NCBI GenBank assembly: GCA_900541925.1 | Contig: UQMB01000002.1 | Location: forward strand, 49,429 to 113,428 | Length of the DNA: 64,000 nucleotides | Source of the DNA: an uncultured Bacteroidales bacterium | GTDB taxonomy: Bacteria; Bacteroidota; Bacteroidia; Bacteroidales; UBA932 | Direction of reading: 5' to 3' | In this document: positions 1 through 64,000 of the stretch, one piece after another | Layout of the letters: every line of letters begins with the position of its first letter | How positions within the stretch are numbered: the first letter of the stretch is position 1 | The notes under the pieces: model-generated | Database searches by the model: none | What the model was told of the DNA's origin: nothing | What the model saw: the letters and a program-made list of their open reading frames with translations, nothing else | Made by a program: the position numbers and the translations under genes

Positions 1-624
1 CAGATGGTCGAAGGCCGCAGGGTCACGGACAGTCAGACCCTGCAGCTCGTCACGATGGTCTATGCCGGATGGTGCAGCAAGCACATCACGGCCCTCCTCC
101 AGAGCAGAGGATGCGACGCGATGGGGCTGGCCGGCTGCGACGCCTCTCTGATAAAGGCATCGCGCCGGGCGCCACGGCTCCTCTCCGACGGCAAGACCAC
201 ACTCGACTACGGCCTCATAGGAGATGTCAAGCCGGAGTCGGTCAACGCCGAGGCGCTGCTCAAACTCATTGACTCAGGCATCGTTCCAGTATTCTGCGCC
301 ATCAGCCACGACGGCCGCGGAGAGCTCCTCAACACCAACGCGGACACCATCGCCTCAGCAATTTCTGCTGCAATAAATGCGGAACTTCTTTATTGTTTCG
401 AAAAAAATGGCGTACTTTACAGTTTGAATGATCCCGACAGCGTGATTCCGTCTCTCGACTTGGGCGCATACACCCGTCTGAAAGAAGAGGGCCGCGTCGC
501 GCAGGGGATGATTCCGAAACTGGACAACGCGTTTTCGGCGCTGCGTGCCGGGGCGGCAAGCGTACGCATCCTGCACTCGGAGAGCCTGCTGGACGGCGAC
601 GCGGGGACAAAGCTGACTCTATGA
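1..624 (+). CDS. argB: Acetylglutamate kinase, 5'-truncated at window start
   Basis: Frame 1 is open from base 1; the 206-aa C-terminal part shows typical amino-acid-kinase family motifs, and the gene leads an arginine-biosynthesis cluster (M20 deacylase, argH, carAB follow). Confidence 0.8.
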   Translation, partial: QMVEGRRVTDSQTLQLVTMVYAGWCSKHITALLQSRGCDAMGLAGCDASLIKASRRAPRLLSDGKTTLDYGLIGDVKPESVNAEALLKLIDSGIVPVFCAISHDGRGELLNTNADTIASAISAAINAELLYCFEKNGVLYSLNDPDSVIPSLDLGAYTRLKEEGRVAQGMIPKLDNAFSALRAGAASVRILHSESLLDGDAGTKLTL

Positions 625-1712
625 CAAGATATGGAGAATACATAGACCTCCTCAGACAGATGGTCCGTATCCCTTCCCTCTCATTCGAAGAGGGGAAGGT
701 CGCGTCATTGGTCAGCGGCGCCCTCGACAGCTTCGGGATAGAGCACAGCCTCCTCAACGGCAACATCCTGGCCGTCAACCGGCACTTCGACCCGCGCAGG
801 CGAACTCTCGCCCTCGACGCCCATCTCGACACGGTGCCCGCGTCAGGAGGCTATACGAGAGATCCGCTTGACCCGGGCGACGACGCGAACATCGTCTATG
901 GTCTCGGTTCCAATGATGACGGCGGAAGTGTGGTGTCGATGATTGCCACTTTCCGTCATTTTTATAATATGTCCCTCCCGTTCAACCTGATGCTCGTCTT
1001 GACACGGGAGGAGGAGCGTTCCGGCCCTGACGGGGCACGCTGGCTCTATGCCGGAGACGGAGGGCTGAAAGCAGACGGGAGGTTCCCGTATCCGGACTGG
1101 GTGATAGTCGGAGAGCCGACTGGGATGAAGGCCGCCACGAGCGAGCGCGGGCTGCTGGTACTGGACGGGGAAGCCCGTGGGGTGAGCGGACACGCGGCAA
1201 GGGGAGAAGGAGTCAACGCCCTCTACATCGCCATGGACGACATCGCCGCCCTGCGCGCCCACCGCTTCACGAAGATTTCCCCCCGGATGGGAGAAGTCAG
1301 GCTGAACGTCACGCAGATCGAAGCCGGCAAGGCGCACAACATCATCCCGGATCTCTGCCGCTTCGTCGTGGACATACGCCCCACCGAGCAGTACACCAAC
1401 GAGGGGATTCTCCAGGAACTCCAGGCCCTCTGCCGCAGCAGCCTCACGGCGCGCAACCTCACCAACAGTTCATCCGCCACGGCGGAATCCTCCCCTCTGC
1501 TCGCCGCCGCCCGCTCTCTGGGCCTGGAGGAGTTCTCCTCCCCCACCACCTCGGACTGGATGCGCATCGGCTGCGACGCCATCAAGATGGGACCTGGAGA
1601 CTCTTCCCGCTCGCACAAGGCGGACGAATACATGCTCACAAACGAGATAGAACAGGCTATAGACACATATATCAAATATATAGACAATTTTTATGGCAAC
1701 ACTGTGGAATAA
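621..1712 (+). CDS. M20-family peptidase, ArgE/DapE-like deacylase (probable N-acyl-ornithine/citrulline deacylase)
   Basis: The 363-aa product has M20 metal-binding motifs (HxD...GxxD, EEE). It overlaps the argB stop (ATGA) and sits between argB and argH. Bacteroidetes use an N-succinyl arginine pathway, so a desuccinylase role is plausible. Confidence 0.75.
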   Translation: MTRYGEYIDLLRQMVRIPSLSFEEGKVASLVSGALDSFGIEHSLLNGNILAVNRHFDPRRRTLALDAHLDTVPASGGYTRDPLDPGDDANIVYGLGSNDDGGSVVSMIATFRHFYNMSLPFNLMLVLTREEERSGPDGARWLYAGDGGLKADGRFPYPDWVIVGEPTGMKAATSERGLLVLDGEARGVSGHAARGEGVNALYIAMDDIAALRAHRFTKISPRMGEVRLNVTQIEAGKAHNIIPDLCRFVVDIRPTEQYTNEGILQELQALCRSSLTARNLTNSSSATAESSPLLAAARSLGLEEFSSPTTSDWMRIGCDAIKMGPGDSSRSHKADEYMLTNEIEQAIDTYIKYIDNFYGNTVE

Positions 1713-3009
1713 AGGCACCAGCGCCACCGAGAGGGTGGAGAACTTCACCGTCGGCAACGACAGGCAGCTCGACCTGAGGCTGGCCGCCTATGACATACAG
1801 GGCTCGAAGGCGCACATACAGATGCTCGAGAGCATAGGGCTGCTCAGCACAGAAGAGCTCCAGAGCCTCTCGGCTGCCCTCGACAGGATAGAGGCCACCG
1901 TCAGAGACGGCAGTTTCGTCCTCGAAGACGATGTGGAGGACATCCACTCGCAGATCGAGCTGAACCTCACGCGCGAGCTGGGACAGACAGGCAAGAAGAT
2001 ACACTCCGGCCGCTCGCGCAACGACCAGGTCCTCGTGGACATCAAGCTCTTCCTGCGCGACGAGCTGCTGAAGATGCGCGAGGAGACGCTGCAGCTCTTC
2101 CGCACCCTCCAGGAGCTGAGCGAGAAGTACAAGGAAGTGCTGCTCCCGGGCTACACCCACTTCCAGATCGCGATGCCGTCGTCGTTCGGGATGTGGTTCG
2201 GCGCGTATGCCGAGGCGCTGGTGGACGACATGCACATGCTCCACGGAGCCTACAGGGTCGTGAACCGCAACCCGCTCGGCTCGGCGGCAGGCTACGGCAA
2301 CTCATTCCCGCTCGACAGGGACATGACCACGCGCCTGCTGGGCTTCGACTCCCCCGTCATCAACAGCGTGGCGGCGCAGATGAGCCGCGGCAAGACCGAG
2401 AGGTGCACCGCCTCCGCGATGGGCTCCCTCGCGCTCACGCTCAACAAGTTCGCCGCTGACTGCTGCATGTACATGTGCCCGAACTTCGGCTTCATCCACT
2501 TCCCGGACAGCCTCACCACCGGCTCCAGCATCATGCCGCACAAGAAGAACCCCGACGTCTGGGAGATGGTGCGCGGCAAATGCGACCGCATACTCTCCAC
2601 CGAGAACGAGATCTCCATGCTCTGCAGCAACCTGCCCCACGGCTACCATCGTGACTACCAGCTGCTCAAGGACATACTCTTCCCGTCCCTGGAGCTGATG
2701 CACGACTGCCTGCAGATGACAGACTACATGCTGGCCCACATCGAGGTCAACACCCACATACTGGACAACCCTCTGTACTCCCACCTCTTCACTGTCGAGG
2801 AGGTCAACCGACGGACTCTCTCCGGCACCCCGTTCCGCGAGGCCTACAGACAGGTCGGGACGGAGGTCAACGAGGGCCGCTTCAAATACTCCGGGGGCGA
2901 TACGGCATCGCTGAAGGCCTCCGACCTCGGACATACCCACATAGGAAGTCTCGGCAACCTCTGCAACGACAGGGTGGCCGAACTCATGCGACAAGCATCC
3001 AACTTCTAA
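1693..3009 (+). CDS. argH: Argininosuccinate lyase
   Basis: 438 aa carrying the fumarate-lyase signature GSSIMPHKKNPD and SGRSRNDQV. Confidence 0.93.
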   Translation: MATLWNKGTSATERVENFTVGNDRQLDLRLAAYDIQGSKAHIQMLESIGLLSTEELQSLSAALDRIEATVRDGSFVLEDDVEDIHSQIELNLTRELGQTGKKIHSGRSRNDQVLVDIKLFLRDELLKMREETLQLFRTLQELSEKYKEVLLPGYTHFQIAMPSSFGMWFGAYAEALVDDMHMLHGAYRVVNRNPLGSAAGYGNSFPLDRDMTTRLLGFDSPVINSVAAQMSRGKTERCTASAMGSLALTLNKFAADCCMYMCPNFGFIHFPDSLTTGSSIMPHKKNPDVWEMVRGKCDRILSTENEISMLCSNLPHGYHRDYQLLKDILFPSLELMHDCLQMTDYMLAHIEVNTHILDNPLYSHLFTVEEVNRRTLSGTPFREAYRQVGTEVNEGRFKYSGGDTASLKASDLGHTHIGSLGNLCNDRVAELMRQASNF

Positions 3010-3014
3010 ATAAT

Positions 3015-4094
3015 ATGGCAGAAACTCGAAAAAAAGCTGCGCTCATTCTCGCGAATGGCTGCAGGATGGAAGGCTGGAGCTTCGGTTGCGACAGCGCCGG
3101 CAGCGGAGAGGTGGTATTCTCCACAGCAATGGTGGGCTATCCCGAAAGCCTCACAGACCCGTCATACGAAGGGCAGATACTCTGCGTGAGCTACCCGCTG
3201 ATAGGCAACTACGGCATCCCGTCGGAGAAATACGACAAGAACGGCCTCTGCACGACCTTCGAGTCGGAGAGGATCCATGTCAGGGGGCTGATAATCTCGG
3301 ACTACAGCGAGAAGTACAGCCACTGGGACGCAGTCAAGAGCCTCGACGAATGGCTCAAGGAGCAGAAGGTGCCCGGCATCTTCGGCATCGACACCCGGGA
3401 GCTCACCAAGATGCTCCGCGAGCAGGGCGCGATGCTCGGCAAGATAGTCCCGGAGGGAGCGTCCGAAGACTTCCCGTACTACGACCCCAACACCGACAAC
3501 CAGGTCGCCGCTGTCAGCTGCAAGGAAGTGATGCACTACGGCTCCGAAGGCAAGAAAGTCGTCCTGGTGGACTGCGGGGTCAAGCACAGGATACTCGGCT
3601 GCCTGCTGGACAGGGGCGTGCAGGTGACGAGAGTCCCGTGGGACTATGACTTCAACACCCTCGACTGGGACGGGCTCTTCATCTCCAACGGCCCGGGCAA
3701 CCCGGAACTCTGCAGGGAGGCCGTGGAGCACATCCGCAAGGCATACGAGGGCGACAAGCCGATATTCGGCATCTGCATGGGCAACCAGCTCATGTCGCTG
3801 GCTGCCGGCGCGAGCACGTTCAAGCTCAAATACGGCCACCGCAGCCACAACCAGCCGGTCAGGATGAACGGCACGGAGCGCTGCTTCATCACTTCGCAGA
3901 ACCATGGTTTCGCCGTGGACGAAACCACCCTCGGAGCGGACTGGGAGCCATATTTCACAAACATGAACGACGGCACCAACGAGGGCATACGCCACCGCAG
4001 CCAGCCGTTCTTCTCCGCACAGTTCCACCCCGAGGCCTCAAGCGGCCCGGTAGACACGGAGTTCCTTTTCGATGAATTCATATCCAGGTTGTAA
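3015..4094 (+). CDS. carA: Carbamoyl-phosphate synthase small (glutaminase) subunit
   Basis: 359 aa with a class-I glutamine amidotransferase catalytic Cys motif (GICMGNQ) and His-Glu residues; lies directly upstream of carB. Confidence 0.93.
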   Translation: MAETRKKAALILANGCRMEGWSFGCDSAGSGEVVFSTAMVGYPESLTDPSYEGQILCVSYPLIGNYGIPSEKYDKNGLCTTFESERIHVRGLIISDYSEKYSHWDAVKSLDEWLKEQKVPGIFGIDTRELTKMLREQGAMLGKIVPEGASEDFPYYDPNTDNQVAAVSCKEVMHYGSEGKKVVLVDCGVKHRILGCLLDRGVQVTRVPWDYDFNTLDWDGLFISNGPGNPELCREAVEHIRKAYEGDKPIFGICMGNQLMSLAAGASTFKLKYGHRSHNQPVRMNGTERCFITSQNHGFAVDETTLGADWEPYFTNMNDGTNEGIRHRSQPFFSAQFHPEASSGPVDTEFLFDEFISRL

Positions 4095-7000
4095 TGATTG
4101 ACAGAAGAATAAAGAAAGTGCTGGTGCTCGGTTCCGGAGCACTCAAGATAGGCGAAGCCGGAGAGTTCGACTACAGCGGCTCGCAGGCCCTGAAGGCCCT
4201 CAGGGAAGAGGGCATAAGGACGGTGCTGATCAACCCCAACATCGCCACGGTGCAGACCTCCGAGGGCGTGGCGGACAAGATATACTTCCTGCCGGTGACC
4301 CCCTACTTCGTGGAGAAGGTCATCGAGAAGGAGAGGCCGCAGGGCATACTGCTCTCATTCGGCGGGCAGACGGCCCTCAACTGCGGAGTGGAGCTCTACA
4401 GGGAGGGAATCTTTGACAAATACGGCATCAAGGTGCTCGGAACCCCTGTCCAGGCCATCATCGACACCGAAGACAGGGAGCTGTTCGTCGAGAAGCTCGA
4501 CCAGATAGGAGTCAAGACCATACGCTCCCACGCAGCCTCCACCATCGAGGAGGCGCGCGCCGCAGCGGCGCAGGTCGGCTACCCGGTGATCCTGCGCGCG
4601 GCATACGCACTCGGCGGTCTTGGTTCAGGCTTCTGCGAGAACGAGCAGGAACTCAACACAGTGGCCACCAAGGCATTCTCGTTCTCACCTCAAGTGCTGG
4701 TGGAGAAATCCCTGCGCGGCTGGAAGGAGATCGAATACGAGGTTGTGCGCGACAGCTACGACAACTGCATCACTGTCTGCAACATGGAGAACTTCGACCC
4801 GCTCGGCATCCACACCGGCGAGAGCATCGTGGTGGCTCCTTCGCAGACCCTCTCCAACGAGGAGTTCCACTTCCTCCGCAAGACGGCCATCGACATCGTG
4901 CGGCACATAGGGATAGTCGGAGAGTGCAACGTCCAGTACGCCTTCAGCCCTGACGGGGAAGACTACCGCGTAATCGAGGTCAACGCCCGCCTGAGCCGTT
5001 CTTCGGCCCTCGCCTCCAAGGCCACGGGCTACCCTCTGGCGTTCATCGCCGCCAAACTCGGCCTCGGCTACGGGCTGTTCGAGCTCAACAACGCCGTCAC
5101 CAAGACCACGCCGGCCTTCTTCGAGCCGGCCCTGGACTATGTGGTCTGCAAGATTCCGCGCTGGGACCTCGCCAAGTTCAAGGGCGTCTCACGCGAGATA
5201 GGCTCCAGCATGAAGAGCGTCGGAGAGGTGATGGCCATAGGCCGCAACTTCGAGGAGGCCATCCAGAAGGGCCTGCGCATGATAGGCCAGGGGGCCAACG
5301 GCTTCGTCTGCAACAAGCCGTACAGCGCCGCCGACCTCGATGACGCGCTCAAGAACCCGACAGACACCCGCATATTCGCGATAGCCGCCGCATTCGAGTC
5401 CGGCTACAGCGTGGACAGGATACACGAACTCACCAAGATAGACCGCTGGTTCCTCGACAAGCTCGAGAACATCGAATCCACCTACCGCGAGTTCGAGAGC
5501 TGCAAGAGCCTCGCCGAGGTCAGCTCCGGACTGCTCAAGAAAGCCAAGTGCCAGGGCTTCTCCGACATCCAGATAGGCCGCGTGTTCAGCATCCCGGAGT
5601 CCGAGGTGCGCGCACGCAGGCAGGAAGAGGGGCTCAGGCCGGTGGTCAAGCAGATAGACACCCTCGCGGCGGAGTTCCCGTCCGACACCAACTACCTCTA
5701 CCTCACCTACAACGGCAGCGCGGATGATGTCGCATTCAGCGAGAGCTCCCGCTCCGTGATAGTGCTCGGCTCCGGCGCCTACCGCATCGGAAGCAGCGTC
5801 GAGTTCGACTGGTGCGGGGTGAACGCCCTCCAGACCCTCCGCAAACGCGGGTACAGGGCCATAATGATCAACTACAACCCTGAGACCGTCTCCACGGACT
5901 ACGACAGCTGCGACCGCCTCTACTTCGACGAGCTCAGCTACGAGACCGTGATGGACATCTGCTCCCTCGAGAAGCCTATGGGCGTGATAGTCAGCGTGGG
6001 AGGCCAGATTCCGAACAACCTCGCCCTGCCTCTGATGAAGAGCGGGGTCAGGATCCTCGGCACCTCCGCCACAGACATCGACCGCGCCGAAGACCGCAAC
6101 AAGTTCTCGCAGATCGTGGACAAGCTCGGCATCGACCAGCCGCGATGGAGGGAACTCACCACGATGGAGGACATCGACAGCTTCATCGCCGAAGTCGGAT
6201 TCCCGGTGCTCGTGCGCCCTTCATATGTGCTGTCTGGGGCCGCGATGAACGTGTGCTACAGCTACGACGACCTCAAGATATGCCTCGACATGGCAGTGGA
6301 AGTCTCAGAGGAGCATCCTGTCGTCATCAGCTCGTTCATGCAGCGCTGCAAGGAGATCGAGTGCGATGCGGTGGCGGACAACGGCCGCGTGATAGCCTCG
6401 GCCATCTCTGAACACATCGAGTTCGCCGGAGTCCACTCCGGAGACGCGACCATCCAGTTCCCGCCGCAGAAGACCTACGGCATCACGGCAGCCAGGATAC
6501 GCAAGACCACGGCGGCCATCGCCGCTGAGCTCCATATCACGGGTCCGTTCAACATCCAGTTCCTCGCCACCGACAACTACATCAAGGTCATAGAGTGCAA
6601 CCTCAGGGCGTCGAGAAGTTTCCCGTTCGTATCCAAGGTACTGAAAGTAAACTTCATAGAACTCGCGACCCGCTGCATGCTCGGCGAGCATCCGGTACCG
6701 GTGGGCATTGACCCGTTCGAGCTGGAGTATGTCGGGGTGAAGTGCTCCCAGTTCTCGTTCTCCCGTCTCAACGAGGCGGATCCGGTGCTCGGAGTGGACA
6801 TGTCCTCCACCGGGGAGGTCGGCTGCATCGGTGACAACCTGGACGACGCCCTGCTGAAAGCCATGCTCTCCGTGGGCCACAAAATCCCGCAGAAGGCCGT
6901 GCTGATCTCGTCCGGCAACGCCCGCCAGAAGGCGGACATACTCCCGGCCTGCCAGCTGCTGAGCGCCAAGGGGATAGAGATTTATGCCACGGAAGGTACC

Positions 7001-7300
7001 TGCCGCTATCTCAACGAGAACGGAGTGCCCGCAAAGCTGGCACTCCGTCCGGATGAGACTTCCACCGAGGGGCACCCGTCAGCGATTGACCTGATCAGGG
7101 ACCACACCGTGGACATCGTGATAAACATCCCTAAGAACTACACCCGAGGGGAGCTGAGCAACGGATACCGTATGCGCCGCGCCGCCATCGACTTCAATGT
7201 CCCGCTGATCACCAACTCCCGGCTCGCGACCGCCTTCATCAGGGCGCTCTGCGCGGAGCCTCTGGAGAACATCAGCATCAAGGGATGGGACGAGTATTAG
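4094..7300 (+). CDS. carB: Carbamoyl-phosphate synthase large subunit
   Basis: 1068 aa with duplicated ATP-grasp modules and an MGS-like C-terminal domain; 1-nt overlap with carA. Confidence 0.95.
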   Translation: MIDRRIKKVLVLGSGALKIGEAGEFDYSGSQALKALREEGIRTVLINPNIATVQTSEGVADKIYFLPVTPYFVEKVIEKERPQGILLSFGGQTALNCGVELYREGIFDKYGIKVLGTPVQAIIDTEDRELFVEKLDQIGVKTIRSHAASTIEEARAAAAQVGYPVILRAAYALGGLGSGFCENEQELNTVATKAFSFSPQVLVEKSLRGWKEIEYEVVRDSYDNCITVCNMENFDPLGIHTGESIVVAPSQTLSNEEFHFLRKTAIDIVRHIGIVGECNVQYAFSPDGEDYRVIEVNARLSRSSALASKATGYPLAFIAAKLGLGYGLFELNNAVTKTTPAFFEPALDYVVCKIPRWDLAKFKGVSREIGSSMKSVGEVMAIGRNFEEAIQKGLRMIGQGANGFVCNKPYSAADLDDALKNPTDTRIFAIAAAFESGYSVDRIHELTKIDRWFLDKLENIESTYREFESCKSLAEVSSGLLKKAKCQGFSDIQIGRVFSIPESEVRARRQEEGLRPVVKQIDTLAAEFPSDTNYLYLTYNGSADDVAFSESSRSVIVLGSGAYRIGSSVEFDWCGVNALQTLRKRGYRAIMINYNPETVSTDYDSCDRLYFDELSYETVMDICSLEKPMGVIVSVGGQIPNNLALPLMKSGVRILGTSATDIDRAEDRNKFSQIVDKLGIDQPRWRELTTMEDIDSFIAEVGFPVLVRPSYVLSGAAMNVCYSYDDLKICLDMAVEVSEEHPVVISSFMQRCKEIECDAVADNGRVIASAISEHIEFAGVHSGDATIQFPPQKTYGITAARIRKTTAAIAAELHITGPFNIQFLATDNYIKVIECNLRASRSFPFVSKVLKVNFIELATRCMLGEHPVPVGIDPFELEYVGVKCSQFSFSRLNEADPVLGVDMSSTGEVGCIGDNLDDALLKAMLSVGHKIPQKAVLISSGNARQKADILPACQLLSAKGIEIYATEGTCRYLNENGVPAKLALRPDETSTEGHPSAIDLIRDHTVDIVINIPKNYTRGELSNGYRMRRAAIDFNVPLITNSRLATAFIRALCAEPLENISIKGWDEY

Positions 7301-7722
7301 TCCTGTGATACCTCCGCGTCAGTCGCGGGGACCATGGCAAGGCGCACATTGCCCTTGGAATCAGAGAGTTTGAGCGTATCGGCAGAATAGCTGATGCGCT
7401 CAACTTCATTGAGGGCCTCGCGTACCTTGTCCTCCACGGCCATGTCCTGAGGCGCTCCGGCCATCATGGTCATCCCCATGTTGCCGATCTTAAGCCTGTC
7501 GCCGCGGAGTTTGTACTCTCCGTTGGCCAGGTTGACCCCGAGGCATCCATGCATCTTGCCGTCCTCTCCGAATACGATATAAGGGGTATTCTCCTCTGTC
7601 TGAACCATCTCGCCGTCAGCGGCGATGATTTTCCATTGCCCCGCAGGGGACTTCACTTCCTGCTCGTTGCAGGCGACTGCGGCCAATGCGGCGGCAGCCA
7701 TCATGATAACACACTTCTTCAT
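7297..7722 (-). CDS. META/HslJ-like (DUF306) lipoprotein
   Basis: The start is reassigned to ATG at 7722 (MKKCVIMMAAAALAAVAC, a lipobox). The product shows META-domain-like sequence. The first 56 codons of the listed 197-aa ORF are GC-rich read-through. Confidence 0.6.
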   Translation of the reverse strand: MKKCVIMMAAAALAAVACNEQEVKSPAGQWKIIAADGEMVQTEENTPYIVFGEDGKMHGCLGVNLANGEYKLRGDRLKIGNMGMTMMAGAPQDMAVEDKVREALNEVERISYSADTLKLSDSKGNVRLAMVPATDAEVSQD

Positions 7723-8576
7723 ATTGTTTCTATTGTAACGGGACTGAACCCGAGTTTTTCCAATTCTTCGTGCAGGGTCCGGCGCACCGCTCCGGCATCC
7801 CCGTCCACGGCCACACGGGCGGTCAGGGCCGTCTGGTTGATGCTCACAGCCCACACATGCAGCTCCTCCACAGCCTTCACGCCTCCGCATCCGGCGACAA
7901 GAGACTTCACCGCATCATAATCCACCCCGCGCGGCACTCCGTCAATTATCATCCGCACGCTCTCCCCGAGCAGGCGGACGCTGTTGTAGAGGATGACCGC
8001 GGCGATGACAAGGCTCACAATCGGGTCTATCACATAGAGCCCCGACAAGCTGATGACTATGCCGGATATCACCACCCCGAGCGAGAGGAGGGAGTCCGTG
8101 GCCATATGCAGGAACGCGCCCCTGGTGTTGATGTCCTTCTTCTGGAAGCGCATCATCAGCAGGGCGCTGATGCCGCTGACGAGTATGCCCGCCGCCGCTG
8201 TCCATGACACGGCCGCACCGTTGACAGGTGCAGGCTCCATAAGTTTGCTGACGCTCTCGAAGACGATCACGCACACGGCGCACACAAGCAGGAGGGCGTT
8301 GAACAGCGAGATCAGCACTGACGCCTTGCGGTAGCCGTAGGTATACCGGCTGCTCGGCTTGCTGGCCGCGAGCCTGAATGCGAGCAGCGCTATCAGCAGG
8401 GAGAAGACATCTATCATCTTGTGCCCGGCATCGGAGAGAAGTCCGGTGGAGTTGCTGTACACCCCAGCCAGAGCCTCCACTATCACGAATCCGAAGTTGA
8501 GCGCTATCGCTATGTAATAGACCACATTCAGAGACTCGACGGCGTGAATGTGATGTGCGTGTGAATGATGTTCCAT
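7719..8576 (-). CDS. Cation diffusion facilitator (CDF) family divalent-metal efflux transporter
   Basis: A His-rich N-terminus (MEHHSHAHHIH) is followed by six TM helices and CDF signature residues. The listed ORF begins at a TTG 12 nt upstream; ATG at 8576 is preferred. Confidence 0.85.
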   Translation of the reverse strand: MEHHSHAHHIHAVESLNVVYYIAIALNFGFVIVEALAGVYSNSTGLLSDAGHKMIDVFSLLIALLAFRLAASKPSSRYTYGYRKASVLISLFNALLLVCAVCVIVFESVSKLMEPAPVNGAAVSWTAAAGILVSGISALLMMRFQKKDINTRGAFLHMATDSLLSLGVVISGIVISLSGLYVIDPIVSLVIAAVILYNSVRLLGESVRMIIDGVPRGVDYDAVKSLVAGCGGVKAVEELHVWAVSINQTALTARVAVDGDAGAVRRTLHEELEKLGFSPVTIETI

Positions 8577-8637
8577 AATCGGGCGCAAATATACGGCAAA
8601 AAGTGTTAAATTTGTAAACTTAAATCAAAGATACACA

Positions 8638-9960
8638 ATGTTCGACAATCTCTCAGACAGACTGGAAAGGTCTTTCAAGATACTCAAGGGCGAAGGCAAG
8701 ATCACCGAGGTGAACGTGGCCGAGACCATCAAGGAAATCAGGCGCGCGCTTCTGGATGCCGACGTGTCATACAAGGTAGCCAAGGACTTCTGCGACAAGG
8801 TCAAGACCAAGGCGATGGGCGCCAATGTGCTGACCGCCGTCAAGCCTCAGCAGATGATGGTCAAGATCGTCCACGACGAGCTCGCGGAGTTCATGGGCGC
8901 GGAGCACAGCGAGATCAATCTCAAGGGCTCCCCTGCCGTCATCCTCGTGGCCGGACTCAACGGTTCGGGCAAGACCACCTTCTGCGGCAAGCTCGCCCTC
9001 AGACTCAAGAGCAAGAAGGGCGTCAAGGTGCTTCTCGCAGCCTGCGACACCTTCCGCCCGGCAGCCATCACCCAGCTCCAGACTCTCGGAGAGCAAGTGG
9101 GAGTCCCGGTATATAGCGAAGAAGGCGAGAAGGATCCGGTCAAGGTGGCCAAAGACGCCGTGGCAAAGGCCAGGCAGGAAGGCTACAGCGTCGTGATAGT
9201 CGACACCGCAGGACGCCTCGTCGTGGACAAGGAGCTGATGGACGAGATCTCCACCCTGCACAAGGCCCTCGGGCCGTCGGAGACCCTCTTCGTCGTCGAT
9301 GCGATGACGGGACAGGACGCCGTGGAATCCGCCAAGGCGTTCAACGATGCCATCGACTACGACGGAGTGGTGCTCAGCAAGATGGACGGCGACACCAGAG
9401 GCGGCGCCGCGCTCTCCATCAAGGCCGTGACGGGCAAGCCGATCAAATTCGTCAGTCTGGGCGAGAAGATGGAGGCCCTGGACATGTTCTACCCGGCCCG
9501 TGTGGCGGACCGCATCCTCGGCATGGGAGACGTGGTGTCCCTCGTGGAGAAGGCCCAGGAGCAGTTCGATGAGCAGCAGGCCCGGGCGCTGAAGAAGAAG
9601 ATAGCCCGCAACCAGTTCACCATCAACGATTTCTACGAGCAGCTCAAGCAGGTTCAGAAGATGGGCAACATGAAGGACCTGATGGGCATGCTCCCCGGCA
9701 TGGACAAGGCCCTCAAGGATGTGGACATCCCGGAGGACGCCTTCAAATCCACGGAGGCCATCATCCAGTCGATGACCCCGTATGAGAAAGAGCACCCTGA
9801 GTGCCTCAACGGCTCCCGCCGCAACAGGATAGCCAAGGGTTCAGGGACGACTCTCGCGGATGTCAACAAGCTGATAAAGCAGTTCGAGCAGAGCCGCAAG
9901 ATGATGAAGATGGCGGTCGACGGGACGCTCCAGCAGAAGCTCAGAAGCCTCAGAAGATAA
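8638..9960 (+). CDS. ffh: Signal recognition particle protein Ffh
   Basis: 440 aa with an N domain, a GTPase domain (GLNGSGKTT, DTAGR) and a Met-rich M domain. Confidence 0.95.
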   Translation: MFDNLSDRLERSFKILKGEGKITEVNVAETIKEIRRALLDADVSYKVAKDFCDKVKTKAMGANVLTAVKPQQMMVKIVHDELAEFMGAEHSEINLKGSPAVILVAGLNGSGKTTFCGKLALRLKSKKGVKVLLAACDTFRPAAITQLQTLGEQVGVPVYSEEGEKDPVKVAKDAVAKARQEGYSVVIVDTAGRLVVDKELMDEISTLHKALGPSETLFVVDAMTGQDAVESAKAFNDAIDYDGVVLSKMDGDTRGGAALSIKAVTGKPIKFVSLGEKMEALDMFYPARVADRILGMGDVVSLVEKAQEQFDEQQARALKKKIARNQFTINDFYEQLKQVQKMGNMKDLMGMLPGMDKALKDVDIPEDAFKSTEAIIQSMTPYEKEHPECLNGSRRNRIAKGSGTTLADVNKLIKQFEQSRKMMKMAVDGTLQQKLRSLRR

Positions 9961-11665
9961 GGGCCATATCGGCGTCCATCAGTCTGGACACCTTTTTCTC
10001 CGGTACGAAGTGCCACTCGCCTATCACGGACGGGTCGCCGACAAGTGCCGGAGTTATTTCTTTGTGCGCGCTGATGAAGCCGTAGACCATGTCGCGTATC
10101 TCCGGATAGCGGGCGACCACGCGGCTGTCCGCCTCATCCTTGCTCAGTCCGCCCCCCTTGAAGAGGATGTTCCCCCCGCCGTTGGCACGGTATGAAGTCA
10201 TGGCCACATTGTACCACCCGTCCTCGTCGAAGGCTGTCCCGTCGGCAAGGGAACTTATCTTGACCCTCTCCCCGAAAGGCCTGGTCACATCCACGGTGTA
10301 TACCAGCCCCGCCGCCGAATCGAAATTGTACGGTCTGGCGGTGAACGACCACCTGCGGGCCCCCGTCCTCGCGTCCGGGCTGTCCGTCATGCGGAGCACA
10401 TGCCTGCCCGGAGTCTGGATCCAACTGTCGTAGGAGTACTCCAGGCATTTCCTTATCTCCGAACCTCTCAGCCTCAGGACGAAGAGCTGGTTCTCGTACG
10501 GGTAGATGGTGAACATGTCATTGTATATCACGTCCCCGGCCTTGACCGTACCGTCGAACGTCAGGGGCGCGGCAAAAGATATCTGCGCCTCGGGGACGCT
10601 AATCTGCACCGTATGCACAAGGTTGATGTAATCAGACATTCCCCGGTAGGCATCGCGGATGCGGAGTTCCATCGATATGTGGCCCACCTTCCTGACTGTG
10701 AACGCCTTGACAGCCTCGAACTCCTCCTCGAACTCCACCCCCATCCGGCTGTCCACCCGATCCCTGTCCATCCTCACGATCTCCCCGCGCACGCTCTTGG
10801 AGGCTCCGAGGTTTATGACCGCGTGTCCGACATTGCCCGCCCTGGCGCCGCCGTTGAGCAGCACGCAGCCGTCTTTCTCCGTCGCGAACGGCCTGTGGTC
10901 GTGGGCGCAGACAATCACATCCACGCCGCTCAGGGAATTGAGCAGGTCGAGCCCCTGGTTCTCCAGCACCTCACCGCTACCGTCCCCTGTCCCGGAATGC
11001 ACCGCGACTACCACGGCATCAGGCTTTTCCTTCGCACGCAGCTCATCCACGCACTCCTGCACGAACGGGATCAGGGAGACAAAGTCCATCCCCCGCCACA
11101 CCGGTTCCGAGAGCCAGCCCTTCATGTTGGGGTTGGTGAATCCGAGCACCGCTACCCTCATGCCGGCCTTGTCAAAGACCTTCCATACAGGGAAATACGG
11201 CTTGCCGTCGGCAGTGCGGAGGGCGTTGCCTCCGAGCCACGGGATTCCGGCCCGGGCGAGTTCGGACGCCACCCTGTCGTAGACGGCGTGCCCAGTCTCT
11301 ATGTCGTGGTTGCCGACGACCACGGCGTCATATCCCATGTATTCGACTATCCTCGGGAAAAGGTGCGGCACGTCGGTGCGGACATAGTTGAAATAATATG
11401 CGGCATTGTCTCCCTGGAGGCAGTCCCCAGCGTCAATCAACAGCAGGTTCTCCGGCCCCGCTGCGGCCCTGAGGCTGTCCACATAATGCTTGACGGACAT
11501 CAGGCTCGTGCGGCGGGCCTGCCCCTCCACATAAGGCTTGTCAAACCACGACCCGTGCACGTCTCCGGTAGTGACGATATGCAGTGTGCGCTCCTGCGCA
11601 TGAAGGGAAAGGACGGCCGTGAGAATGGCCGCCGCCGAGAGGATCAGTCTGAGACAATGTTTCAT
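9950..11665 (-). CDS. Secreted bifunctional metallophosphatase/5'-nucleotidase (UshA-like)
   Basis: 571 aa with a signal peptide, calcineurin-like metallophosphatase motifs (GDVHG, GNHD) and a C-terminal 5'-nucleotidase substrate-binding domain. Confidence 0.85.
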   Translation of the reverse strand: MKHCLRLILSAAAILTAVLSLHAQERTLHIVTTGDVHGSWFDKPYVEGQARRTSLMSVKHYVDSLRAAAGPENLLLIDAGDCLQGDNAAYYFNYVRTDVPHLFPRIVEYMGYDAVVVGNHDIETGHAVYDRVASELARAGIPWLGGNALRTADGKPYFPVWKVFDKAGMRVAVLGFTNPNMKGWLSEPVWRGMDFVSLIPFVQECVDELRAKEKPDAVVVAVHSGTGDGSGEVLENQGLDLLNSLSGVDVIVCAHDHRPFATEKDGCVLLNGGARAGNVGHAVINLGASKSVRGEIVRMDRDRVDSRMGVEFEEEFEAVKAFTVRKVGHISMELRIRDAYRGMSDYINLVHTVQISVPEAQISFAAPLTFDGTVKAGDVIYNDMFTIYPYENQLFVLRLRGSEIRKCLEYSYDSWIQTPGRHVLRMTDSPDARTGARRWSFTARPYNFDSAAGLVYTVDVTRPFGERVKISSLADGTAFDEDGWYNVAMTSYRANGGGNILFKGGGLSKDEADSRVVARYPEIRDMVYGFISAHKEITPALVGDPSVIGEWHFVPEKKVSRLMDADMALIF

Positions 11666-11710
11666 AAGATGCGATTTAATGTGGCAAAAATACTAAATTT
11701 GCCTCTGCTT

Positions 11711-12571
11711 ATGAAATTCAGGACAGAGATACTCATCCCGCACTCAGGCCTCGAACTCGGCCTGGACGACAGGACGGTCCTGCTCGGCAGCTGCTTCTCG
11801 GACAATATCGGGACAAGGCTCGCTGACGCCGGATTCAATGTGCTGCGCAACCCGTTCGGCACCCTCTACAACCCGGCCTCCATCGCCTCCGCCGTGCGCC
11901 GCCTCGACTCCGGCAGGCCTTTCACGGAGGCGGACTGCGTCAAGATGGGGGCCGGCTCGGAGCTGATATGCAGTTTCGAGCACCACACCTCGTTCGCCCG
12001 TGAGAGCGCTCAGGAGTTTCTGGACAACGCCAACGCCCGCCTGCAGGAGAGCCGGGACTTCTGGAAAAGCTGCGGCAAGGTGGTCGTCACCCTCGGCACC
12101 GCCTTCGTATGGAAGGCGCTGGAGCGCGGCGGGGCGGTGGTGTCGAACTGCCTCAAGCGGCCAGACAGAGAGTTCGCCCGGGAGATGCTTTCCGTGCAGG
12201 AATGCGCCTCGCTGCTCCATGGCATCATAGCCTCACACCCGGATAAGGAGTTCATATTCACCGTCTCGCCGATCAGGCACCTCTCTGACGGCGCCCACTC
12301 CAACACCCTGTCCAAATCCACTCTCCACCTCGCCGTGGACTCCGCCATGGCAGGGGCGCGCAACGCCGCCTACTTCCCGGCCTACGAACTGATGATGGAC
12401 GAGCTGAGGGACTACCGGTTCTGGGCCAAGGACATGGTACACCCGTCCGAGCTGGCCGTGGACTACATCTGGGAGCAGTTCATCGCGGCGCATGTCCGTC
12501 CAAAAGACCTGGCCGGGCTCAGGGCGAACGAAAAGTCCAGCCTCCGGGCCCGGCACAAGCCGATGAAGTGA
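11711..12571 (+). CDS. GSCFL-family (GDSL-like) lipase/esterase-fold protein
   Basis: The real start is ATG at 11711 (MKFRTEI...LLGSCFSDNIG, the GSCFL motif). The listed ORF from 10400 is an antisense read-through across the 5'-nucleotidase gene. Confidence 0.75.
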   Translation: MKFRTEILIPHSGLELGLDDRTVLLGSCFSDNIGTRLADAGFNVLRNPFGTLYNPASIASAVRRLDSGRPFTEADCVKMGAGSELICSFEHHTSFARESAQEFLDNANARLQESRDFWKSCGKVVVTLGTAFVWKALERGGAVVSNCLKRPDREFAREMLSVQECASLLHGIIASHPDKEFIFTVSPIRHLSDGAHSNTLSKSTLHLAVDSAMAGARNAAYFPAYELMMDELRDYRFWAKDMVHPSELAVDYIWEQFIAAHVRPKDLAGLRANEKSSLRARHKPMK

Positions 12572-12581
12572 TATAGTATAA

Positions 12582-13289
12582 CTATCTGGTCCGGACAGTC
12601 CCGGCACCCTTGACAGATTTGCTCAGATTCAGGACACGGAGTTCCGTTATGTCAACGTCTCCCGCCCCGCGCACATCGATGTCGGCATTGTCTGCACGGC
12701 CGGCAAAAGTGCAGTCACCCGCACCGTTGACCGAGACAGAGAGGCTCTCGCAGTCGAGATTCTCGATGTCTATGTCCCCCGCTCCGCGCACGTCCACGCT
12801 CACCTTCGAGGCCTTGATGCTGCTCGCATCCACATCCCCGGCCCCGTTGATGCCGATGTAGAATTCAGGAGCCACTATCTTGCCTTCCAGCTCCACGTCT
12901 GACGCTCCGTTGACCGTCACGCCCTCAAGCGAAGGCGCGCTGATGGTGAGCACCACCGTCCTGGCCTTCCTTATGGAGCCGTAGTCCGGCACAGAGACGC
13001 AGAGGCGGCCGGAAGAGTCCACCTCGAACGCGAGGGCCTCCACCAGGTTGTCGGCCGCATACACGCTGACACTCTTCTCCCCGACGGAGAACTTGACATC
13101 GCAAGGCAGGTTCACGTCGAGCGACTTGAAGTCAGACACTTCTATATCTTTGGTTATAAGGTTGTCAGAGGCAACCAGGACACCGTCGCCATGGTCACAG
13201 AAGCTCCCCTTGACGCCGACGAACTTGCAGGAAGTGCAAGCGAGGGCCGCCACGGCGAGCAGCGCGCCCGTTCTCAATAATCTTTTCAT
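12582..13289 (-). CDS. GIN-domain (DUF2807/DUF4097-like) lipoprotein
   Basis: 235 aa with a lipoprotein signal (ALACTSC) and repeated GAGDVD/GAGDCT beta-helix repeats typical of the adhesin-head GIN domain. It is the last gene of the GntR-ABC operon. Confidence 0.7.
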   Translation of the reverse strand: MKRLLRTGALLAVAALACTSCKFVGVKGSFCDHGDGVLVASDNLITKDIEVSDFKSLDVNLPCDVKFSVGEKSVSVYAADNLVEALAFEVDSSGRLCVSVPDYGSIRKARTVVLTISAPSLEGVTVNGASDVELEGKIVAPEFYIGINGAGDVDASSIKASKVSVDVRGAGDIDIENLDCESLSVSVNGAGDCTFAGRADNADIDVRGAGDVDITELRVLNLSKSVKGAGTVRTR

Positions 13290-13624
13290 TTTATGTAATC
13301 CTTTAACTGTATTCCGAGAAGATCCGCCTTGTTCTTGAAGGCCGGAAGTTCCTCCTCGATGAATTTCCGGCGTTCCGACTGCTTTATGACATCCACGGCG
13401 TCGCCCGCGATGAAGAACCCTATCCCCCGCTGGTTGAATATCACCCCTTTGGAGACGAGCACCTCATAGGAGCGCACCACTGTATTGGGGTTGACCCCTA
13501 TCTTCGCGCCCCATTCCCTGACGGAAGGGATGCGGTCGGAGGCCTTGAGTTCCCCGGACAATACGCGCTCGCAGATGTTGTCGGCTATCTGCAGGTAAAT
13601 TGGCCTGTTACTGTCAAATTCCAT
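13286..13624 (-). CDS. GntR-family (YtrA-subfamily) transcriptional regulator
   Basis: 112 aa, N-terminal winged HTH (PSVREWGAKIGVNPNTVVRSYEVL) and a short C-terminal domain as in YtrA-type regulators. Confidence 0.85.
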   Translation of the reverse strand: MEFDSNRPIYLQIADNICERVLSGELKASDRIPSVREWGAKIGVNPNTVVRSYEVLVSKGVIFNQRGIGFFIAGDAVDVIKQSERRKFIEEELPAFKNKADLLGIQLKDYIK

Positions 13625-13626
13625 CT

Positions 13627-14436
13627 CTAATGCTTTATTGTCTTGATTCTGAAATAGCTTGCGATTATGACTCCGGCGATGACGGTGAAGCAGATGACAT
13701 TGAGCAGCACATTGAGCCCTGAGATGAAGCGCTCCGGACCGATATTCTCCATGAAATACTCAAGATCGTCGTTGTCGAAGGCCGCCTGTCCGAAAATGGC
13801 CGTGGATATAAGTGAGAACACAACCCCCACAAGGAAGCACACAAGGAGGGTCTTGGCCGCCTTGGACCGCTTGAAGCAGAGGGCTCCGAGGGTAAAGATC
13901 AGGATGTTGCTCAGCCATGAAGTGTATCCGATCCCGAAGAAATCGACGTCAACGTCGCCGCCGAGCCCCAGATCCTTCAGGCCGCATAATTCCGACAGCA
14001 TCAACCTCCCCGCATAGGCGTCGCCGAAGACAAGCGTGCAGATGGCGTCGCCGGCCAGAATCACCACGGAGAGGCAGAGAGGCAGCACGAGGACGCAAAT
14101 CAACATCATCGAGAGCCATTTCTCGAATCCGGAGGCCGGAAGCATCAGCCAGTCAGAACCGTAGCGCCGGTCGGTGACACCGCCCCATATCTTGGAGGGA
14201 GCCTTGAGCACGGCTATGATAAGGCCGATATACACAGCCACATAACGCACAGCATCCGGCATGTCCGAGAAATGGCCATTTATGGTCAGAGAGAATATCT
14301 CAGAGACAACGAACACCATCGCCGGAAGCAGGGAGAGGACAAGCAGAGACCAGCCGAAGCGGTTCTTCACATTGCGCAGGTCATAGGCGAAATACTTGCC
14401 GAACCTGCGGAAGTCAAATATGTCATTCATTTTCAA
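13627..14436 (-). CDS. Polytopic membrane protein (putative ABC-2-type permease partner)
   Basis: 269 aa with about six predicted TM helices, located between the ABC ATPase and GntR genes. Confidence 0.55.
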   Translation of the reverse strand: MKMNDIFDFRRFGKYFAYDLRNVKNRFGWSLLVLSLLPAMVFVVSEIFSLTINGHFSDMPDAVRYVAVYIGLIIAVLKAPSKIWGGVTDRRYGSDWLMLPASGFEKWLSMMLICVLVLPLCLSVVILAGDAICTLVFGDAYAGRLMLSELCGLKDLGLGGDVDVDFFGIGYTSWLSNILIFTLGALCFKRSKAAKTLLVCFLVGVVFSLISTAIFGQAAFDNDDLEYFMENIGPERFISGLNVLLNVICFTVIAGVIIASYFRIKTIKH

Positions 14437-14447
14437 AAAGCGATTTA

Positions 14448-14611
14448 GAAGTTGTTTTGGATTTATTTGTCATAAATTTTATGAAGATTTTTCTGTCAGA
14501 GTTTTTTCTGGATTTTGAGAAAGATAGTAGAACTATCTGACCGAAAAAGCCAGGAAAAAATATGGCGGAAAAGCAAGTAAAAGAATTTTCAACATAAATC
14601 AAAACAACTTC
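14448..14611 (+). mobile_element. MITE copy 1 (164 bp, TIR-bounded, 3-bp TTA target-site duplication)
   Basis: Near-identical to 27653..27816 and to the reverse complement of 57068..57231. The ends are GAAGTTGTTTTGGATTTAT...ATAAATCAAAACAACTTC (about 20/22-bp inverted repeats), flanked by TTA/TTA. Confidence 0.85.
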
Positions 14612-15420
14612 TTAATCAGTTCTTTGTTCTTGTGCACGGCATTGAAAAGCGCCTCGATATTGACCTTGCTGTCCGCCCCGGACAGGTTGCGGCACACCTG
14701 GATGAAGCCGCCCGGCAGCTGCTCAGAATAGAGGCTGTCCGGATGGAGCACGGTGCCGTAGTCGAAGAACAGCTTCTCAGAGATCCTATCAAGCGAGGCG
14801 TTGAGAAGCACGTCCTGACGGTCAAGGATGATGATAGGGTCGATGACATTCTCCAGATCACGCACCTGATGAGTGGAGATCACGATGGTGGAGTCCTCAG
14901 GCGTGTACTTGAGAATCGCGGAGCGGAACTGGGCCTTGGACGGGATGTCCAGGCCGTTGGTCGGCTCATCCATCAGAAGATACTTCACCGAGCAGGCGAG
15001 GGCAAAGGAGATGTGGGTCTTCTTGAGCTGCCCGGCGGACATCGTGCTCATCTTCTGGTTCTTGTCCGCCTCGAATACTTCCATTATCTCGTTGAAGCGG
15101 TCAAGGCTGAAACGCGGCCAGAACCCGCCGCGCGACTTGGCCCAGTCCACAGCTTTCTCCGTGGAGGCGGCCACCTCGTCAGGCAGGAAATACTGGTCCG
15201 CGAGCATAGAAGGCTCGCGCCTGTAAGGGTCGCGGCCATCGGCCTCTATGGTGCCGGCCGCCGGCTTCTTCAAGCCGCATAGCAGTGTAAGTAGAGTGGT
15301 CTTGCCCACCCCGTTCTCACCGAGAAGTCCGTAAATCTTGCCTGGCTCAAGACTCAGGCTGATATTCCTGAGGACTTCCTTCTTTCCGTAACTGAATGCC
15401 AGATTCTGTGTTTTTATCAT
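14599..15420 (-). CDS. ABC transporter ATP-binding protein
   Basis: 273 aa with Walker A (GENGVGKTT), an ABC signature (MSAGQ) and Walker B (LLMDEP). The last four codons (KKLF) and the stop lie inside MITE copy 1. Confidence 0.9.
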   Translation of the reverse strand: MIKTQNLAFSYGKKEVLRNISLSLEPGKIYGLLGENGVGKTTLLTLLCGLKKPAAGTIEADGRDPYRREPSMLADQYFLPDEVAASTEKAVDWAKSRGGFWPRFSLDRFNEIMEVFEADKNQKMSTMSAGQLKKTHISFALACSVKYLLMDEPTNGLDIPSKAQFRSAILKYTPEDSTIVISTHQVRDLENVIDPIIILDRQDVLLNASLDRISEKLFFDYGTVLHPDSLYSEQLPGGFIQVCRNLSGADSKVNIEALFNAVHKNKELIKKLF

Positions 15421-15551
15421 TTTTGTGTATTACCTTAATAGTACACTGCAAATATAGTACAAAAATATGAACTACCAAAAAAACACAAAAAAAATTTCGC
15501 CGCGCCGGCATAAATAGCGGCAACTTGTTTTTTAACGGTCACTAACTAACA

Positions 15552-15585
15552 GAGGGCGACCGATAAATGATTATCAGTCGCCCTC
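15552..15585. terminator. Stem-loop downstream of yebC (9-bp GC-rich stem GAGGGCGAC/GTCGCCCTC)
   Basis: A perfect 9-bp inverted repeat with a 16-nt loop lies 20 nt past the yebC stop; no strong U tract follows. Confidence 0.45.
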
Positions 15586-15604
15586 CGGCAATTCGCTGAA
15601 TCGG

Positions 15605-16360
15605 CTATTCTTCCTCTTCCGGCTTCAATGTCGTGTAGACATTGGTGACGTCCTCGTCATCCTCAAGAAGTCCGGTAAGCTTGTCGAGGGTCACGCGCTG
15701 CTCCGGGGTCACTTCCTTGAGCTCGACATTAGGAATCTGCTCAAACCCTCCGGAAATCAGCTCATAGCCGTTCTCCTCTATATACTTCTGGATCTGTCCG
15801 TAAGCGGAGTAGTCGCCATAGATGACAATCACCTTGGTGACATTGCCGTCCTTGTCTTCTTCCTCCTGCTCGAAGAGCTCGTCCACGCCGTAGTCGATCA
15901 TCTCAAGCTCAAGTTCCTCAAGGTCCACTCCCTCCTTCTCCTTGATACGGAAAGTGCACTTGTGGTCGAACATGAAGCTCACGGAACCTGATGTGCCGAG
16001 GGAACCGCCGCACTTGGTGAAATAGCTGCGGACATTGGCGACCGTACGGGTGTTGTTGTCCGTGGCGGCCTCCACGAGATAGGCGATACCGTAAGGGCCA
16101 TAGCCTTCGTAGACTATCTCCTTGAAGTCTCCCTGCTTGCTCTCGGTGGCCTTCTTGATGGCACGCTCGATATTCTCCTTAGGCATCTGCTCGCTGCGGG
16201 CCTCCGCCATGAGCGCGCGGAGACGAGGGTTGCCGGTCACGTCCGGACCGCCCTGCTTGACGGCGATGGTGATTTCCTTCCCCAACTTAGTGAAGGTGCG
16301 GGCCATGTGACCCCACCTCTTCATCTTTCTCTCCTTTCGGAATTCAAACGCTCTTCCCAT
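15605..16360 (-). CDS. yebC: YebC/PmpR-family DNA-binding regulatory protein
   Basis: 251 aa starting MGRAFEFRKERKMKRWGHMARTF...GGPD, the canonical YebC N-terminus. Confidence 0.9.
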   Translation of the reverse strand: MGRAFEFRKERKMKRWGHMARTFTKLGKEITIAVKQGGPDVTGNPRLRALMAEARSEQMPKENIERAIKKATESKQGDFKEIVYEGYGPYGIAYLVEAATDNNTRTVANVRSYFTKCGGSLGTSGSVSFMFDHKCTFRIKEKEGVDLEELELEMIDYGVDELFEQEEEDKDGNVTKVIVIYGDYSAYGQIQKYIEENGYELISGGFEQIPNVELKEVTPEQRVTLDKLTGLLEDDEDVTNVYTTLKPEEEE

Positions 16361-16362
16361 TG

Positions 16363-17040
16363 CTACTCAGATACTCTTGCGATATACTTGTTGATCTCAT
16401 AAGCCTCAGGAGACTGAGGATAGCTGTCACGGACGGTATTGTAGCAGGCGAGAGCACCGGCCTTGTCGCCGAGAGCCTCGAGAGCGAGACCTTCCTTGAC
16501 AAGATATGAAGCGGCGAAGAGATTGTCGGCCTCGGCGACGGCTGCCTTGTAGGCGGAAACCGCCTCGCTGTACTTGCCGAGCCCTACATAGGCGTCACCC
16601 ATGCAGGCCTTGGCGCGGGCCGCGAGGATAGGCTCCTTGCCCTTGTATTTCTTGAGATAAGACAGGGCTGAGTCGTAGTTGCCGAGCTGGAGTTCACACA
16701 CGCCTGCATAGAAAGGCATGGACTTGCCGGCCTTGGAGCCGTAGTTCTTGATGATGTCGGCGAATCCGAGGTTGTTGCCGTCCCCGTTGAGGGCGACCTC
16801 ATACTCCCCGTTGCGGAAGCTGGTCTCGGCCGGGAAAGCCTGCTCCATCGCCTCGGCGCACTGGCGCTGATAGACGAACTTGTTCCAGGCTATGGAGCCG
16901 AGGAAGATCACGGCAAGCGCGATCAGCACTCCCCAGATCACCTTCTTGTGTTCATTATAAAACTGCTCTGTAGAAGAAACGGTCTTCTCAAGGTTCTCCC
17001 CAAGCACCGCGTCCTTGTCCTTAACGTTTTTGTTGGCCAT
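16363..17040 (-). CDS. Membrane-anchored TPR protein (YfgM-like)
   Basis: 225 aa with one N-terminal TM helix (VIWGVLIALAVIFLGSIAW) followed by TPR-like repeats. Confidence 0.6.
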   Translation of the reverse strand: MANKNVKDKDAVLGENLEKTVSSTEQFYNEHKKVIWGVLIALAVIFLGSIAWNKFVYQRQCAEAMEQAFPAETSFRNGEYEVALNGDGNNLGFADIIKNYGSKAGKSMPFYAGVCELQLGNYDSALSYLKKYKGKEPILAARAKACMGDAYVGLGKYSEAVSAYKAAVAEADNLFAASYLVKEGLALEALGDKAGALACYNTVRDSYPQSPEAYEINKYIARVSE

Positions 17041-17137
17041 ATCTAAATTAGTTCAATTATCGTGTATTGACTTTTCAGCCCGCGAAGTTATGAAAAATCC
17101 GGAACGGAAACAAATAAATCATTAACTTTGCAGATAT

Positions 17138-18241
17138 ATGCCAACCCTCGACAAGACAGTCATACAGGATTTCCGCAACATCGCGCTACAGGAAATCGAG
17201 TTCTCCCCCAACGTCAACTGCATCAGCGGCGGCAACGGGGAGGGCAAGACCAACCTGCTCGACGCGATATGGTACCTCTCCATGACGAAGAGCGCCTTCG
17301 CCGCATCGGACAGATTCAACTTCCGCCACGGCTGCACCGCCTTCGCCCTCTCCGGCACATACACCATGCCCGAGGGGCAGAAATCCCGCTTCAGCATCAA
17401 GGTGGGCGAAGGCGGCGAGAAGAAGATGCGCAGGGACGACAAGCCATACTCCCGCATCTCGGAGCACATCGGAGTGCTGCCTATAGTTATGGTCTCCCCT
17501 GCCGACATCGCCATGGTAAGCGAATCCGGGGACGAGAGGCGCCGTTTCATCAACTCCGTCCTCTCCCAGATGGACAGGGAGTACCTCTTCTCGCTGCAGC
17601 AGTACAACCGCCTGCTTCTCCAGCGCAACCGCCTGCTCAAGGACGGCATGGCCGACGGGGACCTGCTGGACACCTTCGACGAGAGGCTGTCCGTGCTCGC
17701 CTCCCCTATCTCCGCACGCAGGGAAGAGTTCTGCCGGGCCCTGGAGCCTGTGGTCCGCAAGTACTACGAAGAGATATCCGGCGGGAAGGAGGACGTGTCC
17801 ATAGAATACCGTTCCGACCTCCAGGGCGGGCCTCTGAAGGACATTCTCAAAGCGCGCCGCGACCGCGACAGCCTGCTGCGTTTCACCTCGGCCGGCATAC
17901 AGAGGGACGACTTCGTCTTCACGATGGACTCGCATCCCATCCGCCGCTGCGGCTCGCAGGGACAGCAGAAATCCTTCATCGTGGCGCTGAAGTTCGCCCA
18001 GTACGAACTGATGAGGCAGTCCTGCCGCACCGAGCCGATGATGCTGCTCGACGACCTCTTCGACAAGCTTGACCCGGGCCGCATCGGCAACCTGCTCGGA
18101 ATGGTGGCGGACAAGGGCTTCGGCCAGATTTTCATCACCGACTCCGACAAGGTCAGGACACGCGGCATAGTCGACGCCGTCACCTCGGACAGGGCATACA
18201 TCAAGGCGGAAGGAGGCGTCTTCACAAGGACAGATGAATAG
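17138..18241 (+). CDS. recF: DNA replication and repair protein RecF
   Basis: 367 aa with Walker A (GGNGEGKTNLLDA) and an SMC-like signature with a C-terminal Walker B (LLLDD). Confidence 0.92.
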   Translation: MPTLDKTVIQDFRNIALQEIEFSPNVNCISGGNGEGKTNLLDAIWYLSMTKSAFAASDRFNFRHGCTAFALSGTYTMPEGQKSRFSIKVGEGGEKKMRRDDKPYSRISEHIGVLPIVMVSPADIAMVSESGDERRRFINSVLSQMDREYLFSLQQYNRLLLQRNRLLKDGMADGDLLDTFDERLSVLASPISARREEFCRALEPVVRKYYEEISGGKEDVSIEYRSDLQGGPLKDILKARRDRDSLLRFTSAGIQRDDFVFTMDSHPIRRCGSQGQQKSFIVALKFAQYELMRQSCRTEPMMLLDDLFDKLDPGRIGNLLGMVADKGFGQIFITDSDKVRTRGIVDAVTSDRAYIKAEGGVFTRTDE

Positions 18242-18569
18242 ACCGGACTACCGTCTCCGCCGGCAGAAGCCGACGGCCCTCGCGGAACTGATAAAGCAGT
18301 ACCTGCAGGGCAACTCCCTCAACAGGGCGTTCAACACGCACCTCGTCTTCTCGGCCTGGGACGATGCCTCCGGCGCGGGCCGATATACCATAAAAAAGTT
18401 CTTCCGCGACGGCCGGCTGTATGTCACGGTCAGCTCGTCCGTAGTCCGCAGCCAGTTGCTCTTCCAGAAGTCCGCTCTCATCGACAAGATGAACGCCCTC
18501 ATCACGGGCAACGAGCTCTTCTGCGGCACCGCAGGCGAGAAATATGTCAAAGATTTGATAATCAAGTGA
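18234..18569 (+). CDS. DUF721-domain protein (RecF-associated)
   Basis: 111 aa, 8-bp overlap with recF; matches the conserved recF-DUF721 pairing. Confidence 0.7.
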   Translation: MNRPDYRLRRQKPTALAELIKQYLQGNSLNRAFNTHLVFSAWDDASGAGRYTIKKFFRDGRLYVTVSSSVVRSQLLFQKSALIDKMNALITGNELFCGTAGEKYVKDLIIK

Positions 18570-19600
18570 TGAAAATCGTCATAGACAACAAGATACCGTT
18601 CACGGAGGGCGTTTTCGAGCCCTACGCCGACGTCCGCTACATGGACGGGCCGCTCATCAGCCACGCCGATGTCAAGGACGCCGACGCCCTGATCATCCGC
18701 ACCAGGACAAGATGCGACGAGACCCTCCTCAAGGACAGCGCAGTCAAGATCATAGCCACGACCACCGTGGGCACGGACAACATCGACATCGACTACTGCC
18801 GCCGCCACGGGATATTCTTCAAGAACGCCAGCGGATGCAACGCAGGGGCCGTCGCCGACTATGTCTTCTCGGCCCTGTATGGTTCGGCCGCCCGCAAGAG
18901 CATCAGTCTGGAGGGCGCCACGATAGGCATCATCGGGCTCGGGAGCATAGGACAGAGGGTCGAGTCCATGGGCAGGGCCCTCGGCTTCAAGATCCTCAGA
19001 CACGACCCGCAGAAGGCGGAAGTCGAATGGTACACCCAGTTCTGCCCGCTTGACACCCTCCTGGAGAACTCCGACATAGTCACCATGCATGTCCCGCTCA
19101 ACGAGCGCACCAAGGGCATGGCAAATGCCGACTTCTTCGCCAAGATGAAGCCGGGCGCATTCTTCATCAACACCTCCCAGGGCGACATCGTGGACGAGGA
19201 GGCCCTCCTGGCGGCCATCCCGCGCCTCGGCCCGGTAGCCATCGACGCCTGGAGCCACGAGCCGTGGATCAACACCCACCTCATGGGCAGCGTGGACATC
19301 GCCACCCCGCACATAGCAGGCTACTCCCTGCAGGGCAAACAGATAGGCACCTCCATGGCCGTCCGCTCCACCGCCCGCTTCCTCGGCATCAGCGACCTCT
19401 ACGAGTTCTTCCCGCAGACCGACATCATGGAATACCAGGCCGTCAAACTCAACGTGCTGGACAAGTCACAGGGCCAGATCGCGGCGATGATCCAGTACAA
19501 CTACCCCATCTTCACCGACGACTTCATGTTCCGGATGAACCCGACCAAGTTCGTGGAGCTCCGGGCGGAATACAGCTACAGACGCGAGTTTTACCTCTAA
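18566..19600 (+). CDS. pdxB: 4-phosphoerythronate dehydrogenase-like D-2-hydroxyacid dehydrogenase
   Basis: 344 aa with a Rossmann NAD-binding motif (GIIGLGSIGQRV) and a catalytic His (DAWSHEP). PdxB-like length and architecture. Confidence 0.75.
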   Translation: MMKIVIDNKIPFTEGVFEPYADVRYMDGPLISHADVKDADALIIRTRTRCDETLLKDSAVKIIATTTVGTDNIDIDYCRRHGIFFKNASGCNAGAVADYVFSALYGSAARKSISLEGATIGIIGLGSIGQRVESMGRALGFKILRHDPQKAEVEWYTQFCPLDTLLENSDIVTMHVPLNERTKGMANADFFAKMKPGAFFINTSQGDIVDEEALLAAIPRLGPVAIDAWSHEPWINTHLMGSVDIATPHIAGYSLQGKQIGTSMAVRSTARFLGISDLYEFFPQTDIMEYQAVKLNVLDKSQGQIAAMIQYNYPIFTDDFMFRMNPTKFVELRAEYSYRREFYL

Positions 19601-19611
19601 TCGATAACATT

Positions 19612-21108
19612 ATGGACAAGACCAGAATCGACGCTCAGATAGAGCGCTTCCGCAAGGGTTTCCCTTGGCTCGACATCATCTCGCCGGCCACCCCTTCAAG
19701 GGGCATCGAGGTGCTGGGAGAGAAGGCCGCGGAAGAAGCGGCAGCCTATGCAGACACGGCACAGACGGACGGCAGGTGCAAGTTCGTGCCGGCATCCGGC
19801 GCGGCGTCCCGGATGTTCAAGGACATATTCGCCGGGATGGACGAGCCCAACGACGCCGTACGCCGCCTGTGCGACAACCTCGAGAAATTCGCGTTCTACA
19901 GCCCTGAAGTCTTCGGGACGGCCCCTTACGACCCGGCCACGACGGCCCGCAGGCTGCTCACCGACGAAGGCCTCGACTACGGCAGCAAGCCCAAGGGAGT
20001 GCTGAGCTTCCACCGCTACCCGAACGAAGTACGCACCGCTCTCGCAGAGCATCTCGTTGAAGGTCAGGCATACATGCGCAATGCTGACGGCAGCGTCAAC
20101 CTCACGGTGACCATCACTCCGGAGCACGAGCCCCTCTTCCGCGAGCTGCTGGAGCAGATCCGGCCGGAATACGAGAAGCGTTACGGGGTCAAGTACGACA
20201 TATCTTTCACATTCCAGGACAAGGCCACGGACACCATGGCGGTGGACATGGAGAACCACCCGTTCCTGAAGGAAGACGGTACCGTGCTCACCCGCCCGGC
20301 AGGACACGGGGCCCTCATCCACAACCTCAACAGCCTCAAGGCCGAGCTCGTGTCCATCAAGAACATAGACAACGTGTGCGTGGAGAGGATGCAGCCTGTC
20401 ACGGCCCACTGGAAGAAAGTGCTGATGGGCAGGGCCCTGCAGCTGCGCGACACCATCCGCGGCTACATCTTCGCCCTGGACCAGATGACCCGGATGCGCC
20501 GGGAGATGAGCGACTTCGCATACATTCCGGTCTACAACGTCAATCTCGACGACCCATACGCCACCCCTGAGTGCCAGGACCTGTGCAACGAGATAGAAGC
20601 CTTCCTCCGCGACACCCTCTGCATAGAGATGCCGGAGGCCAAAGACTGCCGCGACAGGGCGCAGGCCCTGCGCGACAAGCTCAACCGCCCGATAAGGTTG
20701 TGCGGGATGGTGCGCAACCAGGGCGAACCGGGCGGAGGCCCGTTCATCATCCGCGACAGCGACGGGGCCACCTCGCTCCAGATACTCGAAGCGGCCCAGA
20801 TCAACCCCGACGACCCGCGCTCGGCCCAGCTCCTGAAAGGCTCGACCCACTTCAACCCTGTGGACATCGTCTGCTGCCTGGAAGACCACGAAGGCGCTCA
20901 TTTCGACCTCACCAGACATGTGGACGAGGAGACCGGGCTCATCAGTCGCAAGAGCTGGCACGGACGCGAGCTCAAGGCGCTTGAACTCCCCGGACTCTGG
21001 AACGGCTCGATGTCAGACTGGAACACCCTCTTCGTGGAAGTGCCGCTCGAGACCTTCAATCCGGTGAAGACCGTGCTCGACCTGCTGCGGCCCGCACATC
21101 AGCAATAA
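19612..21108 (+). CDS. DUF4301-family protein
   Basis: 498 aa from ATG 19612. The listed 614-aa ORF begins inside pdxB in another frame. Conserved hypothetical in Bacteroidales. Confidence 0.6.
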
Positions 21109-21202
21109 TATCTCGCGCTGCGCCGCATCGCAGTTCCAAAAAAATAAGTATCTTTGCGCCCGCGCACTCGCACATAGAAGAGAACGCGGGCGCTATAGAA
21201 TA

Positions 21203-21241
21203 TAGTAAGCGGCAAAAAATAAGTTGCCGCAGATTTGGCAA
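21203..21241 (+). promoter_or_regulatory. Conserved 39-bp upstream motif, copy A (TAGTAAGCGGCAAAAAATAAGTTGCCGCAGATTTGGCAA)
   Basis: Identical to the 39-mer at 38953..38991. Contains the hairpin GCGGCAA-N8-TTGCCGC followed by TTTGGCAA. Ends 29 bp upstream of the mmdA ATG. Confidence 0.6.
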
Positions 21242-21269
21242 GCTATTTTTTAACGATTACATAGTTAGT

Positions 21270-22832
21270 ATGAGCATACAAGAAGAAAAAATCGCAGAGC
21301 TCGTCGAAAGACGCGCCTCGGCCGCTCTCGGAGGAGGGCAGAAGCGCATTGACGCACAGCACGCCAAAGGAAAGCTGACAGCGAGGGAAAGACTCGCCCG
21401 GCTCCTTGACCCTGGCAGTTTCGAGGAGTTCGATATGTTCGTGCAGCACCGCTGCACGGATTTCGGAATGGACGCCACCCATATAGACGGTGACGGAGTC
21501 GTGACGGGACAGGGCACGATAGACGGCAGGCTCGTCTTCGTATTCGCCCAGGATTTCACCGTCAACGGCGGCTCGCTCTCCAAGACAATGTCAGAGAAGA
21601 TCTGCAAGGTGATGGACATGGCAGTCCGTGTCGGAGCCCCTGTAATCGGACTCAACGACTCCGGCGGAGCACGCATCCAGGAAGGCATCGACGCCCTCGC
21701 CGGCTACGGTGAGATTTTCGAGAGGAACATCCTCGCCAGCGGCGTCGTACCGCAGATCAGCGGCATCTTCGGACCTTGCGCCGGAGGAGCCGTCTACTCC
21801 CCTGCCCTGACGGACTTCACCCTCATGGTGGAGAACACATCTTATATGTTCCTCACCGGCCCGTCCGTAGTGAAGTCGGTGACCGGAGAGACAGTGGACC
21901 AGGAGCAGCTCGGAGGAGCCTCCGTACACGCCACCAAGTCAGGCGTGGCGCACTTCTGCGCGGCATCCGAGGAGGAAGGCATCGCTGACATCCGCCGCCT
22001 GCTCTCATTCATCCCTCAGAACAACATGGAGAAGGCGCCTGTACGCCCGACTTCAGATCCGGCCGGAAGGGTCGATGACGCGCTCAACAGCATCATCCCT
22101 GACAACCCCAACAAGGCATACGACATGTACGGCGTCATCGGCAGCATCGTCGACGACGGCGACTTCTTCGAGGTCCACAAGGACTTCGCCAAGAACATCA
22201 TCACCGGCTTCGCCCACATGGGCGGCAGGAGCGTCGGCATCGTGGCCAACCAGCCGCGCGTGCTCGCGGGTGTGCTCGACATCAACGCTTCCCGCAAGGC
22301 GGCACGCTTCGTCCGCTTCTGCGACGCGTTCAACATCCCGCTCGTGACCCTGGTGGACGTGCCCGGATTCCTCTGCGGAACCCAGCAGGAGTACGGCGCC
22401 ATCATCACCAACGGGGCCAAACTCCTCTACGCCTACGGAGAAGCCACGGTACCTAAGGTCACCGTGACCCTGCGCAAGAGCTACGGCGGCGCACACATCG
22501 TGATGAGCTGCAAGCAGATGCGTGGAGACATCAACTACGCCTGGCCGTCGGCCAACTATGCCGTGATGGGCGCCGAGGGCGCAGTCGGCATCATCTATGG
22601 CAAGGAACTCAAGGCCGAGACCGACCCGCAGAAGCAGGCCGCGCTCGCCGAAGAGAAGAAGAAAGAATACAACGACCTCTTCTGCAACCCTTATCAGGCG
22701 GCGCAGAGAGGATATATCGAGGATGTGATCGAGCCGCGCAACACCAGGTTCCGCGTGATCCGCGCCCTGGAGGTGCTCGACGGCAAGCATCAGGAAATTC
22801 CAGCCAAGAAGCATGACAACCTCCCTCTTTAG
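21270..22832 (+). CDS. mmdA: Methylmalonyl-CoA decarboxylase alpha subunit / acyl-CoA carboxyltransferase
   Basis: 520 aa carboxyltransferase fold. First gene of a 4-gene operon with OadG-like, biotin-carrier and Na+-pump beta subunits. Confidence 0.88.
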
Positions 22833-23223
22833 TATCCTCACGGCCGGCTCCGACAGGATGCTGCAGACCGACCCTCACGGGTGGACGCTCACTATCATCA
22901 GCGTGGGCGTGGTGTTCATCGCGCTGGTCATCCTGTACTTCATCTACAACTTCTCCGGCTCGATATTCTCCGGGAAGATAAGCTTCAAGCGCAAGCCGAA
23001 GGCCCCTAAAGGCGCCCCGGATGCGGATGTGGCCGCGGCCATAGCCCTCGCGCTCCAGGCCGAATGCGGCTCCGACGACGAGATCGCAGCGGTGACGGCC
23101 CTCTATCTCTATCTCAACGACAATGTCCACGATGTGGAGAGCGGCGTGATCACCATAAGGCACAATGCCGCCTCCGCCTGGAACGGGGCACAGTTCAACT
23201 TCAGAAAACAAATCAGGAAATGA
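22813..23223 (+). CDS. OadG-family small membrane subunit (decarboxylase delta/gamma subunit)
   Basis: 136 aa with a single TM helix ([18 protein letters not shown]) and an Ala-rich linker. Confidence 0.7.
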
Positions 23224-23651
23224 AAGAATACAAATTCAAGATCAACGGCAAAGAATACAATGTAGCCGTCAATGGCGTGGAAGGCAACAACGCCAGCGTC
23301 ACAGTCAATGGTGTCTCCTACAATGTGGAGATGGAAGGCGGAGCCCCGGCAGTACAGGCGGCTCCGGTGCAGGGCGCAGCCCCTGTCGCAGCTGCGGCAC
23401 CCCAGGCGAGCGCTCCGGCAGCACCCAAGTCAGGCGCCGGCAAGGACATCGTCTCCCCTCTTCCGGGCGTGATCATCAGCATCGACGTCAAGGAGGGCCA
23501 GGCCGTGAAGCGCGGAGAGAAAGTCGCCGTGATCGAGGCGATGAAGATGGAGAACGAAATCCTCTCCGAGTGCGACGGCACAGTCACGGCCATTCATGTC
23601 TCCAAGGGTGATTCAGTGCTTGAGGACGCCAAAATAGTGACGATAGGCTGA
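23220..23651 (+). CDS. mmdC: Biotin carboxyl-carrier subunit
   Basis: Start reassigned to ATG at 23220 ([10 protein letters not shown]...). Ala/Pro-rich linker and the biotinyl-lysine motif EAMKMENEI. Confidence 0.85.
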   Translation: MKEYKFKINGKEYNVAVNGVEGNNASVTVNGVSYNVEMEGGAPAVQAAPVQGAAPVAAAAPQASAPAAPKSGAGKDIVSPLPGVIISIDVKEGQAVKRGEKVAVIEAMKMENEILSECDGTVTAIHVSKGDSVLEDAKIVTIG

Positions 23652-24793
23652 TGGAGAACGTCATTGACAGCCTGCAGCAGTTCTGGGAGTTCACGGGATT
23701 CGCCAACTGCACCTGGCAGCATCTGGTGATGATCCTGATAGGTCTCGTGTTCATCACCCTCGGCATAGTCAAAAAATGGGAGCCTCTCCTGCTCGTCCCT
23801 ATCGGCTTCGGAATGATCATCGGCAACATCCCTCTTCCCATGGGGATGAATGTCAGCATCTACGAGGAGGGTTCGGTGCTCAACATCCTCTATCAGGGTG
23901 TACGGCAGGGATGGTACCCGCCGCTGATTTTCCTCGGCATCGGAGCGATGACGGACTTCTCGGCCCTCATCTCCCAGCCGAGACTGATATTGATCGGCGC
24001 AGCGGCCCAGCTCGGAATTTTCGGCGCATACCTCCTGGCCCTCGTCTTCGGCTTCGCTCCTAACGAGGCCGGCGCCATAGGCATCATCGGAGGCGCGGAC
24101 GGCCCTACGGCCATCTTCCTGAGCTCCAAGCTCGCTCCGGAACTGATGGGAGCCATCGCCGTGTCCGCATACTCATACATGGCGCTCGTCCCTGTGATCC
24201 AGAAGCCTATAATGCTTCTCCTCACCACCAAGAAAGAGCGTCTCATCAGGATGAACAAGCCTCGTGTCGTGAGCCAGAGGGAGAAAATCATCTTCCCTAT
24301 CATCGGCTTCATCTGCACTGCCTTCATCGTGCCTTCAGGACTTCCGCTCCTCGGCATGCTCTTCTTCGGCAACCTGCTCAAGGAGAGCGGAGTGACCAAG
24401 AGGCTCGCGACCACGGCCAGCGGACCGCTCATCGATGTCGTGACCACGCTCATCGGCGTCACCGTCGGAGCGTCAACCCAGGCGGACGTGTTCCTGACCG
24501 GCAAATCTGTCAAGATCTTCGCCCTCGGTCTCATCTCGTTCGTGATCGCCACCACCGGAGGCGTCTGCTTCGCGAAGCTCATGAACCTCTTCCTGCCGGA
24601 AGGCAAGAAGATCAACCCTCTCATCGGCAACGCCGGCGTGTCAGCCGTACCTGACGCAGCCAGAGTATCCGAAGTCGTCGGCCTCGAGGCTGACCCGTCC
24701 AACCACTTGCTCACCCATGCCATGGCCCCTAATGTGGCCGGCGTGATCGGTTCAGCCGTGGCCGCAGGTATCCTGCTCGGCTTCCTCGGATAG
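23651..24793 (+). CDS. mmdB: Na+-translocating decarboxylase beta subunit
   Basis: 380 aa polytopic membrane protein of the OadB/MmdB family; the start overlaps the mmdC stop. Confidence 0.88.
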   Translation: MENVIDSLQQFWEFTGFANCTWQHLVMILIGLVFITLGIVKKWEPLLLVPIGFGMIIGNIPLPMGMNVSIYEEGSVLNILYQGVRQGWYPPLIFLGIGAMTDFSALISQPRLILIGAAAQLGIFGAYLLALVFGFAPNEAGAIGIIGGADGPTAIFLSSKLAPELMGAIAVSAYSYMALVPVIQKPIMLLLTTKKERLIRMNKPRVVSQREKIIFPIIGFICTAFIVPSGLPLLGMLFFGNLLKESGVTKRLATTASGPLIDVVTTLIGVTVGASTQADVFLTGKSVKIFALGLISFVIATTGGVCFAKLMNLFLPEGKKINPLIGNAGVSAVPDAARVSEVVGLEADPSNHLLTHAMAPNVAGVIGSAVAAGILLGFLG

Positions 24794-24806
24794 CTCCGCT
24801 CGACTC

Positions 24807-25970
24807 ATGCTTGACGTCCATACAGCCACATACCTCATAAACGGCGGCACCAGCCTGACTCTTGGCGTACTGCTGCTTACGCTCAAGCCTTTTCAGGGCA
24901 CGGAGAGCAAACTCTATCGGACCATCAAGCAATACCTTGCATATACAGCATTCATCGACGTCCTCATAGACGCGGTGATGCTGTATGTGATTTTCAGGGG
25001 GATAGGCAACGGATTCCAGAACTCTTTCGCATTGCCGGCCGCCTACTGGTGTCAGGTTTTCTTCTTGACATCCGCAACCTTGATGCTCCTCCATGAACAC
25101 ACCGCATACAGGCGCTTCCTCAGATGGGGGACATATCCGCTTGGCGTGCTGATGCTGCTCTTCTTGGGAGGATTCGTGGCGTTCCTGGCAGGACACGGCG
25201 GCACACCGGACCCGTTCACGCACTACTGCCGCACCGGCTGGTATGCCGCACTGACCATAGCCGCGCATATCCTTCTGCTTCTTGCGATACTCGGCAGTTT
25301 CGTCCTGATCGCGATGGCTGCAAGGCGGTTCTCGCTCAATGTCGTCAACTTCTTCTCCGGGGATGATGCGGTGAAGATCGGCCGAGCCAGACAGTTCTTC
25401 ACGATATACGGCGCCTACATCATCGTCACCACCTTGAACATGTTTCTCTTCTGCGAGACGCTCAGCATAGTGTGCATAAACCTGCGCGCCGTTTTGAAAC
25501 TGCTGAATGTCATCATGGTGTTCAACATGGAACCGCTTCTTATGAGCACCGGACAGAAAATGGCCGGCTTTGATGTTGCCGAAGAAGCAGAAGCAGAAAA
25601 GGAGGCGCCGCTCCGCGCGGAAATGGTAGAAAGCGCGATGAAGAGGTGGCTGAACTCCAAAGACAAACCATATCTCAAAGAGGGACTCGCCCTCTCCGAC
25701 GTGGCGGACCAGATGGGGATAAGCGGCCCCCAGCTCTCATACTACCTCAACCACTATCTCGGAGTCAACTTCAACTCGTGGATTAACCGGCTCCGTATCG
25801 GGGAGGCCAAACGCCTGATGGAGGCAAACCCACAGATGCAGATTTCCGATGTCGCCTCCGCTGTCGGCTACTCCGAAATCGCAGTCTTCTCCCGCAATTT
25901 CAAGAAGGCCGAAGGAATCACGGCCACCGAGTACAGGAAGCGCTGCGCTCCGGAAGTCGAGATTCAGTAA
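24807..25970 (+). CDS. AraC-family transcriptional regulator with N-terminal multi-TM sensor domain
   Basis: 387 aa: about six TM helices followed by a C-terminal AraC HTH (LSDVADQMGISGPQLSYYLNHYLGVNFNSWINRLRIGEAKRLM). Confidence 0.8.
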   Translation: MLDVHTATYLINGGTSLTLGVLLLTLKPFQGTESKLYRTIKQYLAYTAFIDVLIDAVMLYVIFRGIGNGFQNSFALPAAYWCQVFFLTSATLMLLHEHTAYRRFLRWGTYPLGVLMLLFLGGFVAFLAGHGGTPDPFTHYCRTGWYAALTIAAHILLLLAILGSFVLIAMAARRFSLNVVNFFSGDDAVKIGRARQFFTIYGAYIIVTTLNMFLFCETLSIVCINLRAVLKLLNVIMVFNMEPLLMSTGQKMAGFDVAEEAEAEKEAPLRAEMVESAMKRWLNSKDKPYLKEGLALSDVADQMGISGPQLSYYLNHYLGVNFNSWINRLRIGEAKRLMEANPQMQISDVASAVGYSEIAVFSRNFKKAEGITATEYRKRCAPEVEIQ

Positions 25971-26291
25971 TCTTATAGCCCCTTTCTGCGTCTACTGGGC
26001 GGCGGGGCTGTGGCCTGCTGGGTGATGTGGGCTGCTGGGTGATGTGGCGACGTGTGCGTGGCGATGGCGGACATCCGTGGAACATCCTCCGGCGCGTGGA
26101 ACATCACCGTGCGCACCAGGGCCGTTTCCACTCACCGCGCCGGTTTTCGGAAACCCGCGTGCGCAAAAAGGGGGCTGGTGCGCACGGCGAATCAACCAGA
26201 ATCAGGAAAACTCAACCCTTTTCAGGCAAATGCCGCCGACCGCCGGTTTTTGCCGCTTACCCATGAAGTAAACTGGAAATATTCTATTTTA

Positions 26292-26302
26292 CCCCCCCCC
26301 CC
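26292..26302 (+). repeat. Homopolymeric poly(C)11 tract upstream of the fimbrial locus
   Basis: Eleven consecutive C residues about 140 bp upstream of the fimbrillin ATG (26442), in a GC-rich intergenic region. Confidence 0.9.
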
Positions 26303-26441
26303 ATTTGACCAAATAATAGAGAAATAATCAAACAAAATGTCCGAAAAAACGACCAAATTTGCGCGTTGGGGTGATTCAGACCAGATGATTCCCGCAAGCT
26401 ATAACGAACACTTAAATTTGAAATTAAAATATTTTAGCCAG

Positions 26442-27632
26442 ATGAAAAAAGTTTTGACAGCCGCAATATTGGCGGTAACAACCTGCGCTTTTGTCGGCTG
26501 CACGAAGAACGAGGTGAGATCCATCAGCGACAACCCTCAGGCAGTCCGTTTCCTCCCGCTTAACGGCAAACACTCCACCAAGGACATGGTCGACGGCAAT
26601 ACCTATCCTAAAGATCTCCCGTTCGGCACGCTCGCATACTACCTTCCAAGCGGAAACTGGAACGCCAACATGGCGGATGCCACTCTCTACATCCCTATAA
26701 GCAAGGTGGTGAACAAATCCGGCGCGGCCAGCGGCAACGCATGGGAAGTTGAAGGGAAGGAATACTATTGGCCGAAGAGCGGCACACTCACCTTCTTCGC
26801 CTATAGCCCGTTCTCCTATCAAGAGGCTGGCGGAGGCGATCTCAATATTGAGAGCCTCTCAGGCAATGACGGTATACAGATAGTGGACTATGATGTGGAT
26901 GCGCATCAGGACACCGACTTCATGGTGGCTGACATTGCCAAGGACAAGACAGCGAACGAGTCGAACGGCGGATACACCGGTGTCCCTATTGTATTCCGTC
27001 ACAAGCTTTCGCAGATAGTCGGCATCAACTTCCAGACCGTCATCACCAACACCGAAGGCAATCTCGTGGAGCATGATTACTCGTACGGACGCAGCACCAA
27101 CGGACCCCTGCAAGCAGGCGACATAGTGTTCAAACTCAAGAAAGTGGAGGTCAGAAACCTCTATACAAAGGGCACTTACGGATACACAACCACAGATGCA
27201 GATCCTGTAGCAGAGCATTGGAGTCCTCTGTCCAACAAAAATCCCTACACCTGGTTCAATAAAGCCCCTGAGGCATTTGTCGACAACACCAAGTTCAACC
27301 TGACATACAAGACCCAAGATGACACCCGCAACAAGTATCTCCTCGTCCTGCCTCAGCCTCTTATCACCCCCGGCACCACAACTCCTAAAACAACGGATCC
27401 GCTCATCCACATCGAATACCAGGTGCTGACCTACAGCGACGCTACCCACCACTCCACCGAGAATGTATCTGAGGATGTTTATCTGTATAACATCCATGGC
27501 AGCGCCAACGCAATCGATATGAACAAGAAGATAACCTACAACTTCAAGATCAATCTCGAGAACCGCAAGATCTACTGGGCTCCGTCCGTTGTGGACTGGG
27601 GAAGCGTAACTTACGACAACATCATCAAATAG
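26442..27632 (+). CDS. Fimbrillin-family (type V pilin, FimA/Mfa-like) lipoprotein
   Basis: Start reassigned to ATG 26442 (MKKVLTAAILAVTTCAFVGC, a lipobox); a TAaaTTTG -7 box sits at 26413..26420. Conserved fimbrillin motifs (FFAYSPF, DFMVADIAKD, VPIVFRHKLSQI, C-terminal DWGSV). Confidence 0.8.
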   Translation: MKKVLTAAILAVTTCAFVGCTKNEVRSISDNPQAVRFLPLNGKHSTKDMVDGNTYPKDLPFGTLAYYLPSGNWNANMADATLYIPISKVVNKSGAASGNAWEVEGKEYYWPKSGTLTFFAYSPFSYQEAGGGDLNIESLSGNDGIQIVDYDVDAHQDTDFMVADIAKDKTANESNGGYTGVPIVFRHKLSQIVGINFQTVITNTEGNLVEHDYSYGRSTNGPLQAGDIVFKLKKVEVRNLYTKGTYGYTTTDADPVAEHWSPLSNKNPYTWFNKAPEAFVDNTKFNLTYKTQDDTRNKYLLVLPQPLITPGTTTPKTTDPLIHIEYQVLTYSDATHHSTENVSEDVYLYNIHGSANAIDMNKKITYNFKINLENRKIYWAPSVVDWGSVTYDNIIK

Positions 27633-27652
27633 GCAGCCACAGACAGCGCTTG

Positions 27653-27816
27653 GAAGTTGTTTTGAATTTATTTGTCATAAATTTTATGAAGATTTTTCTG
27701 TCAGAGTTTTTTCTGGATTTTGAGAAAGATAGTAGAACTATCTGACCGAAAAAGCCAGGAAAAAATATGGCGAAAAAGCAAGTAAAAGAATTTTCAACAT
27801 AAATCAAAACAACTTC
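27653..27816 (+). mobile_element. MITE copy 2
   Basis: 164 bp, about 98% identical to copy 1, same orientation. Flanks are TTG/TTA. Lies between the first fimbrillin gene and the DUF3575-like gene. Confidence 0.85.
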
Positions 27817-27855
27817 TTAGTATCAGGGCGGGTGAAACTGCCCTGATGCACCAAG

Positions 27856-29091
27856 ATGGGAAGATTCGCAACAATGACAATCGTCGCCACAGCCGTGGCG
27901 GGCCTGCTTTTCCTCTCCCCTGCCAAGGCGCAGGATGATAGAGGAAGAGCAGCCGGATTCTCTGTTGACTTCCGCTGGGACAGGGCCGTGCTCGACCCCG
28001 CCTACAAGAACACCGGCGAAAGGCTGCGCGCCCTTGCAGACTCCATCGCATCCATAGGTATAGGGAGCATCGACAGCCTCAGCGTGCTGTCGTTCTCCTC
28101 ACCTGAAGGCAACTACACCTACAACCTCAGGCTCGCTGAGAGGCGTGCGGCCGCAATCGGAGGCTACCTGCGGAGCAACTGGCCGGATCTCGACGGCAGG
28201 CTGCGCGTCAGTGGCGGCGGAGAGTCCTGGCAGCTCCTCCGGGAGCGGGTGCTCAGCAGCACCTCCCTAAGCGAGACACAGAAGCGCAATCTGCTCTCCA
28301 TCATAGACTCCCCCGTATCAGCCGAGCAGAAAAAGGCCCTCATCCACACCTACGATCCGGCTCTCTGGAACCGGCTCGTCCGCCACTGGTTCCCAGATAT
28401 GAGGCGCACGTTCATCCGCCTCAACTGGACGGAGCCGCGCCCGGAGTTCCCTTCCGTTCCCGCGCTCTCCGCATGTCTGCCTGACGTGACCCTCACATCT
28501 CCGGGAAGCGACATCATCCCGTCCTCCCGCGAATCCTACGGCTACCGTACAATTCTCGCGCTCAAGACCAACCTGCTCTACGACCTTGTCACAGCCCTCA
28601 ACTTCGAACTTGAGGTGCCGCTCGGGGACAAGTTCTCCCTGGCTGTCGAAGATGTTTTCCCTTGGTGGAACTGGGGCCCTAACGGACGGAAGTACTGCTT
28701 CCAGATGTGGGAAATCGGGGTTGAACCGAGATGGTGGTTCGCCAAGAGCCCGGAGCGCGACCGTCTCTCCGGACACTTCCTCGGACTCTACGCGATGTCC
28801 GCCAAATACGACTTCCAGTGGGACACCAAGTTCTGCTGGCAGGGAGAATACTGGTCTACGGGACTCACCTACGGCTACTCCATGCCTCTCGGCGAGGTCT
28901 GCAACCTGGAACTCTCCGCCTCGCTCGGATTTCTGCGCAGCGACTGGAGGCACTATCAGCCCGACGAAAACTACGAGCACCTCTACCGTGACCCGTTCCG
29001 CACCGGCGTATTCTCATGGTTCGGCCCGACGAAGCTCAAGGTCTCGCTCGTCGTACCTATACAGGTAAAATACAGGAGGAACGCGAGATGA
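27856..29091 (+). CDS. DUF3575/DUF3868-like outer-membrane protein of fimbrial operons
   Basis: 411 aa with a signal peptide, an OmpA-like segment (AERRAAAIGGYL) and an aromatic-rich beta-barrel-like C-terminus. Family assignment is from memory of Bacteroides fimbrial-operon architecture. Confidence 0.55.
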   Translation: MGRFATMTIVATAVAGLLFLSPAKAQDDRGRAAGFSVDFRWDRAVLDPAYKNTGERLRALADSIASIGIGSIDSLSVLSFSSPEGNYTYNLRLAERRAAAIGGYLRSNWPDLDGRLRVSGGGESWQLLRERVLSSTSLSETQKRNLLSIIDSPVSAEQKKALIHTYDPALWNRLVRHWFPDMRRTFIRLNWTEPRPEFPSVPALSACLPDVTLTSPGSDIIPSSRESYGYRTILALKTNLLYDLVTALNFELEVPLGDKFSLAVEDVFPWWNWGPNGRKYCFQMWEIGVEPRWWFAKSPERDRLSGHFLGLYAMSAKYDFQWDTKFCWQGEYWSTGLTYGYSMPLGEVCNLELSASLGFLRSDWRHYQPDENYEHLYRDPFRTGVFSWFGPTKLKVSLVVPIQVKYRRNAR

Positions 29092-30119
29092 GACTGTCCG
29101 GCACCACATATAGGCTCATCGGCAGGGCTGCGCTCTCCGCCATCCTCGTCTCGGCAGTCCTGACAAGCTGCGAGCGGCGGCCGCTGGACGACCCGGACTT
29201 CAACACCAGTATCAATGTCAAGGTGAGCGTCGAGGCCATCTCCAATGTCACCTGCGACATCTACAACGACAAGATACCCGTCCCGAAGATAGACCCGGAC
29301 ATGATGCATGTGCTCTTCTTTGAGGAGACTGGCGACGCTCTCGCGACCGAGGCCTATATCAGCACCAAGTCGACCGACTCCGACGGGAACACTGTCTTCA
29401 GCGGCAAACTCAGCATCGCCCCGGGGACATACAGGATGTACATCTACAACTTCGGCACGGAGAACACCCTCATCCGCAACACCTACAACTGGGAAAGCGC
29501 CGAGGCCTACGCCGCCAATGTCCCGGACAGGATATCCAGAAGCTACCAGACCAAGGTGCCGGCAGAGGAATCCATCACATACTCTCCGGATCATCTCGTG
29601 GTGGCGAGAAGCCCTCGGGAGGTAATCCCGTATCATTCGGGGATATACACCGTCAAGGCGGAGTCGCGTTCGGTGGTGGAGAGTTACTATCTGCAGATCA
29701 AGGTGGACGGTATCGAATATGTCTCCGGTGCGAGGGCGGTGCTCTCGGGGATGTCCGGCGGCAACCGCATAGCCCTCGGCGAGCGCATGGACGATCCGCG
29801 CACTTCCGTCTACTTCCCTCTGGTCAAGAGCGACGACAAGGGCGTGCCTGTCATCTGCTGCATCTTCAACACCTTCGGTCGCCCGAACGACTCGCACAAC
29901 TCACTTGAGGTCACGTTCGACATAGTGACGAAGGCAGGCGAATCCGTCCAGAAGACCTTCGACATCTCCGAGCTCTTCCGCAGCGAAGACTGCATCAAGC
30001 ATCACTGGCTGCTGCTCGACGAGACCATCAAAATCGATCCGCCGAAGACGCCCGACCAGGGCGGATTCAACCCGTCCGTAGATGACTGGGAGAACGAGAA
30101 CCACGATATAATATTATAA
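29088..30119 (+). CDS. Lipoprotein, putative fimbrial anchor/accessory subunit (Mfa2/FimB-like or DUF5119-like)
   Basis: Start ATG 29088 (overlaps the upstream stop, preceded by AGGAGGA). Lipobox LTSC; 343 aa. Position and size match anchor subunits of type V pilus operons. Confidence 0.45.
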   Translation: MRLSGTTYRLIGRAALSAILVSAVLTSCERRPLDDPDFNTSINVKVSVEAISNVTCDIYNDKIPVPKIDPDMMHVLFFEETGDALATEAYISTKSTDSDGNTVFSGKLSIAPGTYRMYIYNFGTENTLIRNTYNWESAEAYAANVPDRISRSYQTKVPAEESITYSPDHLVVARSPREVIPYHSGIYTVKAESRSVVESYYLQIKVDGIEYVSGARAVLSGMSGGNRIALGERMDDPRTSVYFPLVKSDDKGVPVICCIFNTFGRPNDSHNSLEVTFDIVTKAGESVQKTFDISELFRSEDCIKHHWLLLDETIKIDPPKTPDQGGFNPSVDDWENENHDIIL

Positions 30120-30137
30120 AATCAAAAATACCAATTT

Positions 30138-31169
30138 ATGAAAAGAATTATTTTACTCGCAGCATCGGCCATGGCAATACTTGCCGGCTGCACCAGGACG
30201 GAGATCCGCTCCATAGCGGACGAGCCGCAGCAGATCACTTTCAGGACCATTGAGACGAAAGCTGCTGATGACTTCCTGAACACCAAGAAGTTCTACTCTT
30301 ATGCCTACTTCCTTCCGTCAGGCCAGGATTGGGCGACAAAATTCGCAGATGCCCAGGCCTACATCCCGGGTGCACTTATCGCCTTCAACACAACTGACAA
30401 CGCCTGGAAAGCGTCCGGAGCGACATACTACTGGCCGAAACAAGGCTCTCTCACCTTCTTCGCCTGGACTGACTACACCGATGCTCCTGCGCCAACACTG
30501 GCAGGATGCGCGAAAGACAAGGGGATCACATTTACCGCCTACTCCGCTTTTGACCATAAGAATAAGGACCTGCTTGTGGCAGACATAGCAAAAGACATGA
30601 ACGGCAAGAACCTGACAACACATCAGGGATGGAAGCCAGGCGTGCCTACCGTATTCCACCATGTCCTCTCCAATCTCGCATTCACAATCAAGACCAACGA
30701 AAACTATGCCGGAGCCACATATAGTCTCAAATCCATCACATTGAAGAATATCAGCACCAAGGGTGATTATGCCCAGGGCAGCCCTACCGCCACCGTTGCA
30801 GAAAATGTATGGACAGGCCATGTCGATGTCAAGGACATGCCGGTATTCACGAGCGCTGCAGGACAGTCTGTCAGCAGCACAGCTGCACTGCTCTCACCGA
30901 GCGCGGATGACTTCAGCATTGTGCTCCCTCAGAAATTCGCTGACGCGACTCCAGAAATCGAGATAGTCTACACCATCACCACCAACTATACCGGGACTGC
31001 TGTTGTGGAGACCGTGACAGAGACCAAGCCTCTCAAGGACATCTACACCGAAGGCTGGGTGTCCGGCAAGAAATACACTCTCAACATCAAGCTCTCCCTC
31101 AACGAGATTCTCTGGGATCCTTCAGTTGAGGGCTGGGAAGATGGTGCCGTTACCGATATCCAGTTCTAA
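30138..31169 (+). CDS. Fimbrillin-family lipoprotein (paralogue 2)
   Basis: 343 aa, lipobox ILAGC; shares the YYWPKxGSLTFFA and VPxVFxHxLS motifs with the 26442 and 31268 genes. Confidence 0.8.
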   Translation: MKRIILLAASAMAILAGCTRTEIRSIADEPQQITFRTIETKAADDFLNTKKFYSYAYFLPSGQDWATKFADAQAYIPGALIAFNTTDNAWKASGATYYWPKQGSLTFFAWTDYTDAPAPTLAGCAKDKGITFTAYSAFDHKNKDLLVADIAKDMNGKNLTTHQGWKPGVPTVFHHVLSNLAFTIKTNENYAGATYSLKSITLKNISTKGDYAQGSPTATVAENVWTGHVDVKDMPVFTSAAGQSVSSTAALLSPSADDFSIVLPQKFADATPEIEIVYTITTNYTGTAVVETVTETKPLKDIYTEGWVSGKKYTLNIKLSLNEILWDPSVEGWEDGAVTDIQF

Positions 31170-31183
31170 GACACTTTTATGAT

Positions 31184-31246
31184 GCGCGGCACTTTATAAT
31201 CCGCGCGTCTTCAGCACAGTCTGAAAGGGCCTGGCCGCCCTTTCAG
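31184..31246 (+). promoter_or_regulatory. Two intergenic stem-loops between fimbrillin genes (possible attenuator or processing site)
   Basis: GCGCGG-N11-CCGCGC (31184..31206) and a perfect 10-bp stem CTGAAAGGGC/GCCCTTTCAG with a 6-nt loop (31221..31246). No U tract follows. Confidence 0.45.
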
Positions 31247-31267
31247 GCACAAATCAAAACACAAGAA

Positions 31268-32236
31268 ATGCTCAAGAGACTGATTATGGCCGTATTGGTC
31301 CTGACACTTGGCTGCTGCACGAAAATAGTGCAGCAGAGCGGTCCTACGGACAATACCGAAATCAGCTATCAGGTGATAAGCGACAGGACAAAGGCCCCCT
31401 TAGAAGCGTACCCGACAACGGTCCCGTTCGTCTCTTCCGCATGGTATCTGCCACAGGGGAAGAAGTGGGCCGCCAACAAGGCGGACGCCCAACTGTACAT
31501 CTCCTCCGCTGTCATAAGTTACGACCCCACCACAAAGGTCTTCAAGGCGGCGACGCCGTATTATTGGCCCAAGAAGGGGTCTCTCACATTTATGGCCTAT
31601 TCACCGGAATCCGACAAAATACAGATTACCAAAGAGGGCGTGGAGGTTACAGGCTGGGCCACAAACGGGAGCGACAAGAGAATCGATCTTATGGTGGCAG
31701 ACATCAAGTCCGCCAACGGTACTTCATACGGTATGGTCGGCGTACCTATCGTATTCAGGCATATTCTTTCCAAAGTAGCCGTGACGGCATTCATCGAAAA
31801 GGCAGAAACCGGGAAAACGATTTCCCTGAACAGAATAATTTTCCGTAATGTCTATGGCGAGGCGGATTTCAACGGCTCGGAATGGACCAACAGAGGTGAT
31901 GTCCACGATGTTGACAACACGCTGACAAATCCCATAACGCTCAATGTCAACAAGCAAAACATCATCGAGACAATGCTTCTGATACCTCAGAGCCTTTCGG
32001 CTGTCGGCACGAGGGAGAATGTCAAGATGGAGATCTACTACACCATCAATAACAACGGAGCCATCCAAAACGAGAATGTGTCCATATCTCTCAACCAGCA
32101 CGGCGCTGCCTGGGAAAGAGGGAAATACACTGAATATCAGATTATATTCGGAACTTCTGACCATCCTATCGATTTCGGAGGAAGCGTTTCCGACTGGACC
32201 GGCTATGGTAATACTGACATTGTAATCGGAGGATAG
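31268..32236 (+). CDS. Fimbrillin-family lipoprotein (paralogue 3)
   Basis: 322 aa, lipobox LTLGCC, motifs YYWPKKGSLTFMAYSPE and VPIVFRHILSKV. Confidence 0.8.
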   Translation: MLKRLIMAVLVLTLGCCTKIVQQSGPTDNTEISYQVISDRTKAPLEAYPTTVPFVSSAWYLPQGKKWAANKADAQLYISSAVISYDPTTKVFKAATPYYWPKKGSLTFMAYSPESDKIQITKEGVEVTGWATNGSDKRIDLMVADIKSANGTSYGMVGVPIVFRHILSKVAVTAFIEKAETGKTISLNRIIFRNVYGEADFNGSEWTNRGDVHDVDNTLTNPITLNVNKQNIIETMLLIPQSLSAVGTRENVKMEIYYTINNNGAIQNENVSISLNQHGAAWERGKYTEYQIIFGTSDHPIDFGGSVSDWTGYGNTDIVIGG

Positions 32237-32240
32237 AGAC

Positions 32241-33284
32241 ATGCACAAGATAAGAACAGCACTATTCGTATCTGCGGCAGTATTGCTCGGCTCATGCACC
32301 AAACCCCAAGGTGAGGAGCACGGGACAGCCATCGGATTCAGCACAAGCACCGTTTCGCAGGTTGAAGGCACCAAGTCAAACCATACCGGCGAATCAACTA
32401 CGACCGCAACCCTTAAGAACAAATCCTTCGGAATATATGGAATGTATTCAGTCACCGACGGAGGAAAAGGCACCAACGTATTCGACTTTTCTTCTCCGGT
32501 GGAGGTGCGTTATACAACAGACGTCATCAGCCACGAGACCAACTGGACATATACGTTCAGCGGGTCGCAGTATTCCGCCAAGAAGAATTGGAAAAGGAAC
32601 ATGTATTACCGGTTTAGGGCCTATCACCCGTACGATGCCACCATTCTGCAATCCAGCTCATCCGCAGACGGTATCGACATAGAATACCGCGTTCTGGATG
32701 ACAGTTATGACCTTCTGCTGGCTTCGGCAAAGCGATATCCTGCAAATGACGGCTACGGCAGAGTGCAGATGGAGTTCCATCACGCTCTGTGCGCACTGAA
32801 ATTCAAAATAGCATTCAAGGAGACAGTCACGCCATCCACATACACGGACAATATAATCCATTTCTACATCAAGGGATTAAACGCCTACGGGCATCTTAAC
32901 CACACCGGATTCGGCGCAGACGAAGCGTTCAACTGGCAAGGGACATTCAACAGCCAGGACAAACTTTACGAATGGACCGGAGACAAGACATTCGGAGTCA
33001 AGGGACCGGTAGAGCCTACGGATATATTGGAAAGCAACGAATACTTTTTCGCAATTCCGCAAACGTGCAGTGACCCGGCAAACGGTCCGACATCCATCCA
33101 CCTGTTCACCCGGAAAAGCGGAGGAGACAACGAAATCGACCATACCGTCAATCTGCAGCCGCTCAAATGGGAAGCCGGCAAAATCTACACTTACACGCTT
33201 CTTGTCAATAAATCAGACATCGAGGTATCCGTCACCATCGAGCCTTGGCTCACCAAACAAGTCCCTGTGGACATTTATCTGTAG
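32241..33284 (+). CDS. Fimbrillin-like lipoprotein (divergent paralogue 4)
   Basis: 347 aa, lipobox LLGSC, motif EFHHALCALKF and the C-terminal EPWLTKQVPVDIYL typical of Mfa-like pilins; lower GC (about 49%). Confidence 0.6.
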   Translation: MHKIRTALFVSAAVLLGSCTKPQGEEHGTAIGFSTSTVSQVEGTKSNHTGESTTTATLKNKSFGIYGMYSVTDGGKGTNVFDFSSPVEVRYTTDVISHETNWTYTFSGSQYSAKKNWKRNMYYRFRAYHPYDATILQSSSSADGIDIEYRVLDDSYDLLLASAKRYPANDGYGRVQMEFHHALCALKFKIAFKETVTPSTYTDNIIHFYIKGLNAYGHLNHTGFGADEAFNWQGTFNSQDKLYEWTGDKTFGVKGPVEPTDILESNEYFFAIPQTCSDPANGPTSIHLFTRKSGGDNEIDHTVNLQPLKWEAGKIYTYTLLVNKSDIEVSVTIEPWLTKQVPVDIYL

Positions 33285-33290
33285 TACGCC

Positions 33291-34772
33291 ATGAAGAGGT
33301 TTCTATTGTTAATATTCTTCATTTCCCTGATAGGATGCAGCAAGAACCCGCACGCCACTGAAAGCGGAAGCGGAAATATCGAGATATCCATAACTCTTCC
33401 TTCCACCAAATCAGCCAGGAGCGGGGATGAGATAAATTCTCTGCGCATCTGGCTCGTGGACAAGGACGATAATATAGTAAGAGTCATCAGTGCTGACGGA
33501 AGTGCTGCCGGAAGCCCGGCCTCGGGAGAGGACGGAATCACCATGACAGGAATGGGAACTGCATCGGCACAGTTTATCAATGTGGAACGCGCCTCATACA
33601 CGCTCTATTTCGTGGCCAACAGCGACGCGCTGTCTTCGTATACTGCGGGAGACATAATTGATGATGCTTTCAAGAAGGCGACCATCAACTATGAGTACGG
33701 TATATACGGAATGCCGCTGAGCGTCGTGAAAGAAATCCATGTAGTCCCGGGCAAGAATATGATCAGCGCTTCTCTTGTCAGAATATGCGCCAAGATACAT
33801 GTAACTGTCCGGAACAGCACCCTTGACAAAATGATTTGGATCAAGGACATAAGCCTCAATGACATCCGCCCGGACAAGACCTATCTTTTCGAGCAAGACA
33901 GCTTCTTTCCAGGGGCCGGATACGAGGAATTGGAGAAAATGACCACCATAATAGGTCTTGAGCCAAACACGGAGATGACTTATCCTGCCGTGTACCTTTT
34001 CGAGACCGATAAAGCTCCGGGAATAAAAATCCGCGGAGGTGTATTTGCCAGCAATCAGACAAAAGAGCCGGACGTAATCACCAAGGACATCTCTTCATAC
34101 TCATTCGAAGAGACGAGCGAAAGCCTGAATGAAGGCAACCAGTATCTGGTAATGAACAAAAGCATGAGATATCTGCTGAAAGGACACCATAGCGGCTCTG
34201 TGGGTATTGATTTTCTCGCAAGCGGAGACGGCCCGAAGAACCACCTGCTTGCCAGCAGCGACATTGAAGACTATATCTGGACTTATGAGTCGCAATATGT
34301 GTCATGGTGGACGACATATTACGATCTTAAAAACATCGGACAGAACAAATACCTGAAAAACTCCTCCGGCAAGCTTGACCTTGGTACAAGTATAGATAAC
34401 TTCACTTTCAACGGAGATAAGACCAACGGGCACACAATCAGCTCCGGCGGCAATTATATATGGAACAATGCCGGAACCCTTGACTTCAACGACAAAGGCA
34501 AGTCCCCGCAGAATCAATGGTACTTCTATAAAGTAAATTCAGTCACTACCACAGAGGAAGTATTTGACGGTGCGGAAGCCCTTATAAACTACTCCGACAA
34601 CGATCTTAGCCATATAGACCCGGATCTTGGCGTAGCTGTCCCTCTACAGAGAATCAAGCGCAACGAGAGTATCGACATAAGAGTCAGTATCTTTTTCAAC
34701 AAGAATACCGGGAAACTGGATTTCGAGACAGAGATTTGGAAAACGGTCGATAATGAAACCACTTTTGATTAG
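33291..34772 (+). CDS. Lipoprotein, putative fimbrial tip/accessory protein
   Basis: 493 aa, lipobox LIGCS, about 48% GC, tightly linked (7-bp gap) to the pilin gene upstream; no recognisable catalytic motifs. Confidence 0.45.
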   Translation: MKRFLLLIFFISLIGCSKNPHATESGSGNIEISITLPSTKSARSGDEINSLRIWLVDKDDNIVRVISADGSAAGSPASGEDGITMTGMGTASAQFINVERASYTLYFVANSDALSSYTAGDIIDDAFKKATINYEYGIYGMPLSVVKEIHVVPGKNMISASLVRICAKIHVTVRNSTLDKMIWIKDISLNDIRPDKTYLFEQDSFFPGAGYEELEKMTTIIGLEPNTEMTYPAVYLFETDKAPGIKIRGGVFASNQTKEPDVITKDISSYSFEETSESLNEGNQYLVMNKSMRYLLKGHHSGSVGIDFLASGDGPKNHLLASSDIEDYIWTYESQYVSWWTTYYDLKNIGQNKYLKNSSGKLDLGTSIDNFTFNGDKTNGHTISSGGNYIWNNAGTLDFNDKGKSPQNQWYFYKVNSVTTTEEVFDGAEALINYSDNDLSHIDPDLGVAVPLQRIKRNESIDIRVSIFFNKNTGKLDFETEIWKTVDNETTFD

Positions 34773-34781
34773 ATTACCATC

Positions 34782-37700
34782 ATGAAGAAAAGATACTTTT
34801 CCACCATATTCGCAGCGATATTCCTGCTTATGATGACTTCCTGCGTCAGGGAGCAGTTTGCTCCGGGCGGCCTTACCGGCGGAGAGGGCTACCTCTACCT
34901 GAAATTCGGCTCGGCTCCGAATGTGGAGGTAAGCACCAAAGCCACCCTCAAAGCCGAGAGTGAAAACAGGATAATGAACCTTTATGTGTTCGTCTTCGAT
35001 AAGAACGGACACAAGATTCACAACAAGTGGTATAGCGAACTTGACCGCACGAACAGCAAAGGAGAACTGGATATCATCGAAGAAGGATGGTATAGGGAGA
35101 ACAGTTCGCAGGCAGACCAGTCAAGTACCGGAGTCATCAAGATCAAATCCCCTTCCGGGTCAGGATTCAAAATCTATGTGTTTGCGAACATTGACGGAGA
35201 TATGGTGAAAATATCTTCTGAAATGCTGTCTCACAACATAAATACCGAGGATGACATAAAGAATTTCCGGGTATATATCAATCAGGAGACAACATCCAGA
35301 AACGGATACTTCCCTATGTCCGGAAGCATATCCGGAGTTACGGTAAGCGACGGTGAGGGCATTACCATAGGTGGAGGAGGCTCAGGGAGCCTTATTCTCC
35401 GAAGAATGGATGCCAAGATAAAGTTCACGTTCAAAGCAGGCACAAGACCTGACGAGAACGGCCAGGTCATCCAGTCTTTCGAGCCGAAAGGTTGGAGAGT
35501 ATTCAATATCCCTAAGACGGCCTTTCTGATGGAGGGAAATGAAGACGCATGCAGCGTTGATCCGAATACTCCGACCGGAGACTACGCAAAGTACGCATCT
35601 TTATTCTTCGACAGCGAATGGGCAAATTTCGAAGAATTCCCGGACCAGAACACCTCGTCTTTCTCTTTCTACATGATGGAGAACAGGCAGACGCCGAAAA
35701 ACTCCTCATTCACAAGCTATCAAGACAGGAGCAGGCAGAAAAAGACCGCCACCGGACTCAATGAAGTACAGGCTGTGGAATACACCAACCTTTCCGGAAA
35801 GACAAGTACCAAGTCCATGCGCATCTTCCAGAATGCAAACGACTTCTCCACTTACGTCCTGGTATCCGCCAAGGTCACCATGAAACTGACCGGCACCGAG
35901 GCAGGACAGACTTTGGGCGGGGACGTGCTGTATCTTATCCATCTTGGGGACTGGGACAGCACCATTCATAACGGAAATTCAGAGCATTGGAATGATGACG
36001 AATACGGGAATGTGGCCAATTCCCAGACCAGAAGGAATACAAGTTACAACTATACCGTCACCATCAATTCGGTCAACAACATAAGAATAGAAGTCGAGAC
36101 CTCGGACGGGGAAAATATCGAGAACCAGCCCGGTGCTTCAGGGCAGATAACTATAGCCAAAGAGGAAATCGCCATTTGCGACGCCCACTACGAGACCAAG
36201 ACCATGACCTTCAGCGCGAAGAATTTCTTCGAGGGGACAACCGCTACGGCCGATGACCTGACATGGCGGGTAAAGACACCTTTCGGGGAAGGCTCTCCGG
36301 CCATAGGACATGACGGAGAGGACATCCCGGCCGGACTGGACTACAAATGGGTTCACTTCAGACTCAACAAAAAGGATGCGTCCACCAAATTTTATAAAGA
36401 CATACGACGCAGGTATACAAACCGCGCTTTCGCCGAGTCATCCACTTTCAGAAGCGCCGAAGAGAACAAGGAGTCTGACGGAAGCAACGACCCCGGCCTT
36501 GAGGGCTACCACAATGACGGCGTGATGGATATCATCGATATGGTGAAATACATCAAGACGCAAGTGAAAAGATACGCGTCATGGCTTGAGAACGGCGGTA
36601 ATTATGCAGACTACAAATGCGACTTCGACAGCGAGAATCTCAATGATGCCAAGATATGCGTAACTGTGTTCGTGGACGAGTATTACTACGATAAGGATCC
36701 TATCTTCGGCGGGTCTTCCCCTACGCTTTGGAAGCGATTTGTCAATAAGGAAGAGCGCGCCATGCACATATTGTGCAACTCCAATACCAGTAAGGACCTT
36801 GAATCGCGCGCCACCGGCTCCGTCATCACCATACAGCAAAAACCAATAAAGAGCATATACAACACGGATGAAAGTTACACCAGGCTCCAAAATGCATGGG
36901 GGCTCGAATCCACGGACGAATATGCGGATAAGGTATTCACCTACAATCAAGACGGGTCCCGGAACGGCTCTGGCAAGAATACGGATGACTACAATGGCCT
37001 GGCCAACAGTGTCTTCGAATGGGGACTTGCGCCAAACGGAACCACAGTGAGCAACATCACCACCATACAGGACAACGTCAGATGGGACAAATATCTCTCG
37101 TTTGAAGTGGGAAACGAACTGCCTCAGCTAAAGGACGGATATGAGTCGCTAAGATATATATGCATGTCCCGCAACAGGGACAACAACGGAAACGGCGTTA
37201 TAGACCGCGATGAGGTAAGATGGTATCTTGCATCCGTAAGACAGCTGATAGGTCTGTATGTGGGAGACGGCGTACTGGAAAGCTCGGTACGTATATACAA
37301 CAGATCCACCGCTGACCGCAATTCGGATAATCCTGCGCGCTGGAGGCAGCATGTCATCTCCAGCACCAAGTATCCAAGCGACTCTGAGCCTACTGTCATC
37401 TGGGGAGAGGAGGGTATCTCCACAGGAAATATCAGCGGCTCATTCGACTGGGGAGGAATTACAAATTTTACCATAAGATGTGTAAGGAACCTTGGTCTGG
37501 CAAACGATGCGCCTATAAATAAGACGCCGGACGACTATATCCAGGCCTCGCAGAATGCGGACGGCTCATATACTTTCGAATGCACCCACATCAATGAAAG
37601 CGCCCTAAGGTACTACTCTTCAAGAGAGCTTGACTATGAGGATGAGCGTGCCACCGCAAACAGCCTTTACAAGAAATTCGAGACCGCACCCGCGGACCAA

Positions 37701-38027
37701 AGCTGGACATCAGGAGCGGTATCGTTCAAAGCCCTCAATGATGAAGTCAGCAAATATGGTTCTTCCGTATATGCAGGGTATTGCCCTGACGGATACAGGA
37801 TTCCAAGCCAGACGGAACTTGCTGTAATAAGATACTACACGAGCTTGGTGTCGTCCGGAACTTACCCAAGCCGAACCTTCTGGTCCTTTGGAGTGGAGGC
37901 TTTGGGTGGCAGCGGAAAAGACGGCGGCAACAAATACGGATTTTGTGCAGACGGTGGCAACATTTCACTCAGCGCAAACGCTACTTTCTCTAAAGCACGC
38001 TGCGTTCGTGACATACGTGTAGAATAG
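34782..38027 (+). CDS. Large (1081 aa) lipoprotein, putative fimbrial tip adhesin with C-terminal DUF1566 (Lcl C-terminal)-like domain
   Basis: Lipobox MMTSC; an N-terminal Mfa-like fold segment (MNLYVFVFDKNGHK); the C-terminal ~280 aa carry DUF1566-like motifs (RWYLASVRQL, GYRIPSQTELAVI, FWSFG, terminal RCVRDIRVE). About 47% GC. Confidence 0.6.
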   Translation: MKKRYFSTIFAAIFLLMMTSCVREQFAPGGLTGGEGYLYLKFGSAPNVEVSTKATLKAESENRIMNLYVFVFDKNGHKIHNKWYSELDRTNSKGELDIIEEGWYRENSSQADQSSTGVIKIKSPSGSGFKIYVFANIDGDMVKISSEMLSHNINTEDDIKNFRVYINQETTSRNGYFPMSGSISGVTVSDGEGITIGGGGSGSLILRRMDAKIKFTFKAGTRPDENGQVIQSFEPKGWRVFNIPKTAFLMEGNEDACSVDPNTPTGDYAKYASLFFDSEWANFEEFPDQNTSSFSFYMMENRQTPKNSSFTSYQDRSRQKKTATGLNEVQAVEYTNLSGKTSTKSMRIFQNANDFSTYVLVSAKVTMKLTGTEAGQTLGGDVLYLIHLGDWDSTIHNGNSEHWNDDEYGNVANSQTRRNTSYNYTVTINSVNNIRIEVETSDGENIENQPGASGQITIAKEEIAICDAHYETKTMTFSAKNFFEGTTATADDLTWRVKTPFGEGSPAIGHDGEDIPAGLDYKWVHFRLNKKDASTKFYKDIRRRYTNRAFAESSTFRSAEENKESDGSNDPGLEGYHNDGVMDIIDMVKYIKTQVKRYASWLENGGNYADYKCDFDSENLNDAKICVTVFVDEYYYDKDPIFGGSSPTLWKRFVNKEERAMHILCNSNTSKDLESRATGSVITIQQKPIKSIYNTDESYTRLQNAWGLESTDEYADKVFTYNQDGSRNGSGKNTDDYNGLANSVFEWGLAPNGTTVSNITTIQDNVRWDKYLSFEVGNELPQLKDGYESLRYICMSRNRDNNGNGVIDRDEVRWYLASVRQLIGLYVGDGVLESSVRIYNRSTADRNSDNPARWRQHVISSTKYPSDSEPTVIWGEEGISTGNISGSFDWGGITNFTIRCVRNLGLANDAPINKTPDDYIQASQNADGSYTFECTHINESALRYYSSRELDYEDERATANSLYKKFETAPADQSWTSGAVSFKALNDEVSKYGSSVYAGYCPDGYRIPSQTELAVIRYYTSLVSSGTYPSRTFWSFGVEALGGSGKDGGNKYGFCADGGNISLSANATFSKARCVRDIRVE

Positions 38028-38177
38028 GGCTATTACATCTCCACCGGCTTATACTTAGGCACGAGGAGCTTCATTATCGTCCATGCTAAAATATATGCGA
38101 CACCGCAGCAGCAGAACATAATGAAGTACCCGCCCTGCTTGCCTTCGAAGCCAAGGAACATGAAAGCGGCCAAGAAG

Positions 38178-38489
38178 TCACTGAGATACTTCTGCATGGC
38201 CCGCAACCGCGACAACAACGGCGACGGCAAGATAGACCGCAGCGAGCTCCGCTGGTACACGGCATCCATCAAGCAGCTCGTCGGGCTCTATGTGGGCAAC
38301 GGCAACGCCCTTGAGAAAAGTTTCTCCCGTACATACTGGTCCTTCGGAGTGGTGCCGGGCATCTATGGAGAGCATGGAAAGGATGGAGGCGACAAATACG
38401 GCTACGGCTATGATACCCCCAACATATACCTTGCGGCGACTCACACTACAGCGACGACCCGCTGCGTCCGCGACATCCGCGTCAACTGA
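38178..38489 (+). pseudogene. Orphan DUF1566-like domain fragment (compact paralogue of the C-terminus of the 34782 gene)
   Basis: The translation SLRYFCMARNRDNNGDGKIDRSELRWYTASIKQLVGLYVG...YWSFGV...GKDGGDKYG...RCVRDIRVN aligns with two separated segments of the upstream protein. There is no signal peptide, and the upstream 57 nt of the listed ORF are non-homologous. Confidence 0.55.
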
Positions 38490-38713
38490 CCAGTCCCGGC
38501 AGTGACCTGTGCTTTCCGCCGCACCTGCTCTTGCTGCCACCGTCGCGCGCAGCCCCCGATGCTAAGACGAGCCTCGCGTACACCACAGGGCCATTTTCTG
38601 CACCGCACTGTCCGGCGAGGCCGTCCCGTACAACAGAAGGCCTGATTCTGTACGGCGCGGTGGGGCCTGCCGTCACAGGACCGCCTCTTGCCCATTGCTG
38701 AAGCCCGTTGCTG

Positions 38714-38836
38714 CCAGGTGTGAGCCTATTCCGGCATTTCCGCTGCTACCTGGACCTTCCAGCTGCTCTGCATGGCTCTCTCAGGCATCCGCCTACGCCA
38801 GGTGTGAGCCTATTCCGCCGAATCGGCTCACACCTG
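38714..38836. repeat. GC-rich REP-like palindromic units (40-mer CCAGGTGTGAGCCTATTCCGGCATTTCCGCTGCTACCTGG and a hairpin variant)
   Basis: A 40-mer at 38714..38753; a 10-bp-stem hairpin GGTGTGAGCC-N14-GGCTCACACC at 38801..38834. The same 40-mer recurs in opposite orientation at 59344, 60230 and 60314. Confidence 0.8.
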
Positions 38837-38952
38837 CATCGCGTGACTCAGGCTCCTGGCCCGGCACTATGGCAGCGGGCGCCCTGGACAGGCGGCCTCC
38901 TGCGATGCTTTTGTGTTGAGCAGGAGGCTGCCCGCTCCCGAGGCGCCCATCT

Positions 38953-38991
38953 TAGTAAGCGGCAAAAAATAAGTTGCCGCAGATTTGGCAA
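38953..38991 (+). promoter_or_regulatory. Conserved 39-bp upstream motif, copy B
   Basis: Identical 39-mer to 21203..21241, about 135 bp upstream of the V-type ATPase operon start. A TAtaTTTG -7 box follows at 39069..39076. Confidence 0.6.
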
Positions 38992-39126
38992 AGATTTTTG
39001 TGGATAGATTTCTTTTTGAAGAAGGAGTGTGCCGGTGCACATGACTGATAAAAAAGGAATATTTTGTGTATATTTGCGTCTAACCGCTCCAGCGGCCAGA
39101 CGCATTTGACTAATAACAAACTCTAT

Positions 39127-39741
39127 ATGTCCAACAAACTACAGGAACTTACCGACAAGCTCTACAACGAGGGACTGTCGAAAGGCAAGGAGGAGGGAGA
39201 ACTCCTTCTTGCCAAGGCACATAAAGAAGCCGACGAAATAGTGGCCAAGGCCAGAGCCGAAGCCGCTTCCATAATGGAGAAGGCGGAGAGCGACGCCGCC
39301 GGCCTGAAGGCCAAGGCCGAATCAGACATCAGGATGGCCGCGTCCCAGAGCCTCCAGACAGCCAAGAAGAGCATCGAGGACCTCCTGCTCGGCTCCCTCG
39401 TCTCCGACAAGGTCAAAGAATCCCTCTCCGACCCGGAGTTCATCAAGAAGATAATCGTGGCCGTAGCCGACAAGTTCAACGCTGAGGAGAGCTGCGACCT
39501 CTCCCTCGTCCTCCCCGCCTCGCTCCAGTCGGAGCTTGAGCCGTGGGTCAAGGACGGCCTGCAGAAGCAGCTCGGCAAGGGCGTACAGGCGCAGTTCTCC
39601 AAAAGGATCGCCGGCGGCTTCACCATCGGCCCCAAGGAGGGCAGCTGGTATGTGAGCCTGAGCGACGAGACGTTCCGCGAGCTCATCGCCGAATACATCC
39701 GCCCGGTGACAAGGAAGATTCTCTTCGGGCAGGATGAATAA
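39127..39741 (+). CDS. V/A-type ATPase subunit E
   Basis: 204 aa Lys/Glu/Ala-rich coiled-coil (start ATG 39127); first gene of a V-type ATPase operon. Confidence 0.8.
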   Translation: MSNKLQELTDKLYNEGLSKGKEEGELLLAKAHKEADEIVAKARAEAASIMEKAESDAAGLKAKAESDIRMAASQSLQTAKKSIEDLLLGSLVSDKVKESLSDPEFIKKIIVAVADKFNAEESCDLSLVLPASLQSELEPWVKDGLQKQLGKGVQAQFSKRIAGGFTIGPKEGSWYVSLSDETFRELIAEYIRPVTRKILFGQDE

Positions 39742-40345
39742 CTACGAATACATCATAGCGGGACTCCCCCTCCTGCAGAGCGGCTCTCCCAAGGGCTGGC
39801 ACATTGACTGCGCCGCCCTCATAGGGGACATACGCTCCAATCTCTCCGCGAGGGACAATGCCCTGCTGGACTTCTTCCTCTCCGGCTACGATCAGGACAG
39901 CCTCGGCGCGGCGTTCTACGAGACCGCCCTCTCCCACCGCAACCGCTTCATCCGCGAGTTCTTCACCTACGACCTCATGGTCCGCAACACCAAGGTGGAC
40001 TGGATCAACTCCACTGTCGGCCGCCCGGAAGGCACGGACGTCATCAAGATTGACAGCGGCCTGGAAGACGAGGAACTGATGCGCCAGGAAGTGCGCGCCG
40101 TACTCGACTGCGGAGACATCATCCGCAGGGAGAGGGGCCTCGACGACCTGATGTGGCGCAAGGCGGACGAGCTGACACTCTGGTCGCTCTTCGACATGAG
40201 CGTCATCCTGGCCTTCACGGCCAAGCTCAAGGTCGTGGAGAGATGGGAGAAGCTGGATCCGGAGACAGGGCAGGAGTATTTCCGCAAACTCGTCCAGGAG
40301 ATCCGGGCGACATACGACAACAAAAAAAACACTGATATACAATGA
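39734..40345 (+). CDS. DUF2764-family protein (V-ATPase operon member, possible C/d-subunit substitute)
   Basis: 203 aa, conserved between the E and A subunit genes in Bacteroidales V-ATPase operons; overlaps both neighbours. Confidence 0.6.
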   Translation: MNNYEYIIAGLPLLQSGSPKGWHIDCAALIGDIRSNLSARDNALLDFFLSGYDQDSLGAAFYETALSHRNRFIREFFTYDLMVRNTKVDWINSTVGRPEGTDVIKIDSGLEDEELMRQEVRAVLDCGDIIRRERGLDDLMWRKADELTLWSLFDMSVILAFTAKLKVVERWEKLDPETGQEYFRKLVQEIRATYDNKKNTDIQ

Positions 40346-42081
40346 AGACAACAGGAAAGGTGACGGGCATCGTCTCAAACCTCGTGACGGTGGCCGTAGA
40401 CGGGCCTGTGGCTGAGAACGAGCTCTGCCATATCGACCTGGACGGGACACAGCTCCTCGCCGAAGTCATCAAGGTCAACGGCGACAAGGCTTCCGTGCAG
40501 GTCTTCGAGAGCACCCGCGCCCTGAAGAACGGCGACAAGGTCGAGTTCCTCGGCAAGATGCTTGAGGCCACCCTCGGACCTGGACTTCTGTCCAGCGTCT
40601 ACGACGGACTGCAGAACAACCTCGCCACCATGACAGACGTTTTCCTCAAGAGAGGAGAATACACGGATCCGCTGGACCGCGAGAAGCTCTGGGACTTCAC
40701 CCCTGTCGCAAAGGCCGGTGACAAGGTCGCCGCCGCCGACTGGCTGGGAGAGGTCAAGGAAGGATGGCTGCCGCACAAGATAATGGTGCCGTTCAGCTTC
40801 AAGGGCGAGTACACCGTCAAGTCCGTCGCCCCGGCCGGGCAATACAATGTCGACACCGTGATCGCCACGCTCACGGGCCCGGAAGGGGACGTGGATGTGA
40901 CCATGACCCAGAAATGGCCTGTCAAGGTGGCCGTCAAGGCATACCGCGAGAAGCCGCGCCCGGAGAAGATAATGGAGACCGGAGTGCGCGTGATCGACAG
41001 TTTCAACCCTATCGCCGAAGGCGGAACGGGCTTCATCCCGGGGCCTTTCGGCTGCGGCAAGACCGTGCTCCAGCACGCTATAGCCAAGCAGGGCGAGGCC
41101 GACGTGATAGTGATGGCGGCATGCGGAGAGCGCGCCAACGAGGTCGTGGAGATATTCACGGAGTTCCCTGAACTCGTGGACCCTCACACCGGCCGCAAGC
41201 TCATGGAGCGCACCACCATCATCTGCAACACCTCCAACATGCCTGTGGCGGCCCGCGAGGCATCCGTCTACACGGCCATGACCATCTGCGAATACTACCG
41301 CGCGATGGGCCTGCGCTGCCTGCTGCTCGCCGACTCGACTTCCCGCTGGGCCCAGGCCCTCAGGGAGATGTCCAACCGTATGGAGGAGCTCCCGGGCGCG
41401 GACGCGTTCCCTGTCGACCTCTCGGCCATCATATCCAACTTCTACGCCCGCGCCGGCATGGTGCGGCTCGGCAACGGCAAGACAGGCGCCATCACCTTCA
41501 TCGGCACCGTCTCCCCTGCCGGAGGCAACCTCAAGGAGCCTGTGACCGAGTCCACCAAGAAGGCCGCGCGCTGCTTCTACGCCCTCGAGCAGAGCCGCGC
41601 CGACCAGAAGCGCTATCCGGCCGTCAACCCTATCGAATCCTACTCCAAGTATCTCGAATACCCTGAGATCATCGCTTGGCTCGACGCCAAGATCGAGAAA
41701 GGCTGGGTGGACAAGATTCTAAAAGCCAAGAACATAGTCCGCCGCGGCAAGGAGATGGCCGACCAGATCAACATCCTCGGCGACGACGGAGTGCCTATGA
41801 GCTACCACGAGTCCTTCTGGAAGTCGGAGCTCATCGACTTCGCCTTCCTGCAGCAGGACGCGTTCGACGCCATCGACGCGGTGTCCTCCATGGAAAGGCA
41901 GAAATTCATGCTGGACCTGATTCTCGACATCTGCGACAAGACTTTCGACTTCGACGATTTCGAATCCTGCCGCGGCTTCTTCAAGCAGATTATCAACATA
42001 CTCAAGCAGATGAACTACTCGGAGTATCAGGGTGAAAAGTTCAAGGAATATCAGCGGCAGCTGAGCAAACTTCTCTCATAA
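40342..42081 (+). CDS. V/A-type ATPase catalytic subunit A
   Basis: 579 aa with the Walker A motif GPFGCGKTV and the A-subunit non-homologous insert. Confidence 0.95.
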   Translation: MKTTGKVTGIVSNLVTVAVDGPVAENELCHIDLDGTQLLAEVIKVNGDKASVQVFESTRALKNGDKVEFLGKMLEATLGPGLLSSVYDGLQNNLATMTDVFLKRGEYTDPLDREKLWDFTPVAKAGDKVAAADWLGEVKEGWLPHKIMVPFSFKGEYTVKSVAPAGQYNVDTVIATLTGPEGDVDVTMTQKWPVKVAVKAYREKPRPEKIMETGVRVIDSFNPIAEGGTGFIPGPFGCGKTVLQHAIAKQGEADVIVMAACGERANEVVEIFTEFPELVDPHTGRKLMERTTIICNTSNMPVAAREASVYTAMTICEYYRAMGLRCLLLADSTSRWAQALREMSNRMEELPGADAFPVDLSAIISNFYARAGMVRLGNGKTGAITFIGTVSPAGGNLKEPVTESTKKAARCFYALEQSRADQKRYPAVNPIESYSKYLEYPEIIAWLDAKIEKGWVDKILKAKNIVRRGKEMADQINILGDDGVPMSYHESFWKSELIDFAFLQQDAFDAIDAVSSMERQKFMLDLILDICDKTFDFDDFESCRGFFKQIINILKQMNYSEYQGEKFKEYQRQLSKLLS

Positions 42082-42082
42082 C

Positions 42083-43402
42083 ATGGCAGTCAAAGCATAT
42101 CAACGCACATACACGCGCCTCAGCGCGATCACCAAGGCCACAGTGTCACTCAAGGCCGACGGAGTCGGCAACGACGAGCTGGCCACAGTGGACGGCAGGC
42201 TCGCCCAGATAGTCAAGACCAAGGGGGACACTGTCACACTGCAGGTATTCTCCGGCACGGAAGGCATCCCTACGGACGCCGAGGTCTCGTTCCTCGGAGC
42301 GCCTCCGACCCTGAAAGTCAGCGAGCAGCTCTCGGGACGCTTCTTCAACGCCTACGGCAAGCCTCTCGACGGAGGCCCTGAAGTCGAGGGAGAAGTACGC
42401 GAGATCGGCGGTCCGTCCGTCAACCCGTACAGGCGCCGCCAGCCTTCGGAGCTCATCCCTACCGGAATCGCAGGCATCGACCTCAACAACACCCTCGTCT
42501 CCGGGCAGAAGATCCCGTTCTTCGCAGACCCTGACCAGCCGTACAACAAGGTGATGGCCGACGTGGCGATGAGGGCCGACGTGGACAAGATCATCCTCGG
42601 AGGAATGGGTCTGTCCAACGACGACTACCTCTTCTTCCGCCGCGAGTTCGAGTCAGCCGGCGCCCTGGACAGGATCGTCTCCTTCGTCAACACCACGGAG
42701 GACCCTCCTGTGGAGCGTCTGCTCATCCCTGACATGGCGCTCGCCGCGGCCGAGTACTTCGCCGTGGACAAGAACGAGAAGGTGCTCGTGCTCCTGACGG
42801 ACATGACCCTCTACGCCGACGCCTTGTCCATCGTGTCCAACCGTATGGACCAGATCCCGTCCAAGGACTCCATGCCTGGTTCGCTCTACTCCGACCTCGC
42901 CAAGATCTACGAGAAGGCCGTGCAGCTCCCGTCAGGCGGCTCCATCACCATCATCGCGGTGACCACCCTCAACGACGGGGACATCACCCACGCGATCCCG
43001 GACAACACCGGCTATATCACTGAAGGCCAGCTCTTCCTGCGCGCCGACTCCGACTCGGGCAAGGTCATCGTGGACCCGTTCCGCTCGCTCAGCCGACTCA
43101 AGCAGCTCGTCCAAGGCAAGAAGACGCGTGAGGACCACTCTCAGGTGATGAACGCCGGAGTGCGCCTCTACGCCGACGCCCAGAACGCCAAGACCAAGCT
43201 TGAGAACGGTTTCGACCTCTCCGACTACGACCTCCGCTGCCTGGACTACGCCAAGGAGTACGCCACCCGCCTGCTCTCCATCGATGTCAACATCACCGTG
43301 GAGCAGATGCTCGACACCGCCTGGGAGATATTCGCCAAGTACTTCTCTCCGGCAGAGACAGGCATAAGGCAGTCATTGATAGACAAATACTGGAAGAGAT
43401 AA
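42083..43402 (+). CDS. V/A-type ATPase subunit B
   Basis: 439 aa regulatory-subunit fold; adjacent to subunit A. Confidence 0.93.
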   Translation: MAVKAYQRTYTRLSAITKATVSLKADGVGNDELATVDGRLAQIVKTKGDTVTLQVFSGTEGIPTDAEVSFLGAPPTLKVSEQLSGRFFNAYGKPLDGGPEVEGEVREIGGPSVNPYRRRQPSELIPTGIAGIDLNNTLVSGQKIPFFADPDQPYNKVMADVAMRADVDKIILGGMGLSNDDYLFFRREFESAGALDRIVSFVNTTEDPPVERLLIPDMALAAAEYFAVDKNEKVLVLLTDMTLYADALSIVSNRMDQIPSKDSMPGSLYSDLAKIYEKAVQLPSGGSITIIAVTTLNDGDITHAIPDNTGYITEGQLFLRADSDSGKVIVDPFRSLSRLKQLVQGKKTREDHSQVMNAGVRLYADAQNAKTKLENGFDLSDYDLRCLDYAKEYATRLLSIDVNITVEQMLDTAWEIFAKYFSPAETGIRQSLIDKYWKR

Positions 43403-43408
43403 CATACT

Positions 43409-44014
43409 GTGGCCATTAAATTCCAATACAACAAGACTTCTCTGACGAATCTGGGCAAGCAGCTCAAGGTGCGCCAGAACGCCCTGCCGACCCTCAAGAA
43501 CAAGGAGTCGGCGCTGCGTACTGCCGTACAGGCCGCCAAGAACGAGTCGCGCAGACTTGAGGCGGAGCTTGAGAAGGCGCTTGCAGGCTACAAGGACATC
43601 TCGGCCCTGTGGAACGAGTTCGAACCGGGACTGATACGCATCACGGACGTGGACCTGCGCACCGTCAAGGTCGCGGGAGTCAAGACCCCGCAGCTGGACA
43701 AGATCCACTACGAGATCCGCCCGTTCAACGCCTTCGTCAAGCCGGCCTGGTTCGCCGACGGCATCAGGATACTCCAGGACCTGACACGAATAGGCATCGA
43801 GTCCGAAATCTTCGAGCAGAAGCGGCAGATTCTTGAATTCAACCGCAAGAAGACCACCCAGAAGGTCAACCTCTACGAGAAGGTGCAGATCCCGGGCTAC
43901 CAGGAGGCCATACGCAAGATCAAGAGATATATGGAGGATGAGGAGAACCTCTCGAAGGCCGCATCCAAGATAGTCAAGACCCGTCACGAAGAAGAGGAGG
44001 AGGCAGAGCAATGA
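43409..44014 (+). CDS. V/A-type ATPase subunit D
   Basis: 201 aa central-stalk coiled-coil (MAIKFQYNKTSLTNL...). Confidence 0.88.
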   Translation: MAIKFQYNKTSLTNLGKQLKVRQNALPTLKNKESALRTAVQAAKNESRRLEAELEKALAGYKDISALWNEFEPGLIRITDVDLRTVKVAGVKTPQLDKIHYEIRPFNAFVKPAWFADGIRILQDLTRIGIESEIFEQKRQILEFNRKKTTQKVNLYEKVQIPGYQEAIRKIKRYMEDEENLSKAASKIVKTRHEEEEEAEQ

Positions 44015-45735
44015 TCACTTCAATGACCAAATACTCCTTCATTCTCCTCAAAGGAGAGAAGGACGGATTCCTGGACAGGCTCCAGGAATTGGGGGTAGTG
44101 GACATCAGCCGCTCGCAGAAGCCCGTGGACGATGTCTCCGGACGCATTGTCGCCGACATAGACGAGACCCGCGCCATGATAAAGTGCATCGCCGCCGGCT
44201 CTGACGCGCATCTCGTGGAACTTCAGGCAGACAGGCTCACGCTTGCCCGCAAACTCGACGAGGTAAGTGTCTGGGGCGACTACGACCGGGAGAAGCTCGC
44301 AGAGCTCGGAGCCAGGTTCTACCGCGTGCCGAAAAAGCAGTTCAATCCGCAATGGGAGCAGCAATACGCTCTCCAGACCGTCGCGGAGAAGGACGGCAGC
44401 GTCTGGTTCGTCATCGTCGGCGACAATGCCGGCTTCCCTTGCAAGGAGCTTCCTGCCCCGGAGAAGACCGAGGCGGAAGTCCGCTACGACCTTGAGAGGC
44501 TCGACGCCAAGATCTCAAGCTACAGCTCGGAACTGGAGAAGCGCCGCGCCGAGATCCCGTCGCTCGAAGGGAAGGTCCATAAGCTCTACGCCGACCTCAG
44601 CCTCTATCTGGCGGGGATAACCGGCAAGAGCGCCGCAGAGGACAGCCTGCTGGTCTTCGAGGGTTTCGCCCCTTCGGAAGACGACGACAGGCTCAAGGCG
44701 GTCTTCGACGACATGGACATCTACTGGGAGGCCGAGCCGGCCCGGACAGCCGACAATCCTCCTATCAAGCTCAAGAACAACTGGTTCGTACGCCAGTTCG
44801 AGCCGCTTACCGCGATGTACGGAATGCCTGTCTACGACGAGTTCGACCCGACGGTGTTCCTCAGCATATTCTTCTTGCTCTTCTTCTCCATCTGCATGGG
44901 CGACATGGGCTACGGCCTGCTGCTCATACTCATAGGCCTGGCCCTCAAGGGCAAGGACGGAGGACTCGGCAAGATGTGGAGCCTGATCGTCACTCTCGGC
45001 GCGGGCACCGTGGCCGTAGGATTCGTCATGGGAGGACTCTTCGGAGTCAGCCTTCCTGACCAGAGCTGGGTGCCGGAATGGATGAAGAAGTGCATGATCA
45101 CCGGCGACATCCAGTTCGGCGGCAACGCCTACTCGAAGCAGATGGCTCTCTCTCTGGTCATCGGCGTCGTGCACATCTGCCTCGCCATGATCACGAAAGC
45201 CGTCTGGGCCGTCAAACGCGCCGGATTCAAGGACAGTCTCGGGACCCTCGGATGGACCCTGCTCATCGTGGGCGGAGTCACGGGCATCACTTTCGGAGCC
45301 GCCGGCATACTGCCGCAGACGGCGATGAAGCTCCTGCTCATAGGCATAGCGGCCATCTCGGCTCTCGGCATCTTCGTATTCAACCGCTGGGGCCGCAACC
45401 CTCTCCTCAATATGGGCGTCGGGCTGTGGGACACCTACAGCATGGCTTCAGGCCTGATGAGCGACGTGCTCAGCTATGTCCGCCTGTACGCTCTCGGACT
45501 ATCCGGAAGCATGCTCGGGCAGACTTTCAACCTGCTCGCCGACATGGTCAAGGGCACAGACCCGACCTGGCAGTGGGTACCGTTCGTGCTCATACTCATA
45601 ATCGGCCACGCGCTCAACCTCGCCATGAGTTGTTTGGGAGCCTTCGTGCACCCGTTGAGACTCAACTTCGTGGAGTTCTTCAAGAACTCCGGCTACGAGG
45701 GCATGGGAGCGGCCTACAATCCACTTGAAAAGTAA
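44011..45735 (+). CDS. V/A-type ATPase subunit I (a-subunit)
   Basis: 574 aa with a soluble N-terminal half and a C-terminal membrane half carrying a conserved Arg-containing helix. Confidence 0.88.
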   Translation: MITSMTKYSFILLKGEKDGFLDRLQELGVVDISRSQKPVDDVSGRIVADIDETRAMIKCIAAGSDAHLVELQADRLTLARKLDEVSVWGDYDREKLAELGARFYRVPKKQFNPQWEQQYALQTVAEKDGSVWFVIVGDNAGFPCKELPAPEKTEAEVRYDLERLDAKISSYSSELEKRRAEIPSLEGKVHKLYADLSLYLAGITGKSAAEDSLLVFEGFAPSEDDDRLKAVFDDMDIYWEAEPARTADNPPIKLKNNWFVRQFEPLTAMYGMPVYDEFDPTVFLSIFFLLFFSICMGDMGYGLLLILIGLALKGKDGGLGKMWSLIVTLGAGTVAVGFVMGGLFGVSLPDQSWVPEWMKKCMITGDIQFGGNAYSKQMALSLVIGVVHICLAMITKAVWAVKRAGFKDSLGTLGWTLLIVGGVTGITFGAAGILPQTAMKLLLIGIAAISALGIFVFNRWGRNPLLNMGVGLWDTYSMASGLMSDVLSYVRLYALGLSGSMLGQTFNLLADMVKGTDPTWQWVPFVLILIIGHALNLAMSCLGAFVHPLRLNFVEFFKNSGYEGMGAAYNPLEK

Positions 45736-46188
<453 letters not shown>

Positions 46189-46200
46189 TGCCCTGAATAT

Positions 46201-47964
46201 ATGAAGAGGCTCTTATTGGCTCTTATGGCTCTGGCCGCAGTCTCATGCGGCCAGAGCCTTTGCGATAGTGACCTGAGATACAAGCTGTCCGGGTCAGATG
46301 TCATCATCGACGCCTCCGACCTGCTGGACGACATCCCGCGCCAGCACCTGGTCAAGGACGCACGCTCTCTCGGCGTGGACTGGCTCTACAACGATTTCGC
46401 CATCCAGTTCCGCACGCATGCCGGATTCACCATCTCCAACTACTTCAAGGACATCACCTACCCGGAAAGCGGTACCTATCACCTCTATGTCAGGGCTGTC
46501 GGCTCCGGCGACGGACGCGGCGCCTTCCGCCTCAGGGTCAACGACGCCTATGTGGACGGCAGCTTCGGGGACACGGCGGGAGCCGTACTGACAAAGGCGG
46601 CCAGTTTCGAAGTGAAGAAGGGAGAGACGGCACAGCTGATGATCACCCGCATCACCGGCACGCCGTCACTCGACTGCATAGTCCTCTCCAAGGACCCGGA
46701 CCTCAGCGACGACAAGCTCAAGGAGAAGCAGTTCCCGGACTACATGGCGCTGCTCCATGAATACGACCTCGGTGAAGGCCGCGGGGCCGTGAAATTCGGA
46801 GACCTCACGGGAGACGGCAAGACCGATTTCGTGGCCTTCTCTCCCGGATACTCCGCCTACGCCTATGACAACTCCGGAGCTCTCCTCTGGAGCTGGGAGG
46901 CACCGGAGGAGAACACGCGCAAGAGAGCCGAATTCGAAGCCCCCGGACTCATCTGGGACTTCGACCGCGACGGGCGCTGCGAACTCGTCCACTGGCGTGA
47001 AGACGCCGACGGGGAATGGCTCGTCATAGCCGACGGGCGCACTGGCGAAATCCTCAGGAAGACAGCCTGGCCGACAGCCCCGCACCCGCATGTCTACAAC
47101 AACTTCCGGCTCGCGATAGCGAACACCGACGGCATATACCCCTCCTCGATCCTCCTCTACTCCGACTGCGGCGTCTTCATGACCTACGGCATCTACGACA
47201 GCGGGCTGCAGGAGCAGTGGAGACATGTCGTCAACACACGCAAGGACCACCTCGGCCACTATTTCTATGCCCACGACCTCGACCATGACGGGATAGACGA
47301 GATTGTCGGCGGATGGAGGGTGGTGGACGCCAAGGGCAACATCATCTGGAGCCGTCTGGAAGACATCTACGACAACCACGACCACGCGGACAGCTACTGT
47401 TTCGAGGACATGGACGGGGACGGGACGGATGAGATCGTGATCGCCGCCTGCGACCTCGGGGCGCAGGTGAGGGACGCTTTCACTGGCGAACTCCTCACGG
47501 CCGCCCCTGCCGAGCACACCCAGCAGATCACCGCAGGACACTTCCTCAAGGGATACAGAGAGCCGCAGATCGCCGCAGGAGCCAGAATCTACCGCAACCG
47601 CACCTACGACCCGTATCTGCTGTCACAGGTCTACTGGATCGACAGCAAGGGCAAGCTCATCAGCCGCTGGCCGTCAAACGGCCTCAACGGCAACCCGGAC
47701 ATAATGAAGGGCGACTTCTACGGAGACGGCACGGACGTCTGCTTCTGGTACAAGTTCCTGATGCAGCCGGACGGGCGCGGCAAGCTCTGCTGCAGCGGAG
47801 ACATCTACCATTGCTTCGACTTCGAGCGCAACGGCGCAGCACAGCTCATCACCCGCAGCGGCTCGAAGATGCAGGTCTGGGGATGGAAATTCGCCAAGGC
47901 CGGCAAGCCGGACAACGACCCGGACCACCTCAAGGAGACAGTCGCCAACCACACTCACTATTAG
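46201..47964 (+). CDS. Secreted beta-propeller lipoprotein with FG-GAP/Ca-binding-like repeats (possibly PL11-like polysaccharide lyase)
   Basis: 587 aa with a signal peptide and lipobox (AAVSCG). Repeated DxDxDG motifs (DFDRDGRCE, DLDHDGIDE, DMDGDGTDE, DFYGDGTD) indicate a beta-propeller; function is uncertain. Confidence 0.4.
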   Translation: MKRLLLALMALAAVSCGQSLCDSDLRYKLSGSDVIIDASDLLDDIPRQHLVKDARSLGVDWLYNDFAIQFRTHAGFTISNYFKDITYPESGTYHLYVRAVGSGDGRGAFRLRVNDAYVDGSFGDTAGAVLTKAASFEVKKGETAQLMITRITGTPSLDCIVLSKDPDLSDDKLKEKQFPDYMALLHEYDLGEGRGAVKFGDLTGDGKTDFVAFSPGYSAYAYDNSGALLWSWEAPEENTRKRAEFEAPGLIWDFDRDGRCELVHWREDADGEWLVIADGRTGEILRKTAWPTAPHPHVYNNFRLAIANTDGIYPSSILLYSDCGVFMTYGIYDSGLQEQWRHVVNTRKDHLGHYFYAHDLDHDGIDEIVGGWRVVDAKGNIIWSRLEDIYDNHDHADSYCFEDMDGDGTDEIVIAACDLGAQVRDAFTGELLTAAPAEHTQQITAGHFLKGYREPQIAAGARIYRNRTYDPYLLSQVYWIDSKGKLISRWPSNGLNGNPDIMKGDFYGDGTDVCFWYKFLMQPDGRGKLCCSGDIYHCFDFERNGAAQLITRSGSKMQVWGWKFAKAGKPDNDPDHLKETVANHTHY

Positions 47965-47987
47965 ACATATTCGACACCCCCAGAAAC

Positions 47988-50666
47988 ATGAAGAAATCAG
48001 CCGCCATAATACTCGCCGCCACGGTTGCACTTGCGTGCTCGTCGCCGAAGGACCGCATCGATCTCGCCGGCAACTGGCAGGTCAGCCTCGACAGTCTGGA
48101 GACCTTCCAGCCCATAGTCCTCCCGGGGACAACGGACCTCGCCGGACTCGGCACCCCGAACACACTCGAGCCGGGCATCACCCACCCGCAGATCAACAGG
48201 CTCACAAGGAAGCATTCCTTCCTCGGGGCCGCATGGTACGAAAGGACTTTTACTGTACCGCCTTCCATGGCCGGGAAGCCGCTTGCTATCACCCTGGAAA
48301 GGGTGATCTGGCAGAGCCAGGTCTGGATAGACGGCAAGCGGCTTCCCGGCGCGGAGGAGAGTCTGACCACCCCGCACAGGTATATGCTGCAGGAAGGGCT
48401 TAAGGAAGGCGAGCATACGATACGCATCAGAATCGACAACCGCAAGCGCTACGACATCTCATGGAATGACCTTGCACATTCATATACCAATGATACTCAG
48501 GTCATCTGGAACGGCATTCTGGGGGAGATCTCGATCAGGGCCCTGGAGAGCATAGATGTGGCGCAGGTCGATGTCTATCCGGATGTAGCCACAAAAACTG
48601 CGAGGATAGTGGCCAGGCTCACCGCGACGGCAGACGCTCCGCCGACAACGGAAGTCAGGTTCAAGGTGGACGGCAGACCTGCCCGGACAAGGGAAGTCAG
48701 CATCAACGGGCAGGAAACCATCGTGGAGCAGGTCGTGGAGTTGGACCCGGACGCGGCTCTTTGGGATGAGTTCAACCCGGCTCTTCACACGGTCAAGGTA
48801 AGTTGCGGCAAATCATCAGCAGCGGTCAAATTCGGCCTCAGGGAGTTCAAGGCCGCAGGCAGCCGCTTCGAAGTCAACGGGCGGAGAGTTTTCCTCAGAG
48901 GCACATTGGACTGCTGCATATTCCCGCTGACCGGCAACCCGCCGCTCGACGAAGATGGCTGGAAAAAAGAGTTCGAGGTCTGCCGTGAATGGGGCATAAA
49001 CCACATCCGTTTCCACTCCTGGTGTCCACCGGACGCAGCCTTCCGGGTAGCGGACCGCATGGGCTTCTATCTCCAGGTCGAACTCCCGGACTGGGCCCGC
49101 ACCATCGGACAGGAGGATGTGGACGCATTCCTCAAAAGCGAATATGACAGGATCATCCGGAATTACGGCAATCATCCGTCTTTCTGCATGCTCACCTGCG
49201 GCAACGAACTCGACAGGGGATACGACTTCCTCAACAGCCTGCTCGCCTACATGAAGAATAAGGATCCGAGGCATGTATACACAAACAGCTCCTATTCGAT
49301 GGGCGCAGGCCACAAAGGACATCCTGAACCGGAAGACCAGTATATGGTGGCCTCAAGATCCTACCTCGGACAGGTACGCGGGCAGGACTACATAGGCTCC
49401 AGGGAGCCGGACTTCAACAGCGACTATTCGGCAACTGCCGTCGACTTCGGGATTCCGTTTGTCTCGCACGAAATCGGCCAGTATTCGGTCTATCCCGACA
49501 TGTCCGAAATCGAGAAATACACCGGGACTCTAATTCCGCTCAACTTCATGGGGATCAAGAATATCCTTAAAGAAAAAGGCTTGCTTGACCGAGCCGCCGA
49601 CTGGACGATGGCGTCCGGAAAACTCGCGGCCATCTTATACAAGGAAGAAGTCGAGAGGGCTCTGAGAACCCCTGGATTGGCCGGTTTCCAGATGCTGGGC
49701 CTCCAGGATTTCAGCGGCCAGTCAACCGCACTCGTCGGGCTTGTCGACGCTTTCTGGGACAGCAAGGGCCTCGTCCCGCCGGAGTGGTTCGCCGGAGCCT
49801 GCTCCCCGGTGACTCCCCTCGCCCGCTTCGAAAAGGCTTGCTGGACAAACAGGGAAACATTCTCCTCTCCGGTAGAGATTGCCAATTATGGCCCGACGGA
49901 TCTACACGCCGATATCAGATGGATGCTCACAAACGGGGACGCGTCCATCGCCTCCGGCATCATCAAAGGAGCAGAGATTCCTACCGGCGGCAACACAAGG
50001 CTTGACGATGGCGTGAGAGCGTCGCTTGCAGGCATCAACAAGGCCGCAGAGCTCACGCTGACCATCTCCGTGGACAAGACAAGATGGACGAACAGCTGGA
50101 GCGTGTGGGTATATCCGGATGTCGAACCGGAACTTGGTGATGTCACTCTGGCGCGCACTTATGCAGAGGCAACCGACGCCCTCGCAAAGGGAGGCAAAGT
50201 CCTGCTGGCCGCAGATCCGAGAGAACTCAATGGCGCGGCAGGAAAGTTCCCGCCCGTATTCTGGAGTCCGGTGTTCTTCCCGAAAGAGGCCGGAACGATG
50301 GGCATACTCTGCGACCCTTCGCACCCTGCCCTCGCGAAGTTCCCTACCGCGATGCACAGCGACTGGCAATGGTGGAACCTCGTTGTACGCTCCAAAGCTA
50401 TGGTCATGGATTCCATCCCGGAGGCCGAGACCATCGTGGAAGCCGTAGACAACTTCGTACAGAACCGCAGGCTCGCCTATATATTTGAGACACGGTACGG
50501 AGAAGGCCGCCTCTTGATGTGTTCGATGGATCTTCTCGGCAAGAAGAATTCAGCTAAGCCTGAAGTGAGACAACTCCTTGGGAGCCTTCTGTCCTATATG
50601 AATTCCGAAGCCTTCGACCCGGATTCAAGCATAGGCGAGGAGGAGTTCAAAGCACTGTTCCGATAG
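47988..50666 (+). CDS. Glycoside hydrolase family 2-like protein
   Basis: Start reassigned to ATG 47988 (MKKSAAIILAATVALACSS). 892 aa with a sugar-binding domain, a TIM-barrel region and a catalytic acid/base context (WCPP...NELD). Confidence 0.7.
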   Translation: MKKSAAIILAATVALACSSPKDRIDLAGNWQVSLDSLETFQPIVLPGTTDLAGLGTPNTLEPGITHPQINRLTRKHSFLGAAWYERTFTVPPSMAGKPLAITLERVIWQSQVWIDGKRLPGAEESLTTPHRYMLQEGLKEGEHTIRIRIDNRKRYDISWNDLAHSYTNDTQVIWNGILGEISIRALESIDVAQVDVYPDVATKTARIVARLTATADAPPTTEVRFKVDGRPARTREVSINGQETIVEQVVELDPDAALWDEFNPALHTVKVSCGKSSAAVKFGLREFKAAGSRFEVNGRRVFLRGTLDCCIFPLTGNPPLDEDGWKKEFEVCREWGINHIRFHSWCPPDAAFRVADRMGFYLQVELPDWARTIGQEDVDAFLKSEYDRIIRNYGNHPSFCMLTCGNELDRGYDFLNSLLAYMKNKDPRHVYTNSSYSMGAGHKGHPEPEDQYMVASRSYLGQVRGQDYIGSREPDFNSDYSATAVDFGIPFVSHEIGQYSVYPDMSEIEKYTGTLIPLNFMGIKNILKEKGLLDRAADWTMASGKLAAILYKEEVERALRTPGLAGFQMLGLQDFSGQSTALVGLVDAFWDSKGLVPPEWFAGACSPVTPLARFEKACWTNRETFSSPVEIANYGPTDLHADIRWMLTNGDASIASGIIKGAEIPTGGNTRLDDGVRASLAGINKAAELTLTISVDKTRWTNSWSVWVYPDVEPELGDVTLARTYAEATDALAKGGKVLLAADPRELNGAAGKFPPVFWSPVFFPKEAGTMGILCDPSHPALAKFPTAMHSDWQWWNLVVRSKAMVMDSIPEAETIVEAVDNFVQNRRLAYIFETRYGEGRLLMCSMDLLGKKNSAKPEVRQLLGSLLSYMNSEAFDPDSSIGEEEFKALFR

Positions 50667-50702
50667 CGTCAGCAGGGGTCAGGTACGAACATCCGATAAC
50701 CC

Positions 50703-52001
50703 TCAACGCACCCTGACGATGGCGGCGTCGAAGGCGCCGACCTCATCCAGGCTCCAGGAAGAGCAGCCGCAGACAGGTTCGAGCTCCGGAGGCACAGCTA
50801 CGCGCAGCCCGCGCACGGCGGCATCGGAGAAATTGCAGAACACGAGCCACGCCCCGGCGTCATCGTAGCGCAGGAAGGCGAAGTGCCGGTCCGCATCGAA
50901 GCCCAGAGAATCAAGGTTGCAGTAACACAGGTCCCAGGACTTGCCGCTCCTGAACACCGGCATCGCAGCGTAGCCCAGCATCTGCCTGTACCGTGAGAGC
51001 ACAGCGGACTCCTCCGGAAGCAGCCCCCCGGTGCCGTGGACGGCTTGATATAGCCGGCCTATGGAAGCGGGATGCGTGATGTCGAAGATGGAAGTGCGCC
51101 CGTTGCCGCTCTCGGCGGCATTCTCCCCCACCTCCTGGCCGAAATAGAGCATGAACGACGCGTCGTTGAAGAGCATCGACACGGCCAGCGCGGCCCAGGC
51201 GCTGGACGGGGATCCGAGGAAAAAGCCGGACGCGACCCTCTGCTCATCGTGGTTCTCAAGGAAATTGAGCATCCGCGGCTGGAGATCCCCGAGGAACTGC
51301 CAGTTCCAGGTGATTGCCCGGGCAGTCAAACTCCCGGTGCAGATTCCGCGCAGGCTGTCATACAGGCCGGACTTGTCGTAGAGCAGGTCGAAGCCGACCT
51401 CTTCTATGTATTTACGGTAGTTGTCCTTCCCGTAGACCTCCGCCACGAAGAGGGTCTGCGGGGCATCCCGCCTGACAGCGGCAAGCAGTTCCCCGAGGGC
51501 CTCAGGCGGCACGAGCTCCACCATGTCGCAGCGGAAGCCGTCGACCCCGCGCGCAATCCAGAAGCGCAATATGTCCAGCATCGCTGCGCGGGTGGCAGGA
51601 GAGCTCCAGTCGTTCTTGAGGGTGTCTGTCCAGTCAGCGTCGCAATAATCAAAATGCACTATCGGACCCTGATAATCACGGGCTACATGATTGGGAATAT
51701 AATCTATAAGCAGCTTGAGGCCGGCCGCGTGCACCCTCCCGACCAGCGAGTCGAACTCTTCCATCCGGCGCGACGGACAATCGGCAAGATATGGATTGAC
51801 ATCCTTCCAGTCGCTGACCGAGTACGGGCAGCCCGGGTCCCCCTTGACGAAATCCCGGCCGCTGGCGTGACGCGGAATCCCCGTAAGCCAGAGGCAGTCA
51901 ACCCCGAGAGACTTGATGTACTTGAGAGTAGACTCATCCCAGGAAGAGAATCCCGGCTTGCCCCACAGACGGGCCAGAGCCTGATAGATAATGAGTTTCA
52001 T
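50703..52001 (-). CDS. Alpha-amylase family (GH13) glycosidase
   Basis: 432 aa with GH13 conserved regions (DYIPNHVA, GFRCDMV, FLENHD). Confidence 0.8.
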   Translation of the reverse strand: MKLIIYQALARLWGKPGFSSWDESTLKYIKSLGVDCLWLTGIPRHASGRDFVKGDPGCPYSVSDWKDVNPYLADCPSRRMEEFDSLVGRVHAAGLKLLIDYIPNHVARDYQGPIVHFDYCDADWTDTLKNDWSSPATRAAMLDILRFWIARGVDGFRCDMVELVPPEALGELLAAVRRDAPQTLFVAEVYGKDNYRKYIEEVGFDLLYDKSGLYDSLRGICTGSLTARAITWNWQFLGDLQPRMLNFLENHDEQRVASGFFLGSPSSAWAALAVSMLFNDASFMLYFGQEVGENAAESGNGRTSIFDITHPASIGRLYQAVHGTGGLLPEESAVLSRYRQMLGYAAMPVFRSGKSWDLCYCNLDSLGFDADRHFAFLRYDDAGAWLVFCNFSDAAVRGLRVAVPPELEPVCGCSSWSLDEVGAFDAAIVRVR

Positions 52002-52007
52002 TGTATG

Positions 52008-54149
52008 TCAGAAAGGATAACCCACGCCGAAATGGACGGCGAAACCGTCCCGGCGCAGCCATTTTGAAGGTCCGAGCCATCGGCTCCCCGCATCGCGGGA
52101 CGGGTCATGGAGCTTGAAGCCCATGTCGAAGCGCAGGAGAATGAAGTCCATGTTGAGCCTCAGGCCAAGTCCCCAGTCGGCAGCGAGGCTCTCAAGCCGC
52201 AACTCGTCGATGTCCTCGTGCTGCCAGACATTTCCGGCCTCGGCGAAAAGCGCGCCCTCAAGTTTCCACAGCATCTTGAAGCGGTACTCCATGTCGGCTT
52301 CTATCTTGATGTCTCCCGTCTGGTTGGGGATGATGAAGAACGTGTCCATCTTGCTGAACCCCGGCCCGAGCGTCCTGACCTGCCAGCCGCGCATGCTGCT
52401 CGCGCCGCCGCAGTAGAACTGCTTCTCGAACGGAAGCGCCACCGAGTTGCCGTAAGCCCGCCCGACGCCTCCGTCAAGCCTGAACGCCAGCGCCTGGCTG
52501 TCGTTGCCCCCGAAACGGAAAGTCTTGCCCAGAGAGAGAGCCAGCTTCACATACTGATTGTACGGCAGGCCATATAAAGTCCGCTGTCCCAAGGAGTTGA
52601 GCGGTAACTGGCCATTGAACAGGGAGATGAGGTTGCCCGCCACATCCACCGACACCCGGGCGTAATGATAAGGGGTCTTGGGCACGATGTCGGAGTTGGT
52701 CGTATAGTAGAATGTCCCGCCTACCCCCGCGTCTATCTGGTCTTCGAACGAATCCCAGAGGTAAGGGTTGCCCTTGAGGGTCTCCAGGAAATCCTCGCCT
52801 ATGGCATAGAGTTTCACGAGGTTGAGCTGGAGCGGGTAGAACTGGTAGAAAACCTTCCTCCCCGACTGGCCCGTGTATCCGTATGATAATCCGGCTATGC
52901 TCCGGCGGTACTCCGGACGGTTCTGGTAGTTGAAACTGGCCTTGATCTCGGTACGCGGGATGTTGTCCCGTCCATTTATCCACCTGTTGCTGTATCCAAG
53001 CGCCTTCGGGAAGCTGACGGAGGCGGACATCCCATACTCGGCGGAACGCACGTCCGTGCCTGGCTTGAACTGCCAGTTCCCGGTGAAACCGAGGTTCAAC
53101 AGTTCCCCGCCCCGGAAGAGGTTCTTGTGGAAGAATGTCAGCTGCGGCGATGTCCCGAGCAGGCCGGAGGAGTTGGACGAGGCTTCAAGGTTGACCTTGA
53201 ACCCGAACACATTGGAGCCGCTCAGACGGATGTCACAGTCCACCACGGCGCTGTCCGCCGGCGTCATCTCGATGTTGACATTGTTGAACACGTTGAATCC
53301 CGAGAAACGGTAATAGGTGGAATTCACCAGTTTCTCGCTGTACAGCTCGCCCGGCCGGATGTTGTTGAAACTCGCCAGGACCGGTTCACGGAAACGTATC
53401 GTCGAAGGGTAGTGGATCCTCACGTCCCCGATTCTGTACTTGACCGGAGGCACTGCGCTCAAAGGGCTCTCGTTGCGCGTGTAATTCTTTATCCTGTAAT
53501 AGAGCACCGTCCTGTCTCCCAGCGTGTCGGCCTCGAAGAAGTAGTGATTCTTGTTGAAGTTGTAGTAGCCCAGGTTCCTGAAATACGCGGCTCCCCTCTC
53601 CGTCTCGGCAGATAGGGCCTTCTCTGACAGGGGGCTGCCGACACGGATGCTGACGGCGGCGCTGTCCCTGCGGAAGTCCTCCGCGAACTCCCCTTCCGGA
53701 ACTTCAAAGACCAGGCTGTCTATACGGTGTCGCCGCCCGGGCTCCACGACATATCGCACGGCCGCCTTCTTCCCCTTGAATTCAACTTCAGGGGTGACCT
53801 TGGCATCATAATAGCCAAGGTAAACGAGCCTTGTGCGCATAGCCGAGGCCGAGGACTGCATCTGGACAGGGTCGAACACCACTGGCGCCGTGCCTATCTT
53901 CTCCCAGAATGAATTGATCCCCCGTCCGCTGCCATTCGACCAGTTGTAGACCCCCACGAAAGGATTCCACCCAAAGATGGAGGAATTGGGCTGCTGGCGC
54001 ACATACGATGAGACCTCCGAGGCACGCGGCCCGTCATCGCCGCGCACGCTCACCTTGCTGGAGGAGAGCAGGTAACGCCCCTCCGGCAAGCGGCTGGTGG
54101 TGCTGCAGGAGACGAGCAGGAGAAGCAACAGGAGCGGGGATTTCCTCAT
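52008..54149 (-). CDS. BamA/TamA-family (Omp85) outer-membrane protein
   Basis: 713 aa with a signal peptide, POTRA-like N-terminal region, a C-terminal 16-strand barrel and a terminal aromatic residue. Confidence 0.75.
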   Translation of the reverse strand: MRKSPLLLLLLLVSCSTTSRLPEGRYLLSSSKVSVRGDDGPRASEVSSYVRQQPNSSIFGWNPFVGVYNWSNGSGRGINSFWEKIGTAPVVFDPVQMQSSASAMRTRLVYLGYYDAKVTPEVEFKGKKAAVRYVVEPGRRHRIDSLVFEVPEGEFAEDFRRDSAAVSIRVGSPLSEKALSAETERGAAYFRNLGYYNFNKNHYFFEADTLGDRTVLYYRIKNYTRNESPLSAVPPVKYRIGDVRIHYPSTIRFREPVLASFNNIRPGELYSEKLVNSTYYRFSGFNVFNNVNIEMTPADSAVVDCDIRLSGSNVFGFKVNLEASSNSSGLLGTSPQLTFFHKNLFRGGELLNLGFTGNWQFKPGTDVRSAEYGMSASVSFPKALGYSNRWINGRDNIPRTEIKASFNYQNRPEYRRSIAGLSYGYTGQSGRKVFYQFYPLQLNLVKLYAIGEDFLETLKGNPYLWDSFEDQIDAGVGGTFYYTTNSDIVPKTPYHYARVSVDVAGNLISLFNGQLPLNSLGQRTLYGLPYNQYVKLALSLGKTFRFGGNDSQALAFRLDGGVGRAYGNSVALPFEKQFYCGGASSMRGWQVRTLGPGFSKMDTFFIIPNQTGDIKIEADMEYRFKMLWKLEGALFAEAGNVWQHEDIDELRLESLAADWGLGLRLNMDFILLRFDMGFKLHDPSRDAGSRWLGPSKWLRRDGFAVHFGVGYPF

Positions 54150-54856
54150 AACTGCCTCCGTCTGAATTCAGAGAGCGTGACGGCGGTGGCGATGGCCACA
54201 TTGAGTGACTCGGCGCCGCTCCCCCCGAACGACGGGATGAGGAGCCTGCCGGTAAGCAGTTCCCGCACCTGCGGGCTGATGCCAACGGACTCATTCCCCA
54301 TCACCACAAGTCCCTCAGGGACAATGCTCTCCTTATATATGTCCACTCCGTCCAGCACGGTTCCGTAGACCTCCATGCCGGCGTCCCGGAAGCGTCTGCA
54401 TACATCTGTCAACCCGGCAGAGAGGACTTTCACGCGGAACACGGATCCCATCGAAGCCTGCACCACCTTGGGGTTGTACAGGTCCACGCAGTCTTCTGAC
54501 GCGAAAACGGTCCGCACCCCGAACCAATCCGCGATGCGGATGATGGTGCCGAGATTGCCCGGGTCACGCACGGAGTCAAGCGCGAGATAAAGTTCCTTCC
54601 GGAGGGTCTGCGGGAGGGCCGTCCTGTCCGGAATCCTCAGCACGGCGAGCACAGGGGACGGACTTGAGAGCTGGCTGATGCGCGACATGGCATTCTCGCC
54701 TATGTCCGCTGTCCGCCATATCCCGGCAAGTTCCAGCCCCGAACGGATGGCTTCGTCCACCATCTTCTCCCCTTCCACGACAAACTCTCCGCTCGCTTCG
54801 CGGTATTTCTTCTCACGGAGCGAGCGGATATGCTTTATCTCGGCGTTTGTGATCAT
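54146..54856 (-). CDS. TrmH/SpoU-family RNA 2'-O-methyltransferase
   Basis: 236 aa with SPOUT motifs (LDSVRDPGNLGTIIRIADWFG, MGNESVG, GAESLNVAIATAV). Confidence 0.85.
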   Translation of the reverse strand: MITNAEIKHIRSLREKKYREASGEFVVEGEKMVDEAIRSGLELAGIWRTADIGENAMSRISQLSSPSPVLAVLRIPDRTALPQTLRKELYLALDSVRDPGNLGTIIRIADWFGVRTVFASEDCVDLYNPKVVQASMGSVFRVKVLSAGLTDVCRRFRDAGMEVYGTVLDGVDIYKESIVPEGLVVMGNESVGISPQVRELLTGRLLIPSFGGSGAESLNVAIATAVTLSEFRRRQL

Positions 54857-55489
54857 CTAGTCCACGAATCTGATCTTGCTGAGGTCTCTCGGCTTCGCGT
54901 CCGGGGCCTCGTCAGGATAGCCCACACCTATCATATATAGGAGCGAGTAATCTTCACTGAAGCCGAGCCTGGCGATAAACGCCCTTCCGGCCTCGCTGTC
55001 TTTGAGGAAACGTACCGGCCCTCCGAGGCACACGGTGCCGAGCCCGATGGAGTGCGCGGCCAGCATGATGTTCTCGCCCAGGAGACCGGCGTTGACTCCG
55101 TCATCCCCCGCAGGGACGGCGACGCAGATTACGGCCGGGGCGTTACGGAACATGTTCTTGAAACCCGGATCACGCTCAAGCAACTGCGGATTGGCCTTCT
55201 TGTACTCTTCGGAGATGGCCGCGATGCTCTCGGCGTTGTCCACGATGCGCACCTCCCACCTCTGGGCGTTCATCCCGTTCGGGGCGTTGACACCGCACTC
55301 GGCGATGAGCTGGAGTTTCTCCCTCTCGACCGGGGTGTCCTTGTATTTCCTGATGGAACGACGGCTCATTATGGCTTCTATCACGGGGTTCTGCCCGTCG
55401 TCCTGCTTGACAGCCTCACCGCCCTGTCCACAGGAGGCGAGGCAAAGGGCGGCAATGGCCGCCGCTGTGATTGAAAGATACTTTGTCAT
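54857..55489 (-). CDS. Nitroreductase-family protein with lipoprotein-type signal
   Basis: 210 aa with an FMN-binding nitroreductase fold (RRSIRKY, NAQRWEV); the N-terminal signal has LASCG. Confidence 0.8.
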
Positions 55490-55492
55490 AAC

Positions 55493-55525
55493 TTTGCTAA
55501 GTTAGCAAAAATTTTCATATATTTG
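55493..55525 (+). promoter_or_regulatory. Bacteroidetes sigma-AB-type promoter of pfkA (-33 TTTG, 21-bp spacer, -7 TATATTTG) with overlapping palindrome TTGCTAAgTTAGCAA
   Basis: TTTG at 55493..55496 and TATATTTG at 55518..55525, 22 bp upstream of the pfkA ATG. The 15-bp perfect palindrome at 55494..55508 lies between the boxes. Confidence 0.6.
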
Positions 55526-55546
55526 CGCCGGAAATTTGAGTTTGAC

Positions 55547-56518
55547 ATGAACATCGGATCCATAGGAGTTCTCACATCCGGAGGCGACGCCCCCGGGATG
55601 AACGCCTGCGTCAGGGCGGTCACAAGAGCGGCGATTTTCGAAGGCTGGAAAGTCTACGGCATATACCGCGGCTATGAGGGCCTCATAATGGGCAACATAA
55701 AGGAACTCTCCACCGAGAGCGTGAGCAACACCATCCAGCGCGGCGGCACCATCCTCAAGACAGCGCGCAGCACTGAATTCCGCACCCCTGAAGGGAGGAA
55801 GAAGGCCCACGACAATGTGGAGAAGTTCGGCATCGACGCCCTCGTCGTCGTAGGCGGCAACGGTTCACTGGCCGGCGCGCAGATTTTCGCCAGCGAGTAT
55901 GACATTCCCGTGATCGGGCTTCCGGGGACGATTGACAACGACCTCTACGGCACGGATTCGACCATAGGCTACGACACGGCGCTCAACACCATCATGCAGT
56001 GCGTGGACAAGATACGCGACACGGCGACCAGCCACGACCGCATCTTCTTCGTCGAGGTGATGGGCAGGGACGCAGGTTTCCTCACGCAGAACAGCGCCAT
56101 CGCTTCCGGAGCGGAGGCCGCCATCATCCCTGAGGACAACACGGACATCGACCAGCTCGCGACCTTCATCGGACGCGGCATCCGCAAGAGCAAGAACAGC
56201 AGCATCGTCCTCGTCTCCGAGAAGGACGGCGGCGCGATGCACTACGCGGAGCGTGTACGCAAGGAGTATCCGGAGTACGACGTGAGGGTTTCCATACTCG
56301 GACACCTTCAGCGCGGAGGCACTCCGACAGCCTACGACAGGATTCTCGCAAGCCGTCTCGGCATAGCCTCCATCGAGGCTCTCAAGGAAGGCCAGAGGAA
56401 TGTGATGGTGGGCATCAAGAACGACCAGATCGTCTATGTCCCTATCTCCAGGGCCATCAAGATGGACAAACCTATTGACAAAGAGCTCATCAATGTGCTG
56501 AGCATACTGTCAATATAG
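55547..56518 (+). CDS. pfkA: ATP-dependent 6-phosphofructokinase
   Basis: 323 aa from ATG 55547 with motifs [14 protein letters not shown] and PGTIDND. Confidence 0.93.
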
Positions 56519-56572
56519 ATTCATACGCGGCTCCGCGCGAGCCGTTTCAGCCGGGTCTCGGGCCCGGGACAT

Positions 56573-56645
56573 GGGGTATTAGCTCAGTTGGTAGAGCGTC
56601 AGGTTCGCAATCTGAAGGTCAGGGGTTCGACCCCCCTATGCTCCA
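56573..56645 (+). tRNA. tRNA-Ala (anticodon CGC)
   Basis: 73-nt cloverleaf folded by hand: a 7-bp acceptor stem with the G3:U70 Ala identity pair, D arm GCTC/GAGC, anticodon loop TTCGCAA and T-arm AGGGG-TTCGACC-CCCCT. CCA is not encoded. Confidence 0.9.
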
Positions 56646-56961
56646 CAAACTACGCTGTAAATCAGCATGTCACAGTGGCCATACACAATTCCGTACACAG
56701 AAATATGGAATTGTGTATAATTTCTTTTATTAGTCCCTAACTTGCGACGCTGGGGAAGGAACACCAGCCTTCGCCGCTGCCGGCATCTGGGGCTCCTCAG
56801 GAACTACCTTGCAGAAGGAGACTGCGCTGCAGGCGTAGTCTCCGTAGTGATTCCCGGTTATGCGGGGGTATGGGGATTTGATTTGGACCAGTTCCAGGTC
56901 TATGCCCGGTTCATCCTGCTGGACAGCATTACCGGCTACCGGAGCCAGTATCAGGGTTATG

Positions 56962-57323
56962 CTACCATCGTAAAAGCCACTTGAGTTCCGTCCAGAACTT
57001 ATAGGTACCCTTCATGTCAATCCTTGTGCCCTGGAATATGATGAATCCGTTCTGTTTCCAGTTATAAGAAGTTGTTTTGATTTATGTTGAAAATTCTTTT
57101 ACTTGCTTTTTCGCCATATTTTTTCCTGGCTTTTTCGGTCAGATAGTTCTACTATCTTTCTCAAAATCCAGAAAAAACTCTGACAGAAAAAATCTTCATA
57201 AAATTATGACAAATAAATCCAAAACAACTTCTAAAAGGCCTGGCGGCTGATGCCAATCCATTTGGAGAACTCCGTAACGTTACAGGCATCGTGATTCTGG
57301 GGACAGTTTCTCCAACTTCTCAT
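56962..57323 (-). pseudogene. Excisionase/AlpA-like HTH (HTH_17-type) gene disrupted by MITE copy 3
   Basis: In-silico removal of 57068..57234 (MITE plus one TAA) joins 57235.. to ..57067 in frame, giving ...EFSKWIGISRQAFYNWKQNGFIIFQGTRIDMKGTYKFWTELKWLLRW*, which matches Xis/AlpA-type HTH proteins. The N-terminal boundary (ATG 57323) is uncertain. Confidence 0.6.
57068..57231 (-). mobile_element. MITE copy 3 (inverted orientation, TAA/TAA target duplication)
   Basis: Its reverse complement is about 98% identical to copies 1 and 2; flanked by TAA on both sides; inserted within the xis-like coding frame. Confidence 0.88.
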
Positions 57324-57521
57324 ATTTCTCCTGCCAGTTCTCAATACGGGCCATACACGGCTGTAGCAGATCCTGCACCCGAATCCGCTCCTTGCCTGCA
57401 TCGGCAAACATTGTCAGCACATTCGTGCTGCCTTCACGTCGAATTCAAGCGCTGCCATATCCATATCGTTTACGGAACTCATCCGTAGTCCTCCTTTTTT
57501 ATTGTTCCGACCCAGGCAACT

Positions 57522-58987
57522 CTATTTCAAGATGATGTAATGGCCGCCGCGGTCACCGCCCTCCCGATCAAGGCGCTTTGCTTCCTTCAGTTTGCTAATG
57601 TCGTTCTGCACGGTGCGTTCAGAAACACCCAGCGCTTCGGCAATGCTCTTTGCGGAGATATAGTTATCGGCCGCAATCATCTCAAAAACTCTCTCACGAC
57701 GCTTCTGCGTAGAAAGCTTCGTAGATTCTTTCGCAGAATTCTTCGTAGAATCACTCGTGGAACTTGTTGCAGAGTTGTGCCTGAATCCGGATTTCTCTGT
57801 TCGCCAGTAGGTGACAGTGGTATGCGTGAGTTCGGACTTAAAGTCCACATTGCCACCCGTAAGGGCTGTCCATTTCTTCATTCGACGAATGCCGTAGCCT
57901 GCATTCTCACCCAACTTCGCGAATCGGAACATTTTGATCAGAATTGGGTTTCGTGGCTGTGAAACTATCTCGTTCATGGCTTTCTCCAGGCTCACATGGA
58001 AGCCACCCGGGTTCTGGAACTCGATGCGGTCAAAATAGACGCGGATGGTAGGGTGCATGGGACTGAAGAAGTCAGAGTGTGCCAGAAAGTTCACGAGACC
58101 TTCTTTCAGTGCATAGAGTTGGGACTCATCTTCCGGGGACGCGCCACTGGGCGTGAAATACATCGGATTGTCACAGTAAAGACGGAGCCGCTGAAGGATG
58201 GCATTGTAGTATTCCCAGATGTTTTCTTGCTCCTGCATCCTGAAGGTATAGGGTTGCGAAGCATTGTCGTAGGAGGTGCCGGGAATCTCGATGTAGTCTA
58301 CCCAGAAAGCCGGAAGATGCTCGCGGATAGAGGACTTTTTGCCAAGCATCACAAGTCCCGCATACGTAAGCAGGCCGGTCTTACGTGACATGACACCTGT
58401 CTCATAGCAGAACTCCTCGTCCGTCGCATTGGCGGCGGGAAAAGTTGGATTGTCATAACGGATGCAGCGACGATAAGCATCAAGCGAATTCTGGTTGATG
58501 TCTTCAAAGGTGGTGTCTTCGACGGTCTGGTCAGACTTGATGCCGAAGGACTGGTCGTGATAGAGCGCCATGATTTCAAGGTCCGTGGCTCGCTGGTCGG
58601 TCGAGCCGACACGAATGAATGTATTCTTGGGCGAATTGAACCAGATGGGCTTGAGGTTTGAGGAGGGAACATAGAAGCCAAAACCATCTTCCCGTCAATT
58701 TCGAATTTCTGGTTCCGCGTGACAAGCACCTGGTTGAACTTGCCGTTTCGCAGGGTAGTGTTGAAGTCTGATTCAATCTTCTGGCCGTTCTCGACGCCTT
58801 CAATCTCAAACTTTTTTCCGTGCTGGGCAACACCGCACAATATCCACCCGCCGGAGGTGTTGGAAAAAGAGCTAACCGTTGGCCACACATCAGTGGGTAG
58901 TTGTGTCTTGGATGCCTTGGCCTCAAAGTCATCCCATTCAATATCTTGTATTTTAGCTATGAGTTCTTCTCTTGTAAGGTACTGCAT
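57522..58987 (-). pseudogene. AlbA_2 (Schlafen-like) + ATPase-like + C-terminal wHTH putative regulator, frameshifted
   Basis: Two overlapping ORFs (58349..58987 and 57522..58571) are collinear halves of one about 480-aa protein. They are joined by a -1 shift near 58685..58695, where ...EIDGK / DGFGFYVPSS... reads through if one G is restored in GGGAAG-GATGG. Of the family usually mis-annotated as RecG-like ATP-binding protein. Confidence 0.65.
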
Positions 58988-59007
58988 CGCGTATATGTTT
59001 TATTTGT

Positions 59008-59038
59008 TTCTACGAATCTTCTACGAAATTTCTACGAA
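59008..59038 (+). repeat. Three direct TTCTACGAA repeats at 11-bp phasing just upstream of the AlbA_2 regulator gene
   Basis: TTCTACGAA at 59008, 59019 and 59030, which is 21-51 bp upstream of the start codon at 58987. Reverse-complement copies (TTCGTAGAA/T) occur at 57710..57750 inside the gene's 3' linker region. Confidence 0.7.
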
Positions 59039-59286
59039 GATAATGCATTTTTCTGGAATCATCAGGAAATTATTTGCTCATCTCCTCCTCAAAGAGTTGC
59101 ATGGCATTGACTTTTGTCTTTTCAGCAATGTCAATATAGGGCTTCATGGCCTGGTAGTCGGAGTGGCCGGGGCATGTCCCCGTGCCCTGAGGCGCTGCGC
59201 AAGCGCGCCATCCCGCCCCCGGTCACTGCCAGCAACCATTTGCCACGCAAAGTTCCGCGGCCGCCTGCCGGTCAGGAGCCGAAAAC

Positions 59287-60353
59287 GGCTCACACCTGGA
59301 AGCGGCGGGAGCCGCAGAAGGCCTTGCAGGGCATGTGGGCGGCCCAGGTAGCAGCGGAAACGCCGGAATAGGCTCACACCTGGCAGCGACGGTGGCCGCA
59401 GAGGGCCTGGCAGGAGGCGTTCCTCCGGGAGTGAATGAGAACGGGCAGGTCGGACGCTGGGACTTCGGGAAGGGCAAGGCACGCGCGGCACTTTCCGCCA
59501 GAAAATGCCACCAACGATACATGGCAATATGTCCGGTGTAACAGCATTTCTACGGACAAAATGTGTTCCTGAGCCTTTTGGCCGGCGAAACGCGCCTTTG
59601 CACGGACAAAAGGCCGATGCTCAGACGCGCCAATGCTCATCAACTGCCGCCCGGGCGGGGGCATTGTTTGACAAAAGCCCGATGCTCCCTCTGCCGACGA
59701 GGACGACACACACAGCGACCATGTGCTCGGTGGCAGATAAGTGTCTGATAATGAGCGAAATAATGATTTGTCCTGTCTGGTTTCGCCGACAGGTAAAATG
59801 CTCTTTTGTTTGATTATCAATGTGTTATCCGCCACCGCCGATGGCAGAAATTGTGCCCGAACAGTCTCGCGACCCGAGAAATGTCAACCATGCTGCGAGC
59901 GGTAATCTCCGTCGGCATGTGAGAGCAGTAATATCAGGGTTGCAGAAATCAGCAGACGGAACCATTGAGCCGGCACCGCCGCCGGAATGTACGGTCTCCG
60001 GCGGCTACAGGTCGGGCGCTGCGGGGAGCTCGCCCGTAAAGGCTCTCCTCGCGCCCGACTGTTGCCCGTGTTGTCACCCGAGCCCCCCAGCACAAGGACT
60101 CTGTCGACGGCTTGACTAAGAAGTGCTCATCAGAGCACCGGCGCGGTGAGTGGAAACGCCTCTGGTCGCACCGCGGTGTTCCACACGCCGACAGATGTTC
60201 CACAGGCGCGTATGCCAGCGATAGTTCGTGCAGGTAGCAGCGGAAACGCCGGAATAGGCTCACACCTGGAAGCGGCGGGAGCCGCAGAGGGCCGCGCGGG
60301 GCAGGTTGGCGGTCCAGGTAGCAGCGGAAACACCGGAATAGGCTCACACCTGG
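59287..60353. repeat. GC-rich noncoding tract with REP-like 40-mers (59344..59383, 60230..60269, 60314..60353) and an ~68-bp unit (60138..60205) that is the inverted repeat of 26076..26142
   Basis: By-eye alignment. The 40-mer CCAGGTAGCAGCGGAAACGCCGGAATAGGCTCACACCTGG occurs three times, each followed by a similar ~45-bp segment (AAGCGGCGGGAGCCGCAGA...). The reverse complement of 60138..60205 matches 26076..26142 at about 85%. Confidence 0.75.
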
Positions 60354-60488
60354 CAGGGGCAGGCTTCATGCGAGTTATTGTGAGGTGGTGTGCGGATGCG
60401 GCGGCGAGGCCCCGCTGGGCCCTATACGCAGTGTGCTCATGACCGACCCGCCAGCTAGGCCCATGTCGGTCACCCCGCCCATAATGGA

Positions 60489-60962
60489 CTAGAGCGGATA
60501 AATCGCCGCGCCGACAAAGTCGATAAGATCCCGGGGGGCTATCTTCAGTTGCAGGCCGCGGACACCTGCGCTGATGTAGATGTAGTCAAACAGCAGAGCC
60601 GACTCGTAGATGAAGGTCGGGAAGGCTTTCTTCATCCCTATCGGAGAGCAGCCTCCCCTGATGTAACCGGTCAGCGGCAGCAACTCACGGACATGCACCA
60701 TCTCGCAACTTTTGTTGCCCGAAATCCTGGCAGCCACCTTGAGATCCACCTCAAGGTCGCCCGGCATCACGCAGACAAAATACCCGTTGCGGTCACCTCT
60801 GAGCACCAGTGTCTTGAACACAGTCTCGATATCCTCCCCGAGTTCCGCCGCCACATGCTGGGCAGACAGGTCCTCTTCCGTATAGTCATACGGAATAAGT
60901 TCATACTCTATTTTCGCGGCATCAAGCAGCCTTGCCGCATTTGTTTTCTCAGTCTTTGGCAC
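60489..60962 (-). CDS. ybaK: Cys-tRNA(Pro)/Cys-tRNA(Cys) deacylase YbaK
   Basis: 157 aa YbaK/ProX deacylase fold (MPKTEKTNAARLLD...GGCSPIG). Confidence 0.88.
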   Translation of the reverse strand: MPKTEKTNAARLLDAAKIEYELIPYDYTEEDLSAQHVAAELGEDIETVFKTLVLRGDRNGYFVCVMPGDLEVDLKVAARISGNKSCEMVHVRELLPLTGYIRGGCSPIGMKKAFPTFIYESALLFDYIYISAGVRGLQLKIAPRDLIDFVGAAIYPL

Positions 60963-61027
60963 GATGATTGCAATATTTCTTGTCGAATAGATTTTTCATA
61001 GGTTAAATTTTGGTTAGAATCAGAATT

Positions 61028-61056
61028 AAAACTCTCGATGTGATATCGAGAGTTTT
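61028..61056. terminator. Bidirectional intrinsic terminator (12-bp perfect stem AAAACTCTCGAT/ATCGAGAGTTTT, 5-nt loop, followed by ATTTTTT)
   Basis: A perfect palindrome with flanking A and T runs, in the divergent/convergent spacer between ybaK and the EamA transporter gene. Confidence 0.6.
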
Positions 61057-61188
61057 ATTTTTTGTACTACCCTGCAAATATAGCAATCGTCGAAAAATAA
61101 ATCGTATATTCGCGGCCGCAAATGTCAAGGCCTGACGCCCACGACAAGGACAAGCGGACCGGCGGGCCCGCCAAAACATCAAAAAGAC

Positions 61189-62124
61189 ATGTACACGACT
61201 GGCATAATGGGCAGCAACGCGCAACTGCGCAACAGACTTACAGGCTACACGGCCGGAATCATCGCCGGGATCTCCTACGGCATGAACCCTCTGTTCGGCA
61301 AGGAACTCCTCGCCGGAGGGGCGCCAGTATCGAGCGTGCTGTTCTTCCGCTACCTCTTCGCCACCATATTCATGGCGGTCCTGATGATGGCCAAGCGCGA
61401 GAGTTTCGCCACCGACCGCAGCCAGCGGCTGACTCTGCTCATCCTGGGCGTGCTCTTCAGCTGCAGCAGCCTCTTCCTGTTTGACGCCTACAACTACATC
61501 CCGGCGGGACTCGCCACCACGGTGGTCTATCTCTACCCTGTGTTCACGGCCCTGATAATGCTGTTTCTCAAGGTCAAGCCGAGCCGCCAGGTATGGATTT
61601 CAATAATGGCCACGCTCGTCGGCGTGTTCATCCTGATGGATCCGCTCAAAAGCGCCGCATTCAATCTCACGGGAGCCATCCTGTCCGGGTTGTCCGCACT
61701 CAGCTACGCCGGCTACCTGGTGATTGTCAACCAGTCCGGAAAGATGAAAAATCTCTCCGCACACACTATCACCTTCTACGCCCTGGCCACCGGGACCCTT
61801 ATATTCCTCGTACAGCACCTCGCTGAAGGCGGGGAGTTCCTCCAGGGCATAAGCGGGAAGAGGGACTGGCTCGATCTCCTGGGCCTCGGACTCGTGCCGA
61901 CAATGGTTTCCCTGCTCGCCCTCGCAATGGCTACCAAAAGCATAGGCCCGACCAAGACCGCCGTACTGGGCGTGTTCGAACCGATAACGGCCATAGCCAT
62001 AGGCACGGTCGCATTCGGAGAGCCGTTCACGGCAAATGTCGCCGTCGGAGCCGTCATCTGCATCGGCGCAATCGTGTTCATGATCTTGTCCGGGAGACAG
62101 GAGACCGGCAAGGGACAGGTTTAG
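61189..62124 (+). CDS. EamA/DMT-family transporter
   Basis: 311 aa with 10 predicted TM helices in two EamA repeats. The start could instead be ATG 61207 (MGSNAQL). Confidence 0.8.
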   Translation: MYTTGIMGSNAQLRNRLTGYTAGIIAGISYGMNPLFGKELLAGGAPVSSVLFFRYLFATIFMAVLMMAKRESFATDRSQRLTLLILGVLFSCSSLFLFDAYNYIPAGLATTVVYLYPVFTALIMLFLKVKPSRQVWISIMATLVGVFILMDPLKSAAFNLTGAILSGLSALSYAGYLVIVNQSGKMKNLSAHTITFYALATGTLIFLVQHLAEGGEFLQGISGKRDWLDLLGLGLVPTMVSLLALAMATKSIGPTKTAVLGVFEPITAIAIGTVAFGEPFTANVAVGAVICIGAIVFMILSGRQETGKGQV

Positions 62125-62164
62125 GTTTTGTGACAAAATCAAAGTATATTTGCCGACGGAAATA

Positions 62165-62467
62165 AGGGAGGGGCGATCTGCCGCTCAAATGAGAGGAAAG
62201 TCCGGACAAGACAGGGCATCCCGCTGCGGAAAGCGCAGGTAGAGGCGACTTTACGTCGGCCGTAACAGAGAATGACTGCCGAAAGGCGATGGTGAAAACG
62301 TGAGGCAAGAGCTCACGACGCACAGGCAGCGATGCCTTGCGGGTACGGCACCGGGACTTGCAAAACCAAATATACCGGCAAATGAGGACTGCCCATCCGA
62401 TGCCGGGGGGTAGGTTGCGAAGATAAATGGCAGAATAAAACAGAAACCGGCTTACGGCCTCTCCCCT
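62165..62467 (+). ncRNA. rnpB: RNase P RNA (bacterial type A)
   Basis: Contains GAGGAAAGTCCGGAC (P4 5' half), GGTGAAAACGTGAGGCAAGAGCTCAC (P10-P12 region) and ACAGAAACCGGCTTAC (P4 3' half). P1 pairs GGGAGGGG with CCTCTCCC. No plausible protein ORF. Ends are about +/-10 nt. Confidence 0.88.
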
Positions 62468-63521
62468 ATTTCTTTTTTATCTTCTCCATGATGTGAGAGA
62501 AAGCCTGGCTTCTCTTCTCATCCTTGCGGAGCGAAAGCCTCTCGGCTATCTCCCTGTTGAGCTGCGGGAAGCGCTCGAAGAGATTATCCACCAGCTGCTT
62601 GATATACGGCTCCTTGTGACGGTCGCGCTTGTCGGCGTACATCTCGTTGAAGCAGACGAGGATAGCCGTCTCCTCCACATCCGAGAACTCGTCGTTGACG
62701 GCGGTGCCGCACATCTTCATCGTCGGAGAGATGTTCATGTACGAATTGACAAGAGGAGGAATGCCGCAGCCGAGTTTGCGCACGGCATCCTTGAGATTCC
62801 GGTAATCAGTCTTGAAATCATCATCGCGCAGAATCAGGTCCAGAATACGCCCGTCCAGCTGAGGCATCACCGGATGATACGGACGGACGAGGTTCTCATC
62901 GTCCCCGAAATGCTTCCAGAGGAAATGCAGGATCAGGTCGCGGCAGGAGCGGTCATATGACGGGTACATCGTCATCTTCCCGAAGAAGTAGATGATGTTG
63001 GAATGCTGCATCATCACGGACGCGATGCCGTCCCAGAGATTGTCCAGGGCATATATGGCCTTGGCTCCGGCCTTCGAGCTCTGGTATGCAGGAGTCACGA
63101 ACGAGCGTCCCAGCTCAATCACATGCGGGAGGTAGTCACGGATGAACTTGTCCGAAAAATGGAACATGTGGGAAGTGGCGAGATTCGGCTGTCCGTTCTC
63201 CTTCAGGGTCACATCCGGACCGAGGATATACCTGTATCCGCCTATGATCGCCTCCGCAGACGGGTCCCAGATGACAATCTGCCGGTAAGGGCTGTCCATG
63301 GTGTCGAACTCGTCAAGGTCAAGTGAGAGGCCGGAACTGCCCCCGGCCTGCCGGAACGACTCCTCACGCAGGCGGCCCACTTCGCGCAGCACATTGGGAG
63401 AATCGTCGCCGTCGATGACATAGATCTCGTTGCCCGCCTTGTTGGTGTCGCAAAGCTTCTTGTCAGGTGTGAGTTCTGCCTTGAGCAGGCTGACGCTCAC
63501 GGGGTCAATGATCTTCTCCAT
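62466..63521 (-). CDS. GNAT-like N-acyltransferase (OlsB/GlsB-type, 'hemolysin-like')
   Basis: 351 aa. Gene order, with the acyltransferase gene immediately adjacent, resembles the Bacteroidetes glycine-lipid/ornithine-lipid N-acyltransferase + O-acyltransferase pair. Family assignment is from memory, not a motif match. Confidence 0.5.
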   Translation of the reverse strand: MEKIIDPVSVSLLKAELTPDKKLCDTNKAGNEIYVIDGDDSPNVLREVGRLREESFRQAGGSSGLSLDLDEFDTMDSPYRQIVIWDPSAEAIIGGYRYILGPDVTLKENGQPNLATSHMFHFSDKFIRDYLPHVIELGRSFVTPAYQSSKAGAKAIYALDNLWDGIASVMMQHSNIIYFFGKMTMYPSYDRSCRDLILHFLWKHFGDDENLVRPYHPVMPQLDGRILDLILRDDDFKTDYRNLKDAVRKLGCGIPPLVNSYMNISPTMKMCGTAVNDEFSDVEETAILVCFNEMYADKRDRHKEPYIKQLVDNLFERFPQLNREIAERLSLRKDEKRSQAFSHIMEKIKKK

Positions 63522-63525
63522 ATTC

Positions 63526-64000
63526 TCAATGCAATTGATAAACCTTTTCCCTCATATACGCCGCCCACTGGAGAGGCGTCCTGCTGCCGTCGAAGGTCTC
63601 GGCCGGCACCGGTTTCCCGAAAATCACCTTGAAATGCGCGTTGCGCGCCCGGTACATCTCGTCCGGGAGATAGAGCATCGCGAAGTTGAACTTCAGCTTC
63701 AGGAACTTGCAGAGATTCGCGACCCGATAGAAACGCCCCGAATTCTCACCGACGAAGCGGACCGGCACCACCGCACGGGAGGTAGCCTTGCTCTTGGTGA
63801 TGAATGTCTTGGTCCACGGAAGATCCTGTACCTTGCCGTCAATCCTGCGGGAACATATCCCGGCCGGGAAAATCAGGATCTGGTCCCCGGAACGGAAGGC
63901 GGCGTCCAGCATGGCGGGCAGATTCCGCGCGAGCGCGCCCGTCTTGTTGACCGGGAGGAAGAGCGGCTCCAGCGGCTTGATATACATCAGGAAGTCGTTG
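63526..64000 (-). CDS. Lysophospholipid (PlsC-like) acyltransferase, 5'-truncated by window end
   Basis: The C-terminal 153 aa are visible (FPAGICSRR..., PVRFVGENS). The HX4D motif would lie beyond the window. 4-bp gap to the downstream GNAT-like gene. Confidence 0.55.
   Translation of the reverse strand, partial: NDFLMYIKPLEPLFLPVNKTGALARNLPAMLDAAFRSGDQILIFPAGICSRRIDGKVQDLPWTKTFITKSKATSRAVVPVRFVGENSGRFYRVANLCKFLKLKFNFAMLYLPDEMYRARNAHFKVIFGKPVPAETFDGSRTPLQWAAYMREKVYQLH

Follow-up and report, generated by a model that had tools for sequence, protein, structure and literature searches.

A family of 164-nt palindromic MITEs in uncultured Bacteroidales with natural empty or derived alleles at two of three insertion sites

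The 64-kb stretch of Bacteroidales DNA analyzed in this study (the window) contains three almost identical short repeats, which raises the question of whether these are mobile elements and, if so, what moves them. Each copy is 164 nt long and lies exactly where an initial annotation, made from the sequence alone, had placed it, at 14448-14611 (+ strand), 27653-27816 (+) and 57068-57231 (-), with a pairwise identity of 98.2-98.8% that agrees with the earlier estimate of about 98%. The 19-nt left end occurred three times in the window compared to 0.00 expected occurrences (100 shuffles), and the GC content of the element was 28-29% versus 57% for the window as a whole. No transposase gene was present in the 64-kb window. 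The repeats also lack an ORF of substance, as had been noted before; of the ORFs with 60 aa or more, just one (27625-27807, -) reaches a copy, and it is a mechanical frame that begins in the flank and enters copy 2.

The left terminal inverted repeat (TIR) reads GAAGTTGTTTTG(G)ATTTAT and the right one ATAAATCAAAACAACTTC. In copy 1, the left TIR (GAAGTTGTTTTGGATTTATTTG) spans 14448-14469 (+) and the right TIR approximately 14591-14611. These repeats, originally described as imperfect and about 22 bp long, are complementary over approximately 19 nt with one 1-nt indel. Their existence was borne out, but they are merely the outer portion of an imperfect palindrome that extends over the whole element (RNA MFE -54.3 kcal/mol, z = -8.0; the palindrome z-scores were -8.0 and -10.8) and has symmetric ends (GAAG...CTTC). 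The internal hairpin AGATAGT-aga-ACTATCT, which had also been pointed out, was found at 14522-14538 (+) in copy 1 and forms the apex of this palindrome. Among 15 family members from at least six genomes, the TIRs of about 19-22 nt were nearly invariant. The 3-bp flanks given for copies 1, 2 and 3 were likewise reproduced, reading TTA/TTA, TTG/TTA and TTA/TTA in element orientation (TAA/TAA on the + strand for copy 3). MITEs are expected to measure about 50-800 bp without a transposase ORF and to carry TIRs of at least 10-15 bp, and the element, with its 164 nt, TIRs of about 19-22 nt and 3-bp TTA/TAA target-site duplication, has these features.

Copy 3 (flanks at 57065-57067 and 57232-57234) splits an orphan HTH-like ORF (56962-57411, -; MFADAGK...ISRQAF/YNWKQNGF...LLRW*), which is also frameshifted and is a pseudogene in the window. 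The initial annotation had reversed this insertion in silico, and the predicted product exists in nature: L041-L045, from other strains and with DNA 97.8-98.3% identical to the window, carry the empty site GGCCTTTTATAACTGG with a single TTA, and at the copy 3 junction P0121 and P0122 have the uninterrupted protein sequence ISRQAFYNWKQNGFIIFQG. In contrast, the excisionase-like (HTH_17) label attached to this ORF did not hold. With three choices of start, the restored ORF had no significant match in Pfam, NCBIfam or PHROG. Its best sub-threshold match was ANT/KilAC (E = 1e-3 to 4e-3; 19 bits versus a cut-off of 25), while HTH_28 (E ~0.01, 0.009) and the Cox-like excisionase PHROG phrog_575 (E = 0.018 over 28 residues) were below threshold as well. 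Just four relatives (P0121, P0122, P0123 and P0124) were present among 5.8 billion protein clusters. The neighboring genes encode tRNA-Ala, phosphofructokinase and an AlbA_2/HATPase_c_4 regulator-like protein; no integrase within 10 kb and no recognizable integrative element were seen in what is ordinary chromosome. With no profile above threshold, the excisionase identity was dropped. The initial annotation had named a lack of HTH_17 homology as a finding that would weaken the mobile interpretation, but mobility is unaffected because it is proven from the DNA, independently of what the ORF encodes.

The location of copy 1 is genic rather than intergenic. Flanked by TTA duplications at 14445-14447 and 14612-14614 (+), it lies 18 nt ahead of the stop codon of a minus-strand gene for an ABC-transporter ATPase (14599-15420) and alters the C-terminus of the encoded protein. 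In place of the final six codons (SLFENE), the reading frame continues into the MITE end and yields KLF*, so that the protein has 273 aa rather than 276. Of the best 120 homologues listed, nearly all were 276 aa and a few 280-281 aa in length. After in-silico excision the ATPase ends in ...KELIKSLFENE*, where homologues end in KELVKSLFENE. The excised window also agrees with both sister-species homologues for which the sequence was read (KELVKSLFE/DNE). In a different strain, P0002 (273 aa) represents the same MITE allele. A comparison of strains at the three loci had been proposed at the outset; at this one, the site of a sister species is uninterrupted and has the length of the in-silico excised window, its DNA (GAACTGGTAAAATCG) being collinear with GAACTGATTAAATCG. 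Prior to insertion, the ATPase stop was overlapped by the ATG of the downstream permease-like gene (13627-14418, -). The overlap (ATGAATGA) is intact in L065-L067 and L046, and in the window the insertion has uncoupled the ATPase from the permease gene. A look-up of the permease by its exact sequence, beginning at the ATG, returned no record. L046, another strain of the window's species, has an in-frame 167-nt deletion with an 8-nt remnant of the MITE end (ACAACTTC). In this single observed loss, copy 1 was removed by a microhomology-flanked deletion and not by precise excision of the transposase type.

Copy 2 is intergenic and resides in an Mfa-type fimbrial operon, where it has the stop codon of a gene for a 431-aa fimbrillin-like protein on one side and, on the other, a hairpin that lies upstream of a DUF3575 gene. 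No empty site for this copy was present among the strains sampled, each of which has the MITE or a contig break within it, and all contigs with an exact or 97%-identical DUF3575 protein contained the MITE or ended in it. An empty site was not obtainable because the next DUF3575 homologues are just about 65% identical.

Beyond the window, ten loci in four other uncultured Bacteroidales MAG species harbor copies that are 94-97% identical to those described above, all flanked by TWA, and copies of 94-99% identity are found in different species at loci that differ in G+C content. Two insertions are common to orthologous loci (flanks 93% and 97% identical), and such copies have accumulated differences at about the same rate as the sequence flanking them. 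The family further includes a divergent subfamily of about 161 nt, shorter derivatives of 42, 67 and about 120 nt, and solo ends. Short-read contigs from many samples terminate within the element, as expected because it is a multi-copy repeat. Among 16 independent insertions, the 3-nt flanks were identical in 12 and then always TTA or TAA, while the remaining four had TTG/TTA, TAA/TTA (twice) and TTA/TAA; with the exception of the single TTG, every flanking trinucleotide followed T(T/A)A. One copy of the trinucleotide is left at the empty sites of copies 1 and 3, which contradicts both TWA trinucleotides belonging to the element. Occurrence at multiple unrelated loci (three copies in 64 kb and at least four other species) is accompanied by presence/absence polymorphism in the form of empty or derived alleles for copies 1 and 3. 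Transposition is evident because other strains carry exact empty sites. Judged by sequence comparison, the view that the three repeats constitute a genuine non-coding MITE family that has transposed, with insertion 3 being precisely reversible, is fully supported.

The palindrome itself was retained as the family diverged. The stem of the central hairpin persists in the divergent subfamily via a T-A to C-G compensatory change, and the central block GATAGY-N3-RCTATCTGACYGAARAAGC was kept in both subfamilies while the remaining internal sequence diverged. Compensatory changes between the subfamilies affected 11 of 57 pairs, which was matched by none of 500 shuffles; effectively two lineages are behind this covariation. 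Rfam contained no family for the element, only sub-threshold miRNA-precursor hairpins, and no match to a sigma-70 promoter, a terminator or the Bacteroidetes TAnnTTTG motif was detected within it. The conservation of the end-to-end hairpin suggests that it may matter for transposition or for read-through transcripts.

The elements are very probably non-coding, non-autonomous DNA transposons that depend on a transposase supplied in trans from a gene elsewhere. Such an enzyme would bind the approximately 20-nt TIRs (GAAGTTGTTTTG...) and cut the T(T/A)A target with a 3-nt stagger, and gap repair would then duplicate the target trinucleotide at both sides. The decay of the family is directly visible in its shorter derivatives and solo ends. 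Because of the 3-bp TWA duplication, our tentative choice among the candidate drivers, held with slightly less than even confidence, is an IS5-family DDE transposase of the IS1031, IS427 or ISL2 type. These three groups are bacterial relatives of PIF/Harbinger; for the IS1031 and IS427 groups, ISfinder-type summaries give TNA as the target. The flanks of the element display the 2-4-bp duplication at a TNA/TWA target that is expected of the IS5 family.

Searches with exact 18-22-nt ends turned up no autonomous IS with matching ends: none came from one genome-collection, one metagenome or one viral scan, from BLAST of plasmids and phages, or from the 486 kb of related loci. The genome-collection scan, which queried 185,579 species genomes with the 22-nt left end, matched MITEs exclusively and no IS. 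For the metagenome scan, full-length MITEs were skipped by a pattern consisting of both end types followed by 'not A' at positions 155-156, and it recovered the divergent subfamily along with deletion derivatives, solo ends and four hits attributable to chance, again without an IS. When viral contigs were scanned with the 18-nt core of the TIR, 22 loci matched, 21 of them by chance and without a partner TIR. The other, the phage-like contig L028, has nt 1-75 of the MITE (98.7% identical) at its start; a phage tRNA array lies next to the fragment, and no transposase adjoins it. Plasmids and phages searched by BLAST with the element and with its end returned A/T-rich noise alone, relaxed TIR pairs 0.4-3.5 kb apart in the 486 kb of related loci included nothing credible, and a literature search for the TIR string retrieved unrelated primers only.

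Different drivers were considered for the same insertions. With a possible but doubtful standing, a transposase of another family that generates 2-3-bp duplications, either IS30, which includes the Bacteroides IS4351, or an undescribed or phage-borne enzyme, could have produced the 3-bp duplication in place of IS5. The length of a duplication alone is not diagnostic of a family, the searches described above did not find an IS5-type partner with matching ends, and the 75-nt left-end fragment resides on a phage-like contig, even though no transposase lies beside it there. The strict T(T/A)A target, on the other hand, is the hallmark by which the IS5 family (IS1031 and IS427 groups) and PIF/Harbinger-Tourist elements are recognized, and we know of no description of it for IS30; IS3-family ends (TG...CA) are unlike GAAG...CTTC. 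An IS630/Tc1-mariner-type transposase that duplicates TA, with the third base (T/A) being the element end, is quite improbable. TA or AA is found beside the element in every flank, and the empty sites of copies 1 and 3 would fit a 2-bp TA duplication and a 165-nt element equally well. This arrangement, however, places the extra base on the right in TTA cases and on the left in TAA cases, so that the termini would differ between copies, whereas all 16 insertions are explained more simply if the element has a constant length of 164 nt, symmetric GAAG...CTTC termini and a TWA duplication of 3 bp. No IS630-like partner was found either, and the 2-bp TA duplication was rejected since it needs copy-to-copy variation in the element ends.

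The long hairpin with its conserved apex block would also be compatible with movement as single-stranded DNA by a Y1 transposase (IS200/IS605 or RAYT-type), inserting 3' of TWA without duplication, as would a left flank that is invariably TWA or TTG. We regard this as highly unlikely: the right trinucleotide, which would here belong to the element, tracks the left one, with both being TTA or both TAA in the 12 identical pairs, as predicted by duplication; IS200/IS605 derivatives lack terminal inverted repeats; and composition and length are unlike those of G+C-rich REP sequences. Elements of the IS200/IS605 or REP type would have a fixed end and a specific 5' target but neither TIRs nor a duplication; they were rejected because the repeats studied here possess TIRs and their two flanking trinucleotides change together. 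The compensatory changes, the central block shared by the subfamilies and the fixation of copy 2 among the sampled strains would suit a functional host repeat that spread by recombination instead of transposition, such as an RNA or DNA module with a regulatory or structural role. This origin is disfavored and barely credible given three unrelated contexts (two with disrupted coding sequence), base-exact junctions with target duplications, the existence of empty sites, orthologous copies that keep pace with their flanks, and the lack of an Rfam family or a promoter or terminator signal; a secondary function may have been acquired. Because the hairpin and central block are conserved (11 compensatory pairs), copies of 94-99% identity occur across species and G+C contexts and no autonomous partner was found in 185,579 species genomes or in the metagenome scan, the family could be more than a decaying parasite. 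It is nevertheless unlikely that it persists because the hairpin, as RNA or DNA, serves as a structured module that might help to process or stabilize operon transcripts, or that an unrelated or phage-borne enzyme mobilizes it by recognizing the structure without a cognate IS end.

The family is a new member of an ordinary, already known sort of MITE and does not change the understanding of MITEs. PIF/Harbinger and Tourist MITEs have a 3-bp duplication (PMC2213677, PMC2836001). Like Tourist-like MITEs, PIF/Harbinger and the IS5-family groups, the 164-nt family is short, non-coding and AT-rich, possesses TIRs and a 3-bp T(T/A)A duplication, and is located in or beside genes; membership among them is suggested by the duplication, and a cognate autonomous element was not found for the family in the searches described above. 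The MITEs of Porphyromonas gingivalis (MITE239, MITE700 and MITEPgRS/BrickBuilt) disrupt genes (glk by MITE239), are strain-variable and accompany rearrangements (PMC2575886, PMC4596501). Both groups are non-autonomous, gene-disrupting and strain-variable in Bacteroidales chromosomes. The P. gingivalis elements share TIRs with ISPg1 and ISPg3, range from 239 to about 720 bp and in one case contain internal minisatellites, whereas the family described here is a single end-to-end palindrome of 164 nt with a different TIR and no partner found; it is by these descriptions that the two are set apart. ERIC/IRU, YPAL and Correia elements are end-to-end hairpins of 100-170 nt located in or between operon genes, with short A/T-rich target duplications and usually no known active partner, and their transcripts can alter mRNA stability. 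The 164-nt family resembles them as a short palindromic repeat with the same type of location and an A/T-rich target duplication, but is not related in sequence and differs in its target, which is TA for Correia elements. A census of prokaryotic MITEs listed 81,380 distinct MITEs in 46,051 Bacteroidota genomes and found MITEs common to phages and hosts (NAR 2024, PMC11602168). The partial copy on the phage-like contig is in line with the latter; the census did not include an empty-site or mechanistic analysis of the 164-nt family.

To our knowledge, detailed characterization of MITEs in Bacteroidales has so far been limited to P. gingivalis. The present family adds a well-documented example for uncultured gut and rumen-type Bacteroidales, for which empty sites are resolved to the base and a footprint allele, derivatives and a cross-species distribution are described. 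The repeats break short-read assemblies, many public contigs end in them, and they can seed chimeric joins. They have altered an ABC ATPase C-terminus along with the loss of its permease overlap, a fimbrial operon and an HTH ORF, and they provide convenient strain markers.

The 164-nt repeat is a non-coding element with terminal inverted repeats (TIRs) that inserts with duplication of a 3-bp T(T/A)A (TWA) target and is polymorphic. Its three copies in the window, copy 1 (14448-14611, plus strand), copy 2 (27653-27816, plus strand) and copy 3 (57068-57231, minus strand), lie exactly at the positions reported in the initial annotation, measure 164 nt each and are 98.2-98.8% identical to one another, in agreement with the roughly 98% proposed there. 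The 19-nt left end occurred three times in the window versus 0.00 expected from shuffles, and the imperfect TIRs, described as about 22 bp, were recovered at a length of about 19-22 nt, with one 1-nt indel between them (GAAGTTGTTTTG). Read in element orientation, the flanks were TTA/TTA for copies 1 and 3 and TTG/TTA for copy 2. The G+C content of the elements was 28-29% versus 57% for the window, which is ordinary chromosome encoding arginine biosynthesis, carAB, SRP54, oxaloacetate decarboxylase, an Mfa-type fimbrial operon, V-type ATPase, phosphofructokinase, tRNA-Ala and RNase P RNA, and in which no gene for a transposase or an integrase was found. Contig DAWBDB010000001.1 (MAG GCA_052312775.1) was essentially identical to the window.

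The insertion of copy 3 could be followed at an occupied and a natural empty site. In-silico removal of the element together with one TTA yielded ...NVTEFSKWIGISRQAFYNWKQNGFIIFQG... within the interrupted ORF; with 5.8 billion protein clusters searched, this ORF had only four relatives. Two of these, P0121 and P0122, span the junction uninterrupted and read ISRQAFYNWKQNGFIIFQG, and a third, P0124, is the MITE allele, terminating in ...ISRQAF*. The DNA encoding P0122, obtained from several samples, Hadza gut metagenomes among them (L041-L045), was 97.8-98.3% identical to the window and carried GGCCTTTTATAACTGG, which is the empty site as predicted, with TTA present once, so that one TTA represents the target sequence, which was duplicated. 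These natural alleles match the in-silico excision product and bear out the initial proposal that copy 3 had transposed and that its insertion is reversible. The designation of the interrupted ORF as excisionase-like was not supported, as no HTH_17 or other profile match above threshold was obtained, the only matches being sub-threshold (ANT/KilAC, HTH_28), and no integrase was located close to it.

The neighborhood of copy 3 showed several further differences. In the window the HTH-like ORF (56962-57411) is frameshifted relative to P0121 and P0124, and an AlbA_2/HATPase_c_4/HTH regulator-like gene (57522-58987, minus strand) is split by one indel: compared with the intact L041 protein of 488 aa, residues 1-114 lie in one frame and residues 103-488 in another; these frameshifts could reflect real decay and pseudogenization or MAG consensus errors. 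About 385 nt (window about 56649-57034, compared with L041 3126-3215), from the HTH ORF (after ...IIFQG) to the 3' end of tRNA-Ala, were absent from the empty-site strains and replaced there by about 70 nt of other sequence, and the region adjoining the tRNA-Ala gene is thus variable. The absent stretch codes for the C-terminus ...KGTYKFWTELKWLLRW, retained in P0123, a protein of a more distant MAG. A 2.3-kb segment comprising the AlbA_2/HATPase_c_4 gene, the HTH ORF and copy 3 (window 57063-59392) was 99.1% identical to positions 3181-5508 of the metagenome contig L002 (ENA ERZ27234946 k119_81211), where its context differs on both sides, with breakpoints at the MITE (right flank TAT, not TTA) and at a G+C-rich repeat; this arrangement reflects either chimeric joining at repeats during assembly or a genuine rearrangement mediated by them. 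The G+C-rich repeat belongs to a family unrelated to the MITE (window 38699-38842, 59278-59414 and 60229-60384; L002 5544-5653; L041 1-124 and 946-1075), with units of about 40 nt (CCAGGTGTGAGCCTATTCCGGCGTTTCCGCTGCTACCTGG) that have palindromic CCAGGT...ACCTGG ends, are 80-90% identical and stand two or three in tandem with an 84-nt period in three intergenic places. A REP/BIME-like element is one possible identity, some other small mobile repeat another.

Copy 1 is not intergenic, being located inside a minus-strand ABC ATPase gene, 18 nt ahead of the stop codon, where it turns the C-terminus ...KSLFENE* into ...KKLF*. In-silico excision restored a 276-aa ATPase ending in KELIKSLFENE, with a stop codon overlapping the start codon (ATG) of the gene that follows. 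Of the best 120 homologues listed, nearly all were 276 aa long and a few 280-281 aa, and two sister-species sequences end in KELVKSLFDNE (P0003) and KELVKSLFENE (P0005). Sister-species DNA (L065-L067, GAACTGGTAAAATCG) was collinear with the excised window (GAACTGATTAAATCG), and P0002 (273 aa) represents the MITE allele of a different strain. In a third allele (P0001/L046; 96.5-97.9% identity to the window) the sequence is AACAAA-ACAACTTC-TAAATCG, where the final 8 nt of the element remain and 11 nt of flank are missing. This allele corresponds to a 167-nt in-frame deletion with CAAA microhomology at its bounds, which converts ELI to TTS and re-establishes the gene overlap ATGAATGA. The sister-species, MITE and L046 alleles thus place ancestral, occupied and imprecisely cleaned states at a single locus.

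Copy 2 has the stop codon of a fimbrillin-like gene on one side and, on the other, a hairpin located upstream of a DUF3575 gene. All contigs encoding the same or a 97%-identical neighboring protein either carried the MITE or ended inside it, and because the next homologues were only about 65% identical no empty site was obtainable. Empty sites were found for copies 1 and 3, and none for copy 2 among contigs sampled by neighboring-protein homology. The flanks of copy 2, TTG/TTA, are consistent with an insertion that is older and fixed. Before the MITE parted it from the stop codon, the G+C-rich hairpin directly after copy 2 (27820-27845, ATCAGGGC-gggtgaaact-GCCCTGAT) had probably served the fimbrillin-like gene upstream. 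In the same region, 41-nt direct repeats with 71-83% identity (26762-26802, 30425-30465 and 31558-31598) sit within paralogous Mfa-like fimbrillin genes of one operon and look like ordinary paralogy rather than a mobile repeat.

When 185,579 species, each represented by one genome, were scanned with the 22-nt left end, ten loci emerged, distributed over four MAG species of uncultured Bacteroidales. Nine were 163-164-nt copies 94-97% identical to those of the window, the tenth being a 42-nt TIR-to-TIR derivative (L036 about 1568-1608). Two insertions were common to orthologous loci in more than one species, where the flanks were 97% and 93% identical. Both insertions predate the species splits, and their copies diverge at about the same rate as the flanks. 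A metagenome scan designed to skip full-length copies added a divergent subfamily of about 161 nt (L047, L059), one more full copy, derivatives of 67 nt (L050 471-537) and about 120 nt (L057 about 3306-3426), and solo ends of 26-30 nt immediately upstream of signal-peptide-encoding genes; further family loci were L049, L051/L055 and L053. All three deletion derivatives retain TAA/TAA or TTA/TTA flanks. Many short-read contigs end within the element. A left-end fragment (MITE nt 1-75, 98.7% identical) at the start of the phage-like contig L028 (IMGVR_UViG_3300029310_000182, positions 19-93), next to a dense tRNA array, is TGA-flanked before the sequences diverge. It may reflect an assembly join or a truncated copy that inserted into a phage of these hosts.

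The TIRs are just the outer portion of an imperfect palindrome running end to end. The RNA minimum free energy was -54.3 kcal/mol (z = -8.0) for the element and -71.5 kcal/mol (z = -10.8) for the divergent subfamily. In a 15-member alignment with 57 predicted pairs, 96% of cells were paired, and both-sided changes affected 11 pairs, a number reached by none of 500 shuffles and above slid controls, though essentially representing two lineages. The apex hairpin GATAGT/ACTATC changes to GATAGC/GCTATC, and the central block GATAGY-N3-RCTATCTGACYGAARAAGC is kept, while the remaining interior differs between subfamilies. No Rfam family, promoter or terminator signal was found for the element.

Flanks were T(T/A)A throughout 16 independent insertions, with one TTG excepted, and left and right flanks were identical in 12 of them. 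A strict TWA target is a pointer to the IS5 family, whose IS1031, IS427 and ISL2 groups are bacterial relatives of PIF/Harbinger. The target thus points to a putative IS5-family transposase as the driver; such a DDE enzyme would make 3-nt staggered cuts and move the element in trans. An IS630-like driver with a 2-bp TA duplication would fit both empty sites as well as the 3-bp model, but requires element ends that differ between copies, while the presence of TIRs contradicts an IS200/IS605 or REP model, as do flanks that co-vary on the two sides. No autonomous partner IS with matching ends was detected in public scans requiring exact ends. A matching 3-bp duplication is produced by Tourist MITEs of PIF/Harbinger (PMC2213677, PMC2836001).

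By kind, the closest described relatives are Tourist/IS5-type MITEs, the MITEs of P. gingivalis (PMC2575886, PMC4596501) and repeats of palindromic structure, ERIC and Correia elements among them; Bacteroidota MITEs have also been catalogued in bulk (PMC11602168). The assignment of this family as a new MITE of an already known kind is well supported.

Follow-up and report, generated by a model that had tools for sequence, protein, structure and literature searches.

Promoter regions of surface-protein genes in Neisseria and Haemophilus carry simple repeats, such as poly-G at porA, poly-C at opc, TAAA at nadA and TA at hif. Most of these repeats lie inside the -35/-10 spacer, and those of nadA, which are located upstream of the core promoter, can work through the phasing of a regulator or an architectural protein. 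The promoter-associated repeats of both genera are covered in a review (PMC11868660). In Bordetella, C-stretches control the fimbrial genes fim2, fim3 and fimX, and there the C-stretch and the functional promoter overlap, the tract lying between the -10 box and the site of the activator (PMC1891110). For Bordetella pertussis and Bordetella bronchiseptica, the promoter C-stretch was described at fim2, fim3, fimX and fimN (Willems et al., 1990, as cited in PMC1891110). A homopolymer outside the core promoter is known from Helicobacter pylori, in which a T-tract tunes the expression of the adhesin gene sabA via axial alignment; it was proposed that changes in alignment and curvature between upstream elements and the core promoter result in a multiphasic adhesin output (PMC4081817).

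In Bacteroidales, phase variation of surface structures is ascribed mainly to invertible promoters (PMC11868660, PMC12632263), also for the Mfa1 type V fimbriae of Phocaeicola vulgatus (PMC12940148). Inversion-based phase variation is described throughout this order and repeat-based phase variation in many other phyla. Full-text literature searches yielded no report of repeat-driven pilus phase variation or of a homopolymer-controlled promoter in Bacteroidales, and for Bacteroides, Prevotella, Porphyromonas or type V pili they gave nothing comparable on phase variation by homopolymers or slipped strands. The closest item was a speculative remark on a C4/C5 frameshift in a polysaccharide locus of B. 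fragilis. Here, a poly(C) tract upstream of a type V pilus operon is analyzed in a window of 64 kb from an uncultured gut Bacteroidales species, that is, the whole stretch of DNA under study, and compared with these systems.

Results

The poly(C) tract and its position

The sequence across the tract reads TATTCTATTTTA-CCCCCCCCCCC-ATTTGACC and contains exactly 11 C at 26292-26302, as expected from the original prediction. It is the only homopolymer of more than 8 bases in the window, the next longest C or G runs having 6 bases. Counted by length, the C runs of the window number 10107, 3102, 656, 132, 29 and 7, with none until 11, and the counts drop ∼4.5-fold per added base. C runs of at least 11 bases are expected 0.07 times per window under an i.i.d. 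model and ∼0.004 times when the observed decay is extrapolated. No other G/C run of at least 8 bases could be identified in any of the 39 related loci that were fetched. The tract is thus an uninterrupted G/C mononucleotide run in the length range considered hypermutable at contingency loci (about 7-9 bases or more), and it is exceptional in the window.

The tract is located in the 5' region of a surface-structure operon encoding a type V pilus, with conserved non-coding elements on both sides. It lies 139 nt upstream of the ATG of the first fimbrillin gene (26442) and 111 nt upstream of a -7 box, TAAATTTG (26413-26420), in agreement with the ∼140 and ∼110 bp that had been predicted. The 470-bp intergenic region consists of a distal part (25971-26240) and a proximal part (26241-26441). 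The tract had been placed in a GC-rich, repeat-laden region; this description fits the distal part only, and the tract belongs to the proximal part, which is AT-rich with 39% GC. Directly around it, the AT content is 70-75%, compared with 43% in the whole window. The following features could be distinguished:

24807-25970, + strand: AraC-family regulator with a C-terminal HTH_18 domain (residues 300-379)
25971-26240, + strand: GC-rich distal region (63% GC) with hairpin-forming interspersed repeats and tandem repeats of 17- and 19-nt periods
26270-26291, + strand: invariant AT-rich block of 22 nt, AAACTGGAAATATTCTATTTTA, abutting the 5' end of the tract (0 of 22 columns variable in 17 haplotypes)
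26292-26302, + strand: poly(C)11 tract, hypermutable element, C7-C13 in conspecific assemblies and never interrupted
26303-26332, + strand: ATTTGAC-N11-GAAATAATCAAA, a conserved element directly 3' of the tract, from the haplotype alignment and the distant locus L003
26311-26357, + strand: A-tracts with ∼11 bp phasing (26311, 26322, 26330/34, 26344, 26355); 62 of 2000 shuffles reach a 10-11 bp periodicity
26413-26420, + strand: -7 box, the sole perfect TAnnTTTG of the intergenic region, 21 nt before the ATG
26442-27632, + strand: first fimbrillin, 396 aa, Mfa_like_1, with lipoprotein signal MKKVLTAAILAVTTCAFVGC, assigned from Pfam and relatives
27856-38027, + strand: rest of the type V pilus operon, encoding DUF3575, DUF5119, three further Mfa_like_1 proteins, a 493-aa and a 1081-aa protein

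The pilus operon and its neighboring regulator

The type V fimbrial locus expected downstream of the tract could be confirmed with Pfam, which identified four Mfa_like_1 proteins, DUF3575, DUF5119 and a protein with a FimA-like domain (P_gingi_FimA), and a lipobox is present in the first gene. The FimA-like domain covers only the N-terminus of the 1081-aa protein encoded by the last gene (34782-38027). The 493-aa protein (33291-34772) had no match in Pfam or NCBIfam, and the NCBIfam search gave no names for the pilus proteins. The 493-aa and 1081-aa proteins are possible tip or adhesin components. The longest open reading frames of DUF3575 (27856-29091) and DUF5119 (29016-30119) overlap by 76 nt, and in relatives these genes are called as 405-aa and 343-aa proteins with an overlap of 4 nt.

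Gene callers start the first fimbrillin at the ATG at 26337 (431 aa). This start was rejected, as it is absent or out of frame in relatives and the stretch is hence non-coding; because of this call, the exact 396-aa product is not on record.

Upstream of the operon, methylmalonyl-CoA/oxaloacetate decarboxylase genes are followed by the AraC-family regulator. In place of a soluble sensor domain, its N-terminus consists of a hydrophobic region of ∼250 residues, which is apparently embedded in the membrane by several transmembrane helices. Synteny between the regulator and the fimbrial operon extends to the distant locus L003 (46% identity; regulator at about 1800-2875 of that locus). Its protein identity among strains is uneven and ranges from 87% to 98%.

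Tract length in related assemblies

Related loci were traced from the exact AraC protein and 10 fimbrillin alleles (proteins 74-95% identical) to ENA, NCBI and Logan contigs, and a conserved 32-mer used as query added six loci from JGI metagenomes. The nucleotide identity to the window was 98-99% for oadB and 97-98% for DUF3575. Since the flanking genes are 97-99% identical to the window, all loci belong to one species-level population. The locus is present in many ENA and Logan gut assemblies, with Hadza gut samples among the sources, and in two NCBI MAGs (GCA_052312775.1 and GCA_900767275.1). When 185,579 species-representative genomes were scanned with peptide patterns invariant in all 27 aligned fimbrillin alleles, the carrier species was not found; the sole match with a fimbrillin alignment was the distant locus L003 of a Hadza Bacteroidales MAG, with 46% identity. 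Either the representative genome does not have the locus, or the species is not represented in this set.

An uninterrupted C run was observed at the same position in all 33 assemblies that span the site, with lengths from C7 to C13. C10 was the length in 10 assemblies, C9 in nine, C12 in six, C11 in five, C7 in two and C13 in one. One haplotype has the form T+C10, and the bases between the tract and TTGAC are AT, none, TT or TTT, depending on the haplotype.

Three fimbrillin alleles occurred with two tract lengths each, twice C12/C10 and once C9/C10, on flanks of 1.5-4.3 kb that differ by 0-1 SNP. For the allele P0015, C12 in L006 and C10 in L009 was the only difference over 2632 bp, and L006 and L007 differ by one SNP and two C over 4290 bp. 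For P0063, C9 in L023 and C10 in L024 was the sole difference over 1609 bp. P0100 had C12 in five assemblies and C10 in two, with 0-1 mismatch per 1.5-2 kb. In P0046, on the other hand, C9 was found in all four assemblies, and the modal length is therefore stable over sampling.

Within P0015 (L006, L007 and L009) and P0100 (L033-L039), C12 or C10 was observed and C11 in neither, which could be chance with small numbers or could reflect two favored states.

Different backgrounds share the same lengths. In the proximal region, wide ranges of length are seen in each of the two major haplotype groups, which argues for many independent length changes. As at contingency loci, the length is polymorphic among very close relatives and changes faster than the flanks. 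The comparison across strains, for which the original prediction had named uniform length as the adverse outcome, gave C7 and C9-C13, and its view of the tract as a slipped-strand hotspot is borne out by haplotypes that are otherwise identical and differ solely or nearly solely in the tract. Judged from these assemblies, the hypermutability of the tract is very probably genuine, and the tract may mutate by slippage at high frequency within populations.

Several Logan contigs start in this stretch. Those of L010, L022 and L028 start precisely at the first C, and those of L038 and L039 start 10 and 4 nt before it, respectively. With k=31, a tract of up to 13 bases is not a repeat, and a contig start at C^n therefore fits a branch in the graph between C^n and a longer allele. 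The contig starts point to a de Bruijn-graph branch caused by mixed tract lengths in the reads, either biological or technical.

Variability of the first fimbrillin

The first fimbrillin is the most variable gene of the region. Its nucleotide identity among strains is 87-95%, compared with 97-99% for its neighbors; its dN/dS ranges from 0.44 to 0.91 (DUF3575, about 0.2; oadB, about 0), and its dS is 2-4x that of the flanking genes. By these measures, the protein resembles a surface antigen that is subject to diversifying or balancing pressure, and such an antigen is typical cargo of a contingency locus.

In public data, hundreds of variants of this fimbrillin were identified, 74-95% identical (845 hits); their first ∼50 residues and their C-terminus do not vary. 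Many of the Logan contigs have a size of ∼1.4-1.6 kb and span just the first fimbrillin, which suggests that assembly graphs break on both sides of this gene in multi-strain samples.

Elements around the tract

Column variation was compared among 17 haplotypes, with tract length ignored. Variable columns made up 10 of 29 in the segment before the 22-nt block and 10 of 31 in the segment after the tract. When about 33% of the neighboring columns are variable, the chance of 22 invariant columns is about 0.67^22, or roughly 1.5e-4. The block at 26270-26291 is therefore a candidate protein-binding or UP-like element. Readings of it as a marbox, a sigma-54 or an ECF-type site were rejected, as none of them fitted by eye.

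On the other side of the tract, ATTTGAC-N11-GAAATAATCAAA could also be identified, at equal spacing, upstream of the 46%-identical fimbrillin of L003, and 4 of 1000 shuffles reach this score. In L003, the stop codon of the AraC gene overlaps the ATTTGAC element and there is no C tract, so that the regulator-operon arrangement is kept without any tract. The phasing of the A-tracts (p about 0.03) suggests that the upstream DNA is intrinsically curved. With its two neighbors, the tract looks like a G:C insert between two constrained AT-rich elements in an apparently curved upstream region.

Further length variation was observed in the proximal part. The A6 run at 26344-26349 varies from A5 to A7 among haplotypes, and a 7-bp indel at 26366-26374 (GGTGATT/GGAGATT present or absent) divides the haplotypes into two groups.

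Counting both strands, the 64 kb contain only 23 perfect matches to TAnnTTTG. In the stretch of 49 nt that precedes the ATG and contains the -7 box, 3 columns are variable in the 17 haplotypes. No -33 TTTG partner was found for the -7 box at 26413, and a perfect -7 box without this partner suggests an activator-dependent promoter. Neither a -33/-7 pair bracketing the tract nor a promoter motif upstream of it could be detected. Depending on the haplotype, the invariant block and the -7 box are 109 to 122 nt apart, a pattern of helical-phase clustering was not seen, and both the 7-bp indel and the A5-A7 run shift this distance without obvious compensation.

Repeats in the distal part of the intergenic region

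Between strains, the distal region 25971-26240 shows large indels, with insertions of up to about 590 bp. Its hairpin repeat units recur in other intergenic regions of the window (38711-38836, 59278-59403 and 60137-60356), and one of these recurrences lies directly after the last gene of the pilus operon. In L027, an 84-bp unit is present in 2.6 copies (560-1300), with the hairpin CCAGGTGTGAGC...GCTCACACCTGG. The repeat units had no match in Rfam or Pfam and look like a REP/MITE-like element family. Rfam searches at permissive thresholds of the intergenic region and of three relatives with insertions also gave no match.

A second hypervariable site was observed in the same intergenic region, where L029 and L030 differ over 4215 bp only by one 8-bp CTGCTGGG unit. 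This site (988-995 in L029) is a short GC-rich tandem repeat that corresponds to the 17-nt-period array of the window (26009-26048).

Two kinds of putative open reading frames were discarded. A 91-aa frame that spans the tract (26052-26327) lies within the indel-ridden repeats and is not conserved, and those called inside the insertions of L023 and L027 belong to no credible family.

Discussion

The tract can be read as a slipped-strand hypermutable repeat that would act as a spacer of variable length about 120 bp upstream of the type V pilus promoter. It would separate the invariant block (26270-26291) from the conserved AT-rich element with phased A-tracts (26303-26357), which lies upstream of a putatively activator-dependent promoter (-7 box at 26413, without -33 TTTG). 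Each C gained or lost would turn the upstream block by ∼34 degrees relative to everything downstream, and this rotation may alter the alignment of a bound factor with the promoter. The adjacent membrane-bound AraC-type regulator is a candidate for this factor, as is RNA polymerase contacting UP-like DNA. The outcome would be graded or ON/OFF pilus expression inside a clonal population.

Among the described systems, sabA resembles this arrangement in its intergenic homopolymer outside the -35/-10 spacer, in its A-tract or UP-like AT-rich flanks and in a length that varies between strains, at sabA also between clones. The sabA tract, however, is a poly(T) directly next to the -35 element, whereas the tract studied here is a poly(C) and lies farther out, about 85 nt upstream of the expected place of a -33 element. 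The locus is better described by a sabA-like model, with a distal spacer or phasing rheostat, than by the core-promoter arrangement of Bordetella. With the repeats of Neisseria and Haemophilus, which act as contingency loci, the tract shares its nature as a simple-sequence repeat in the 5' region of a surface-protein gene; those systems differ from it in that they all belong to Proteobacteria with sigma-70-type promoters and mostly carry the repeat inside the spacer.

Several observations weigh against the spacer reading. The tract lies far outside the core promoter, 111 nt from the sole canonical -7 box, and L003 keeps its arrangement without a tract. The four C9 assemblies of P0046 speak for a stable modal length. 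The block-to-box distances show no phase clustering and the indels are uncompensated, and compensation might be expected if phasing were strict. Finally, all strains are about 98% identical, so that the persistence of the uninterrupted tract is weak evidence of selection. Taken together, we consider the chances about even that this reading holds and that the tract has a regulatory role in pilus transcription, and any effect of tract length on transcription is wholly inferred.

The strongest alternative is a neutral hotspot, in which slippage is real and the length drifts with no effect on pilus expression or anything else. The distance to the -7 box, the missing helical-phase clustering with uncompensated indels in the interval and the tract-free L003 all suit this explanation, and at about 98% identity between strains there was little time for a neutral tract to decay. 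It does not account as readily for a single long G/C run in 64 kb that has the invariant 22-nt block directly on one side and the conserved element directly on the other and that precedes the most variable gene of the region, nor for the C12/C10 pair in two alleles with C11 in neither. Neutral drift is therefore regarded as possible, though on the unlikely side.

Bordetella fim genes are similar in many respects. In both cases, an uninterrupted poly(C) lies upstream of a major fimbrial subunit gene (C7-C19 there, C7-C13 here), its length is polymorphic among strains, as are the subunit genes themselves, and the promoter depends on an activator, putatively so here. The position of the tract is different, inside the promoter in Bordetella and 111 nt upstream of the -7 box here, and so are the pilus (type V instead of chaperone-usher), the activator (possibly an AraC-type protein instead of BvgA), the sigma factor and promoter type, and the phylum. 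A fim box, BvgA and chaperone-usher genes are not found at this locus, whose genes are Mfa_like_1, DUF3575 and DUF5119 with an AraC-type neighbor. The suggestion that tract length could modulate promoter spacing as in Bordetella was therefore not upheld, as a distance of 111 nt separates the tract from the -7 box and the tract is not enclosed by any -33/-7 pair.

A related alternative is a core spacer of the Bordetella or porA type, formed by TTTACC, 18 nt and AATAAT (26288-26317) and followed by a long leader, in which only some lengths give a functional spacer of 16-18 nt. Indeed, a consensus scan detected this TTTACC/AATAAT pair with the tract within its spacer, and by arithmetic spacers of 16-18 nt would result from C9-C11, the most frequent lengths, wherever the AT behind the tract is retained. 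However, the hexamers are weak (9/12), and chance alone would give about 0.5 such sites in the region. Haplotypes without AT would have spacers of 14-16 nt, and TAnnTTTG is absent within 50 nt downstream of the tract. Primary-sigma promoters of Bacteroidetes consist of a -33 TTTG and a -7 TAnnTTTG and not of TTGACA/TATAAT, and the promoter type assumed here is not normally used by this phylum. A core spacer is thus improbable.

The tract could also be part of a transcribed leader, reached from an upstream promoter or by read-through from the AraC gene, and act at the level of RNA by way of its structure, its stability or the loading of Rho. In favor of this, the stretch from the AraC gene to the fimbrillin contained no terminator-like site, and Rho readily uses C-rich RNA as a substrate. 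On the other hand, the segment 26270-26445 folds no better than shuffles (z = -0.01) with the tract predicted as unpaired, and the sole G-run able to pair with the tract is deleted in half of the haplotypes. Together with the absence of Rfam matches and of a promoter motif upstream of the tract, this makes an RNA-level role quite improbable.

It is also very improbable that the tract is really uniform in length and that its variation is a sequencing or assembly artefact. Illumina reads and assemblers have a higher indel error in long homopolymers, and read errors alone could cause contig breaks at the tract. However, the lengths span 7 to 13, and independent assemblies of the same haplotype agree (C7/C7, C11/C11, C9 in four, C10/C10, and C13 with at least C13). 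In addition, one haplotype had C10 or C12, a 2-base step without C11, within one study and one assembler. As the lengths are reproducible and 2-base steps occur within one study and assembler, a consensus error is unlikely.

Invertible promoters of Bacteroidales are found in the same order, act on type V pili and other surface targets and presumably create heterogeneity in gut populations, as would be the case here. They depend on a dedicated recombinase and on site-specific recombination between inverted repeats, whereas the variable element of this locus is a homopolymer. No convincing inverted repeat, no inverted copy in 35 assemblies and no recombinase among 29 window proteins were found, although a distant, global invertase may be encoded elsewhere in the genome. 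A DNA inversion with the C tract as bystander is extremely improbable: a 14-nt, 86%-complementary inverted repeat (26277-26290 and 26421-34) brackets a 130-bp segment with the tract and the -7 box, and invertible promoters do control Mfa1 fimbriae in Phocaeicola vulgatus (PMC12940148), but the repeat is short, imperfect, AT-rich and of low complexity, all 35 assemblies covering the segment have one orientation, and recombinase and integrase families are absent among the 29 window proteins scanned (about 4-54 kb).

The reading of the tract as a distal spacer can be extended, tentatively and at somewhat less than an even chance, to a heritable and reversible pilus dial at about -120, used by a gut Bacteroidales lineage in place of DNA inversion. 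It would rotate an invariant site, to which the adjacent membrane-embedded AraC-type regulator perhaps binds, against a curved, activator-dependent promoter, and preferred states such as C10 and C12 would coexist in nature. As judged from the sequence, the locus is built like a classic contingency locus, in a phylum, with a pilus type and with a promoter type that are all new for such loci and at an unusual distal position, and a role in expression is plausible.

If the extended reading is true, the locus would be the first contingency locus based on a repeat to be described for type V pili and for gut Bacteroidales, in which phase variation is now explained almost entirely by invertible DNA (PMC11868660, PMC12632263; for Mfa1, PMC12940148). 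Surveys of phase variation in metagenomes seek inversions. If a pilus operon is under the control of a homopolymer as well, such surveys would miss part of the surface variability of these abundant commensals, and assemblers would systematically blur it, as their contigs break at the tract. The locus further draws attention to a pilus subunit that is under strong diversifying pressure, in a species that is common in gut samples of non-industrialised (Hadza) people.
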